64,000 nt of DNA from Paragordius varius. Lineage: Eukaryota > Animalia > Nematomorpha. Position 1 is the stretch's first letter; each line of letters starts with the position of its first letter. The notes below the pieces were generated by a model. That model had not been told where the DNA came from. It searched no databases and saw only the letters and a list, made by a program, of their open reading frames with translations. Made by a program: the position numbers and the translations under genes. Shown here one piece after another: positions 1 through 64,000 of the stretch. The DNA is taken from the NCBI GenBank assembly GCA_964247055.1, contig OZ176054.1, positions 10,478,001-10,542,000 on the forward strand. The letters run 5' to 3'.

Positions 1-3000
1 TAGGGCGAAAAATCGATTTAAAAAATTATTTTTGTGGACTTTGTTTTTTTTGAAAAAAAATGGCATTTTACGGGGGGAGCGGGTAAAAAGAGGGCCTAAA
101 TCAAAAAAGTGACTCGACTATGTTCGGCGCAATCTAAAATAAGTAAACAAAAATCATATTTGAAATTGAATGGTCCAACACGTTCTCCAAAAAATTGACT
201 TAACCCATTTTTCACACAGGGTGGGCCCAAACTGGGGACCTAATTCCAAAAAAGGGCGAAGCTATTGTCGGGGCATTCATTAATGATTAAATTTTTTCGA
301 TGTTTGGATTTGATTGGGTTCACCGGTTTTCCGGAAACAGATCACAAAGTTATAAAAATCAGTTTTTAGCGGGTAGCTCCTTACCCGCCAGCTATCATCA
401 AATAAACGGTAGACTAAAATTTTTGCCTTTTAACAGGGAATACGTGGAATCCATATAGAATTTTTACGTTCTCATACCTAGGGCGAAAAATCGATTTAAA
501 AAATTATTTTTGTGGACTTTGTTTTTTTTGAGAAAGGTGGCATTTTACGGGGGGAGCGGGTAAAAAGAGGGCCTAAATCAAAAAAGTGACTCGACTATGT
601 TCGGCGCAATCTAAAAAAAGTAAACAAAAATCATATTTGAAATTGAATGGTCCAACACGTTCTCCAAAAAATTGACTTAACCCATTTTTCACACAGGGTG
701 GGCCCAAACTGGGGACCTAATTCCAAAAAAGGGCGAAGCTATTGTCGGGGCATTCATATTTTTTCGATATTTGGATTTGATTGGGTCTACCGGTTTTCCT
801 GTACCAGATCACAAAGCCAGCATCTTCCATTTTTATAAATATATAGATTACCATAAATAATGTATTAATATCCATATATCTTTTAACATGCTATACATAT
901 GATAGATACTCCTTACTCAGCATCTATCATCAAAGAAACGCTTGACTAAAATTTTTGCCTTTTAACAGGGAATACGTGGAATCCATATAGAATTTTTACG
1001 TTCTCATACCTAGGGCGAAAAATCGATTTAAAAAATTATTTTTGTGGACTTTGTTTTTTTTGAAAAAAAATGGCATTTTACGGGGGGAGCGGGTAAAAAG
1101 AGGGCCTAAATGAAAAAAGTGACTCGACTATGTTCGGCGCAATCTAAAATAAGTAAACAAAAATCATATTTGAAATTGAATGGTCCAACACGTTCTCCAA
1201 AAAATTGACTTAACCCATTTTTCACACAGGGTGGGCCCAAACTGGGGACCTAATTCCAAAAAAGGGCGAAGCTATTGTCGGGGCATTCATTAATGATTAA
1301 ATTTTTTCGATGTTTGGATTTGATTGGGTTCACCGGTTTTCCGGAAACAGATCACAAAGTTATAAAAATCAGTTTTTAGCGGGTAGCTCCTTACCCGCCA
1401 GCTATCATCAAATAAACGGTAGACTAAAATTTTTGCCTTTTAACAGGGAATACGTGGAATCCATATAGAATTTTTACGGTCTCATACCTAGGGCGAAAAA
1501 TCGATTTAAAAAATTATTTTTGTGGACTTTGTTTTTTGAAAAAAATGGCATTTTACGGGGGGAGCGGGTAAAAAGAGGGCCTAAATCAAAAAAGTGACTC
1601 GACTATGTTCGGCGCAATCTAAAAAAAGTAAACAAAAATCATATTTGAAATTGAATGGTCCAACACGTTCTCCAAAAAATTGACTTAACCCATTTTTCAC
1701 ACAGGGTGGGCCCAAACTGGGGACCTAATTCCAAAAAAGGGCGAAGCTATTGTCGGGGCATTCATATTTTTTCGATATTTGGATTTGATTGGGTCTACCG
1801 GTTTTCCTGTACCAGATCACAAAGCCAGCATCTTCCATTTTTATAAATATATAGATTACCATAAATAATGTATTAATATCCATATATCTTTTAACATGCT
1901 ATACATATGATAGATACTCCTTACTCAGCATCTATCATCAAAGAAACGCTTGACTAAAATTTTTGCCTTTTAACAGGGAATACGTGGAATCCATATAGAA
2001 TTTTTACGTTCTCATACCTAGGGCGAAAAATCGATTTAAAAAATTATTTTTGTGGACTTTGTTTTTTTTGAAAAAAAATGGCATTTTACGGGGGGAGCGG
2101 GTAAAAAGAGGGCCTAAATGAAAAAAGTGACTCGACTATGTTCGGCGCAATCTAAAATAAGTAAACAAAAATCATATTTGAAATTGAATGGTCCAACACG
2201 TTCTCCAAAAAATTGACTTAACCCATTTTTCACACAGGGTGGGCCCAAACTGGGGACCTAATTCCAAAAAAGGGCGAAGCTATTGTCGGGGCATTCATTA
2301 ATGATTAAATTTTTTCGATGTTTGGATTTGATTGGGTTCACCGGTTTTCCGGAAACAGATCACAAAGTTATAAAAATCAGTTTTTAGCGGGTAGCTCCTT
2401 ACCCGCCAGCTATCATCAAATAAACGGTAGACTAAAATTTTTGCCTTTTAACAGGGAATACGTGGAATCCATATAGAATTTTTACGGTCTCATACCTAGG
2501 GCGAAAAATCGATTTAAAAAATTATTTTTGTGGACTTTGTTTTTTGAAAAAAATGGCATTTTACGGGGGGAGCGGGTAAAAAGAGGGCCTAAATCAAAAA
2601 AGTGACTCGACTATGTTCGGCGCAATCTAAAATAAGTAAACAAAAATCATATTTGAAATTGAATGGTCCAACACGTTCTCCAAAAAATTGACTTAACCCA
2701 TTTTTCACACAGGGTGGGCCCAAACTGGGGACCTAATTCCAAAAAAGGGCGAAGCTATTGTCGGGGCATTCATATTTTTTCGATATTTGGATTTGATTGG
2801 GTCTACCGGTTTTCCTGTACCAGATCACAAAGCCAGCATTTTCCATTTTTATAAATATATAGATTACCATAAATAATGTATTAATATCCATATATCTTTT
2901 AACATGCTATACATATGATAGATACTCCTTACTCAGCATCTATCATCAAAGAAACGCTTGACTAAAATTTTTGCCTTTTAACAGGGAATACGTGGAATCC

Positions 3001-5517
3001 ATATAGAATTTTTACGTTCTCATACCTAGGGCGAAAAATCGATTTAAAAAATTATTTTTGTGGACTTTGTTTTTTTTGAAAAAAATGGCATTTTACGGGG
3101 GGAGCGGGTAAAAAGAGGGCCTAAATCAAAAAAGTGACTCGACTATGTTCGGCGCAATCTAAAATAAGTAAACAAAAATCATATTTGAAATTGAATGGTC
3201 CAACACGTTCTCCAAAAAATTGACTTAACCCATTTTTCACACAGGGTGGGCCCAAACTGGGGACCTAATTCCAAAAAAGGGCGAAGCTATTGTCGGGGCA
3301 TTCATTAATGATTAAATTTTTTCGATGTTTGGATTTGATTGGGTTCACCGGTTTTCCGGAAACAGATCACAAAGTTATAAAAATCAGTTTTTAGCGGGTA
3401 GCTCCTTACCCGCCAGCTATCATCAAATAAACGGTAGACTAAAATTTTTGCCTTTTAACAGGGAATACGTGGAATCCATATAGAATTTTTACGGTCTCAT
3501 ACCTAGGGCGAAAAATCGATTTTAAAAATTTTTTTTGTGGACTTTGTTTTTTGAAAAAAATGGCATTTTACGGGGGGAGCGGGTAAAAAGAGGGCCTAAA
3601 TCAAAAAAGTGACTCGACTATGTTCGGCGCAATCTAAAATAAGTAAACAAAAATCATATTTGAAATTGAATGGTCCAACACGTTCTCCAAAAAATTGACT
3701 TAACCCATTTTTCACACAGGGTGGGCCCAAACTGGGGACCTAATTCCAAAAAAGGGCGAAGCTATTGTCGGGGCATTCATATTTTTTCGATATTTGGATT
3801 TGATTGGGTCTACCGGTTTTCCTGTACCAGATCACAAAGCCAGCATTTTCCATTTTTATAAATATATAGATTACCATAAATAATGTATTAATATCCATAT
3901 ATCTTTTAACATGCTAATATGATAGATACTCCTTACTCAGCATCTATCATCAAAGAAACGCTTGACTAAAATTTTTGCCTTTTAACAGGGAATACGTGGA
4001 ATCCATATAGAATTTTTACGTTCTCATACCTAGGGCGAAAAATCGATTTAAAAAATTATTTTTGTGGACTTTGTTTTTTTTGAAAAAAATGGCATTTTAC
4101 GGGGGGAGCGGGTAAAAAGAGGGCCTAAATCAAAAAAGTGACTCGACTATGTTCGGCGCAATCTAAAATAAGTAAACAAAAATCATATTTGAAATTGAAT
4201 GGTCCAACACGTTCTCCAAAAAATTGACTTAACCCATTTTTCACACAGGGTGGGCCCAAACTGGGGACCTAATTCCAAAAAAGGGCGAAGCTATTGTCGG
4301 GGCATTCATTAATGATTAAATTTTTTCGATGTTTGGATTTGATTGGGTTCACCGGTTTTCCGGAAACAGATCACAAAGTTATATGAAAAATCAGTTTTTA
4401 GCGGGTAGCTCCTTACCCGCCAGCTATCATCAAATAAACGGTAGACTAAAATTTTTGCCTTTTAACAGGGAATACGTGGAATCCATATAGAATTTTTACG
4501 GTCTCATACCTAGGGCGAAAAATCGATTTAAAAAATTATTTTTGTGGACTTTGTTTTTTGAAAAAAATGGCATTTTACGGGGGGAGCGGGTAAAAAGAAG
4601 GCCTAAATCAAAAAAGTGACTCGACTATGTTCGGCGCAATCTAAAATAAGTAAACAAAAATCATATTTGAAATTGAATGGTCCAACACGTTCTCCAAAAA
4701 ATTGACTTAACCCATTTTTCACACGGGGTGGGCCCAAACTGGGGACCTAATTCCAAAAAAGGGCGAAGCTATTGTCGGGGCATTCATTAATGATTAAATT
4801 TTTTCGATGTTTGGATTTGATTGGGTTCACCGGTTTTCCGGAAACAGATCACAAATTATATGAAAAATCAGTTTTTAGCGGGTAGCTCCTTACCCGCCAG
4901 CTATCATCAAATAAACGGTAGACTAAAATTTTTGCCTTTTAACAGGGAATACGTGGAATCCATATAGAATTTTTACGGTCTCATACCTAGGGCGAAAAAT
5001 CGATTTAAAAAATTATTTTTGTGGACTTTGTTTTTTGAGAAAGGTGGCATTTTACGGGGGGAGCGGTTAAAAAGAGGGCCTAAATCAAAAAAGTGACTCG
5101 ACTATGTTCGGCGCAATCTAAAAAAAGTAAACAAAAATCATATTTGAAATTGAATGGTCCAACACGTTCTCCAAAAAATTGACTTAACCCATTTTTCACA
5201 CAGGGTGGGCCCAAACTGGGGACCTAATTCCAAAAAAGGGCGAAGCTATTGTCGGGGCATTCATATTTTTTCGATATTTGGATTTGATTGGGTCTACCGG
5301 TTTTCCTGTACCAGATCACAAAGCCAGCATTTTCCATTTTTATAAATATATAGATTACCATAAATAATGTATTAATATCCATATATCTTTTAACATGCTA
5401 TACATATGATAGATACTCCTTACCCGCCAGCTATCATCAAATAAACGGTAGACTAAAATTTTTGCCTTTTAACAGGGAATACGTGGAATCCATATAGAAT
5501 TTTTACGGTCTCATACC
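1..5517. repeat. A/B dimeric higher-order repeat domain (~1008 bp period) ending in a B/A hybrid monomer
   Basis: 478-bp A units (1, 1011, 2019, 3027) alternate with ~527-532-bp B units (479, 1489, 2497, 3504). B carries CCAGCAT(C/T)TTCCATTTTTATAAATATATAGATTACC...GATAGATAC and lacks 11 bp after CATTCAT. The unit at 4988-5517 is B-like up to CTCCTTAC and A-like after it. Confidence 0.93.
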
Positions 5518-8500
5518 TAGGGCGAAAAATCGATTTAAAAAATTATTTTTGTGGACTTTGTTTTTTGAAAAAAATGGCATTTTACGGGGGGAGCGGGTAA
5601 AAAGAGGGCCTAAATCAAAAAAGTGACTCGACTATGTTCGGCGCAATCTAAAATAAGTAAACAAAAATCATATTTGAAATTGAATGGTCCAACACGTTCT
5701 CCAAAAAATTGACTTAACCCATTTTTCACACGGGGTGGGCCCAAACTGGGGACCTAATTCCAAAAAAGGGCGAAGCTATTGTCGGGGCATTCATTAATGA
5801 TTAAATTTTTTCGATGTTTGGATTTGATTGGGTTCACCGGTTTTCCGGAAACAGATCACAAAGTTATATGAAAAATCAGTTTTTAGCGGGTAGCTCCTTA
5901 CCCGCCAGCTATCATCAAATAAACGGTAGACTAAAATTTTTGCCTTTTAACAGGGAATACGTGGAATCCATATAGAATTTTTACGGTCTCATACCTAGGG
6001 CGAAAAATCGATTTAAAAAATTATTTTTGTGGACTTTGTTTTTTGAAAAAAATGGCATTTTACGGGGGAGCGGGTAAAAAGAGGGCCTAAATCAAAAAAG
6101 TGACTCGACTATGTTCGGCGCAATCTAAAATAAGTAAACAAAAATCATATTTGAAATTGAATGGTCCAACACGTTCTCCAAAAAATTGACTTAACCCATT
6201 TTTCACACGGGGTGGGCCCAAACTGGGGACCTAATTCCAAAAAAGGGCGAAGCTATTGTCGGGGCATTCATTAATGATTAAATTTTTTCGATGTTTGGAT
6301 TTGATTGGGTTCACCGGTTTTCCGGAAACAGATCACAAATTATATGAAAAATCAGTTTTTAGCGGGTAGCTCCTTACCCGCCAGCTATCATCAAATAAAC
6401 GGTAGACTAAAATTTTTGCCTTTTAACAGGGAATACGTGGAATCCATATAGAATTTTTACGGTCTCATACCTAGGGCGAAAAATCGATTTAAAAAATTAT
6501 TTTTGTGGACTTTGTTTTTTGAAAAAAATGGCATTTTACGGGGGGAGCGGGTAAAAAGAGGGCCTAAATCAAAAAAGTGACTCGACTATGTTCGGCGCAA
6601 TCTAAAATAAGTAAACAAAAATCATATTTGAAATTGAATGGTCCAACACGTTCTCCAAAAAATTGACTTAACCCATTTTTCACACAGGGTGGGCCCAAAC
6701 TGGGGACCTAATTCCAAAAAAGGGCGAAGCTATTGTCGGGGCATTCATTAATGATTAAATTTTTTCGATGTTTGGATTTGATTGGGTTCACCGGTTTTCC
6801 GGAAACAGATCACAAAGTTATATGAAAAATCAGTTTTTAGCGGGTAGCTCCTTACCCGCCAGCTATCATCAAATAAACGGTAGACTAAAATTTTTGCCTT
6901 TTAACAGGGAATACGTGGAATCCATATAGAATTTTTACGGTCTCATACCTAGGGCGAAAAATCGATTTAAAAAATTATTTTTGTGGACTTTGTTTTTTGA
7001 AAAAAATGGCATTTTACTGGGGGAGCGGGTAAAAAGAGGGCCTAAATCAAAAAAGTGACTCGACTATGTTCGGCGCAATCTAAAATAAGTAAACAAAAAT
7101 CATATTTGAAATTGAATGGTCCAACACGTTCTCCAAAAAATTGACTTAACCCATTTTTCACACGGGGTGGGCCCAAACTGGGGACCTAATTCCAAAAAAG
7201 GGCGAAGCTATTGTCGGGGCATTCAGTAATGATTAAATTTTTTCGATGTTTGGATTTGATTGGGTTCACCGGTTTTCCGGAAACAGATCACAAAGTTGTA
7301 TGAAAAATCAGTTTTTAGCGGGTAGCTCCTTACCCGCCAGCTATCATCAAATAAACGGTAGACTAAAATTTTTGCCTTTTAACAGGGAATACGTGGAATC
7401 CATATAGAATTTTTACGGTCTCATACCTAGGGCGAAAAATCGATTTAAAAAATTATTTTTGTGGACTTTGTTTTTTGAAAAAAATGGCATTTTACGGGGG
7501 GAGCGGGTAAAAAGAGGACCTAAATCAAAAAAGTGACTCGACTATGTTCGGCGCAATCTAAAATAAGTAAACAAAAATCATATTTGAAATTGAATGGTCC
7601 AACACGTTCTCCAAAAAATTGACTTAACCCATTTTTCACACGGGGTGGGCCCAAACTGGGGACCTAATTCCAAAAAAGGGCGAAGCTATTGTCGGGGCAT
7701 TCATTAATGATTAAATTTTTTCGATGTTTGGATTTGATTGGGTTCACCGGTTTTCCGGAAACAGATCACAAATTATATGAAAAATCAGTTTTTAGCGGGT
7801 AGCTCCTTACCCGCCAGCTATCATCAAATAAACGGTAGACTAAAATTTTTGCCTTTTAACAGGGAATACGTGGAATCCATATAGAATTTTTACGGTCTCA
7901 TACCTAGGGCGAAAAATCGATTTAAAAAATTATTTTTGTGGACTTTGTTTTTTGAAAAAAATGGCATTTTACGGGGGGAGCGGGTAAAAAGAGGACCTAA
8001 ATCAAAAAAGTGACTCGACTATGTTCGGCGCAATCTAAAATAAGTAAACAAAAATCATATTTGAAATTGAATGGTCCAACACGTTCTCCAAAAAATTGAC
8101 TTAACCCATTTTTCACACGGGGTGGGCCCAAACTGGGGACCTAATTCCAAAAAAGGGCGAAGCTATTGTCGGGGCATTCATTAATGATTAAATTTTTTCG
8201 ATGTTTGGATTTGATTGGGTTCACCGGTTTTCCGGAAACAGATCACAAATTATATGAAAAATCAGTTTTTAGCGGGTAGCTCCTTACCCGCCAGCTATCA
8301 TCAAATAAACGGTAGACTAAAATTTTTGCCTTTTAACAGGGAATACGTGGAATCCATATAGAATTTTTACGGTCTCATACCTAGGGCGAAAAATCGATTT
8401 AAAAAATTATTTTTGTGGACTTTGTTTTTTTTGAAAAAAATGGCATTTTATGGGGGGAGCGGGTAAAAAGAGGGCCTAAATCAAAAAAGTGACTCGACTA

Positions 8501-11500
8501 TGTTCGGCGCAATCTAAAATAAGTAAACAAAAATCATATTTGAAATTGAATGGGCCAACACGTTCTCCAAAAAATTGACTTAACCCATTTTTCACACAGG
8601 GTGGGCCCAAACTGGGGACCTAATTCCAAAAAAGGGCGAAGCTATTGTCGGGGCATTCATTAATGATTAAATTTTTTCGATGTTTGGATTTGATTGGGTT
8701 CACCGGTTTTCCGGAAACAGATCACAAAGTTTGAAAAATCAGTTTTTAGCGGGTAGCTCCTTACCCGCCAGCTATCATCAAATAAACGGTAGACTAAAAT
8801 TTTTGCCTTTTAACAGGGAATACGTGGAATCCATATAGAATTTTTACGGTCTCATACCTAGGGCGAAAAATCGATTTAAAAAATTATTTTTGTGGACTTT
8901 GTTTTTTGAAAAAAATGGCATTTTACGGGGGGAGCGGGTAAAAAGAGGACCTAAATCAAAAAAGTGACTCGACTATGTTCGGCGCAATCTAAAATAAGTA
9001 AACAAAAATCATATTTGAAATTGAATGGTCCAACACGTTCTCCAAAAAATTGACTTAACCCATTTTTCACACGGGGTGGGCCCAAACTGGGGACCTAATT
9101 CCAAAAAAGGGCGAAGCTATTGTCGGGGCATTCATTAATGATTAAATTTTTTCGATGTTTGGATTTGATTGGGTTCACCGGTTTTCCGGAAACAGATCAC
9201 AAATTATATGAAAAATCAGTTTTTAGCGGGTAGCTCCTTACCCGCCAGCTATCATCAAATAAACGGTAGACTAAAATTTTTGCCTTTTAACAGGGAATAC
9301 GTGGAATCCATATAGAATTTTTACGGTCTCATACCTAGGGCGAAAAATCGATTTAAAAAATTATTTTTGTGGACTTTGTTTTTTTTGAAAAAAATGGCAT
9401 TTTATGGGGGTAGCGGGTAAAAAGAGGGCCTAAATCAAAAAAGTGACTCGACTATGTTCGGCGCAATCTAAAATAAGTAAACAAAAATCATATTTGAAAT
9501 TGAATGGTCCAACACGTTCTCCAAAAAATTGACTTAACCCATTTTTCACACAGGGTGGGCCCAAACTGGGGACCTAATTCCAAAAAAGGGCGAAGCTATT
9601 GTCGGGGCATTCATTAATGATTAAATTTTTTCGATGTTTGGATTTGATTGGGTTCACCGGTTTTCCGGAAACAGATCACAAAGTTTGAAAAATCAGTTTT
9701 TAGCGGGTAGCTCCTTACCCGCCAGCTATCATCAAATAAACGGTAGACTAAAATTTTTGCCTTTTAACAGGGAATACGTGGAATCCATATAGAATTTTTA
9801 CGGTCTCATACCTAGGGCGAAAAATCGATTTAAAAAATTATTTTTGTGGACTTTGTTTTTTGAAAAAAATGGCATTTTACGGGGGGAGCGGGTAAAAAGA
9901 GGACCTAAATCAAAAAAGTGACTCGACTATGTTCGGCGCAATCTAAAATAAGTAAACAAAAATCATATTTGAAATTGAATGGTCCAACACGTTCTCCAAA
10001 AAATTGACTTAACCCATTTTTCACACGGGGTGGGCCCAAACTGGGGACCTAATTCCAAAAAAGGGCGAAGCTATTGTCGGGGCATTCATTAATGATTAAA
10101 TTTTTTCGATGTTTGGATTTGATTGGGTTCACCGGTTTTCCGGAAACAGATCACAAATTATATGAAAAATCAGTTTTTAGCGGGTAGCTCCTTACCCGCC
10201 AGCTATCATCAAATAAACGGTAGACTAAAATTTTTGCCTTTTAACAGGGAATACGTGGAATCCATATAGAATTTTTACGGTCTCATACCTAGGGCGAAAA
10301 ATCGATTTAAAAAATTATTTTTGTGGACTTTGTTTTTTGAAAAAAATGGCATTTTACGGGGGGAGCGGGTAAAAAGAGGACCTAAATCAAAAAAGTGACT
10401 CGACTATGTTCGGCGCAATCTAAAATAAGTAAACAAAAATCATATTTGAAATTGAATGGTCCAACACGTTCTCCAAAAAATTGACTTAACCCATTTTTCA
10501 CACGGGGTGGGCCCAAACTGGGCCCCTAATTCCAAAAAAGGGCGAAGCTATTGTCGGGGCATTCATTAATGATTAAATTTTTTCGATGTTTGGATTTGAT
10601 TGGGTTCACCGGTTTTCCGGAAACAGATCACAAATTATATGAAAAATCAGTTTTTAGCGGGTAGCTCCTTACCCGCCAGCTATCATCAAATAAACGGTAG
10701 ACTAAAATTTTTGCCTTTTAACAGGGAATACGTGGAATCCATATAGAATTTTTACGGTCTCATACCTAGGGCGAAAAATCGATTTAAAAAATTATTTTTG
10801 TGGACTTTGTTTTTTGAAAAAAATGGCATTTTACGGGGGGAGCGGGTAAAAAGAGGACCTAAATCAAAAAAGTGACTCGACTATGTTCGGCGCAATCTAA
10901 AATAAGTAAACAAAAATCATATTTGAAATTGAATGGTCCAACACGTTCTCCAAAAAATTGACTTAACCCATTTTTCACACGGGGTGGGCCCAAACTGGGG
11001 ACCTAATTCCAAAAAAGGGCGAAGCTATTGTCGGGGCATTCATTAATGATTAAATTTTTTCGATGTTTGGATTTGATTGGGTTCACCGGTTTTCCGGAAA
11101 CAGATCACAAATTATATGAAAAATCAGTTTTTAGCGGGTAGCTCCTTACCCGCCAGCTATCATCAAATAAACGGTAGACTAAAATTTTTGCCTTTTAACA
11201 GGGAATACGTGGAATCCATATAGAATTTTTACGGTCTCATACCTAGGGCGAAAAATCGATTTAAAAAATTATTTTTGTGGACTTTGTTTTTTTTGAAAAA
11301 AATGGCATTTTATGGGGGGAGCGGGTAAAAAGAGGGCCTAAATCAAAAAAGTGACTCGACTATGTTCGGCGCAATCTAAAATAAGTAAACAAAAATCATA
11401 TTTGAAATTGAATGGGCCAACACGTTCTCCAAAAAATTGACTTAACCCATTTTTCACACAGGGTGGGCCCAAACTGGGGACCTAATTCCAAAAAAGGGCG

Positions 11501-14500
11501 AAGCTATTGTCGGGGCATTCATTAATGATTAAATTTTTTCGATGTTTGGATTTGATTGGGTTCACCGGTTTTCCGGAAACAGATCACAAAGTTTGAAAAA
11601 TCAGTTTTTAGCGGGTAGCTCCTTACCCGCCAGCTATCATCAAATAAACGGTAGACTAAAATTTTTGCCTTTTAACAGGGAATACGTGGAATCCATATAG
11701 AATTTTTACGGTCTCATACCTAGGGCGAAAAATCGATTTAAAAAATTATTTTTGTGGACTTTGTTTTTTGAAAAAAATGGCATTTTACGGGGGGAGCGGG
11801 TAAAAAGAGGACCTAAATCAAAAAAGTGACTCGACTATGTTCGGCGCAATCTAAAATAAGTAAACAAAAATCATATTTGAAATTGAATGGTCCAACACGT
11901 TCTCCAAAAAATTGACTTAACCCATTTTTCACACGGGGTGGGCCCAAACTGGGGACCTAATTCCAAAAAAGGGCGAAGCTATTGTCGGGGCATTCATTAA
12001 TGATTAAATTTTTTCGATGTTTGGATTTGATTGGGTTCACCGGTTTTCCGGAAACAGATCACAAATTATATGAAAAATCAGTTTTTAGCGGGTAGCTCCT
12101 TACCCGCCAGCTATCATCAAATAAACGGTAGACTAAAATTTTTGCCTTTTAACAGGGAATACGTGGAATCCATATAGAATTTTTACGGTCTCATACCTAG
12201 GGCGAAAAATCGATTTAAAAAATTATTTTTGTGGACTTTGTTTTTTGAAAAAAATGGCATTTTACGGGGGGAGCGGGTAAAAAGAGGACCTAAATCAAAA
12301 AAGTGACTCGACTATGTTCGGCGCAATCTAAAATAAGTAAACAAAAATCATATTTGAAATTGAATGGTCCAACACGTTCTCCAAAAAATTGACTTAACCC
12401 ATTTTTCACACAGGGTGGGCCCAAACTGGGGACCTAATTCCAAAAAAGGGCGAAGCTATTGTCGGGGCATTCATTAATGATTAAATTTTTTCGATGTTTG
12501 GATTTGATTGGGTTCACCGGTTTTCCGGAAACAGATCACAAAGTTTGAAAAATCAGTTTTTAGCGGGTAGCTCCTTACCCGCCAGCTATCATCAAATAAA
12601 CGGTAGACTAAAATTTTTGCCTTTTAACAGGGAATACGTGGAATCCATATAGAATTTTTACGGTCTCATACCTAGGGCGAAAAATCGATTTAAAAAATTA
12701 TTTTTGTGGACTTTGTTTTTTGAAAAAAATGGCATTTTACGGGGGGAGCGGGTAAAAAGAGGACCTAAATCAAAAAAGTGACTCGACTATGTTCGGCGCA
12801 ATCTAAAATAAGTAAACAAAAATCATATTTGAAATTGAATGGTCCAACACGTTCTCCAAAAAATTGACTTAACCCATTTTTCACACGGGGTGGGCCCAAA
12901 CTGGGCCCCTAATTCCAAAAAAGGGCGAAGCTATTGTCGGGGCATTCATTAATGATTAAATTTTTTCGATGTTTGGATTTGATTGGGTTCACCGGTTTTC
13001 CGGAAACAGATCACAAATTATATGAAAAATCAGTTTTTAGCGGGTAGCTCCTTACCCGCCAGCTATCATCAAATAAACGGTAGACTAAAATTTTTGCCTT
13101 TTAACAGGGAATACGTGGAATCCATATAGAATTTTTACGGTCTCATACCTAGGGCGAAAAATCGATTTAAAAAATTATTTTTGTGGACTTTGTTTTTTGA
13201 AAAAAATGGCATTTTACGGGGGGAGCGGGTAAAAAGAGGACCTAAATCAAAAAAGTGACTCGACTATGTTCGGCGCAATCTAAAATAAGTAAACAAAAAT
13301 CATATTTGAAATTGAATGGTCCAACACGTTCTCCAAAAAATTGACTTAACCCATTTTTCACACGGGGTGGGCCCAAACTGGGCCCCTAATTCCAAAAAAG
13401 GGCGAAGCTATTGTCGGGGCATTCATTAATGATTAAATTTTTTCGATGTTTGGATTTGATTGGGTTCACCGGTTTCCGGAAACAGATCACAAATTATATG
13501 AAAAATCAGTTTTTAGCGGGTAGCTCCTTACCCGCCAGCTATCATCAAATAAACGGTAGACTAAAATTTTTGCCTTTTAACAGGGAATACGTGGAATCCA
13601 TATAGAATTTTTACGGTCTCATACCTAGGGCGAAAAATCGATTTAAAAAATTATTTTTGTGGACTTTGTTTTTTTTGAAAAAAATGGCATTTTATGGGGG
13701 GAGCGGGTAAAAAGAGGGCCTAAAAAAGTGACTCGACTATGTTCGGCGCAATCTAAAATAAGTAAACAAAAATCATATTTGAAATTGAATGGGCCAACAC
13801 GTTCTCCAAAAAATTGACTTAACCCATTTTTCACACAGGGTGGGCCCAAACTGGGGACCTAATTCCAAAAAAGGGCGAAGCTATTGTCGGGGCATTCATT
13901 AATGATTAAATTTTTTCGATGTTTGGATTTGATTGGGTTCACCGGTTTTCCGGAAACAGATCACAAAGTTTGAAAAATCAGTTTTTAGCGGGTAGCTCCT
14001 TACCCGCCAGCTATCATCAAATAAACGGTAGACTAAAATTTTTGCCTTTTAACAGGGAATACGTGGAATCCATATAGAATTTTTACGGTCTCATACCTAT
14101 GGCGAAAAATCGATTTAAAAAATTATTTTTGTGGACTTTGTTTTTTGAAAAAAATGGCATTTTACGGGGGGAGCGGGTAAAAAGAGGACCTAAATCAAAA
14201 AAGTGACTCGACTATGTTCGGCGCAATCTAAAATAAGTAAACAAAAATCATATTTGAAATTGAATGGTCCAACACGTTCTCCAAAAAATTGACTTAACCC
14301 ATTTTTCACACAGGGTGGGCCCAAACTGGGGACCTAATTCCAAAAAAGGGCGAAGCTATTGTCGGGGCATTCATTAATGATTAAATTTTTTCGATGTTTG
14401 GATTTGATTGGGTTCACCGGTTTTCCGGAAACAGATCACAAAGTTATATGAAAAATCAGTTTTTAGCGGGTAGCTCCTTACCCGCCAGCTATCATCAAAT

Positions 14501-17500
14501 AAACGGTAGACTAAAATTTTTGCCTTTTAACAGGGAATACGTGGAATCCATATAGAATTTTTACGGTCTCATACCTAGGGCGAAAAATCGATTTAAAAAA
14601 TTATTTTTGTGGACATTGTTTTTTTTGAAAAAAATGGCATTTTATGGGGGGAGCGGGTAAAAAGAGGGCCTAAATCAAAAAAGTGACTCGACTATGTTCG
14701 GCGCAATCTAAAATAAGTAAACAAAAATCATATTTGAAATTGAATGGGCCAACACGTTCTCCAAAAAATTGACTTAACCCATTTTTCACACAGGGTGGGC
14801 CCAAACTGGGGACCTAATTCCAAAAAAGGGCGAAGCTATTGTCGGGGCATTCATTAATGATTAAATTTTTTCGATGTTTGGATTTGATTGGGTTCACCGG
14901 TTTTCCGGAAACAGATCACAAATTATATGAAAAATCAGTTTTTAGCGGGTAGCTCCTTACCCGCCAGCTATCATCAAATAAACGGTAGACTAAAATTTTT
15001 GCCTTTTAACAGGGAATACGTGGAATCCATATAGAATTTTTACGGTCTCATACCTAGGGCGAAAAATCGATTTAAAAAATTATTTTTGTGGACTTTGTTT
15101 TTTTTGAAAAAAATGGCATTTTATGGGGGGAGCGGGTAAAAAGAGGGCCTAAAAAAGTGACTCGACTATGTTCGGCGCAATCTAAAATAAGTAAACAAAA
15201 ATCATATTTGAAATTGAATGGGCCAACACGTTCTCCAAAAAATTGACTTAACCCATTTTTCACACAGGGTGGGCCCAAACTGGGGACCTAATTCCAAAAA
15301 AGGGCGAAGCTATTGTCGGGGCATTCATTAATGATTAAATTTTTTCGATGTTTGGATTTGATTGGGTTCACCGGTTTTCCGGAAACAGATCACAAAGTTT
15401 GAAAAATCAGTTTTTAGCGGGTAGCTCCTTACCCGCCAGCTATCATCAAATAAACGGTAGACTAAAATTTTTGCCTTTTAACAGGGAATACGTGGAATCC
15501 ATATAGAATTTTTACGGTCTCATACCTATGGCGAAAAATCGATTTAAAAAATTATTTTTGTGGACTTTGTTTTTTGAAAAAAATGGCATTTTACGGGGGG
15601 AGCGGGTAAAAAGAGGACCTAAATCAAAAAAGTGACTCGACTATGTTCGGCGCAATCTAAAATAAGTAAACAAAAATCATATTTGAAATTGAATGGTCCA
15701 ACACGTTCTCCAAAAAATTGACTTAACCCATTTTTCACACAGGGTGGGCCCAAACTGGGGACCTAATTCCAAAAAAGGGCGAAGCTATTGTCGGGGCATT
15801 CATTAATGATTAAATTTTTTCGATGTTTGGATTTGATTGGGTTCACCGGTTTTCCGGAAACAGATCACAAAGTTATATGAAAAATCAGTTTTTAGCGGGT
15901 AGCTCCTTACCCGCCAGCTATCATCAAATAAACGGTAGACTAAAATTTTTGCCTTTTAACAGGGAATACGTGGAATCCATATAGAATTTTTACGGTCTCA
16001 TACCTAGGGCGAAAAATCGATTTAAAAAATTATTTTTGTGGACTTTGTTTTTTTTGAAAAAAATGGCATTTTATGGGGGGAGCTAGTAAAAAGAGGGCCT
16101 AAATCAAAAAAGTGACTCGACTATGTTCGGCGCAATCTAAAATAAGTAAACAAAAATCATATTTGAAATTGAATGGGCCAACACGTTCTCCAAAAAATTG
16201 ACTTAACCCATTTTTCACACAGGGTGGGCCCAAACTGGGGACCTAATTCCAAAAAAGGGCGAAGCTATTGTCGGGGCATTCATTAATGATTAAATTTTTT
16301 CGATGTTTGGATTTGATTGGGTTCACCGGTTTTCCGGAAACAGATCACAAAGTTTGAAAAATCAGTTTTTATCGGGTAGCTCCTTACCCGCCAGCTATCA
16401 TCAAATAAACGGTAGACTAAAATTTTTGCCTTTTAACAGGGAATACGTGGAATCCATATAGAATTTTTACGGTCTCATACCTAGGGCGAAAAATCGATTT
16501 AAAAAATTATTTTTGTGGACTTTGTTTTTTGAAAAAAATGGCATTTTACGGGGGGAGCGGGTAAAAAGAGGACCTAAATCAAAAAAGTGACTCGACTATG
16601 TTCGGCGCAATCTAAAATAAGTAAACAAAAATCATATTTGAAATTGAATGGTCCAACACGTTCTCCAAAAAATTGACTTAACCCATTTTTCACACGGGGT
16701 GGGCCCAAACTGGGGACCTAATTCCAAAAAAGGGCGAAGCTATTGTCGGGGCATTCATTAATGATTAAATTTTTTCGATGTTTGGATTTGATTGGGTTCA
16801 CCGGTTTTCCGGAAACAGATCACAAATTATATGAAAAATCAGTTTTTAGCGGGTAGCTCCTTACCCGCCAGCTATCATCAAATAAACGGTAGACTAAAAT
16901 GTTTGCCTTTTAACAGGGAATACGTGGAATCCATATAGAATTTTTACGGTCTCATACCTAGGGCGAAAAATCGATTTAAAAAATTATTTTTGTGGACTTT
17001 GTTTTTTTTGAAAAAAATGGCATTTTATGGGGGGAGCGGGTAAAAAGAGGGCCTAAATCAAAAAAGTGACTCGACTATGTTCGGCGCAATCTAAAATAAG
17101 TAAACAAAAATCATATTTGAAATTGAATGGTCCAACACGTTCTCCAAAAAATTGACTTAACCCATTTTTTACACAGGGTGGGCCCAAACTGGGGACCTAA
17201 TTCCAAAAAAGGGCGAAGCTATTGTCGGGGCATTCATTAATGATTAAATTTTTTCGATGTTTGGATTTGATTGGGTTCACCGGTTTTCCGGAAACAGATC
17301 ACAAAGTTATATGAAAAATCAGTTTTTAGCGGGTAGCTCCTTACCCGCCAGCTATCATCAAATAAACGGTAGACTAAAATTTTTGCCTTTTAACAGGGAA
17401 TACGTGGAATCCATATAGAATTTTTACGGTCTCATACCTAGGGCGAAAAATCGATTTAAAAAATTATTTTTGTGGACTTTGTTTTTTGAAAAAAATGGCA

Positions 17501-20500
17501 TTTTACGGGGGGAGCGGGTAAAAAGAGGACCTAAATCAAAAAAGTGACTCGACTATGTTCGGCGCAATCTAAAATAAGTAAACAAAAATCATATTTGAAA
17601 TTGAATGGGCCAACACGTTCTCCAAAAAATTGACTTAACCCATTTTTCACACGGGGTGGGCCCAAACTGGGGACCTAATTCCAAAAAAGGGCGAAGCTAT
17701 TGTCGGGGCATTCATTAATGATTAAATTTTTTCGATGTTTGGATTTGATTGGGTTCACCGGTTTTCCGGAAACAGATCACAAAGTTATATGAAAAATCAG
17801 TTTTTAGCGGGTAGCTCCTTACCCGCCAGCTATCATCAAATAAACGGTAGACTAAAATTTTTGCCTTTTAACAGGGAATACGTGGAATCCATATAGAATT
17901 TTTACGGTCTCATACCTAGGGCGAAAAATCGATTTAAAAAATTATTTTTGTGGACTTTGTTTTTTGAAAAAAATGGCATTTTACGGGGGGAGCGGGTAAA
18001 AAGAGGACCTAAATCAAAAAAGTGACTCGACTATGTTCGGCGCAATCTAAAATAAGTAAACAAAAATCATATTTGAAATTGAATGGTCCAACACGTTCTC
18101 CAAAAAATTGACTTAACCCATTTTTCACACGGGGTGGGCACAAACTGGGGACCTAATTCCAAAAAAGGGCGAAGCTATTGTCGGGGCATTCATTAATGAT
18201 TAAATTTTTTCGATGTTTGGATTTGATTGGGTTCACCGGTTTTCCGGAAACAGATCACAAAGTTATATGAAAAATCAGTTTTTAGCGGGTAGCTCCTTAC
18301 CCGCCAGCTATCATCAAATAAACGGTAGACTAAAATTTTTGCCTTTTAACAGGGAATACGTGGAATCCATATAGAATTTTTACGGTCTCATACCTAGGGC
18401 GAAAAATCGATTTAAAAAATTATTTTTGTGGACTTTGTTTTTTGAAAAAAATGGCATTTTACGGGGGGAGCGGGTAAAAAGAGGACCTAAATCAAAAAAG
18501 TGACTCGACTATGTTCGGCGCAATCTAAAATAAGTAAACAAAAATCATATTTGAAATTGAATGGTCCAACACGTTCTCCAAAAAATTGACTTAACCCATT
18601 TTTCACACGGGGTGGGCCCAAACTGGGGACCTAATTCCAAAAAAGGGCGAAGCTATTGTCGGGGCATTCATTAATGATTAAATTTTTTCGATGTTTGGAT
18701 TTGATTGGGTTCACCGGTTTTCCGGAAACAGATCACAAATTATATGAAAAATCAGTTTTTAGCGGGTAGCTCCTTACCCGCCAGCTATCATCAAATAAAC
18801 GGTAGACTAAAATTTTTGCCTTTTAACAGGGAATACGTGGAATCCATATAGAATTTTTACGGTCTCATACCTAGGGCGAAAAATCGATTTAAAAAATTAT
18901 TTTTGTGGACTTTGTTTTTTGAAAAAAATGGCATTTTACGGGGGGAGCGGGTAAAAAGAGGACCTAAATCAAAAAAGTGACTCGACTATGTTCGGCGCAA
19001 TCTAAAATAAGTAAACAAAAATCATATTTGAAATTGAATGGTCCAACACGTTCTCCAAAAAATTGACTTAACCCATTTTTCACACGGGGTGGGCCCAAAC
19101 TGGGGACCTAATTCCAAAAAAGGGCGAAGCTATTGTCGGGGCATTCATTAATGATTAAATTTTTTCGATGTTTGGATTTGATTGGGTTCACCGGTTTTCA
19201 GGAAACAGATCACAAAGTTTGAAAAATCAGTTTTTAGCGGGTAGCTCCTTACCCGCCAGCTATCATCAAATAAACGGTAGACTAAAATTTTTGCCTTTTA
19301 ACAGGGAATACGTGGAATCCATATAGAATTTTTACGTTCTCATACCTAGGGCGAAAAATCGATTTAAAAAATTATTTTTGTGGACTTTGTTTTTTGAAAA
19401 AAATGGCATTTTACGGGGGGAGCGGGTAAAAAGAGGACCTAAATCAAAAAAGTGACTCGACTATGTTCGGCGCAATCTAAAATAAGTAAACAAAAATCAT
19501 ATTTGAAATTGAATGGTCCAACACGTTCTCCAAAAAATTGACTTAACCCATTTTTCACACGGGGTGGGCCCAAACTGGGGACCTAATTCCAAAAAAGGGC
19601 GAAGCTATTGTCGGGGCATTCATTAATGATTAAATTTTTTCGATGTTTGGATTTGATTGGGTTCACCGGTTTTCCGGAAACAGATCACAAATTATATGAA
19701 AAATCAGTTTTTAGCGGGTAGCTCCTTACCCGCCAGCTATCATCAAATAAACGGTAGACTAAAATTTTTGCCTTTTAACAGGGAATACGTGGAATCCATA
19801 TAGAATTTTTACGGTCTCATACCTAGGGCGAAAAATCGATTTAAAAAATTATTTTTGTGGACTTTGTTTTTTGAAAAAAATGGCATTTTACGGGGGGAGC
19901 GGGTAAAAAGAGGACCTAAATCAAAAAAGTGACTCGACTATGTTCGGCGCAATCTAAAATAAGTAAACAAAAATCATATTTGAAATTGAATGGTCCAACA
20001 CGTTCTCCAAAAAATTGACTTAACCCATTTTTCACACGGGGTGGGCCCAAACTGGGGACCTAATTCCAAAAAAGGGCGAAGCTATTGTCGGGGCATTCAT
20101 TAATGATTAAATTTTTTCGATGTTTGGATTTGATTGGGTTCACCGGTTTTCAGGAAACAGATCACAAAGTTTGAAAAATCAGTTTTTAGCGGGTAGCTCC
20201 TTACCCGCCAGCTATCATCAAATAAACGGTAGACTAAAATTTTTGCCTTTTAACAGGGAATACGTGGAATCCATATAGAATTTTTACGTTCTCATACCTA
20301 GGGCGAAAAATCGATTTAAAAAATTATTTTTGTGGACTTTGTTTTTTGAAAAAAATGGCATTTTACGGGGGGAGCGGGTAAAAAGAGGACCTAAATCAAA
20401 AAAGTGACTCGACTATGTTCGGCGCAATCTAAAATAAGTAAACAAAAATCATATTTGAAATTGAATGGTCCAACACGTTCTCCAAAAAATTGACTTAACC

Positions 20501-23500
20501 CATTTTTCACACGGGGTGGGCCCAAACTGGGGACCTAATTCCAAAAAAGGGCGAAGCTATTGTCGGGGCATTCATTAATGATTAAATTTTTTCGATGTTT
20601 GGATTTGATTGGGTTCACCGGTTTTCCGGAAACAGATCACAAATTATATGAAAAATCAGTTTTTAGCGGGTAGCTCCTTACCCGCCAGCTATCATCAAAT
20701 AAACGGTAGACTAAAATTTTTGCCTTTTAACAGGGAATACGTGGAATCCATATAGAATTTTTACGGTCTCATACCTAGGGCGAAAAATCGATTTAAAAAA
20801 TTATTTTTGTGGACTTTGTTTTTTGAAAAAAATGGCATTTTACGGGGGGAGCGGGTAAAAAGAGGACCTAAATCAAAAAAGTGACTCGACTATGTTCGGC
20901 GCAATCTAAAATAAGTAAACAAAAATCATATTTGAAATTGAATGGTCCAACACGTTCTCCAAAAAATTGACTTAACCCATTTTTCACACGGGGTGGGCCC
21001 AAACTGGGGACCTAATTCCAAAAAAGGGCGAAGCTATTGTCGGGGCATTCATTAATGATTAAATTTTTTCGATGTTTGGATTTGATTGGGTTCACCGGTT
21101 TTCAGGAAACAGATCACAAAGTTTGAAAAATCAGTTTTTAGCGGGTAGCTCCTTACCCGCCAGCTATCATCAAATAAACGGTAGACTAAAATTTTTGCCT
21201 TTTAACAGGGAATACGTGGAATCCATATAGAATTTTTACGTTCTCATACCTAGGGCGAAAAATCGATTTAAAAAATTATTTTTGTGGACTTTGTTTTTTG
21301 AAAAAAATGGCATTTTACGGGGGGAGCGGGTAAAAAGAGGACCTAAATCAAAAAAGTGACTCGACTATGTTCGGCGCAATCTAAAATAAGTAAACAAAAA
21401 TCATATTTGAAATTGAATGGTCCAACACGTTCTCCAAAAAATTGACTTAACCCATTTTTCACACGGGGTGGGCCCAAACTGGGGACCTAATTCCAAAAAA
21501 GGGCGAAGCTATTGTCGGGGCATTCATTAATGATTAAATTTTTTCGATGTTTGGATTTGATTGGGTTCACCGGTTTTCCGGAAACAGATCACAAATTATA
21601 TGAAAAATCAGTTTTTAGCGGGTAGCTCCTTACCCGCCAGCTATCATCAAATAAACGGTAGACTAAAATTTTTGCCTTTTAACAGGGAATACGTGGAATC
21701 CATATAGAATTTTTACGGTCTCATACCTAGGGCGAAAAATCGATTTAAAAAATTATTTTTGTGGACTTTGTTTTTTGAAAAAAATGGCATTTTACGGGGG
21801 GAGCGGGTAAAAAGAGGACCTAAATCAAAAAAGTGACTCGACTATGTTCGGCGCAATCTAAAATAAGTAAACAAAAATCATATTTGAAATTGAATGGTCC
21901 AACACGTTCTCCAAAAAATTGACTTAACCCATTTTTCACACGGGGTGGGCCCAAACTGGGGACCTAATTCCAAAAAAGGGCGAAGCTATTGTCGGGGCAT
22001 TCATTAATGATTAAATTTTTTCGATGTTTGGATTTGATTGGGTTCACCGGTTTTCCGGAAACAGATCACAAATTATATGAAAAATCAGTTTTTAGCGGGT
22101 AGCTCCTTACCCGCCAGCTATCATCAAATAAACGGTAGACTAAAATTTTTGCCTTTTAACAGGGAATACGTGGAATCCATATAGAATTTTTACGGTCTCA
22201 TACCTAGGGCGAAAAATCGATTTAAAAAATTATTTTTGTGGACTTTGTTTTTTGAAAAAAATGGCATTTTACGGGGGGAGCGGGTAAAAAGAGGACCTAA
22301 ATCAAAAAAGTGACTCGACTATGTTCGGCGCAATCTAAAATAAGTAAACAAAAATCATATTTGAAATTGAATGGTCCAACACGTTCTCCAAAAAATTGAC
22401 TTAACCCATTTTTCACACAGGGTGGGCCCAAACTGGGGACCTAATTCCAAAAAAGGGCGAAGCTATTGTCGAGGCATTCATTAATGATTAAATTTTTTCG
22501 ATGTTTGGATTTGATTGGGTTCACCGGTTTTCCGGAAACAGATCACAAAGTTTGAAAAATCAGTTTTTAGCGGGTAGCTCCTTACCCGCCAGCTATCATC
22601 AAATAAACGGTAGACTAAAATTTTTGCCTTTTAACAGGGAATACGTGGAATCCATATAGAATTTTTACGGTCTCATACCTAGGGCGAAAAATCGATTTAA
22701 AAAATTATTTTTGTGGACTTTGTTTTTTGAAAAAAATGGCATTTTACGGGGGGAGCGGGTAAAAAGAGGACCTAAATCAAAAAAGTGACTCGACTATGTT
22801 CGGCGCAATCTAAAATAAGTAAACAAAAATCATATTTGAAATTGAATGGTCCAACACGTTCTCCAAAAAATTGACTTAACCCATTTTTCACACGGGGTAG
22901 GCCCAAACTGGGGACCTAATTCCAAAAAAGGGCGAAGCTATTGTCGGGGCATTCATTAATGATTAAATTTTTTCGATGTTTGGATTTGATTGGGTTCACC
23001 GGTTTTCAGGAAACAGATCACAAAGTTTGAAAAATCAGTTTTTAGCGGGTAGCTCCTTACCCGCCAGCTATCATCAAATAAACGGTAGACTAAAATTTTT
23101 GCCTTTTAACAGGGAATACGTGGAATCCATATAGAATTTTTACGGTCTCATACCTAGGGCGAAAAATCGATTTAAAAAATTATTTTTGTGGACTTTGTTT
23201 TTTGAAAAAAATGGCATTTTATGGGGGGAGCGGGTAAAAAGAGGGCCTAAATCAAAAAAGTGACTCGACTATGTTCGGCGCAATCTAAAATAAGTAAACA
23301 AAAATCATATTTGAAATTGAATGGGCCAACACGTTCTCCAAAAAATTGACTTAACCCATTTTTCACACAGGGTGGGCCCAAACTGGGGACCTAATTCCAA
23401 AAAAGGGCGAAGCTATTGTCGGGGCATTCATTAATGATTAAATTTTTTCGATGTTTGGATTTGATTGGGTTCACCGGTTTTCCGGAAACAGATCACAAAG

Positions 23501-26500
23501 TTTGAAAAATCAGTTTTTAGCGGGTAGCTCCTTACCCGCCAGCTATCATCAAATAAACGGTAGACTAAAATTTTTGCCTTTTAACAGGGAATACGTGGAA
23601 TCCATATAGAATTTTTACGGTCTCATACCTAGGGCGAAAAATCGATTTAAAAAATTATTTTTGTGGACTTTGTTTTTTGAAAAAAATGGCATTTTACGGG
23701 GGGAGCGGGTAAAAAGAGGACCTAAATCAAAAAAGTGACTCGACTATGTTCGGCGCAATCTAAAATAAGTAAACAAAAATCATATTTGAAATTGAATGGT
23801 CCAACACGTTCTCCAAAAAATTGACTTAACCCATTTTTCACACAGGGTGGGCCCAAACTGGGGACCTAATTCCAAAAAAGGGCGAAGCTATTGTCGGGGC
23901 ATTCATTAATGATTAAATTTTTTCGATGTTTGGATTTGATTGGGTTCACCGGTTTTCCGGAAACAGATCACAAAGTTATATGAAAAATCAGTTTTTAGCG
24001 GGTAGCTCCTTACCCGCCAGCTATCATCAAATAAACGGTAGACTAAAATTTTTGCCTTTTAACAGGGAATACGTGGAATCCATATAGAATTTTTACGGTC
24101 TCATACCTAGGGCGAAAAATCGATTTAAAAAATTATTTTTGTGGACTTTGTTTTTTTTGAAAAAAATGGCATTTTACGGGGGGAGCGGGTAAAAAGAGGG
24201 CCTAAATCAAAAAAGTGACTCGACTATGTTCGGCGCAATCTAAAATAAGTAAACAAAAATCATATTTGAAATTGAATGGTCCAACACGTTCTCTAAAAAT
24301 TGACTTAACCCATTTTTCACACGGGGTGGGCCCAAACTGGGGACCTAATTCCAAAAAAGGGCGAAGCTATTGTCGGGGCATTCATTAATGATTAAATTTT
24401 TTCGATGTTTGGATTTGATTGGGTTCACCGGTTTTCCGGAAACAGATCACAAATTATATGAGAAATCAGTTTTTAACGGGAAGCTCCTTACCCGCCAGCT
24501 ATCATCAAATAAACGGTAGACTAAAATTTTTGCCTTTTAACAGGGAATACGTGGTATCCATATAGAATTTTTACGTTCTCATACCTAGGGCGAAAAATCG
24601 ATTTAAAAAATTATTTTTGTGGACTTTGTTTTTTTTGAAAAAAATGGCATTTTACGGGGGGAGCGGGTAAAAAGAGGGCCTAAATCAAAAAAGTGACTCG
24701 ACTATGTTCGGCGCAATCTAAAATAAGTAAACAAAAATCATATTTGAAATTGAATGGTCCAACACGTTCTCCAAAAAATTGACTTAACCCATTTTTCACA
24801 CAGGGTGGGCCCAAACTGGGGACCTAATTCCAAAAAAGGGCGAAGCTATTGTCGGGGCATTCATTAATGATTAAATTTTTTCGATGTTTGGATTTGATTG
24901 GGTTCACCGGTTTTCCGGAAACAGATCACAAAGTTATATGAAAAATCAGTTTTTAGCGGGTAGCTCCTTACCCGCCAGCTATCATCAAATAAACGGTAGA
25001 CTAAAATTTTTGCCTTTTAACAGGGAATACGTGGAATCCATATAGAATTTTTACGGTCTCATACCTAGGGCGAAAAATCGATTTAAAAAATTATTTTTGT
25101 GGACTTTGTTTTTTGAAAAAAATGGCATTTTACGGGGGGAGCGGGTAAAAAGAGGACCTAAATCAAAAAAGTGACTCGACTATGTTCGGCGCAATCTAAA
25201 ATAAGTAAACAAAAATCATATTTGAAATTGAATGGTCCAACACGTTCTCCAAAAAATTGACTTAACCCATTTTTCACACAGGGTGGGCCCAAACTGGGGA
25301 CCTAATTCCAAAAAAGGGCGAAGCTATTGTCGGGGCATTCATTAATGATTAAATTTTTTCGATGTTTGGATTTGATTGGGTTCACCGGTTTTCCGGAAAC
25401 AGATCACAAAGTTATATGAAAAATCAGTTTTTAGCGGGTAGCTCCTTACCCGCCAGCTATCATCAAATAAACGGTAGACTAAAATTTTTGCCTTTTAACA
25501 GGGAATACGTGGAATCCATATAGAATTTTTACGGTCTCATACCTAGGGCGAAAAATCGATTTAAAAAATTATTTTTGTGGACTTTGTTTTTTTTGAAAAA
25601 AATGGCATTTTACGGGGGGAGCGGGTAAAAAGAGGGCCTAAATCAAAAAAGTGACTCGACTATGTTCGGCGCAATCTAAAATAAGTAAACAAAAATCATA
25701 TTTGAAATTGAATGGTCCAACACGTTCTCTAAAAATTGACTTAACCCATTTTTCACACGGGGTGGGCCCAAACTGGGGACCTAATTCCAAAAAAGGGCGA
25801 AGCTATTGTCGGGGCATTCATTAATGATTAAATTTTTTCGATGTTTGGATTTGATTGGGTTCACCGGTTTTCCGGAAACAGATCACAAATTATATGAGAA
25901 ATCAGTTTTTAACGGGAAGCTCCTTACCCGCCAGCTATCATCAAATAAACGGTAGACTAAAATTTTTGCCTTTTAACAGGGAATACGTGGTATCCATATA
26001 GAATTTTTACGTTCTCATACCTAGGGCGAAAAATCGATTTAAAAAATTATTTTTGTGGACTTTGTTTTTTTTGAAAAAAATGGCATTTTACGGGGGGAGC
26101 GGGTAAAAAGAGGGCCTAAATCAAAAAAGTGACTCGACTATGTTCGGCGCAATCTAAAATAAGTAAACAAAAATCATATTTGAAATTGAATGGTCCAACA
26201 CGTTCTCCAAAAAATTGACTTAACCCATTTTTCACACAGGGTGGGCCCAAACTGGGGACCTAATTCCAAAAAAGGGCGAAGCTATTGTCGGGGCATTCAT
26301 TAATGATTAAATTTTTTCGATGTTTGGATTTGATTGGGTTCACCGGTTTTCCGGAAACAGATCACAAAGTTATATGAAAAATCAGTTTTTAGCGGGTAGC
26401 TCCTTACCCGCCAGCTATCATCAAATAAACGGTAGACTAAAATTTTTGCCTTTTAACAGGGAATACGTGGAATCCATATAGAATTTTTACGGTCTCATAC

Positions 26501-29500
26501 CTAGGGCGAAAAATCGATTTAAAAAATTATTTTTGTGGACTTTGTTTTTTGAAAAAAATGGCATTTTACGGGGGGAGCGGGTAAAAAGAGGACCTAAATC
26601 AAAAAAGTGACTCGACTATGTTCGGCGCAATCTAAAATAAGTAAACAAAAATCATATTTGAAATTGAATGGTCCAACACGTTCTCTAAAAATTGACTTAA
26701 CCCATTTTTCACACGGGGTGGGCCCAAACTGGGGACCTAATTCCAAAAAAGGGCGAAGCTATTGTCGGGGCATTCATTAATGATTAAATTTTTTCGATGT
26801 TTGGATTTGATTGGGTTCACCGGTTTTCCGGAAACAGATCACAAATTATATGAGAAATCAGTTTTTAACGGGAAGCTCCTTACCCGCCAGCTATCATCAA
26901 ATAAACGGTAGACTAAAATTTTTGCCTTTTAACAGGGAATACGTGGAATCCATATAGAATTTTTACGTTCTCATACCTAGGGCGAAAAATCGATTTAAAA
27001 AATTATTTTTGTGGACTTTGTTTTTTTTGAAAAAAATGGCATTTTACGGGGGGAGCGGGTAAAAAGAGGGCCTAAATCAAAAAAGTGACTCGACTATGTT
27101 CGGCGCAATCTAAAATAAGTAAACAAAAATCATATTTGAAATTGAATGGTCCAACACGTTCTCCAAAAAATTGACTTAACCCATTTTTCACACAGGGTGG
27201 GCCCAAACTGGGGACCTAATTCCAAAAAAGGGCGAAGCTATTGTCGGGGCATTCATTAATGATTAAATTTTTTCGATGTTTGGATTTGATTGGGTTCACC
27301 GGTTTTCCGGAAACAGATCACAAAGTTTGAAAAATCAGTTTTTAGCGGGTAGCTCCTTACCCGCCAGCTATCATCAAATAAACGGTAGACTAAAATTTTT
27401 GCCTTTTAACAGGGAATACGTGGAATCCATATAGAATTTTTACGGTCTCATACCTTGGGCGAAAAATCGATTTAAAAAATTATTTTTGTGGACTTTGTTT
27501 TTTGAAAAAAATGGCATTTTACGGGGGGAGCGGGTAAAAAGAGGACCTAAATCAAAAAAGTGACTCGACTATGTTCGGCGCAATCTAAAATAAGTAAACA
27601 AAAATCATATTTGAAATTGAATGGTCCAACACGTTCTCCAAAAAATTGACTTAACCCATTTTTCACACAGGGTGGGCCCAAACTGGGGACCTAATTCCAA
27701 AAAAGGGCGAAGCTATTGTCGGGGCATTCATTAATGATTAAATTTTTTCGATGTTTGGATTTGATTGGGTTCACCGGTTTTCCGGAAACAGATCACAAAG
27801 TTATATGAAAAATCAGTTTTTAGCGGGTAGCTCCTTATCCGCCAGCTATCATCAAATAAACGGTAGACTAAAATTTTTGCCTTTTAACAGGGAATACGTG
27901 GAATCCATATAGAATTTTTACGGTCTCATACCTAGGGCGAAAAATCGATTTAAAAAATTATTTTTGTGGACTTTGTTTTTTGAAAAAAATGGCATTTTAC
28001 GGGGGGAGCGGGTAAAAAGAGGACCTAAATCAAAAAAGTGACTCGACTATGTTCGGCGCAATCTAAAATAAGTAAACAAAAATCATATTTGAAATTGAAT
28101 GGTCCAACACGTTCTCTAAAAATTGACTTAACCCATTTTTCACACGGGGTGGGCCCAAACTGGGGACCTAATTCCAAAAAAGGGCGAAGCTATTGTCGGG
28201 GCATTCATTAATGATTAAATTTTTTCGATGTTTGGATTTGATTGGGTTCACCGGTTTTCCGGAAACAGATCACAAATTATATGAGAAATCAGTTTTTAAC
28301 GGGAAGCTCCTTACCCGCCAGCTATCATCAAATAAACGGTAGACTAAAATTTTTGCCTTTTAACAGGGAATACGTGGAATCCATATAGAATTTTTACGTT
28401 CTCATACCTAGGGCGAAAAATCGATTTAAAAAATTATTTTTGTGGACTTTGTTTTTTTTGAAAAAAATGGCATTTTACGGGGGGAGCGGGTAAAAAGAGG
28501 GCCTAAATCAAAAAAGTGACTCGACTATGTTCGGCGCAATCTAAAATAAGTAAACAAAAATCATATTTGAAATTGAATGGTCCAACACGTTCTCCAAAAA
28601 ATTGACTTAACCCATTTTTCACACAGGGTGGGCCCAAACTGGGGACCTAATTCCAAAAAAGGGCGAAGCTATTGTCGGGGCATTCATTAATGATTAAATT
28701 TTTTCGATGTTTGGATTTGATTGGGTTCACCGGTTTTCCGGAAACAGATCACAAAGTTATATGAAAAATCAGTTTTTAGCGGGTAGCTCCTTACCCGCCA
28801 GCTATCATCAAATAAACGGTAGACTAAAATTTTTGCCTTTTAACAGGGAATACGTGGAATCCATATAGAATTTTTACGGTCTCATACCTAGGGCGAAAAA
28901 TCGATTTAAAAAATTATTTTTGTGGACTTTGTTTTTTGAAAAAAATGGCATTTTACGGGGGGAGCGGGTAAAAAGAGGACCTAAATCAAAAAAGTGACTC
29001 GACTATGTTCGGCGCAATCTAAAATAAGTAAACAAAAATCATATTTGAAATTGAATGGTCCAACACGTTCTCTAAAAATTGACTTAACCCATTTTTCACA
29101 CGGGGTGGGCCCAAACTGGGGACCTAATTCCAAAAAAGGGCGAAGCTATTGTCGGGGCATTCATTAATGATTAAATTTTTTCGATGTTTGGATTTGATTG
29201 GGTTCACCGGTTTTCCGGAAACAGATCACAAATTATATGAGAAATCAGTTTTTAACGGGAAGCTCCTTACCCGCCAGCTATCATCAAATAAACGGTAGAC
29301 TAAAATTTTTGCCTTTTAACAGGGAATACGTGGAATCCATATAGAATTTTTACGTTCTCATACCTAGGGCGAAAAATCGATTTAAAAAATTATTTTTGTG
29401 GACTTTGTTTTTTTTTGAAAAAAATGGCATTTTACGGGGGGAGCGGGTAAAAAGAGGGCCTAAATCAAAAAAGTGACTCGACTATGTTCGGCGCAATCTA

Positions 29501-32500
29501 AAATAAGTAAACAAAAATCATATTTGAAATTGAATGGTCCAACACGTTCTCCAAAAAATTGACTTAACCCATTTTTCACACAGGGTGGGCCCAAACTGGG
29601 GACCTAATTCCAAAAAAGGGCGAAGCTATTGTCGGGGCATTCATTAATGATTAAATTTTTTCGATGTTTGGATTTGATTGGGTTCACCGGTTTTCCGGAA
29701 ACAGATCACAAAGTTATATGAAAAATCAGTTTTTAGCGGGTAGCTCCTTATCCGCCAGCTATCATCAAATAAACGGTAGACTAAAATTTTTGCCTTTTAA
29801 CAGGGAATACGTGGAATCCATATAGAATTTTTACGGTCTCATACCTAGGGCGAAAAATCGATTTAAAAAATTATTTTTGTGGACTTTGTTTTTTGAAAAA
29901 AATGGCATTTTACGGGGGGAGCGGGTAAAAAGAGGACCTAAATCAAAAAAGTGACTCGACTATGTTCGGCGCAATCTAAAATAAGTAAACAAAAATCATA
30001 TTTGAAATTGAATGGTCCAACACGTTCTCTAAAAATTGACTTAACCCATTTTTCACACGGGGTGGGCCCAAACTGGGGACCTAATTCCAAAAAAGGGCGA
30101 AGCTATTGTCGGGGCATTCATTAATGATTAAATTTTTTCGATGTTTGGATTTGATTGGGTTCACCGGTTTTCCGGAAACAGATCACAAATTATATGAGAA
30201 ATCAGTTTTTAACGGGAAGCTCCTTACCCGCCAGCTATCATCAAATAAACGGTAGACTAAAATTTTTGCCTTTTAACAGGGAATACGTGGAATCCATATA
30301 GAATTTTTACGTTCTCATACCTAGGGCGAAAAATCGATTTAAAAAATTATTTTTGTGGACTTTGTTTTTTTTGAAAAAAATGGCATTTTACGGGGGGAGC
30401 GGGTAAAAAGAGGGCCTAAATCAAAAAAGTGACTCGACTATGTTCGGCGCAATCTAAAATAAGTAAACAAAAATCATATTTGAAATTGAATGGTCCAACA
30501 CGTTCTCCAAAAAATTGACTTAACCCATTTTTCACACAGGGTGGGCCCAAACTGGGGACCTAATTCCAAAAAAGGGCGAAGCTATTGTCGGGGCATTCAT
30601 TAATGATTAAATTTTTTCGATGTTTGGATTTGATTGGGTTCACCGGTTTTCCGGAAACAGATCACAAAGTTATATGAAAAATCAGTTTTTAGCGGGTAGC
30701 TCCTTACCCGCCAGCTATCATCAAATAAACGGTAGACTAAAATTTTTGCCTTTTAACAGGGAATACGTGGAATCCATATAGAATTTTTACGGTCTCATAC
30801 CTAGGGCGAAAAATCGATTTAAAAAATTATTTTTGTGGACTTTGTTTTTTGAAAAAAATGGCATTTTACGGGGGGAGCGGGTAAAAAGAGGACCTAAATC
30901 AAAAAAGTGACTCGACTATGTTCGGCGCAATCTAAAATAAGTAAACAAAAATCATATTTGAAATTGAATGGTCCAACACGTTCTCCAAAAAATTGACTTA
31001 ACCCATTTTTCACACAGGGTGGGCCCAAACTGGGGACCTAATTCCAAAAAAGGGCGAAGCTATTGTCGGGGCATTCATTAATGATTAAATTTTTTCGATG
31101 TTTGGATTTGATTGGGTTCACCGGTTTTCCGGAAACAGATCACAAAGTTATATGAAAAATCAGTTTTTAGCGGGTAGCTCCTTACCCGCCAGCTATCATC
31201 AAATAAACGGTAGACTAAAATTTTTGCCTTTTAACAGGGAATACGTGGAATCCATATAGAATTTTTACGGTCTCATACCTAGGGCGAAAAATCGATTTAA
31301 AAAATTATTTTTGTGGACTTTGTTTTTTGAAAAAAATGGCATTTTACGGGGGGAGCGGGTAAAAAGAGGACCTAAATCAAAAAAGTGACTCGACTATGTT
31401 CGGCGCAATCTAAAATAAGTAAACAAAAATCATATTTGAAATTGAATGGTCCAACACGTTCTCCAAAAAATTGACTTAACCCATTTTTCACACAGGGTGG
31501 GCCCAAACTGGGGACCTAATTCCAAAAAAGGGCGAAGCTATTGTCGGGGCATTCATTAATGATTAAATTTTTTCGATGTTTGGATTTGATTGGGTTCACC
31601 GGTTTTCCGGAAACAGATCACAAAGTTATATGAAAAATCAGTTTTTAGCGGGTAGCTCCTTACCCGCCAGCTATCATCAAATAAACGGTAGACTAAAATT
31701 TTTGCCTTTTAACAGGGAATACGTGGAATCCATATAGAATTTTTACGGTCTCATACCTAGGGCGAAAAATCGATTTAAAAAATTATTTTTGTGGACTTTG
31801 TTTTTTGAAAAAAATGGCATTTTACGGGGGGAGCGGGTAAAAAGAGGACCTAAATCAAAAAAGTGACTCGACTATGTTCGGCGCAATCTAAAATAAGTAA
31901 ACAAAAATCATATTTGAAATTGAATGGTCCAACACGTTCTCTAAAAATTGACTTAACCCATTTTTCACACGGGGTGGGCCCAAACTGGGGACCTAATTCC
32001 AAAAAAGGGCGAAGCTATTGTCGGGGCATTCATTAATGATTAAATTTTTTCGATGTTTGGATTTGATTGGGTTCACCGGTTTTCCGGAAACAGATCACAA
32101 ATTATATGAGAAATCAGTTTTTAACGGGAAGCTCCTTACCCGCCAGCTATCATCAAATAAACGGTAGACTAAAATTTTTGCCTTTTAACAGGGAATACGT
32201 GGAATCCATATAGAATTTTTACGTTCTCATACCTAGGGCGAAAAATCGATTTAAAAAATTATTTTTGTGGACTTTGTTTTTTTTGAAAAAAATGGCATTT
32301 TACGGGGGGAGCGGGTAAAAAGAGGGCCTAAATCAAAAAAGTGACTCGACTATGTTCGGCGCAATCTAAAATAAGTAAACAAAAATCATATTTGAAATTG
32401 AATGGTCCAACACGTTCTCCAAAAAATTGACTTAACCCATTTTTCACACAGGGTGGGCCCAAACTGGGGACCTAATTCCAAAAAAGGGCGAAGCTATTGT

Positions 32501-35500
32501 CGGGGCATTCATTAATGATTAAATTTTTTCGATGTTTGGATTTGATTGGGTTCACCGGTTTTCCGGAAACAGATCACAAAGTTATATGAAAAATCAGTTT
32601 TTAGCGGGTAGCTCCTTACCCGCCAGCTATCATCAAATAAACGGTAGACTAAAATTTTTGCCTTTTAACAGGGAATACGTGGAATCCATATAGAATTTTT
32701 ACGGTCTCATACCTAGGGCGAAAAATCGATTTAAAAAATTATTTTTGTGGACTTTGTTTTTTGAAAAAAATGGCATTTTACGGGGGGAGCGGGTAAAAAG
32801 AGGACCTAAATCAAAAAAGTGACTCGACTATGTTCGGCGCAATCTAAAATAAGTAAACAAAAATCATATTTGAAATTGAATGGTCCAACACGTTCTCCAA
32901 AAAATTGACTTAACCCATTTTTCACACGGGGTGGGCCCAAACTGGGGACCTAATTCCAAAAAAGGGCGAAGCTATTGTCGGGGCATTCATTAATGATTAA
33001 ATTTTTTCGATGTTTGGATTTGATTGGGTTCACCGGTTTTCCGGAAACAGATCACAAATTATATGAAAAATCAGTTTTTAGCGGGTAGCTCCTTACCCGC
33101 CAGCTATCATCAAATAAACGGTAGACTAAAATTTTTGCCTTTTAACAGGGAATACGTGGAATCCATATAGAATTTTTACGGTCTCATACCTAGGGCGAAA
33201 AATCGATTTAAAAAATTATTTTTGTGGACTTTGTTTTTTGAAAAAAATGGCATTTTACGGGGGGAGCGGGTAAAAAGAGGACCTAAATCAAAAAAGTGAC
33301 TCGACTATGTTCGGCGCAATCTAAAATAAGTAAACAAAAATCATATTTGAAATTGAATGGTCCAACACGTTCTCCAAAAAATTGACTTAACCCATTTTTC
33401 ACACGGGGTGGGCCCAAACTGGGGACCTAATTCCAAAAAAGGGCGAAGCTATTGTCGGGGCATTCATTAATGATTAAATTTTTTCGATGTTTGGATTTGA
33501 TTGGGTTCACCGGTTTTCCGGAAACAGATCACAAAGTTTGAAAAATCAGTTTTTAGCGGGTAGCTCCTTACCCGCCAGCTATCATCAAATAAACGGTAGA
33601 CTAAAATTTTTGCCTTTTAACAGGGAATACGTGGAATCCATATAGAATTTTTACGGTCTCATACCTTGGGCGAAAAATCGATTTAAAAAATTATTTTTGT
33701 GGACTTTGTTTTTTGAAAAAAATGGCATTTTACGGGGGGAGCGGGTAAAAAGAGGACCTAAATCAAAAAAGTGACTCGACTATGTTCGGCGCAATCTAAA
33801 ATAAGTAAACAAAAATCATATTTGAAATTGAATGGTCCAACACGTTCTCCAAAAAATTGACTTAACCCATTTTTCACACAGGGTGGGCCCAAACTGGGGA
33901 CCTAATTCCAAAAAAGGGCGAAGCTATTGTCGGGGCATTCATTAATGATTAAATTTTTTCGATGTTTGGATTTGATTGGGTTCACCGGTTTTCCGGAAAC
34001 AGATCACAAAGTTATATGAAAAATCAGTTTTTAGCGGGTAGCTCCTTATCCGCCAGCTATCATCAAATAAACGGTAGACTAAAATTTTTGCCTTTTAACA
34101 GGGAATACGTGGAATCCATATAGAATTTTTACGGTCTCATACCTAGGGCGAAAAATCGATTTAAAAAATTATTTTTGTGGACTTTGTTTTTTGAAAAAAA
34201 TGGCATTTTACGGGGGGAGCGGGTAAAAAGAGGACCTAAATCAAAAAAGTGACTCGACTATGTTCGGCGCAATCTAAAATAAGTAAACAAAAATCATATT
34301 TGAAATTGAATGGTCCAACACGTTCTCTAAAAATTGACTTAACCCATTTTTCACACGGGGTGGGCCCAAACTGGGGACCTAATTCCAAAAAAGGGCGAAG
34401 CTATTGTCGGGGCATTCATTAATGATTAAATTTTTTCGATGTTTGGATTTGATTGGGTTCACCGGTTTTCCGGAAACAGATCACAAATTATATGAGAAAT
34501 CAGTTTTTAACGGGAAGCTCCTTACCCGCCAGCTATCATCAAATAAACGGTAGACTAAAATTTTTGCCTTTTAACAGGGAATACGTGGAATCCATATAGA
34601 ATTTTTACGTTCTCATACCTAGGGCGAAAAATCGATTTAAAAAATTATTTTTGTGGACTTTGTTTTTTGAAAAAAATGGCATTTTACGGGGGGAGCGGGT
34701 AAAAAGAGGACCTAAATCAAAAAAGTGACTCGACTATGTTCGGCGCAATCTAAAATAAGTAAACAAAAATCATATTTGAAATTGAATGGTCCAACACGTT
34801 CTCCAAAAAATTGACTTAACCCATTTTTCACACGGGGTGGGCCCAAACTGGGGACCTAATTCCAAAAAAGGGCGAAGCTATTGTCGGGGCATTCATTAAT
34901 GATTAAATTTTTTCGATGTTTGGATTTGATTGGGTTCACCGGTTTTCCGGAAACAGATCACAAAGTTATATGAAAAATCAGTTTTTAGCGGGTAGCTCCT
35001 TATCCGCCAGCTATCATCAAATAAACGGTAGACTAAAATTTTTGCCTTTTAACAGGGAATACGTGGAATCCATATAGAATTTTTACGGTCTCATACCTAG
35101 GGCGAAAAATCGATTTAAAAAATTATTTTTGTGGACTTTGTTTTTTGAAAAAAATGGCATTTTACGGGGGGAGCGGGTAAAAAGAGGACCTAAATCAAAA
35201 AAGTGACTCGACTATGTTCGGCGCAATCTAAAATAAGTAAACAAAAATCATATTTGAAATTGAATGGTCCAACACGTTCTCTAAAAATTGACTTAACCCA
35301 TTTTTCACACGGGGTGGGCCCAAACTGGGGACCTAATTCCAAAAAAGGGCGAAGCTATTGTCGGGGCATTCATTAATGATTAAATTTTTTCGATGTTTGG
35401 ATTTGATTGGGTTCACCGGTTTTCCGGAAACAGATCACAAATTATATGAGAAATCAGTTTTTAACGGGAAGCTCCTTACCCGCCAGCTATCATCAAATAA

Positions 35501-38500
35501 ACGGTAGACTAAAATTTTTGCCTTTTAACAGGGAATACGTGGAATCCATATAGAATTTTTACGTTCTCATACCTAGGGCGAAAAATCGATTTAAAAAATT
35601 ATTTTTGTGGACTTTGTTTTTTTTGAAAAAAATGGCATTTTACGGGGGGAGCGGGTAAAAAGAGGGCCTAAATCAAAAAAGTGACTCGACTATGTTCGGC
35701 GCAATCTAAAATAAGTAAACAAAAATCATATTTGAAATTGAATGGTCCAACACGTTCTCCAAAAAATTGACTTAACCCATTTTTCACACAGGGTGGGCCC
35801 AAACTGGGGACCTAATTCCAAAAAAGGGCGAAGCTATTGTCGGGGCATTCATTAATGATTAAATTTTTTCGATGTTTGGATTTGATTGGGTTCACCGGTT
35901 TTCCGGAAACAGATCACAAAGTTATATGAAAAATCAGTTTTTAGCGGGTAGCTCCTTACCCGCCAGCTATCATCAAATAAACGGTAGACTAAAATTTTTG
36001 CCTTTTAACAGGGAATACGTGGAATCCATATAGAATTTTTACGGTCTCATACCTAGGGCGAAAAATCGATTTAAAAAATTATTTTTGTGGACTTTGTTTT
36101 TTGAAAAAAATGGCATTTTACGGGGGGAGCGGGTAAAAAGAGGACCTAAATCAAAAAAGTGACTCGACTATGTTCGGCGCAATCTAAAATAAGTAAACAA
36201 AAATCATATTTGAAATTGAATGGTCCAACACGTTCTCCAAAAAATTGACTTAACCCATTTTTCACACGGGGTGGGCCCAAACTGGGGACCTAATTCCAAA
36301 AAAGGGCGAAGCTATTGTCGGGGCATTCATTAATGATTAAATTTTTTCGATGTTTGGATTTGATTGGGTTCACCGGTTTTCCGGAAACAGATCACAAATT
36401 ATATGAAAAATCAGTTTTTAGCGGGTAGCTCCTTACCCGCCAGCTATCATCAAATAAACGGTAGACTAAAATTTTTGCCTTTTAACAGGGAATACGTGGA
36501 ATCCATATAGAATTTTTACGGTCTCATACCTAGGGCGAAAAATCGATTTAAAAAATTATTTTTGTGGACTTTGTTTTTTGAAAAAAATGGCATTTTACGG
36601 GGGGAGCGGGTAAAAAGAGGACCTAAATCAAAAAAGTGACTCGACTATGTTCGGCGCAATCTAAAATAAGTAAACAAAAATCATATTTGAAATTGAATGG
36701 TCCAACACGTTCTCTAAAAATTGACTTAACCCATTTTTCACACGGGGTGGGCCCAAACTGGGGACCTAATTCCAAAAAAGGGCGAAGCTATTGTCGGGGC
36801 ATTCATTAATGATTAAATTTTTTCGATGTTTGGATTTGATTGGGTTCACCGGTTTTCCGGAAACAGATCACAAATTATATGAAAAATCAGTTTTTAGCGG
36901 GTAGCTCCTTACCCGCCAGCTATCATCAAATAAACGGTAGACTAAAATTTTTGCCTTTTAACAGGGAATACGTGGAATCCATATAGAATTTTTACGTTCT
37001 CATACCTAGGGCGAAAAATCGATTTAAAAAATTATTTTTGTGGACTTTGTTTTTTTTGAAAAAAATGGCATTTTACGGGGGGAGCGGGTAAAAAGAGGGC
37101 CTAAATCAAAAAAGTGACTCGACTATGTTCGGCGCAATCTAAAATAAGTAAACAAAAATCATATTTGAAATTGAATGGTCCAACACGTTCTCCAAAAAAT
37201 TGACTTAACCCATTTTTCACACAGGGTGGGCCCAAACTGGGGACCTAATTCCAAAAAAGGGCGAAGCTATTGTCGGGGCATTCATTAATGATTAAATTTT
37301 TTCGATGTTTGGATTTGATTGGGTTCACCGGTTTTCCGGAAACAGATCACAAAGTTATATGAAAAATCAGTTTTTAGCGGGTAGCTCCTTACCCGCCAGC
37401 TATCATCAAATAAACGGTAGACTAAAATTTTTGCCTTTTAACAGGGAATACGTGGAATCCATATAGAATTTTTACGGTCTCATACCTAGGGCGAAAAATC
37501 GATTTAAAAAATTATTTTTGTGGACTTTGTTTTTTGAAAAAAATGGCATTTTACGGGGGGAGCGGGTAAAAAGAGGACCTAAATCAAAAAAGTGACTCGA
37601 CTATGTTCGGCGCAATCTAAAATAAGTAAACAAAAATCATATTTGAAATTGAATGGTCCAACACGTTCTCCAAAAAAATTGACTTAACCCATTTTTCACA
37701 CGGGGTGGGCCCAAACTGGGGACCTAATTCCAAAAAAGGGCGAAGCTATTGTCGGGGCATTCATTAATGATTAAATTTTTTCGATGTTTGGATTTGATTG
37801 GGTTCACCGGTTTTCCGGAAACAGATCACAAATTATATGAAAAATCAGTTTTTAGCGGGTAGCTCCTTACCCGCCAGCTAACATCAAATAAACGGTAGAC
37901 TAAAATTTTTGCCTTTTAACAGGGAATACGTGGAATCCATATAGAATTTTTACGGTCTCATACCTAGGGCGAAAAATCGATTTAAAAAATTATTTTTGTG
38001 GACTTTGTTTTTTGAAAAAAATGGCATTTTACGGGGGGAGCGGGTAAAAAGAGGACCTAAATCAAAAAAGTGACTCGACTATGTTCGGCGCAATCTAAAA
38101 TAAGTAAACAAAAATCATATTTGAAATTGAATGGTCCAACACGTTCTCCAAAAAATTGACTTAACCCATTTTTCACACGGGGTGGGCCCAAACTGGGGAC
38201 CTAATTCCAAAAAAGGGCGAAGCTATTGTCGGGGCATTCATTAATGATTAAATTTTTTCGATGTTTGGATTTGATTGGGTTCACCGGTTTTCCGGAAACA
38301 GATCACAAATTATATGAAAAATCAGTTTTTAGCGGGTAGCTCCTTACCCGCCAGCTATCATCAAATAAACGGTAGACTAAAATTTTTGCCTTTTAACAGG
38401 GAATACGTGGAATCCATATAGAATTTTTACGGTCTCATACCTAGGGCGAAAAATCGATTTAAAAAATTATTTTTGTGGACTTTGTTTTTTTTGAAAAAAA

Positions 38501-41500
38501 TGGCATTTTATGGGGGGAGCGGGTAAAAAGAGGGCCTAAATCAAAAAAGTGACTCGACTATGTTCGGCGCAATCTAAAATAAGTAAACAAAAATCATATT
38601 TGAAATTGAATGGTCCAACACGTTCTCCAAAAAATTGACTTAACCCATTTTTCACACAGGGTGGGCCCAAACTGGGGACCTAATTCCAAAAAAGGGCGAA
38701 GCTATTGTCGGGGCATTCATTAATGATTAAATTTTTTCGATGTTTGGATTTGATTGGGTTCACCGGTTTTCCGGAAACAGATCACAAAGTTATATGAAAA
38801 ATCAGTTTTTAGCGGGTAGCTCCTTACCCGCCAGCTATCATCAAATAAACGGTAGACTAAAATTTTTGCCTTTTAACAGGGAATACGTGGAATCCATATA
38901 GAATTTTTACGGTCTCATACCTAGGGCGAAAAATCGATTTAAAAAATTATTTTTGTGGACTTTGTTTTTTGAAAAAAATGGCATTTTACGGGGGGAGCGG
39001 GTAAAAAGAGGACCTAAATCAAAAAAGTGACTCGACTATGTTCGGCGCAATCTAAAATAAGTAAACAAAAATCATATTTGAAATTGAATGGTCCAACACG
39101 TTCTCCAAAAAATTGACTTAACCCATTTTTCACACAGGGTGGGCCCAAACTGGGGACCTAATTCCAAAAAAGGGCGAAGCTATTGTCGGGGCATTCATTA
39201 ATGATTAAATTTTTTCGATGTTTGGATTTGATTGGGTTCACCGGTTTTCCGGAAACAGATCACAAAGTTATATGAAAAATCAGTTTTTAGCGGGTAGCTC
39301 CTTACCCGCCAGCTATCATCAAATAAACGGTAGACTAAAATTTTTGCCTTTTAACAGGGAATACGTGGAATCCATATAGAATTTTTACGGTCTCATACCT
39401 AGGGCGAAAAATCGATTTAAAAAATTATTTTTGTGGACTTTGTTTTTTGAAAAAAATGGCATTTTACGGGGGGAGCGGGTAAAAAGAGGACCTAAATCAA
39501 AAAAGTGACTCGACTATGTTCGGCGCAATCTAAAATAAGTAAACAAAAATCATATTTGAAATTGAATGGTCCAACACGTTCTCCAAAAAAATTGACTTAA
39601 CCCATTTTTCACACGGGGTGGGCCCAAACTGGGGACCTAATTCCAAAAAAGGGCGAAGCTATTGTCGGGGCATTCATTAATGATTAAATTTTTTCGATGT
39701 TTGGATTTGATTGGGTTCACCGGTTTTCCGGAAACAGATCACAAATTATATGAAAAATCAGTTTTTAGCGGGTAGCTCCTTACCCGCCAGCTAACATCAA
39801 ATAAACGGTAGACTAAAATTTTTGCCTTTTAACAGGGAATACGTGGAATCCATATAGAATTTTTACGGTCTCATACCTAGGGCGAAAAATCGATTTAAAA
39901 AATTATTTTTGTGGACTTTGTTTTTTGAAAAAAATGGCATTTTACGGGGGGAGCGGGTAAAAAGAGGACCTAAATCAAAAAAGTGACTCGACTATGTTCG
40001 GCGCAATCTAAAATAAGTAAACAAAAATCATATTTGAAATTGAATGGTCCAACACGTTCTCCAAAAAATTGACTTAACCCATTTTTCACACGGGGTGGGC
40101 CCAAACTGGGGACCTAATTCCAAAAAAGGGCGAAGCTATTGTCGGGGCATTCATTAATGATTAAATTTTTTCGATGTTTGGATTTGATTGGGTTCACCGG
40201 TTTTCCGGAAACAGATCACAAATTATATGAAAAATCAGTTTTTAGCGGGTAGCTCCTTACCCGCCAGCTATCATCAAATAAACGGTAGACTAAAATTTTT
40301 GCCTTTTAACAGGGAATACGTGGAATCCATATAGAATTTTTACGGTCTCATACCTAGGGCGAAAAATCGATTTAAAAAATTATTTTTGTGGACTTTGTTT
40401 TTTGAAAAAAATGGCATTTTACGGGGGGAGCGGGTAAAAAGAGGACCTAAATCAAAAAAGTGACTCGACTATGTTCGGCGCAATCTAAAATAAGTAAACA
40501 AAAATCATATTTGAAATTGAATGGTCCAACACGTTCTCCAAAAAAATTGACTTAACCCATTTTTCACACGGGGTGGGCCCAAACTGGGGACCTAATTCCA
40601 AAAAAGGGCGAAGCTATTGTCGGGGCATTCATTAATGATTAAATTTTTTCGATGTTTGGATTTGATTGGGTTCACCGGTTTTCCGGAAACAGATCACAAA
40701 TTATATGAAAAATCAGTTTTTAGCGGGTAGCTCCTTACCCGCCAGCTAACATCAAATAAACGGTAGACTAAAATTTTTGCCTTTTAACAGGGAATACGTG
40801 GAATCCATATAGAATTTTTACGGTCTCATACCTAGGGCGAAAAATCGATTTAAAAAATTATTTTTGTGGACTTTGTTTTTTGAAAAAAATGGCATTTTAC
40901 GGGGGGAGCGGGTAAAAAGAGGACCTAAATCAAAAAAGTGACTCGACTATGTTCGGCGCAATCTAAAATAAGTAAACAAAAATCATATTTGAAATTGAAT
41001 AGTCCAACACGTTCTCCAAAAAATTGACTTAACCCATTTTTCACACGGGGTGGGCCCAAACTGGGGACCTAATTCCAAAAAAGGGCGAAGCTATTGTCGG
41101 GGCATTCATTAATGATTAAATTTTTTCGATGTTTGGATTTGATTGGGTTCACCGGTTTTCCGGAAACAGATCACAAATTATATGAAAAATCAGTTTTTAG
41201 CGGGTAGCTCCTTACCCGCCAGCTATCATCAAATAAACGGTAGACTAAAATTTTTGCCTTTTAACAGGGAATACGTGGAATCCATATAGAATTTTTACGG
41301 TCTCATACCTAGGGCGAAAAATCGATTTAAAAAATTATTTTTGTGGACTTTGTTTTTTGAAAAAAATGGCATTTTACGGGGGGAGCGGGTAAAAAGAGGA
41401 CCTAAATCAAAAAAGTGACTCGACTATGTTCGGCGCAATCTAAAATAAGTAAACAAAAATCATATTTGAAATTGAATGGTCCAACACGTTCTCCAAAAAA

Positions 41501-44500
41501 ATTGACTTAACCCATTTTTCACACGGGGTGGGCCCAAACTGGGGACCTAATTCCAAAAAAGGGCGAAGCTATTGTCGGGGCATTCATTAATGATTAAATT
41601 TTTTCGATGTTTGGATTTGATTGGGTTCACCGGTTTTCCGGAAACAGATCACAAATTATATGAAAAATCAGTTTTTAGCGGGTAGCTCCTTACCCGCCAG
41701 CTAACATCAAATAAACGGTAGACTAAAATTTTTGCCTTTTAACAGGGAATACGTGGAATCCATATAGAATTTTTACGGTCTCATACCTAGGGCGAAAAAT
41801 CGATTTAAAAAATTATTTTTGTGGACTTTGTTTTTTGAAAAAAATGGCATTTTACGGGGGGAGCGGGTAAAAAGAGGACCTAAATCAAAAAAGTGACTCG
41901 ACTATGTTCGGCGCAATCTAAAATAAGTAAACAAAAATCATATTTGAAATTGAATGGTCCAACACGTTCTCCAAAAAATTGACTTAACCCATTTTTCACA
42001 CGGGGTGGGCCCAAACTGGGGACCTAATTCCAAAAAAGGGCGAAGCTATTGTCGGGGCATTCATTAATGATTAAATTTTTTCGATGTTTGGATTTGATTG
42101 GGTTCACCGGTTTTCCGGAAACAGATCACAAATTATATGAAAAATCAGTTTTTAGCGGGTAGCTCCTTACCCGCCAGCTATCATCAAATAAACGGTAGAC
42201 TAAAATTTTTGCCTTTTAACAGGGAATACGTGGAATCCATATAGAATTTTTACGGTCTCATACCTAGGGCGAAAAATCGATTTAAAAAATTATTTTTGTG
42301 GACTTTGTTTTTTGAAAAAAATGGCATTTTACGGGGGGAGCGGGTAAAAAGAGGACCTAAATCAAAAAAGTGACTCGACTATGTTCGGCGCAATCTAAAA
42401 TAAGTAAACAAAAATCATATTTGAAATTGAATGGTCCAACACGTTCTCCAAAAAAATTGACTTAACCCATTTTTCACACGGGGTGGGCCCAAACTGGGGA
42501 CCTAATTCCAAAAAAGGGCGAAGCTATTGTCGGGGCATTCATTAATGATTAAATTTTTTCGATGTTTGGATTTGATTGGGTTCACCGGTTTTCCGGAAAC
42601 AGATCACAAATTATATGAAAAATCAGTTTTTAGCGGGTAGCTCCTTACCCGCCAGCTAACATCAAATAAACGGTAGACTAAAATTTTTGCCTTTTAACAG
42701 GGAATACGTGGAATCCATATAGAATTTTTACGGTCTCATACCTAGGGCGAAAAATCGATTTAAAAAATTATTTTTGTGGACTTTGTTTTTTGAAAAAAAT
42801 GGCATTTTACGGGGGGAGCGGGTAAAAAGAGGGCCTAAATCAAAAAAGTGACTCGACTATGTTCGGCGCAATCTAAAATAAGTAAACAAAAATCATATTT
42901 GAAATTGAATGGTCCAACACGTTCTCCAAAAAATTGACTTAACCCATTTTTCACACGGGGTGGGCCCAAACTGGGGACCTAATTCCAAAAAAGGGCGAAG
43001 CTATTGTCGGGGCATTCATTAATGATTAAATTTTTTCGATGTTTGGATTTGATTGGGTTCACCGGTTTTCCGGAAACAGATCACAAATTATATGAAAAAT
43101 CAGTTTTTAGCGGGTAGCTCCTTACCCGCCAGCTATCATCAAATAAACGGTAGACTAAAATTTTTGCCTTTTAACAGGGAATACGTGGAATCCATATAGA
43201 ATTTTTACGGTCTCATACCTAGGGCGAAAAATCGATTTAAAAAATTATTTTTGTGGACTTTGTTTTTTGAGAAAGGTGGCATTTTACGGGGGGAGCGGGT
43301 AAAAAGAGGGCCTAAATCAAAAAAGTGACTCGACTATGTTCGGCGCAATCTAAAATAAGTAAACAAAAATCATATTTGAAATTGAATGGTCCAACACGTT
43401 CTCCAAAAAATTGACTTAACCCATTTTTCACACAGGGTGGGCCCAAACTGGGGATCTAATTCCAAAAAAGGGCGAAGCTATTGTCGGGGCATTCATTAAT
43501 GATTAAATTTTTTCGATGTTTGGATTTGATTGGGTTCACCGGTTTTCCGGAAACAGATCACAAAGTTATATGAAAAATCAGTTTTTAGCGGGTAGCTCCT
43601 TACCCGCCAGCTATCATCAAATAAACGGTAGACTAAAATTTTTGCCTTTTAACAGGGAATACGTGGAATCCATATAGAATTTTTACGGTCTCATACCTAG
43701 GGCGAAAAATCAATTTAAAAAATTATTTTTGTGGACTTTGTTTTTTGAAAAAATGGCATTTTACGGGGGGAGCGGGTAAAAAGAGGGCCTAAATCAAAAA
43801 AGTGACTCGACTATGTTCGGCGCAATCTAAAATAAGTAAACAAAAATCATATTTGAAATTGAATGGTCCAACACGTTCTCCAAAAAAATTGACTTAACCC
43901 ATTTTTCACACGGGGTGGGCCCAAACTGGGGACCTAATTCCAAAAAAGGGCGAAGCTATTGTCGGGGCATTCATTAATGATTAAATTTTTTCGATGTTTG
44001 GATTTGATTGGGTTCACCGGTTTTCCGGAAACAGATCACAAATTATATGAAAAATCAGTTTTTAGCGGGTAGCTCCTTACCCGCCAGCTAACATCAAATA
44101 AACGGTAGACTAAAATTTTTGCCTTTTAACAGGGAATACGTGGAATCCATATAGAATTTTTACGGTCTCATACCTAGGGCGAAAAATCGATTTAAAAAAT
44201 TATTTTTGTGGACTTTGTTTTTTGAAAAAAATGGCATTTTACGGGGGGAGCGGGTAAAAAGAGGGCCTAAATCAAAAAAGTGACTCGACTATGTTCGGCG
44301 CAATCTAAAATAAGTAAACAAAAATCATATTTGAAATTGAATGGTCCAACACGTTCTCCAAAAAATTGACTTAACCCATTTTTCACACGGGGTGGGCCCA
44401 AACTGGGGACCTAATTCCAAAAAAGGGCGAAGCTATTGTCGGGGCATTCATTAATGATTAAATTTTTTCGATGTTTGGATTTGATTGGGTTCACCGGTTT

Positions 44501-47500
44501 TCCGGAAACAGATCACAAATTATATGAAAAATCAGTTTTTAGCGGGTAGCTCCTTACCCGCCAGCTATCATCAAATAAACGGTAGACTAAAATTTTTGCC
44601 TTTTAACAGGGAATACGTGGAATCCATATAGAATTTTTACGGTCTCATACCTAGGGCGAAAAATCGATTTAAAAAATTATTTTTGTGGACTTTGTTTTTT
44701 GAGAAAGGTGGCATTTTACGGGGGGAGCGGGTAAAAAGAGGGCCTAAATCAAAAAAGTGACTCGACTATGTTCGGCGCAATCTAAAATAAGTAAACAAAA
44801 ATCATATTTGAAATTGAATGGTCCAACACGTTCTCCAAAAAATTGACTTAACCCATTTTTCACACAGGGTGGGCCCAAACTGGGGATCTAATTCCAAAAA
44901 AGGGCGAAGCTATTGTCGGGGCATTCATTAATGATTAAATTTTTTCGATGTTTGGATTTGATTGGGTTCACCGGTTTTCCGGAAACAGATCACAAAGTTA
45001 TATGAAAAATCAGTTTTTAGCGGGTAGCTCCTTACCCGCCAGCTATCATCAAATAAACGGTAGACTAAAATTTTTGCCTTTTAACAGGGAATACGTGGAA
45101 TCCATATAGAATTTTTACGGTCTCATACCTAGGGCGAAAAATCAATTTAAAAAATTATTTTTGTGGACTTTGTTTTTTGAAAAAATGGCATTTTACGGGG
45201 GGAGCGGGTAAAAAGAGGGCCTAAATCAAAAAAGTGACTCGACTATGTTCGGCGCAATCTAAAATAAGTAAACAAAAATCATATTTGAAATTGAATGGTC
45301 CAACACGTTCTCCAAAAAATTGACTTAACCCATTTTTCACACAGGGTGGGCCCAAACTGGGGACCTAATTCCAAAAAAGGGCGAAGCTATTGTCGGGGCA
45401 TTCATTAATGATTAAATTTTTTCGATGTTTGGATTTGATTGGGTTCACCGGTTTTCCGGAAACAGATCACAAAGTTATATGAAAAATCAGTTTATAGCGG
45501 GTAGCTCCTTACCCGCCAGCTATCATCAAATAAACGGTAGACTAAAATTTTTGCCTTTTAACAGGGAATACGTGGAATCCATATAGAATTTTTACGGTCT
45601 CATACCTAGGGCGAAAAATCGATTTAAAAAATTATTCTTGTGGACTTTGTTTTTTGAGAAAGGTGGCATTTTACGGGGGGAGCGGGTAAAAAGAGGGCCT
45701 AAATCAAAAAAGTGACTCGACTATGTTCGGCGCAATCTAAAATAAGTAAACAAAAATCATATTTGAAATTGAATGGTCCAACACGTTCTCCAAAAAATTG
45801 ACTTAACCCATTTTTCACACAGGGTGGGCCCAAACTGGGGACCTAATTCCAAAAAAGGGCGAAGCTATTGTCGGGGCATTCATTAATGATTAAATTTTTT
45901 CGATGTTTGGATTTGATTGGGTTCACCGGTTTTCCGGAAACAGATCACAAAGTTATATGAAAAATCAGTTTTTAGCGGGTAGCTCCTTACCCGCCAGCTA
46001 TCATCAAATAAACGGTAGACTAAAATTTTTGCCTTTTAACAGGGAATACGTGGAATCCATATAGAATTTTTACGGTCTCATACCTAGGGCGAAAAATCGA
46101 TTTAAAAAATTATTTTTGTGGACTTTGTTTTTTGAAAAAAATGGCATTTTACGGGGGGAGCGGGTAAAAAGAGGGCCTAAATCAAAAATGTGACTCGACT
46201 CTGTTCGGCGCAATCTAAAATAAGTAAACAAAAATCATATTTGAAATTGAATGGTCCAACACGTTCTCCAAAAAATTGACTTAACCCATTTTTCACACAG
46301 GGTGGGCCCAAACTGGGGACCTAATTCCAAAAAAGGGCGAAGCTATTGTCGGGGCATTCATTAATGATTAAATTTTTTCGATGTTTGGATTTGATTGGGT
46401 TCACCGGTTTTCCGGAAACAGATCACAAAGTTATATGAAAAATCAGTTTTTAGCGGGTAGCTCCTTACCCGCCAGCTATCATCAAATAAACGGTAGACTA
46501 AAATTTTTGCCTTTTAACAGGGAATACGTGGAATCCATATAGAATTTTTACGGTCTCATACCTAGGGCGAAAAATCGATTTAAAAAATTATTTTTGTGGA
46601 CTTTGTTTTTTGAAAAAAATGGCATTTTACGGGGGGAGCGGGTAAAAAGAGGGCCTAAATCAAAAATGTGACTCGACTATGTTCGGCGCAATCTAAAATA
46701 AGTAAACAAAAATCATATTTGAAATTGAATGGTCCAACACGTTCTCCAAAAAATTGACTTAACCCATTTTTCACACGGGGTGGGCCCAAACTGGGGACCT
46801 AATTCCAAAAAAGGGCGAAGCTATTGTCGGGGCATTCATTACTGATTAAATTTTTTCGATGTTTGGATTTGATTGGGTTCACCGGTTTTCCGGAAACAGA
46901 TCACAAAGTTATATGAAAAATCAGTTTTTAGCGCATAGCTCCTTACCCGCCAGCTATCATCAAATAAACGGTAGACTAAAATTTTTGCCTTTTAACAGGG
47001 AATACGTGAAATCCATATAGAATTTTTACGGTCTCATACCTAGGGCGAAAAATCGATTTAAAAAATTATTTTTGTGGACTTTGTTTTTTGAAAAAAATGG
47101 CATTTTACGGGGGGAGCGGGTAAAAAGAGGACCTAAATCAAAAAAGTGATTCGACTATGTTCGGCGCAATCTAAAATAAGTAAACAAAAATCATATTTGA
47201 AATTGAATGGTCCAACACGTTCTCCAAAAAATTGACTTAACCCATTTTTCACACGGGGTGGGCCCAAACTGGGGACCTAATTCCAAAAAAGGGCGAAGCT
47301 ATTGTCGGGGCATTCATTAATGATTAAATTTTTTCGATGTTTGGATTTGATTGGGTTCACCGGTTTTCCGGAAACAGATCACAAAGTTATATGAAAAATC
47401 AGTTTATAGCGGGTAGCTCCTTACCCGCCAGCTATCATCAAATAAACGGTAGACTAAAATTTTTGCCTTTTAACAGGGAATACGTGGAATCCATATAGAA

Positions 47501-50500
47501 TTTTTACGGTCTCATACCTAGGGCGAAAAATCGATTTAAAAAATTATTTTTGTGGACTTTGTTTTTTGAGAAAGGTGGCATTTTACGGGGGGAGCGGGTA
47601 AAAAGAGGGCCTAAATCAAAAAAGTGACTCGACTATGTTCGGCGCAATCTAAAATAAGTAAACAAAAATCATATTTGAAATTGAATGGTCCAACACGTTC
47701 TCCAAAAAATTGACTTAACCCATTTTTCACACAGGGTGGGCCCAAACTGGGGACCTAATTCCAAAAAAGGGCGAAGCTATTGTCGGGGCATTCATTAATG
47801 ATTAAATTTTTTCGATGTTTGGATTTGATTGGGTTCACCGGTTTTCCGGAAACAGATCACAAAGTTATATGAAAAATCAGTTTTTAGCGGGTAGCTCCTT
47901 ACCCGCCAGCTATCATCAAATAAACGGTAGACTAAAATTTTTGCCTTTTAACAGGGAATACGTGGAATCCATATAGAATTTTTACGGTCTCATACCTAGG
48001 GCGAAAAATCGATTTAAAAAATTATTTTTGTGGACTTTGTTTTTTGAAAAAAATGGCATTTTACGGGGGGAGCGGGTAAAAAGAGGACCTAAATCAAAAA
48101 AGTGACTCGACTATGTTCGGCGCAATCTAAAATAAGTAAACAAAAATCATATTTGAAATTGAATGGTCCAACACGTTCTCCAAAAAATTGACTTAACCCA
48201 TTTTTCACACGGGGTGGGCCCAAACTGGGGACCTAATTCCAAAAAAGGGCGAAGCTATTGTCGGGGCATTCATTAATGATTAAATTTTTTCGATGTTTGG
48301 ATTTGATTGGGTTCACCGGTTTTCCGGAAACAGATCACAAAGTTATATGAAAAATCAGTTTATAGCGGGTAGCTCCTTACCCGCCAGCTATCATCAAATA
48401 AACGGTAGACTAAAATTTTTGCCTTTTAACAGGGAATACGTGGAATCCATATAGAATTTTTACGGTCTCATACCTAGGGCGAAAAATCGATTTAAAAAAT
48501 TATTTTTGTGGACTTTGTTTTTTGAGAAAGGTGGCATTTTACGGGGGGAGCGGGTAAAAAGAGGGCCTAAATCAAAAAAGTGACTCGACTATGTTCGGCG
48601 CAATCTAAAATAAGTAAACAAAAATCATATTTGAAATTGAATGGTCCAACACGTTCTCCAAAAAATTGACTTAACCCATTTTTCACACAGGGTGGGCCCA
48701 AACTGGGGACCTAATTCCAAAAAAGGGCGAAGCTATTGTCGGGGCATTCATTAATGATTAAATTTTTTCGATGTTTGGATTTGATTGGGTTCACCGGTTT
48801 TCCGGAAACAGATCACAAAGTTATATGAAAAATCAGTTTTTAGCGGGTAGATCCTTACCCGCCAGCTATCATCAAATAAACGGTAGACTAAAATTTTTGC
48901 CTTTTAACAGGGAATACGTGGAATCCATATAGAATTTTTACGGTCTCATACCTAGGGCGAAAAATCGATTTAAAAAATTATTTTTGTGGACTTTGTTTTT
49001 TGAAAAAAATGGCATTTTACGGGGGGAGCGGGTAAAAAGAGGACCTAAATCAAAAAAGTGACTCGACTATGTTCGGCGCAATCTAAAATAAGTAAACAAA
49101 AATCATATTTGAAATTGAATGGTCCAACACGTTCTCCAAAAAATTGACTTAACCCATTTTTCACACGGGGTGGGCCCAAACTGGGGACCTAATTCCAAAA
49201 AAGGGCGAAGCTATTGTCGGGGCATTCATTAATGATTAAATTTTTTCGATGTTTGGATTTGATTGGGTTCACCGGTTTTCCGGAAACAGATCACAAAGTT
49301 ATATGAAAAATCAGTTTTTAGCGGGTAGCTCCTTATCCGCCAGCTATCATCAAATAAACGGTAGACTAAAATTTTTGCCTTTTAACAGGGAATACGTGGA
49401 ATCCATATAGAATTTTTACGGTCTCATACCTAGGGCGAAAAATCGATTTAAAAAATTATTTTTGTGGACTTTGTTTTTTGAAAAAAATGGCATTTTACGG
49501 GGGGAGCGGGTAAAAAGAGGACCTAAATCAAAAAAGTGACTCGACTATGTTCGGCGCAATCTAAAATAAGTAAACAAAAATCATATTTGAAATTGAATGG
49601 TCCAACACGTTCTCCAAAAAATTGACTTAACCCATTTTTCACACAGGGTGGGCCCAAACTGGGGACCTAATTCCAAAAAAGGGCGAAGCTATTGTCGGGG
49701 CATTCATTAATGATTAAATTTTTTCGATGTTTGGATTTGATTGGGTTCACCGGTTTTCCGGAAACAGATCACAAAGTTATATGAAAAATCAGTTTTTAGC
49801 GGGTAGCTCCTTATCCGCCAGCTATCATCAAATAAACGGTAGACTAAAATTTTTGCCTTTTAACAGGGAATACGTGGAATCCATATAGAATTTTTACGGT
49901 CTCATACCTAGGGCGAAAAATCGATTTAAAAAATTATTTTTGTGGACTTTGTTTTTTGAAAAAATGGCATTTTACGGGGGGAGCGGGTAAAAAGAGGGCC
50001 TAAATCAAAAAAGTGACTCGACTATGTTCGGCGCAATCTAAAATAAGTAAACAAAAATCATATTTGAAATTGAATGGTCCAACACGTTCTCCAAAAAATT
50101 GACTTAACCCATTTTTCACACGGGGTGGGCCCAAACTGGGGACCTAATTCCAAAAAAGGGCGAAGCTATTGTCGGGGCATTCATTAATGATTAAATTTTT
50201 TCGATGTTTGGATTTGATTGGGTTCACCGGTTTTCCGGAAACAGATCACAAAGTTATATGAAAAATCAGTTTTTAGCGGGTAGCTCCTTACCCGCCAGCT
50301 ATCATCAAATAAACGGTAGACTAAAATTTTTGCCTTTTAACAGGGAATACGTGAAATCCATATAGAATTTTTACGGTCTCATACCTAGGGCGAAAAATCG
50401 ATTTAAAAAATTATTTTTGTGGACTTTGTTTTTTGAAAAAAATGGCATTTTACGGGGGGAGCGGGTAAAAAGAGGGCCTAAATCAAAAATGTGACTCGAC

Positions 50501-52135
50501 TATGTTCGGCGCAATCTAAAATAAGTAAACAAAAATCATATTTGAAATTGAATGGTCCAACACGTTCTCCAAAAAATTGACTTAACCCATTTTTCACACG
50601 GGGTGGGCCCAAACTGGGGACCTAATTCCAAAAAAGGGCGAAGCTATTGTCGGGGCATTCATTAATGATTAAATTTTTTCGATGTTTGGATTTGATTGGG
50701 TTCACCGGTTTTCCGGAAACAGATCACAAAGTTATATGAAAAATCAGTTTTTAGCGGGTAGCTCCTTACCCGCCAGCTATCATCAAATAAACGGTAGACT
50801 AAAATTTTTGCCTTTTAACAGGGAATACGTGGAATCCATATAGAATTTTTACGGTCTCATACCTAGGGCGAAAAATCGATTTAAAAAATTATTTTTGTGG
50901 ACTTTGTTTTTTGAAAAAAATGGCATTTTACGGGGGGAGCGGGTAAAAAGAGGGCCTAAATCAAAAATGTGACTCGACTATGTTCGGCGCAATCTAAAAT
51001 AAGTAAACAAAAATCATATTTGAAATTGAATGGTCCAACACGTTCTCCAAAAAATTGACTTAACCCATTTTTCACACAGGGTGGGCCCAAACTGGGGACC
51101 TAATTCCAAAAAAGGGCGAAGCTATTGTCGGGGCATTCATTAATGATTAAATTTTTTCGATGTTTGGATTTGATTGGGTTCACCGGTTTTCCGGAAACAG
51201 ATCACAAAGTTATATGAAAAATCAGTTTTTAGCGGGTAGCTCCTTACCCGCCAGCTATCATCAAATAAACGGTAGACTAAAATTTTTGCCTTTTAACAGG
51301 GAATACGTGGAATCCATATAGAATTTTTACGGTCTCATACCTAGGGCGAAAAATCGATTTAAAAAATTATTTTTGTGGACTTTGTTTTTTGAAAAAAATG
51401 GCATTTTACGGGGGGAGCGGGTAAAAAGAGGGCCTAAATCAAAAATGTGACTCGACTATGTTCGGCGCAATCTAAAATAAGTAAACAAAAATCATATTTG
51501 AAATTGAATGGTCCAACACGTTCTCCAAATTGACTTAACCCATTTTTCACACGGGGTGGGCCCAAACTGGGGACCTAATTCCAAAAAAGGGCGAAGCTAT
51601 TGTCGGGGCATTCATTAATGATTAAATTTTTTCGATGTTTGGATTTGATTGGGTTCACCGGTTTTCCGGAAACAGATCACAAAGTTATATGAAAAATCAG
51701 TTTTTAGCGGGTAGCTCCTTACCCGCCAGCTATCATCAAATAAACGGTAGACTAAAATTTTTGCCTTTTAACAGGGAATACGTGGAATCCATATAGAATT
51801 TTTACGGTCTCATACCTAGGGCGAAAAATCGATTTAAAAAATTATTTTTGTGGACTTTGTTTTTTGAAAAAAATGGCATTTTACGGGGGGAGCGGGTAAA
51901 AAGAGGGCCTAAATCAAAAATGTGACTCGACTATGTTCGGCGCAATCTAAAATAAGTAAACAAAAATCATATTTGAAATTGAATGGTCCAACACGTTCTC
52001 CAAAAAATTGACTTAACCCATTTTTCACACAGGGTGGGCCCAAACTGGGGACCTAATTCCAAAAAAGGGCGAAGCTATTGTCGGGGCATTCATTAATGAT
52101 TAAATTTTTTCGATGTTTGGATTTGATTGGGTTCA
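1..52135. repeat. Tandem satellite DNA array, ~108 head-to-tail monomers (mostly ~477-480 bp type A); runs off the left edge of the window
   Basis: The unit TAGGGCGAAAAATCGATTT...GAATTTTTACG(G/T)TCTCATACC recurs continuously (starts at 1, 479, 1011, 1489 ... 5518, 5996, 6472, 6950, 7428, 7905 ... 51817). Copies differ only by a few SNPs and homopolymer lengths. The last unit breaks off after ...GATTGGGTTCA at 52135. Monomer count is estimated from spacing. Confidence 0.98.
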
Positions 52136-52925
52136 TCTTGAAGTTAAAATGGGATCTATAAATTACGTAGCAAACAGCCGTCCTGAGATTTTTTCGCTCT
52201 TGAGAATCGATTATTTATATAAATCCTGGATAAAATTTTGATTTTTCTACTGAAAAAACTAAGCTTAAGTGAAAAAAAAACAAAAGTCGTATTTCGATAC
52301 ATTACTTTAATTTGATAATACTAAATAAGTCAAATGATTTGATGTCAGAATTTATTTATTTAGAAGTCAAATAATTGTGTCGTACCCATCAAGGTTAACA
52401 AGCCCCAAACTAATATACCATTACCATCGATTGTGTTCACAGATCATCGTGTTTTGTTGTATAAATGGTCTATTTATATTTATTTGAACATAAACAATTA
52501 TAAATATGATTTAACGCATACAGAAAATAGTCGATTGTTTTGTTTAAGTTATTTTTATGTGTTTTGATCCTACGGATATTCCCAAATACATTCACCATTA
52601 GTTAGATGGCCTGTTTTTAATTTTTTTATTTATTGAAATTTTAAAAAAACTAATTAAAAATTTTATAGTAAATAAATGTGATCAATTAAGGAATCAAGTG
52701 CGAATTGACTGGATTTTGTCTTTCAGTTAAACGAATAATACATAAATAAATTCGGATTAATAAACATAGAAGGTAATGTTTAAGTAAATTACGAAAACAT
52801 ACTTACATCCTTATGCTTATGTTTAATGCTAAATTTTTACAGTAAATATCCCGAAGAAAGTCCTATTTATAGATATGATTTAAAAATGTTGCAAAACAAT
52901 TATAAACATAAATATTATTTTATTC

Positions 52926-53071
52926 TCTCACACTCAAAGTTTGTTAGATTAATCGCATTCATAAAAATTCAAATTATATATAGTTTGCATTCTATAATTT
53001 AGTAAATCTCACACTCAAAGTTTGTTAGATTAATCGCATTCATAAAAATTCAAATTATATATAGTTTGCAT
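52926..53071. repeat. Identical 65-bp direct duplication separated by 16 bp
   Basis: TCTCACACTCAAAGTTTGTTAGATT...TATAGTTTGCAT occurs at 52926-52990 and 53007-53071. Confidence 0.95.
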
Positions 53072-54193
53072 GAATTTTGACTGCATTAACATTATTTTTT
53101 TCAAACACATTATAAACTTTAACCTGATAAATAAATAGTTTTATTTTTATTTTATTAAGCTTTAATTGAGCACATTTTATTTGACATGAATTAACGAGAA
53201 CAGCTTGCCCACACATGTATTTTCAAGGCAAAAAGTCCCATCCTGATCCCATAATACATTAATAAGATATATTGTTTCGTACATTCATGATATTCCTTAA
53301 ATTGTTGGAATTTAGAAGCGATATTACACCAATAATATTACGAGTAAACGGATTATGTAAAATGAAGATATAAAGTTAAGTATATTTTAGTAAAATAGCG
53401 AATTTATTAGCACAAATCAAAATGTACTATACTCCATTTTGACTTTAACTTTTAGTAGAGAATATAATATGGTTTGCCTATAAAATTTAACTGGCATCAT
53501 GCAATCATTTCGAAGCTAATGAAAAGTATTTATATTAATTTAAAACAATTGAATCCGAGATAGAATACATATTAGTTTATGAACAAAATCTCTAAGATTT
53601 ATGCTTAAAGACCTGCTAAGAAACCAAATAATTTTCGGATAAATCCTTATTATGTAATAATATATTTAAAAAGGGTAAAACATTGGCTTTTAAAACTTCT
53701 TCCAATAGTGGGCCCTCTCGATATTAACGATTTTTTTCATTTGTACATGCGATTTGGAAAAGTTATTTTATTAGTACTGTAACCACCCCCAAAAATTACC
53801 TTTTTTCGCAATAAAACTAAGTTTCCACAAATATTTGTTATAAACATGTGAAATAGGATAAATAATACTGATCCAAAGTATTTCCTTTATTATAGTCGAG
53901 CGTTTTTTTGAATAAACCCTGGATAGAATCTGTCCTTTAATAAACACCCCATTATCCTATAAAAAATCGTAGTAAATATCATTTTAAAACATGTGTAGCA
54001 ACAATTTAAATGGTAACTTTAGATTTCTTTTATAAATGCGCCGCTCATAGCCTGGTTGCTGTAATATGAACCTTATTGAAAAAACGTCATAGCGTGCTTT
54101 ACAGAGCACTAAATATATAAAATTTCTCATTGTTAAAGAATTTAATTACAAATTCAACAATGTTACCATGTTCTTTAACTTATATATATAATA

Positions 54194-54244
54194 CTAGCGT
54201 AAATCTCGTGCTGCTACGCAGCCCGAGGAAGTCCTTCGGACTTC
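54194..54244 (-). other. Helitron-type 3' terminus: two adjacent hairpins plus CTAG
   Basis: Hairpin 1 is at 54205-54227 (4+5 bp stem, one mismatch, 3-nt loop). Hairpin 2 is at 54228-54244, GAAGTCC-TTC-GGACTTC (perfect 7-bp stem). Confidence 0.8.
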
Positions 54245-54245
54245 T

Positions 54246-54265
54246 GGGGGGGGGGGGGGGGGGGG
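54246..54265 (+). repeat. G20 homopolymer inside the Helitron-like element
   Basis: 20 consecutive G next to the terminal hairpins. Confidence 0.9.
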
Positions 54266-54394
54266 AGGGCTATTTGAAAGGGACAATAAAATGATCCACA
54301 TATGTGGATTACTTTGAAACATTATTCAATAGATATGATTTTAGAGGAATTTTAAAACGGTGCATTCATACTAATATATTGTTTACTTGGAAGA

Positions 54395-55306
54395 AAAATT
54401 GTGGATTTTGTTTTTTGAAAAAAATGGCATTTTACAGGGGGAGCGGGTAAAAAGAGGGCCTAAATCAAAAAAGCGAGACGACTATGTTCGGCGCAATCAA
54501 ATGTAAGTAAACAAAAATCAGTTTTGAAATTGAATGATCCAACACGTTTCCCAGAAAATTGTCTCAAAGACACGATTTTTGGGGACTTCTGTTTACAAAA
54601 AAAACCGTTTTTCACACGTGGTGGGCCCGAACTGGGGGCCTATTTCAAAAAAGGGGCGAATCTATTGTCGGGGCATTCATTAATAATTATATTTTTTCGA
54701 AGTTTGAATTTGAATGGGTCTACCGGTTTTCTGGTACCAGATCACAAAGCCAGCATTTTCCATTTTTATAAATATATAGATTACCATAAATAATGTTTTA
54801 TTATCCATATATTTTTTAACATCCTATGCATTTGATAGATACTCCTTACTCAGCAGCTATCATCAAAGGAACGCTTGATTAAAATTTTTGCCTTTTGACA
54901 GGGAATACGAAAAATCCTTATTAAATTTTTACAATCTCATACCTTGGGCAAAAAATACAATCAAAAAATTATTTTTGTGGACTTTGTTTTTTTTGAAAAA
55001 AATGGCATTTTACGGGGGTAGCGGGTAAAAAGAGGGCCTAAATCAAAAAAGTGAGTCGACTATGTTCGGCGCGATCTAAGTAAACAAAAATCATATTTGA
55101 AATTGAATGGTCCAACACGTTCTCCGGAAAATTGTCTCAACCTGTTTTTTACACGGGGCCCGAACTGGAGGCCTATTTTAAAAAAAGGGCGAAGCTATTG
55201 TCGGGGTATTCATTAATTATATTTATTCGAAGTTTGAATTTATATGGGTCTACCGGTTTTCCGGTACCAGATCACAAAGCCAGCATTTTCCATTTTTATA
55301 AATATA
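54395..55306. repeat. About 1.7 diverged copies of the type B satellite unit forming the 5' part of the Helitron-like element
   Basis: Colinear, same-orientation homology to the array monomer (GTGGA..TTGTTTTTTGAAAAAAATGGCATTTTAC, GACTATGTTCGGCGC, CTATTGTCGGGG, CCAGATCACAAAGCCAGCATTTTCC) with many more substitutions and indels than array copies. Confidence 0.95.
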
Positions 55307-56334
55307 CACTAGTCGACAAATTTGGACATTTTTGATCCCACCAATCAGAATTTTGAAATATTATATATAGATTTTCGATTTTTCAAATACAAGAGAAAAT
55401 CGAGAGAAAATTAAAAATAACTTTATAATAAAATAATAATATATTATAAACTTAATATTATTTAATAAAGCGTTTTAAACTCTATCGTTTGAATATAAAT
55501 ATGTCATTTAAATATCAGAGAGAAAAAAATAGTACCGACTTAAACGTCAAAATTCCGTCTTTTTTTCAAGTTAATTTTAAACACCTATAAATATATATTA
55601 AAAAATATTAAAAGAGGCATTCTATGGTTTAAACCTTCGGCTTTCAAATAGGCTATATTTTTTTTGTTTTTTTTTGTTCTTTCGAGTATTTATTAGGCTT
55701 TTTCTTTTGAGTTGATTCTTACAAAAAATTCTTTATTTATACCTAGTGTACTTATTTTTCAAATTTATTGGTTGTTCTATTTGAATTTCAGATGGATGTT
55801 GTGTAGCCACTTTTAATAGAATTTAATGTTAGGGGATTGGACCATTTGTATTTACCTAATCTTTTTAATCGATTTAATTGTAGAATTTGTCAAACTTTAT
55901 TCTGTGAATTGGTTAATTTGACATGTCAATTTGCCTGGATTTTGCTTGCAAGTCTCTTTTATCGGGCTTTACGATTACTTATTGTTATCTTTGCCATATC
56001 TGGCATAATTATAGGATCGCTTGGGGGATATGTAGAGCTTGTGCAGCCGCCCGGATCTATCACACTATACATAAGCCCTTTTAGATTTTTAATACTTTGG
56101 CTCTTAGCTTGTTTAGTATCTTATTTAATGCCTAGAATTTTGTTATTCATGCAAATAAATATTTTGTACAAATTTTAGTGTTGATTATAGTCTATATCTT
56201 TGTATTACTTCCACAAAAAATTGTATAAATAGATATTAATATTATTCTCAATATATACATTTTCTTTTTAACTACAAATTTTAATATATTCAATAAAATG
56301 AATATTTATTTATTGTATATATTTAAAATAATAA

Positions 56335-56619
56335 TTATATGGCATTAAAATTCCAGATAAAATCAGATATCATGTTAATATTGTTTCGCGCGTTGTATCT
56401 TGCTTCAAATCTTTTTATATCCTGGTGCATTCGCTCGCCTATTTCATCGCTAATGTTATTGAACGGGAATTTTTCAATATGTTAATCTATTATGTGTAGC
56501 TTCATGGTCATTTTACAGCCTACATTTTATAAAATAATATGCCCATCCGATGATAACTTTCTACAAGCTCCTGAGCTAATATTTTATAATCCTCTTTATA
56601 AAAAGTTTTCCAGTATTAA
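56335..56619 (-). pseudogene. Relic of a Chapaev3-like transposase C-terminus, with a 23-nt intron
   Basis: Translation: ENFL / YKEDYKILAQELVESYHRMG^CKMTMKLHIID*HIEKFPFNNISDEIGERMHQDIKRFEARYNARNNINMISDFIWNFNAI*. This matches the remembered Chapaev3-type motif NFLG..MGCNMSLKIHFLHSHLDFFP..SDEHGERFHQDI..MEKRYQG..ADYCW, including the H(x4)H signature. There is an in-frame TAA at 56484-56482 and a frameshift near 56600. Confidence 0.8.
56520..56542 (-). other. Putative 23-nt GC-AG intron (phase 1) in the Chapaev-like relic
   Basis: GCATATTATTTTATAAAATGTAG interrupts the conserved MG-C motif (ATG G|GC TGT). Removing exactly 23 nt restores the frame. Confidence 0.7.
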
Positions 56620-58576
56620 CATCTATATTCCGCAAGTTATTTTTCTAAAATATATATTTACCACAACAGATGCAAAATTTATTTATATTATTTTTGCATT
56701 TTCGTACTAGAATTTTAATGGAAAATATTATGGCGACATCACCTGATGAAATTTTGGCTCTGGAGTATTAGTTGTATCGACATGCTCGTTTGAATATTTA
56801 AACATATGTACACGAGGAATGATTGTTATTTTTAAAATAAATACAAATTTAAAAATTTAATTTTGGAAAAATCCTATTGGTGGCCTTAAAATTTTTTTTG
56901 TTTTGACCTATCCATGCCATTAGGTATCAGAAAATGCAAAAAAATGGGGTGGTGCAAAACCTTGTTGAGCAGTGATATAGATTATCAGATCCTACGTAAT
57001 AAGGCCTTTTCAAGTTAAAATTTAAAAATACTTGACCACTTGATATTTAAATTATTTAGACAGTGACCGCCCCTCTCCATATTTACTTCGAGTGAGAAAA
57101 CAGCTCGTTCCCATTTCCTTTTTTTGTAAACATAAAATTTAACTTTTGTTTATTATAAAATATGTTTTTTACTCAATAATACGTTGGAATTATGCGCTCC
57201 ACTTAACAGTCTTAATAGGAATCTTAGTAAATGGGAGATCATAGGGAAATACCTAATTACATATTATATCTAACACTAATGTCATCATTATCCCAATAAA
57301 AAATATTCGATTTATTTATTTCATGGTGATACTTACCACCATATTTTGACAATTTTAATTTTTGACATTTATGATTTTGGTAGAGTCCCTTTCAAATTCC
57401 TAATATGGCATTCTGGTAAAAAATGCGAGAAAACAGTTTTAGTCTATGAGAGAAATGCTAATTTTTTAAGGTAAATTTAAATTATTCTTTAAGCTGATAG
57501 TTGTTTTATTCATAAACAAGAGAAAAACTTTGGAAGGCAAAACTTTATTTTAACAATAATATTACTGTAAAATTAAAAAATTATACGTTTATATTGTTTA
57601 ATGTCATGATAATTACTGTAATTTTGAATAACGCATCATTTTTTATCTTTATTTTAAAAGGAACAATAAAGCTCATCATATGTAAACACAATAAAAATAA
57701 GGAAAAACACACACATTTTATTATAAACAGAAAAACAAAAACAAAACCGACTTATAGTTTTTCATTCACTTTTTCATTTTGATAATTTTTGTTTTTGCAC
57801 ATTATTCGATATTTCTTTATTCCTTATTAATCTTTCCGCAAATCTATAATTATCTAAATCACACACAAAAATCAAATATTTAGTTTATTAAAAGTAATTT
57901 ATTTTTAATGGCTTTCCCCAAATTCTTGAAAGTTTAATTTTAAATAATATACACATCCTATATTATCGGCAGCGATTTTGCCAAGCAATCATTCAATTGG
58001 TGCTTTCAAAATTTGTGTCTGCCCAAAATTTTCTTTTAACAGAAAAAAAATCATAAACCCACAACAATTCTATATTCAATTATTCACGACTTTTCAGGTA
58101 TGCTTATTGTAAAATCTATATCTGAAACTATGTACTTATAATTACAAAGTAAATCCATTTTTTGGAAATGACGCACGTTTTTTTTCATATTACATGTAAT
58201 ACAATATGAGTAGGTGGAGAGGTTCCTTTCTTTTCTTTGTACATATATAAAAAATATTAATAAATTGTTTTTTCATAAATGTATTTATACAAAATTACTT
58301 AATGTTAACTGGTTGCACACATTTGCGTCATACAAAATATGTAATTACAAAATATCTAGGACTTATTACTAATTCCCTGGAATTAAAAATTTTGTCATTC
58401 TTAATTACATATATGTTTATTAACTGTATTCTTTAGTTTTGATCGGCAAAATTTATGTAGTTTGTTGCGTAAAATTAACTGAACAAATTTATGTTAAATT
58501 ATAGAAAAAAAGTTGTTAATGCAACAATCTGTTGTTTGGTTATCATACGCCATAGTAAAATAATACGTTTTAATTT

Positions 58577-58580
<4 letters not shown>

Positions 58581-58608
<28 letters not shown>
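58581..58608. repeat. (TA)14 microsatellite
   Basis: Direct reading of the sequence. Confidence 0.97.
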
Positions 58609-58613
<5 letters not shown>

Positions 58614-60631
58614 GTTTTAAATTGGGTATTTATATGTATTAAAACTATTGTTAAGTAAGATATAAATAGTTTTCCCCCTTTTTACCTTTTTATTTTATGT
58701 TAAAACTAACTTTCTACGTACTATCTAATTTATCATTTTATACTAATTGATTTCTACCTTATATTCCAAATTTATTATTTAAAATTGATTAAAATTAATT
58801 ATTATAATGTTTAAATTTTAATTATATTTTTTTATATTACCTATTAACAAGGGTAGATGGACATTTCGATTCAAATTACACATATATGTAATATAAATAA
58901 ATTAGATATTTTTTTGAACCATTTGCGCGGAGGCGTTTTTTATCTCTACAGGCTAGGCTTCTTCTTTCTCTATTAGTACACAATTTCACAACTAATAATT
59001 TTTTTTGCGCTCTAAAAAATTAATTAATTTTGCACACAAATACTACTACACTATTGAGAATATTATCACTCTGCATTCATTATCTTTACAATTTTTTATT
59101 TGTTTAGATGCCTCCTTCGTTGTTCCTTTTCAATGTCTCTTATCAAATTAGAACTAAAAAAATTTTTAGTAGTAATTTATAATATAATTTTTACACCTGA
59201 TTAAATTTTTATTTCTAAAGAATCCTGCTACATATCTAAATCATCAACTAGAATATAAATTTTGCACATCTATCAGAACTCTGGACAAGCAAGTTTTCTT
59301 ATGCATATTTTTTTCTAAAATATTTCTTAAATCATTTACATAAATCATGCTAATAAAATTACAATTTTATAGAGATGAGATTCGTGACCCATTTTTGTTA
59401 AGCCGGAGATATAATGAAATTTTGACTTGTACACCGTTTTGATTTTGAGCTCTTTTGAAAGTATAATTTAGACTTTGTAGAGCCCATTGTATATGTATAA
59501 AAATATCTAACTATTTTATGATTCCGAAAGCCATAAAATATATTTTTTAAATTCTTCATTAGGTTTTTTAGGGTTATTTCTTTTTACAACTATTACTGTG
59601 GAAAACTTGCTTAATTTTACATACATCATAATTTTCAAAAAAAAAACATTTTTTTTCGATCCCACAATCTTTCATAACTGTATTTGCTGGCATATAAAAC
59701 ATTAACCATACAAATGTTATCATATTATAAAGCATATATCATTCATATTTTATTTGATATTTAAAGTCTGTGTACTGTTACTGTTCAATATATTTTCATA
59801 AACCACACATTTGTTTTATACAAATTTATTTAGCCACATATATATATATAGTATGTGCTTGGAAAAATATTTCATTTTTTATATACATAGTTAAAAAATC
59901 GGTTTTTCAAATTTTGAAAACACAGTTTAGTTTCTCAAACATTTCGTTACATTGGTTTCTGTTAAAATTTTTTTTTATATAATATTACTGTTTAGCTAAT
60001 TTTTACATTAGATTTTTGCATAGTTTGTGCGATGATTGATGATTTCACATTAAATATTATGCGTTTTGTACACACACTAAAGAGAAGTTTTACTGCTTAC
60101 TAAAGTTTTTAAATTGGTGAATACGAAATAAAATATGAAAAAAACTTATATAATTCTCCATTCACCAATTAATACACCCTTAAAACCAATATCAATCATA
60201 TTATGTTTAATAAAGTTTTTGAGGTTTTTCCCATATTTATGATTATAATGGCATTAATGACGCTCTGTTTTTTTATGGAACTTTAACTTTAACTTATCAA
60301 GCGAAATATTAAATCATTTTACAAATTACAAACGCATAAATATTAAATTAACTTTAACTTAAATATTTTGTTTTATTAAAAGCCATATAGATTATGAGAG
60401 CATACAATAAAACGAGACTTATTATTGGCTATTTCGATGATCTTTTAATTGAGTATAAGGGGGTTTAATTTGCATGTCTGGTGCCATGTATGAAATTTTT
60501 CCTTTATTTTTGAAAATTATGATATTAGTGTTCATGAAATATGAAAATAAAATCTTTTTCAATTTCCAGTGGTGTAAGGTAAGAATCGATAAACGATTGA
60601 AATTAACCCGTTTCCCCATAATTTAACATTA

Positions 60632-60845
60632 CAGTAACATAAACAAATGTATGTTATAAATTTTTTTATGAAAAGTTAAAAAAAAGAAAAGAATAGCACA
60701 TGGTTAAAAAATTGTGTAAGTAGAAACAACAGAAAACATTTATTAAGGGTCGTACATGGTGTAATTACTAGAAAAAAATGTGTTTTTTTACTAAATTTGA
60801 AAAAAACAAGATGTATGGTAATTTTCCTATGAGTTATTTTTTATA
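60632..60845. repeat. Left terminal inverted repeat (214 bp)
   Basis: Reverse complement of 62628-62841 with no mismatch found on manual comparison, including homopolymer lengths. Confidence 0.95.
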
Positions 60846-61190
60846 CTGCCACACTAGATTGAACTAAAAAATTTATATAAATATTTAAATTTAACTTAAA
60901 CAGTGTATGGCAAACAATTGAAATACATTTTTTCGCTTGCTTAATTGATTTAACACTAATTTTTATGCCATTTCTTCTTCTAGTTACTAAATTATAAAAC
61001 AATGTTTAGTATGTTTATGTTTTAGGTTTATGTAATAATGGGAGATATAAACAATCAATAAGTAAGGGTATAAATGTTAATTTATTAATAATTATACGAG
61101 TAAATCACAAAATATCAATCATAACACGGTGCAAAACATATTTGGAACAATATTGCCGTATAAAGACGTTAAGTGAGGAAAACAAAAATA

Positions 61191-62599
61191 TCAAAAAAAA
61201 CCATGTTTATAATTGTTTTCATTATCCAATTTTTTTTTCAAAAGTGCTACGTTTAACAAAATTGATTTAGAAAATTCAAAATATTTCTTTAACGATTTTG
61301 TTTTGCGTTCCTCACACAAGCGCCTTATTCGGCAATATTGTTCTAAATTTGTTTTGCACCGTGGTGCTTTGTTATAATGATGTTTTATTTCATGGAAAAA
61401 ACATTCAATTGGATTTAATTGGGGGGAGTAGGGAGGTAAAAACACCAACCTATCCCTTAGGTTTCCAAGCACCGACGCCTTGTGAATCGGTGCGTTATCG
61501 CAGACGATAACAGACTCTTCGGGTAACATGGGCATGGTCGCTTCCAAAAAATTTTTAAACGAGTCCCCCTTAAAGGAACCCGTTTTGATGTCAAAATTTA
61601 TGACACCATCACATCCTATCATACATAGGAGTGATACATTTTGTCCTATATAATATATTTTCATTATACCTCTTTGGAACCCCTCCACAACCGGAAACTG
61701 ACCGGATGGGGCATATCCATAAATATTCTTTGGTTGAAGGGAAAATCCCGCTTCATCCAAGAAGAATATCTTTTCATCGGGTTTGAGGCGCATTCGAAGC
61801 GCATAATCATATCTTTTTTGTATAACCTCAAAAGAATTTCTCTCTCTCGGTTCCAAAATACACCTTTTACGGGTGATTTTCAATTTTTTTAAAATTTTGC
61901 GTATTGTTGGTTTCGAAACTTTGAGGGAATCCGGTAATTGTGAAATTACCTCATCAAACGTAATTTCGCAAGAGTTTTTGTATATCTTTTCAACCAGTTC
62001 AATCAAAGCTGGATTATCCAGCTTTGATTTCCTTCCTGTTTTTTGGGGTTTCGTTTCGATGCCCAAAACCATCTCTCGCCTAAATTTGTTGATGGCTGGA
62101 ATAGACATATCCAATTTATCAACAAATTCCCGAGATGGTTTTTCGTTTTCAAATGGATTCGAAAATATTTTGTATGCCTTTTTAATTTTCTCTTCTGTCC
62201 AAAAATGATAATCTTTATATTAAAGAGAAATATACTTCTTTTAACTGGAATATCATTACTAGGAGTTTCATCTGCTACCGTATTATTTAAAATACCTAAA
62301 AATTATAAAAAAAATAACCCAAGGAGTCGTTATATGAATCTTGAGGACCATCATTAGCATTTGAGCAAACACTAAAATTTGATTCTTCTGAAATTACGTT
62401 ATAATCATTATTATGATTGCTGATATCCTCACAGAAATCATAAATATTGGGTTCATGAATAGTTGGTTCTGGATCTTAACATTGATTATAATTATGTACC
62501 CTGTGCTATAACTGAATCAGGAAGAATTGCTGGTGAAGGTGGGCTTTCATTATTATCAAGATTGTCCAATACGTTAATTCCTTGTAAAATACTATCCAT
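61191..62599 (-). CDS. DDE transposase (IS630/Tc1-like, DD30E), predicted 437 aa, 5 exons: 62599-62500, 62474-62319, 62295-62236, 62212-61670, 61645-61191
   Basis: Catalytic motifs FFLDEAGF, IVCDNAPIHK and FLPPYSPQLNPIE, preceded by an HTH-like region (VSKPTIRKILKKLKITRKR). The 307-aa track ORF starts at an internal TTG, and the frame stays open upstream to 62212. Four GT-AG introns link it in frame to the ATG at 62599, 29 bp inside the TIR (MDSILQG...AQ^DPEPT...SL^GILNN...KR^NYHFWTEEKIKKA...QR^GQNVSLL). The transposase call is firm; the exon model is inferred. Confidence 0.9.
61646..61669 (-). other. Putative 24-nt (3n, stop-free) intron 4
   Basis: GTATAATGAAAATATATTATATAG; removal turns QRGIMKIYYIGQNVSLL into QRGQNVSLL, fitting the usual RG.N.S motif of IS630/DDE_3 transposases. 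Confidence 0.75.
62213..62235 (-). other. Putative 23-nt intron 3
   Basis: GTATATTTCTCTTTAATATAAAG; removes the TAA at 62222-62220 and yields KRNYHFWTEEKIKKA at the start of the DNA-binding domain. Confidence 0.8.
62296..62318 (-). other. Putative 23-nt intron 2
   Basis: GTTATTTTTTTTATAATTTTTAG; phase 1; joins two stop-free frames. Confidence 0.8.
62475..62499 (-). other. Putative 25-nt intron 1
   Basis: GTACATAATTATAATCAATGTTAAG; contains the TAA that closes the 62492-62695 track ORF; phase 1. Confidence 0.78.
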
Positions 62600-62627
62600 T
62601 TTATAAGTGGGATATTTTTGCAAAAAA

Positions 62628-62841
62628 TATAAAAAATAACTCATAGGAAAATTACCATACATCTTGTTTTTTTCAAATTTAGTAAAAAAACACATTTTTT
62701 TCTAGTAATTACACCATGTACGACCCTTAATAAATGTTTTCTGTTGTTTCTACTTACACAATTTTTTAACCATGTGCTATTCTTTTCTTTTTTTTAACTT
62801 TTCATAAAAAAATTTATAACATACATTTGTTTATGTTACTG
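62628..62841. repeat. Right terminal inverted repeat (214 bp)
   Basis: Reverse complement of 60632-60845. Confidence 0.95.
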
Positions 62842-64000
62842 TATGTTATTTAGACTTATTATATTAAAATGTGGAATGTATGGTTGAGAAAACTTATTAT
62901 TTAAATGGTTGATGATCATAAAATGAAGGCCAACTATTTCCTTTGTCATTTTTTGTAGCGCAAAAAGTTCGATATGAGACTTTTTAATTATTATAGATCA
63001 TTGCAAATAACTGACCGTTTAATTTTAATCTTTCTTATCAGTTCAATTTAAATATTTTTAATACCTTGTAAATAGTATGTATGGATGATGTTTTTTGCAA
63101 ATTTGGTATTTATATATTTACATAAACCTGAAACGAAGTTTTTTTAATCAATCATCCAAATGGTATTTACACATTTTAATGGTAGATATAGTGTTATTTG
63201 TGTATATGGTAAATGATGTAAGGTATATTGTGCTGAGTTAACATAAATTTTCGAGTTTTAAATAGTAAATTACCAATATATTTATTTTAAACAAAAATAT
63301 TTTTTTAATGAAACATTTCGATGAATATATGATACTACAATGAATTTTTTATGGGTCTGTTATATTTGTTAAGGAATGAATCCAAAACAATCCTAGCCTG
63401 GTAATAATACATATAATAATTATATAATAGCTAAAAATAAATTTTATTTTTTTTGGAAGTAATAATAGGTTGACAAAAACCATATTTTTGCATTTTTTAA
63501 GTTTTTTTAAATCATTAGTAATATATAAAGCAACTGGCAGTTTCTTTATAAAAATTTATTATGCAATCAATATTGTTTTGGGCAAAATTGCAAATAGGGG
63601 AAAGGCTGATTAAGCCATAGTGATTTTGCTTATCATATTTAATAAAATTAGGATTTTAGGGAAGTCCTTATTTTCAATTTAAATAGAATAAACTAAAAAT
63701 TGTCTCTCTCTTTTTATGTGACAAAAATGCGACATATATTTTACATATTTAGATACGAACAACTTACATACTTACATTATGTTTCATGGCAGTGCTATAA
63801 AACATGTATGTATTTAGTATATATATAATATGTAAAATAATGTGTTAAATTTTATCATTTATGCATAAATATAGTTAGTTTTTTATTTATTTATAGTTTT
63901 AGTCTGTTAAGTTAATAGTTAGTTTTTTTGAGGTGACCCTGACTTGTATTAAATATTTATTTCTCTTATAAAATGTATATACATGTTATATCATAAATAT

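Follow-up and report, generated by a model that had tools for sequence, protein, structure and literature searches.

How does a satellite array come to carry the 5' terminus of a transposon inside its repeat unit, and is the related element that lies beside the array its parent? Both questions are raised by the 64,000-nucleotide stretch of Paragordius varius DNA analysed here (the window), most of which is occupied by a tandem array that is followed, after a spacer of 2.06 kb without homology, by an element with Helitron-type ends, here called F. The route from Helitron to satellite is already known; the original prediction for this locus was that the array is an amplified Helitron 5' segment and that F is its seed.

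Table 1. Features of the locus, with positions counted in the window
Feature	Position	Strand	Remarks
Satellite array, about 109 units	1..52135	-	Extends leftward out of the window; cut off on the right within an A unit
Mixed zone	1..5853	-	Five TC-bearing B linkers interspersed with A units, arranged as BA dimers and one AAB
First B-type Helitron 5' terminus	827..847	-	
Pure A array	5854..52135	-	TC-less units of 472-481 bp; local higher-order blocks of 2, 3 and 4 monomers
AT-rich spacer	52136..54193	.	Without homology to unit or element
Helitron-type 3' tail of F	54194..54398	-	205 bp; poly-C run, two GC-rich hairpins, CTAG end (54197-54194), then T at 54193 (CTRR then T)
F2, inner unit of F	54399..54780	-	A|TC start at 54780; two ~180-bp sub-repeats, the ancestral 36-bp segment retained
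F1, outer B-type unit of F (core + linker)	54781..55306	-	36-bp deletion in common with the array
Chapaev3-like cut-and-paste insertion, 1668 bp	55307..56974	-	Inside the F1 terminus; CACT...AGTG ends, ATA duplication
Duplicated ATA and outer 5' TC of F	56975..56981	-	ATA at 56975-56977; TC with its T at 56981, after an A at 56982

Two kinds of unit in one array

Tandem Repeats Finder gives the array a period of 478 bp and traces it to 52135, and an anchor scan, in which 108 anchors were counted, follows it to position 1 (Table 1). Five units, 527-532 bp long and all lying within 340-5850, are of type B; all remaining units are of type A, with a mean A-A identity of 98.9%. Read on the minus strand, the B units contain A|TCTATATATTTATAAAAATGG (a start also given as A|TCTATATATTT...), with the T of the TC at 847, 1855, 2863, 3870, and 5354. 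This Helitron-type A|TC start is absent from the A units, which leaves about 95% of the units without it. At the end that faces F, the array begins about 57 bp into an A unit and has no TC terminus. The spacer beyond it contains an exact 65-bp direct duplication with a spacing of 81 bp (window 52926-53071).

The cores of A and B are near-identical, and the differences between them are confined to some 200 bp surrounding the terminus, a block in which 6 of 49 sites differ on one side and 9 of 40 on the other. Within this block approximately 33 bp stand in A where approximately 95 bp, including the TC, were; the private changes number 4 + 8 in A and 2 + 1 in B, and B has in addition a 10-bp deletion of its own. 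Searches for the source of the A-specific 33 bp gave just 8-13-base matches. The A-specific block (e.g., window 18270-18340) can form two small adjoining hairpins (z about -2), and at the matching position B forms a hairpin of another kind, 12 bp long (z about -3); these structures may have arisen incidentally when repair eliminated the TC.

The flank element and its interrupted terminus

A diverged homologue of the array unit was found by BLAST at 54399-55306 (80-86% identity) and consists of two tandem copies, F1 and F2. F holds about 1.7 units, not one, with two TC starts (56981 and 54780) and one 3' end. An A stands in front of the TC at 56981 (once the insertion described below is removed), at 54780, and in the B units. 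The prediction that the repeated monomer arose by amplification of a Helitron-type 5' segment is supported, and the hairpin-CTAG|T end at 54194 is confirmed: the double hairpin of the tail stops 11 nt short of CTAG|T, the fold of the tail DNA has a z of -5.2, a value matched by none of 200 shuffles, and of the 73 CTRR|T sites in the 11.9 kb outside the array, just one has a stronger hairpin. The sequences flanking F differ, there being no target duplication, and no pair of terminal inverted repeats was reported. The tail is linked to F2 by adjacency and orientation only; a profile search detected no sub-repeat homology in it, and the idea that tail or linker consists of additional sub-repeats was rejected on this negative result and a pairwise p of about 0.02. 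An Rfam search gave no match, and exact-pattern scans of metagenomes likewise yielded none.

The outer boundary of F is less direct. Homology to the array was said to stop within 3 nt of the TC at 56981, but as written this does not hold: continuous homology ends at 55306, and comparison of 55309-57300 with the array gave no significant similarity (best E 0.14). When the insertion at 55307-56974 is taken out, the terminal motif is exactly restored and homology runs 3 nt past the TC at 56981. To this extent the claim stands, and the unit boundary does coincide with the transposon terminus, a correspondence carried by the 10 bases that follow the insertion on its right.

The terminal repeats of the insertion, with CAC... 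ends, match imperfectly (10 of 14 positions identical), and ATA borders it on either side as a 3-bp duplication. A stop-free piece of 48 amino acids within it matched 93 homologues, all of them unnamed (best E 3e-8), among which no informative Pfam family was found, and tblastn places a transposase-like remnant at about 56344-56616 that covers the C-terminal part of the frame only. Its ends, size, and 3-bp duplication suggest an assignment to Chapaev3, whose members likewise have short terminal repeats starting with CAC and similar to those seen here, a 3-bp duplication, and a length of about 1.7 kb; the consensus target of that family is TWA, whereas here it is ATA, and the protein homologues have neither a name nor a Pfam family (PMC3014272). 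A Tc1-type insertion with a TA target was considered and rejected, since it needs an extra base where ATA fits exactly. The CTAG|T at 55309 likewise does not qualify as a further Helitron end; it belongs to the terminal repeat of the insertion and has no hairpin. The insertion struck the outer start of F after F had formed.

Descent and growth of the array

The repeated unit contains two sub-repeats of about 180 bp (score 94, against a shuffle maximum of 49). F2 has 36 bp that are missing from F1, A, and B, and this segment aligns with the neighbouring sub-repeat (1 of 1000 shuffles for the segment alone). Because F2's 36 bp align with the other sub-repeat, the loss is shared and derived, which points to an origin of the array from an F1-type truncated unit and makes the unit joined to the tail the older form. 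The deletion common to F1 and all array units supports the direction from Helitron to satellite.

The TC is present in F1, F2, and B alike, and by parsimony its loss in A, as originally proposed, is the favoured direction. The B/A dimers had been taken for the transition from B to A, a view that the data do not support in that form: since a derived 10-bp deletion and derived substitutions are peculiar to B, present-day B is the sister of A and not its ancestor, and the split between them is not recent. In the block around the terminus, just three sites unite A with B against F1 and F2, and no site conflicts.

We hold it to be rather probable that the satellite is the offspring of the 5' unit of a non-autonomous family of canonical Helitrons, which passed through a stage with many starts and one end before a TC-less A unit expanded by unequal exchange. 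The body of the source element would have been built of old sub-repeats of about 180 bp, and a truncated unit from its 5' end, about 530 bp long (TC, core, and linker), would have been repeated head to tail ahead of a complete copy, giving elements with many starts and one end. F would be an example with two starts, its outer terminus later struck by the Chapaev3-like transposon. We infer that these Helitrons were mobile here, and the first repeats were plausibly made by rolling-circle copying. In a sister lineage, one unit would have exchanged its approximately 95 bp, TC included, for approximately 33 bp to become type A; unable to start rolling-circle copying, type A would have come to span about 47 kb, expanded and kept uniform chiefly through unequal exchange and conversion. 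The older, less homogenised edge of the array would then be the B/A zone. The array's own 3' tail is predicted to lie to the left of the window.

Unequal exchange as the presumed driver of growth agrees with the arrangement of variants. Identical neighbouring monomers are found at 1 of 95 positions at lag 1, and 10-11 identical pairs occur at each of lags 2-4. Local multi-monomer blocks are what satellite theory expects under unequal exchange and conversion. The local 2-4-mer variant blocks, together with the B unit at 5314, which is an A/B recombinant, show this pattern. Rolling-circle copying alone is insufficient for the 47-kb A tract, because the 5' terminus, which A does not have, is required for Helitron transposition (PMC4778049). 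At alignment column 298 of the core, about 60% of the A units (5854-52135) carry a variant that neither F1 and F2 nor the B zone has, a distribution suggestive of a partial sweep.

The original prediction went further and made F the literal seed, from which the array grew locally through B and the B/A dimers to A. F and the array do lie on the same strand, 2 kb apart, and F1, besides sharing the 36-bp deletion, has a linker 93.5% identical to that of B and is the flank unit nearer to the array in the shared core (F1-A 92.4%, F2-A 89.4%, F1-F2 91.6%). Against this, the flank units are 8-11% from every monomer without a gradient, the distance to F1 being flat at 7.7-8.2% along the whole array; F1 and F2 have 10 core states in common against the array; and B carries its private derived changes. 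In addition, the B/A dimers occupy the end of the array remote from F, 47 kb away, and the end facing F is without a TC. As formulated, the claim is unsupported, and we consider descent from F itself unlikely; to judge from these sequences, F as a cousin of the array fits the observations as well as, or better than, F as its seed, and a parent next door is possible but unproven.

Less likely still is an origin in which the satellite came first, either because a Helitron captured satellite units or because F is a decayed orphan pair of monomers beside an unrelated Helitron tail. The ancient sub-repeat structure within the unit would suit such an origin, as would the lack of clear homology between tail and unit. 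It is opposed by the TC, which sits within the repeated unit and also marks the outer boundary, by the ancestral 36 bp kept by F2, and by the tree: the array monomers form one shallow clade, and F1 and F2, rather than being nested among array variants, fall outside it with support of 100/98 (one row per distinct core sequence, rough bootstrap), so that the nesting which would have spoken against the original prediction is absent.

That the whole array is a single rolling-circle concatemer, inserted in one event, we regard as very improbable. The mechanism has been put forward for plant arrays (summary in PMC12628747) and would account for the very high homogeneity, but the essential TC is missing from the A units, the variants lie in local blocks and one B unit is a recombinant, and the 5' end of the array has no terminus. 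Finally, it is hardly credible that no Helitron is involved and that AT-rich DNA has produced the termini by chance: words like TCTATATA are low in complexity and the boundary 10-mer recurs once by chance, at 60385, but the GC-rich double hairpin stands at the correct distance from CTAG|T, on the correct strand and 205 bp from the unit, and the register at the boundary is exact.

Comparison with known systems and a neighbouring element

Truncated Helitrons in tandem, with multiple 5' ends and a single 3' end, were described by Xiong, Dooner and Du (2016) and ascribed to rolling-circle copying of templates that lack a terminator (summary in PMC12628747), and Helitrons with multiple 5' termini are also found in Fusarium (PMC5148889). 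As in those arrays, F1, F2, and the five B units begin at a 5' TC, and F combines two starts with one hairpin-CTAG end. Unlike them, the array described here is 99% homogeneous, consists of TC-less units to about 95%, and belongs to an animal genome. F is bounded by its outer TC and its single 3' tail, whereas the large array has a 5' side without TC and a 3' side that lies beyond the window.

Helentron/DINE (HINE) elements are characterised by subterminal inverted repeats, a T|T-type target, and repeats confined to the centre. We considered F and the array as members of this group and rejected the assignment: the TC/CTAG ends are canonical and lie at A|T, the terminus is within the repeat, and no subterminal inverted pair was found. 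The group does resemble the present case in providing a rolling-circle source of satellites, in having sub-repeats of 150-180 bp in the body, and in occurring in element-bound and free-standing forms, as in DINE-TR1 of Drosophila and Cg_HINE of the oyster, but there it is the central repeats that have been amplified and turned into satellites (PMC7492417, PMC8268682). The closer match is Helraiser/Helibat1, which has 5'-TC and CTAG-3' ends, a hairpin 11 nt from the end, and an A|T target (PMC4778049). F agrees with it in all of these; it differs in having no RepHel coding sequence, no RepHel ORF being present within the 64-kb window, and its mobility is putative.

On the favoured descent from a Helitron 5' unit, we regard the locus as a clear animal example of the known route from Helitron to satellite, which reveals neither a new mechanism nor a host function, and in which the order of events is unusually readable from a polarised 36-bp deletion, the loss of the TC, and a later insertion in the terminus. 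Set against the full genome, it would allow seeding by rolling-circle copying to be told apart from growth by recombination. A bolder view would see here the very step from a mobile many-start Helitron to a fixed satellite, with a TC-less variant displacing the TC-bearing unit within one array, while the older units survive at its edge and the element that seeded it lies alongside; to this we assign a low probability.

A second DNA transposon, of the Tc1/IS630 type, lies nearby at window 60624-62848. It has inverted ends of about 220 bp that are 99.5% identical and a minus-strand ORF of 307 amino acids with the Pfam domain DDE_3, whose best protein matches are 30-37% identical; a 63-bp inverted repeat (83%) within the element, at 61125-61363, overlaps the 3' end of the ORF.

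Follow-up and report, generated by a model that had tools for sequence, protein, structure and literature searches.

Four putative micro-introns of 23 to 25 nucleotides in the transposase gene of a Tc1/mariner-like element from a horsehair worm

Within a 64,000-nucleotide stretch of the Paragordius varius genome (referred to here as the window), we identified what is very probably an autonomous and recently active Tc1/mariner element, with a transposase gene carrying four micro-introns that the host spliceosome must remove. Under this interpretation, the host splicing machinery would excise introns of 25, 23, 23, and 24 nt before a full-length enzyme could arise. We infer from the DNA that the four segments are spliced, that the assigned ATG is used, and that the encoded enzyme is active. 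The evidence comes from the architecture of the element and its reading frame, from homologues that lack the segments or align continuously across their joined borders, from the rarity of a comparable reading path in random sequences, and from sequencing reads that cover several copies of the element.

Structure of the element and its predicted transposase

The element occupies positions 60632 to 62841 of the window (2,210 bp) and is flanked by TA target-site duplications, at 60630 to 60631 on the left (reading AACAT-TA-CAGTAAC) and at 62842 to 62843 on the right (reading AACA-TA-CAGTAAC on the minus strand). Its terminal inverted repeats (TIRs) are 214 bp long, the left one lying on the plus strand at 60632 to 60845 (214 nt; tip CAGTAACATAAAC) and the right one on the minus strand at 62628 to 62841 (214 nt). 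A repeat search recovered the two arms together with their TA dinucleotides (60630 to 60845 and 62628 to 62843) as 216 nt of 100% complementary sequence. The gene is encoded on the minus strand, and its promoter would have to sit in the right TIR.

Direct reading of the window placed a start codon at 62599 to 62597 and a TGA stop at 61193 to 61191. An earlier, sequence-only reading of this DNA had proposed four AT-rich GT..AG segments of 25, 23, 23, and 24 nt, and we found all four with the coordinates and lengths claimed. Its further claim, that their removal joins five stop-free exons into one frame of 437 codons, was re-derived exactly: exons of 100, 156, 60, 543, and 455 nt add up to 1,314 nt, i.e., 437 codons plus the stop, ending with the TGA at 61191. 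All four segments have GT..AG borders and restore the frame on removal, and each of the resulting junctions falls in phase 1. The G+C content of the segments is 9 to 20%, versus 28 to 37% in the exons, and the trinucleotide AAT occurs at positions −9 to −7 in three of the four segments.

Exon 1 (62500 to 62599, minus strand, as are all parts of the gene; 100 nt) starts with the ATG at 62599 and encodes residues 1 to 33 plus the first base of codon 34. It is followed by segment 1, a proposed intron at 62475 to 62499 (25 nt, GTACAT..TTAAG, GTACATAATTATAATCAATGTTAAG; G+C content, 20%; phase 1) that introduces stops when read through. Exon 2 (62319 to 62474; 156 nt) would encode an acidic, Asn/Ser/Pro-rich N-terminal extension with no Pfam match, and the proposed intron behind it, segment 2, lies at 62296 to 62318 (23 nt, GTTATT..TTTAG, GTTATTTTTTTTATAATTTTTAG; G+C content, 9%; phase 1). 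Exon 3 (62236 to 62295; 60 nt) has no in-frame ATG, so that its joining to exon 1 is required, and segment 3, the next proposed intron, is at 62213 to 62235 (23 nt, GTATAT..TAAAG, GTATATTTCTCTTTAATATAAAG; phase 1). Exon 4 (61670 to 62212; 543 nt) encodes a paired-like helix-turn-helix DNA-binding region and the first catalytic Asp (D258, in FLDEAG). The last proposed intron, segment 4, at 61646 to 61669 (24 nt, GTATAA..ATATAG, GTATAATGAAAATATATTATATAG; G+C content, 12.5%; phase 1), is a multiple of 3 in length and stop free, and exon 5 (61191 to 61645; 455 nt) contributes D336 and E367 of the DD30E triad, the C-terminal helices, and the TGA stop. Because exons 2 and 3 and the early part of exon 4 contain no in-frame ATG before the DNA-binding helices, a complete DNA-binding domain would need segments 1 to 3 all to be removed.

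The N terminus is less certain. The ATG at 62599 is indeed close to the TIR, as the sequence-only reading had it, lying 28 nt inward of the right TIR. However, the frame is still open 5' of 62599, and further in-frame ATGs occur at 62644, 62662, and 62695, inside the TIR; the choice of the start codon is therefore ambiguous, and the predicted protein could be 437 to 469 amino acids (aa) long. A standard ORF caller had been expected to return a truncated 307-aa protein, and the mechanical ORF list matches this expectation, with a single ORF of 307 aa at 61191 to 62114, in which segment 4 is read as coding sequence after an internal TTG start.

From its N to its C terminus, the protein would comprise an extension rich in Asn, Asp, and Ser, a paired-like DNA-binding domain, and an RNase-H-like DD30E core. 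Compared with Pfam, the 307-aa ORF matched DDE_3 above the cutoff (2.2e-21; 3.7e-16 for the exon 5 part), and the helix-turn-helix matches of the single sequence were weak and below the cutoff. A PDB search with the single sequence returned no match, so that a profile was needed; the profile built from the 307-aa ORF and 17 homologues matched the Sleeping Beauty catalytic domain (SB100X; 6.7e-14) and Mos1 (1e-11), and among DNA-binding structures the family profile of the same ORF matched the PAI subdomain of Sleeping Beauty (2e-5) and the paired domains of Pax5/Pax6 (1e-4). D258, D336, and E367 (numbered in the spliced product) fall in invariant columns of the homologue alignment A1, in which an N and the motif PPYSP.LNPIE of exon 5 are also invariant. 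An AF2 model of the 307-aa ORF made with this alignment had a mean pLDDT of 82 and the expected order of strands and helices.

Hence, the element combines the TA duplication, the TIRs, a DDE/D triad in an RNase-H-like core, and a paired-like helix-turn-helix domain, as is characteristic of Tc1/mariner. The spacing between the second Asp and the Glu is 30 residues (DD30E), a four-residue shortening shared with a relative in Gordionus, another horsehair worm, whereas most other homologues have 34. On this basis, we place the element in a DD30E side branch of Tc1-like/IS630-like elements rather than in the Tc1 family proper, which is DD34E.

Behind the stop codon, part of the coding stretch 61301 to 61394 is repeated in inverted orientation in the putative 3' untranslated region at 61107 to 61187 on the minus strand (repeat pair of 63 nt, 83%), where residues 373 to 401 also gave a tblastn match on the opposite strand. 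When folded as RNA, the two stretches are predicted to pair into a long hairpin that encloses the stop codon (−89.5 kcal/mol; z = −9.0). An AATAAA at 61081 to 61086 (minus strand), just past the hairpin, is a possible polyadenylation signal, albeit a weak one in DNA this AT rich.

Homologues and the four segments

The best database matches, with 35 to 38% identity, were a pair of horsehair-worm proteins from Gordionus sp. m RMFG-2023, and the remaining matches were Tc1-like proteins of metagenomic, fungal, and myxozoan origin. Among the matched proteins, which ranged from 169 to 537 aa, none exceeded 38% identity, and the unspliced ORF was absent from the collection. The closest Gordionus locus (L001; OX940783.2, LOC135931982) contains an uninterrupted, ATG-initiated ORF of 423 aa (3644 to 4915), although the NCBI model at this locus has an internal Met start and only 304 aa. 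The Gordionus element has TIRs of 118 nt and 78% that start with TA-CAG.

The sequence-only reading had named homologues that align through the proposed introns as coding sequence as the observation that would count against it. For segments 3 and 4, the homologues point the other way. Residues 34 to 388 of the spliced product (~355 residues) align to the single Gordionus frame (tblastn E value, 3e-50; 33 to 35% identity), and this alignment is continuous over junction 3 (PVKR/NYHFWTEEKI versus FPRRKYKNWNNEKI in Gordionus, the stroke marking the junction) and also over junction 4. When segment 3 is spliced, the match to the homologue profile extends to profile position 7 rather than 39 to 55, with a gain of ~7 bits. 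Where translation of segment 4 would add eight residues, 17 of 17 homologues have a gap, and removal of the segment, exactly at the GT..AG borders, yields QRGQNVSLL, which fits the family motif RG.N.S.L. Segments 1 and 2 lie in the Asn/Asp/Ser/Pro-rich extension; its Gordionus counterpart has a similar length and composition, but in a low-complexity alignment the two are too weakly alike for the junctions to be placed. It is thus frame, composition, and size class that suggest these two to be introns.

Segment 4 is also the place where the strongest alternative interpretation differs from the preferred one. In that alternative, segments 1 to 3 are introns and segment 4 is kept, or is removed only sometimes, so that the main product of 445 aa carries the eight-residue loop IMKIYYIG. 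Being 24 nt long, in frame, and without a stop, segment 4 would permit this, and when the form retaining it was modeled with AF2, the region (residues 147 to 156 of the 307-aa ORF) was the sole internal stretch with a pLDDT below 50, a disordered surface loop between two confidently modeled strands in a core with a pLDDT of 82. Since segment 4 is a stop-free multiple of 3 in a predicted loop, a form retaining it could be translatable too. However, the homologues have no residues at this position, and with a scoring profile of 16 homologues from which the query had been left out, the spliced 437-aa protein scored 233.6 bits and the form retaining segment 4 scored 223.9 bits, a difference of +10 bits for the spliced form at the same borders that restore the family motif. 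(With an internal Met start and segment 4 removed, the score was 226.1 bits.) In addition, the length and the G+C content of segment 4 are like those of the other three segments and unlike those of the exons. We therefore regard retention of segment 4 in the main product as unlikely, and we favor four introns.

The proposed introns would be additions within the lineage of this element, because the ORF is uninterrupted in the Gordionus relative as well as in the wider family. The sequence-only reading had suggested that the element adopted a host miniature-intron system, and in view of these intronless relatives the word "adopted" is fair.

Chance, genomic copies, and the remaining alternatives

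GT and AG dinucleotides and stops are all common in AT-rich DNA, and a reader who looks for GT..AG segments there may assemble an open frame by selection. According to a second alternative, this is what happened here: the locus would be a dead, decaying transposon with small insertions, and the 437-codon frame would be a product of the search. The actual path was compared with a null model of 3,000 random sequences, generated by a first-order Markov process to match the composition of the 450 nt that precede exon 4. Each was searched for any stop-free path from an ATG to exon 4 with at most three GT..AG segments of 20 to 30 nt. Paths with a genomic span of at least 150 nt were found in 6% of the random sequences, which lends the second alternative some plausibility, but paths of at least 350 nt were found in 0.2%, and the real path from the ATG at 62599 spans 389 nt. 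From the upstream ATG the real path spans 434 nt, a length reached by none of the random sequences, and when segments were limited to a G+C content of at most 20%, none reached 300 nt. With comparable stop-free paths in 0.2% or less of the nulls, the claim that the continuity of the frame is unlikely to be due to chance holds.

The composition of the exons points in the same direction. Exons 1, 2, and 3 are each stop free in the predicted frame only, and the other frames contain 1 to 11 stops. In the predicted frame, the G+C contents at codon positions 1, 2, and 3 (GC1/GC2/GC3) are 0.56/0.33/0.18 in exon 1, 0.44/0.31/0.21 in exon 2, and 0.40/0.40/0.05 in exon 3, i.e., they follow the GC1 > GC2 > GC3 gradient expected of coding DNA (with GC1 equal to GC2 in exon 3). 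As 25 and 23 nt are not multiples of 3, this frame-specific openness supports a change of frame precisely at the segments.

Seven sequencing runs carry the element, under four coded organism labels, and the kind of run is not on record. We mapped the reads of runs X1, X2, X4, and X5 to positions 60400 to 63100. In X1, contig depth was ~175 to 183 in the flanks and ~600 to 790 in contigs that match the element exactly. With flanks at single-copy depth and the element, including its TIRs, at multicopy depth, these runs behave as genomic DNA, and we read all four as such. The depths correspond to roughly four near-identical copies, in addition to diverged ones. Joints that skip 23 to 25 nt were absent from the four DNA-like runs, and every contig over the segments retains them. 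RNA-labeled runs under the same species label (X9 to X13) contained next to none of the sequence words of the gene.

In most of the X1 depth, segment 2 has one extra A behind position 62306, making it 24 nt in other copies; in coding sequence, this 1-nt variant would shift the frame. In exon 1, the copies differ by an in-frame length variant of 3 nt behind position 62544. These two are the length variants seen, one in segment 2 (1 nt) and one in exon 1 (3 nt), which are few events and come from the best-supported differences only. Among the coding differences listed, 14 of 31 were synonymous, versus 20% expected at random. Other copies are damaged: a diverged one is interrupted by a frameshift and by a stop, an internal deletion has removed 61570 to 62399 from one derivative, and joints at which the strand switches (60925/62659 and 61261/61700) suggest foldback derivatives. 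Depth was zero over parts of the two flanks beside the element in sample S3 (X4 and X5), and the insertion may be absent from the S3 individual; the flanks are themselves repeats. The element is thus multicopy and polymorphic.

Set against the second alternative, these observations weigh unevenly. That many copies of the family are broken and that the RNA-labeled runs, nearly devoid of the gene, leave its transcripts undocumented would agree with a dead copy. Yet this locus has TIR arms that agree at each of their 216 nt (100%), it has kept the catalytic triad along with every residue that is invariant in the family, and its product, when spliced, aligns colinearly for ~355 residues with that of a relative lacking introns. 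The indels observed among copies are 1 nt in segment 2 and 3 nt in exon 1. Together with the path lengths in the null model, this makes a decaying copy very unlikely in our view, and an intact gene with four micro-introns remains the preferred interpretation. A shorter protein of ~300 aa that starts inside exon 4, with exons 1 to 3 outside the protein and a fortuitous upstream frame, agrees with the internal Met of the 304-aa NCBI model in Gordionus and with the lack of family matches in exons 1 and 2, but it is the least probable of the alternatives, given that the first Met of exon 4 lies within the first DNA-binding helix-turn-helix (with loss of profile positions 7 to 54), that the Gordionus DNA is open for 423 aa and includes an N-terminal extension comparable in both length and composition, and that exons 1 to 3 have a frame-specific composition.

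Two other explanations for the interrupted frame were rejected. A ciliate code, in which TAA and TAG encode Gln, is at odds with the absence of in-frame TAA or TAG from the 437 codons, and even in this code, read-through of segment 1 meets a TGA. Elimination of the segments from the DNA, as with the internal eliminated sequences of ciliates, is contradicted by the GT..AG borders in place of TA..TA and by the lack of a joined DNA form in the four runs.

Known systems, implications, and genomic surroundings

The Gordionus element is the closest relative at the protein level and resembles the present one in its low-complexity N-terminal extension followed by a paired-like domain and a DDE core, in its DD30E spacing, in TIRs that start with TA-CAG, and in the length of its protein (423 versus 437 aa). 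It differs in that its ORF is uninterrupted, with none of the four segments, and in the shorter length and degraded state of its TIRs (118 nt, 78%). At this distance, the two elements represent separate families of one clade.

Classical Tc1/mariner transposons are not known to have more than one ordinary intron (~60 nt in Minos), if they have an intron at all. Tc1, Sleeping Beauty, Mos1, Minos, and Tc3 share with the present element the TA duplication, the TIRs, the bipartite paired-like domain, and the DDE/D RNase-H-like core. In contrast, the present element has a D-to-E spacing of 30 rather than 34, TIRs of 214 nt, an acidic N-terminal extension of ~100 residues, and four proposed introns of 23 to 25 nt. 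Host introns are a familiar feature of transposase genes, with the P element, Minos, and Tc3 as examples. The P element of Drosophila has three introns, the third of which is removed in a tissue-limited manner, and this regulation of its splicing has been demonstrated. Like the P element, the present one is a cut-and-paste transposon whose enzyme would need host splicing and in which retention of one intron could alter the protein; unlike it, the present element belongs to a different superfamily, the P element introns are of ordinary size, and regulated splicing is conjecture here.

Precedent for tiny introns of host type within the superfamily comes from Paramecium, where introns are ~25 nt long: predicted introns were removed from the ORFs of Tc1/mariner elements, and a potential intron was noted in the DDE ORF of Anchois (PMC3464196). 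Sardine, Thon, and Anchois are therefore comparable as Tc1/mariner elements in a host with tiny introns. They differ in residing in a ciliate with a reassigned code and DNA elimination, whereas the present frame uses the standard code, and in having one potential intron, compared with the four proposed here. The principle of host-type introns in a transposase is thus already known; what would be new is their number (four), their size (23 to 25 nt), and the animal setting.

Among animals, a 2026 survey of 51 genomes found introns below 30 bp in myxobolid myxozoans and Dicyema alone (PMC13644364). The introns of the myxobolids and of Dicyema japonicum have medians of 22 to 27 bp, GT..AG borders, AT-rich sequences, and A residues located a short way (a few bases) ahead of the AG (PMC13644364). 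The segments described here share the size class, the borders, and the AT richness, and the AAT in three of the four may be compared with those A residues. However, the myxobolid and Dicyema introns lie in host genes of compact genomes in other phyla, whereas the present genome is repeat rich (a 47-kb satellite lies in the window). The survey mentions neither nematomorphs nor transposons and contains no transposon case (PMC13644364), and two hairworm genome papers do not discuss introns.

We further suggest, as a possible but rather doubtful extension when all of its parts are taken jointly, that the four micro-introns arose inside the mobile element after its split from intronless relatives, that this animal lineage hence makes new introns that are ~24 nt long from birth and all in phase 1, beyond any shrinkage of old ones, and that segment 4 acts as a splicing-dependent switch. 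If this is true, each transposition would spread ready-made micro-introns through the genome. By analogy with the P element, one may conjecture that segment 4, the one stop-free multiple of 3, which sits in a loop of the catalytic core, could switch the product from an active enzyme to an altered or even inhibitory form. We also considered whether the introns had arisen when an AGGT site was duplicated in tandem, and we rejected this as a general pattern, similar 5' and 3' contexts being found in segment 2 alone (GGTTAT and GGTATT).

Several consequences would follow. Intron gains in transposons could become datable, with intronless relatives and many dated copies bracketing their age, so that a third animal lineage, one rich in repeats, would allow a direct test of where ultra-short animal introns come from. 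If an element depends on the splicing of micro-introns, horizontal transfer to hosts unable to remove introns of 23 to 25 nt should leave it inert, and such a dependence would be a built-in limit to its host range. For annotation, ORF-based and standard gene finders take members of this family to be broken or truncated (307 aa in the present element; in Gordionus, 304 aa where 423 aa are open), and the load of active transposons in such genomes would therefore be undercounted.

A scan for bacterial promoters and terminators gave hits at chance level and is irrelevant to a eukaryotic element. The neighboring transposons at 52 to 60.6 kb contain no ORF longer than 113 aa. The remainder of the window consists of a 478-bp satellite at 5416 to 52135 (~47 kb; 98 copies, 98% alike) and AT-rich transposon debris.

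Inverted copy at the 3' end and derivatives of the element

Within the 3' untranslated region, positions 61107-61187 repeat, in inverted orientation, part of the sequence that encodes the C terminus of the transposase itself (61301-61394). The 3' end of the transcript would therefore fold into a long hairpin that encloses the stop codon, with z = -9 in the RNA folding prediction. This arrangement could serve as a built-in double-stranded RNA trigger or represent an early stage in the formation of foldback elements like those found elsewhere in the Paragordius varius genome. Read contigs from organism A (a coded label) contain strand-switch (foldback) derivatives of the family, with joints at 60925/62659 and 61261/61700, as well as an internally deleted derivative whose joint (61569/62400) skips 830 nt and carries an inserted GAACCC.

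Composition of the exons and the Gordionus relative

Third-codon-position G+C is 0.17 in exons 1 to 3 (62599-62236), which encode the N-terminal extension, versus 0.36 in exons 4 and 5 (62212-61191), which encode the DNA-binding region and the catalytic core. The composition of the extension is unlike that of the conserved core and closer to that of the host, as if the extension were younger or faster-evolving. In the nearest relative of the element, at locus L001 of the horsehair worm Gordionus (OX940783.2), LOC135931982, the publicly available gene model, comprises 304 aa and begins at an internal methionine; an open frame of 423 aa (L001 3644-4915) extends from an ATG upstream of that start and includes the first DNA-binding helices. 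This relative is nested in a Rabaptin-like gene, on the opposite strand.

Occurrence of the insertion among sequencing runs

The exact left junction of the element was found in run X1, whereas contig depth in sample S3 (runs X4 and X5) is zero in the DNA directly flanking the element (60491-60672 and 62857-63040), and the S3 contigs at these flanks have loose ends leading elsewhere. This difference suggests an insertion or haplotype polymorphism. The element sequence (60700-62605) is also present in runs X2, X6, and X7, labeled as three other organisms (B, C, and D); the X2 contigs match the window exactly across 127 to 311 nt at depths of 6 to 13, with both flanks at zero depth. Its presence under these coded labels could be due to horizontal transfer, to a host sample containing parasite DNA, or to a relabeled relative.

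Sequence surroundings

Four fifths of the window consists of a satellite with a 478-bp unit, annotated at 5416-52135 (about 98 tandem copies, 98% alike) and probably starting at position 1 rather than at 5416. G+C along the window is flat at 0.37 and then falls to 0.23 to 0.32 in the transposon-rich stretch housing the element.
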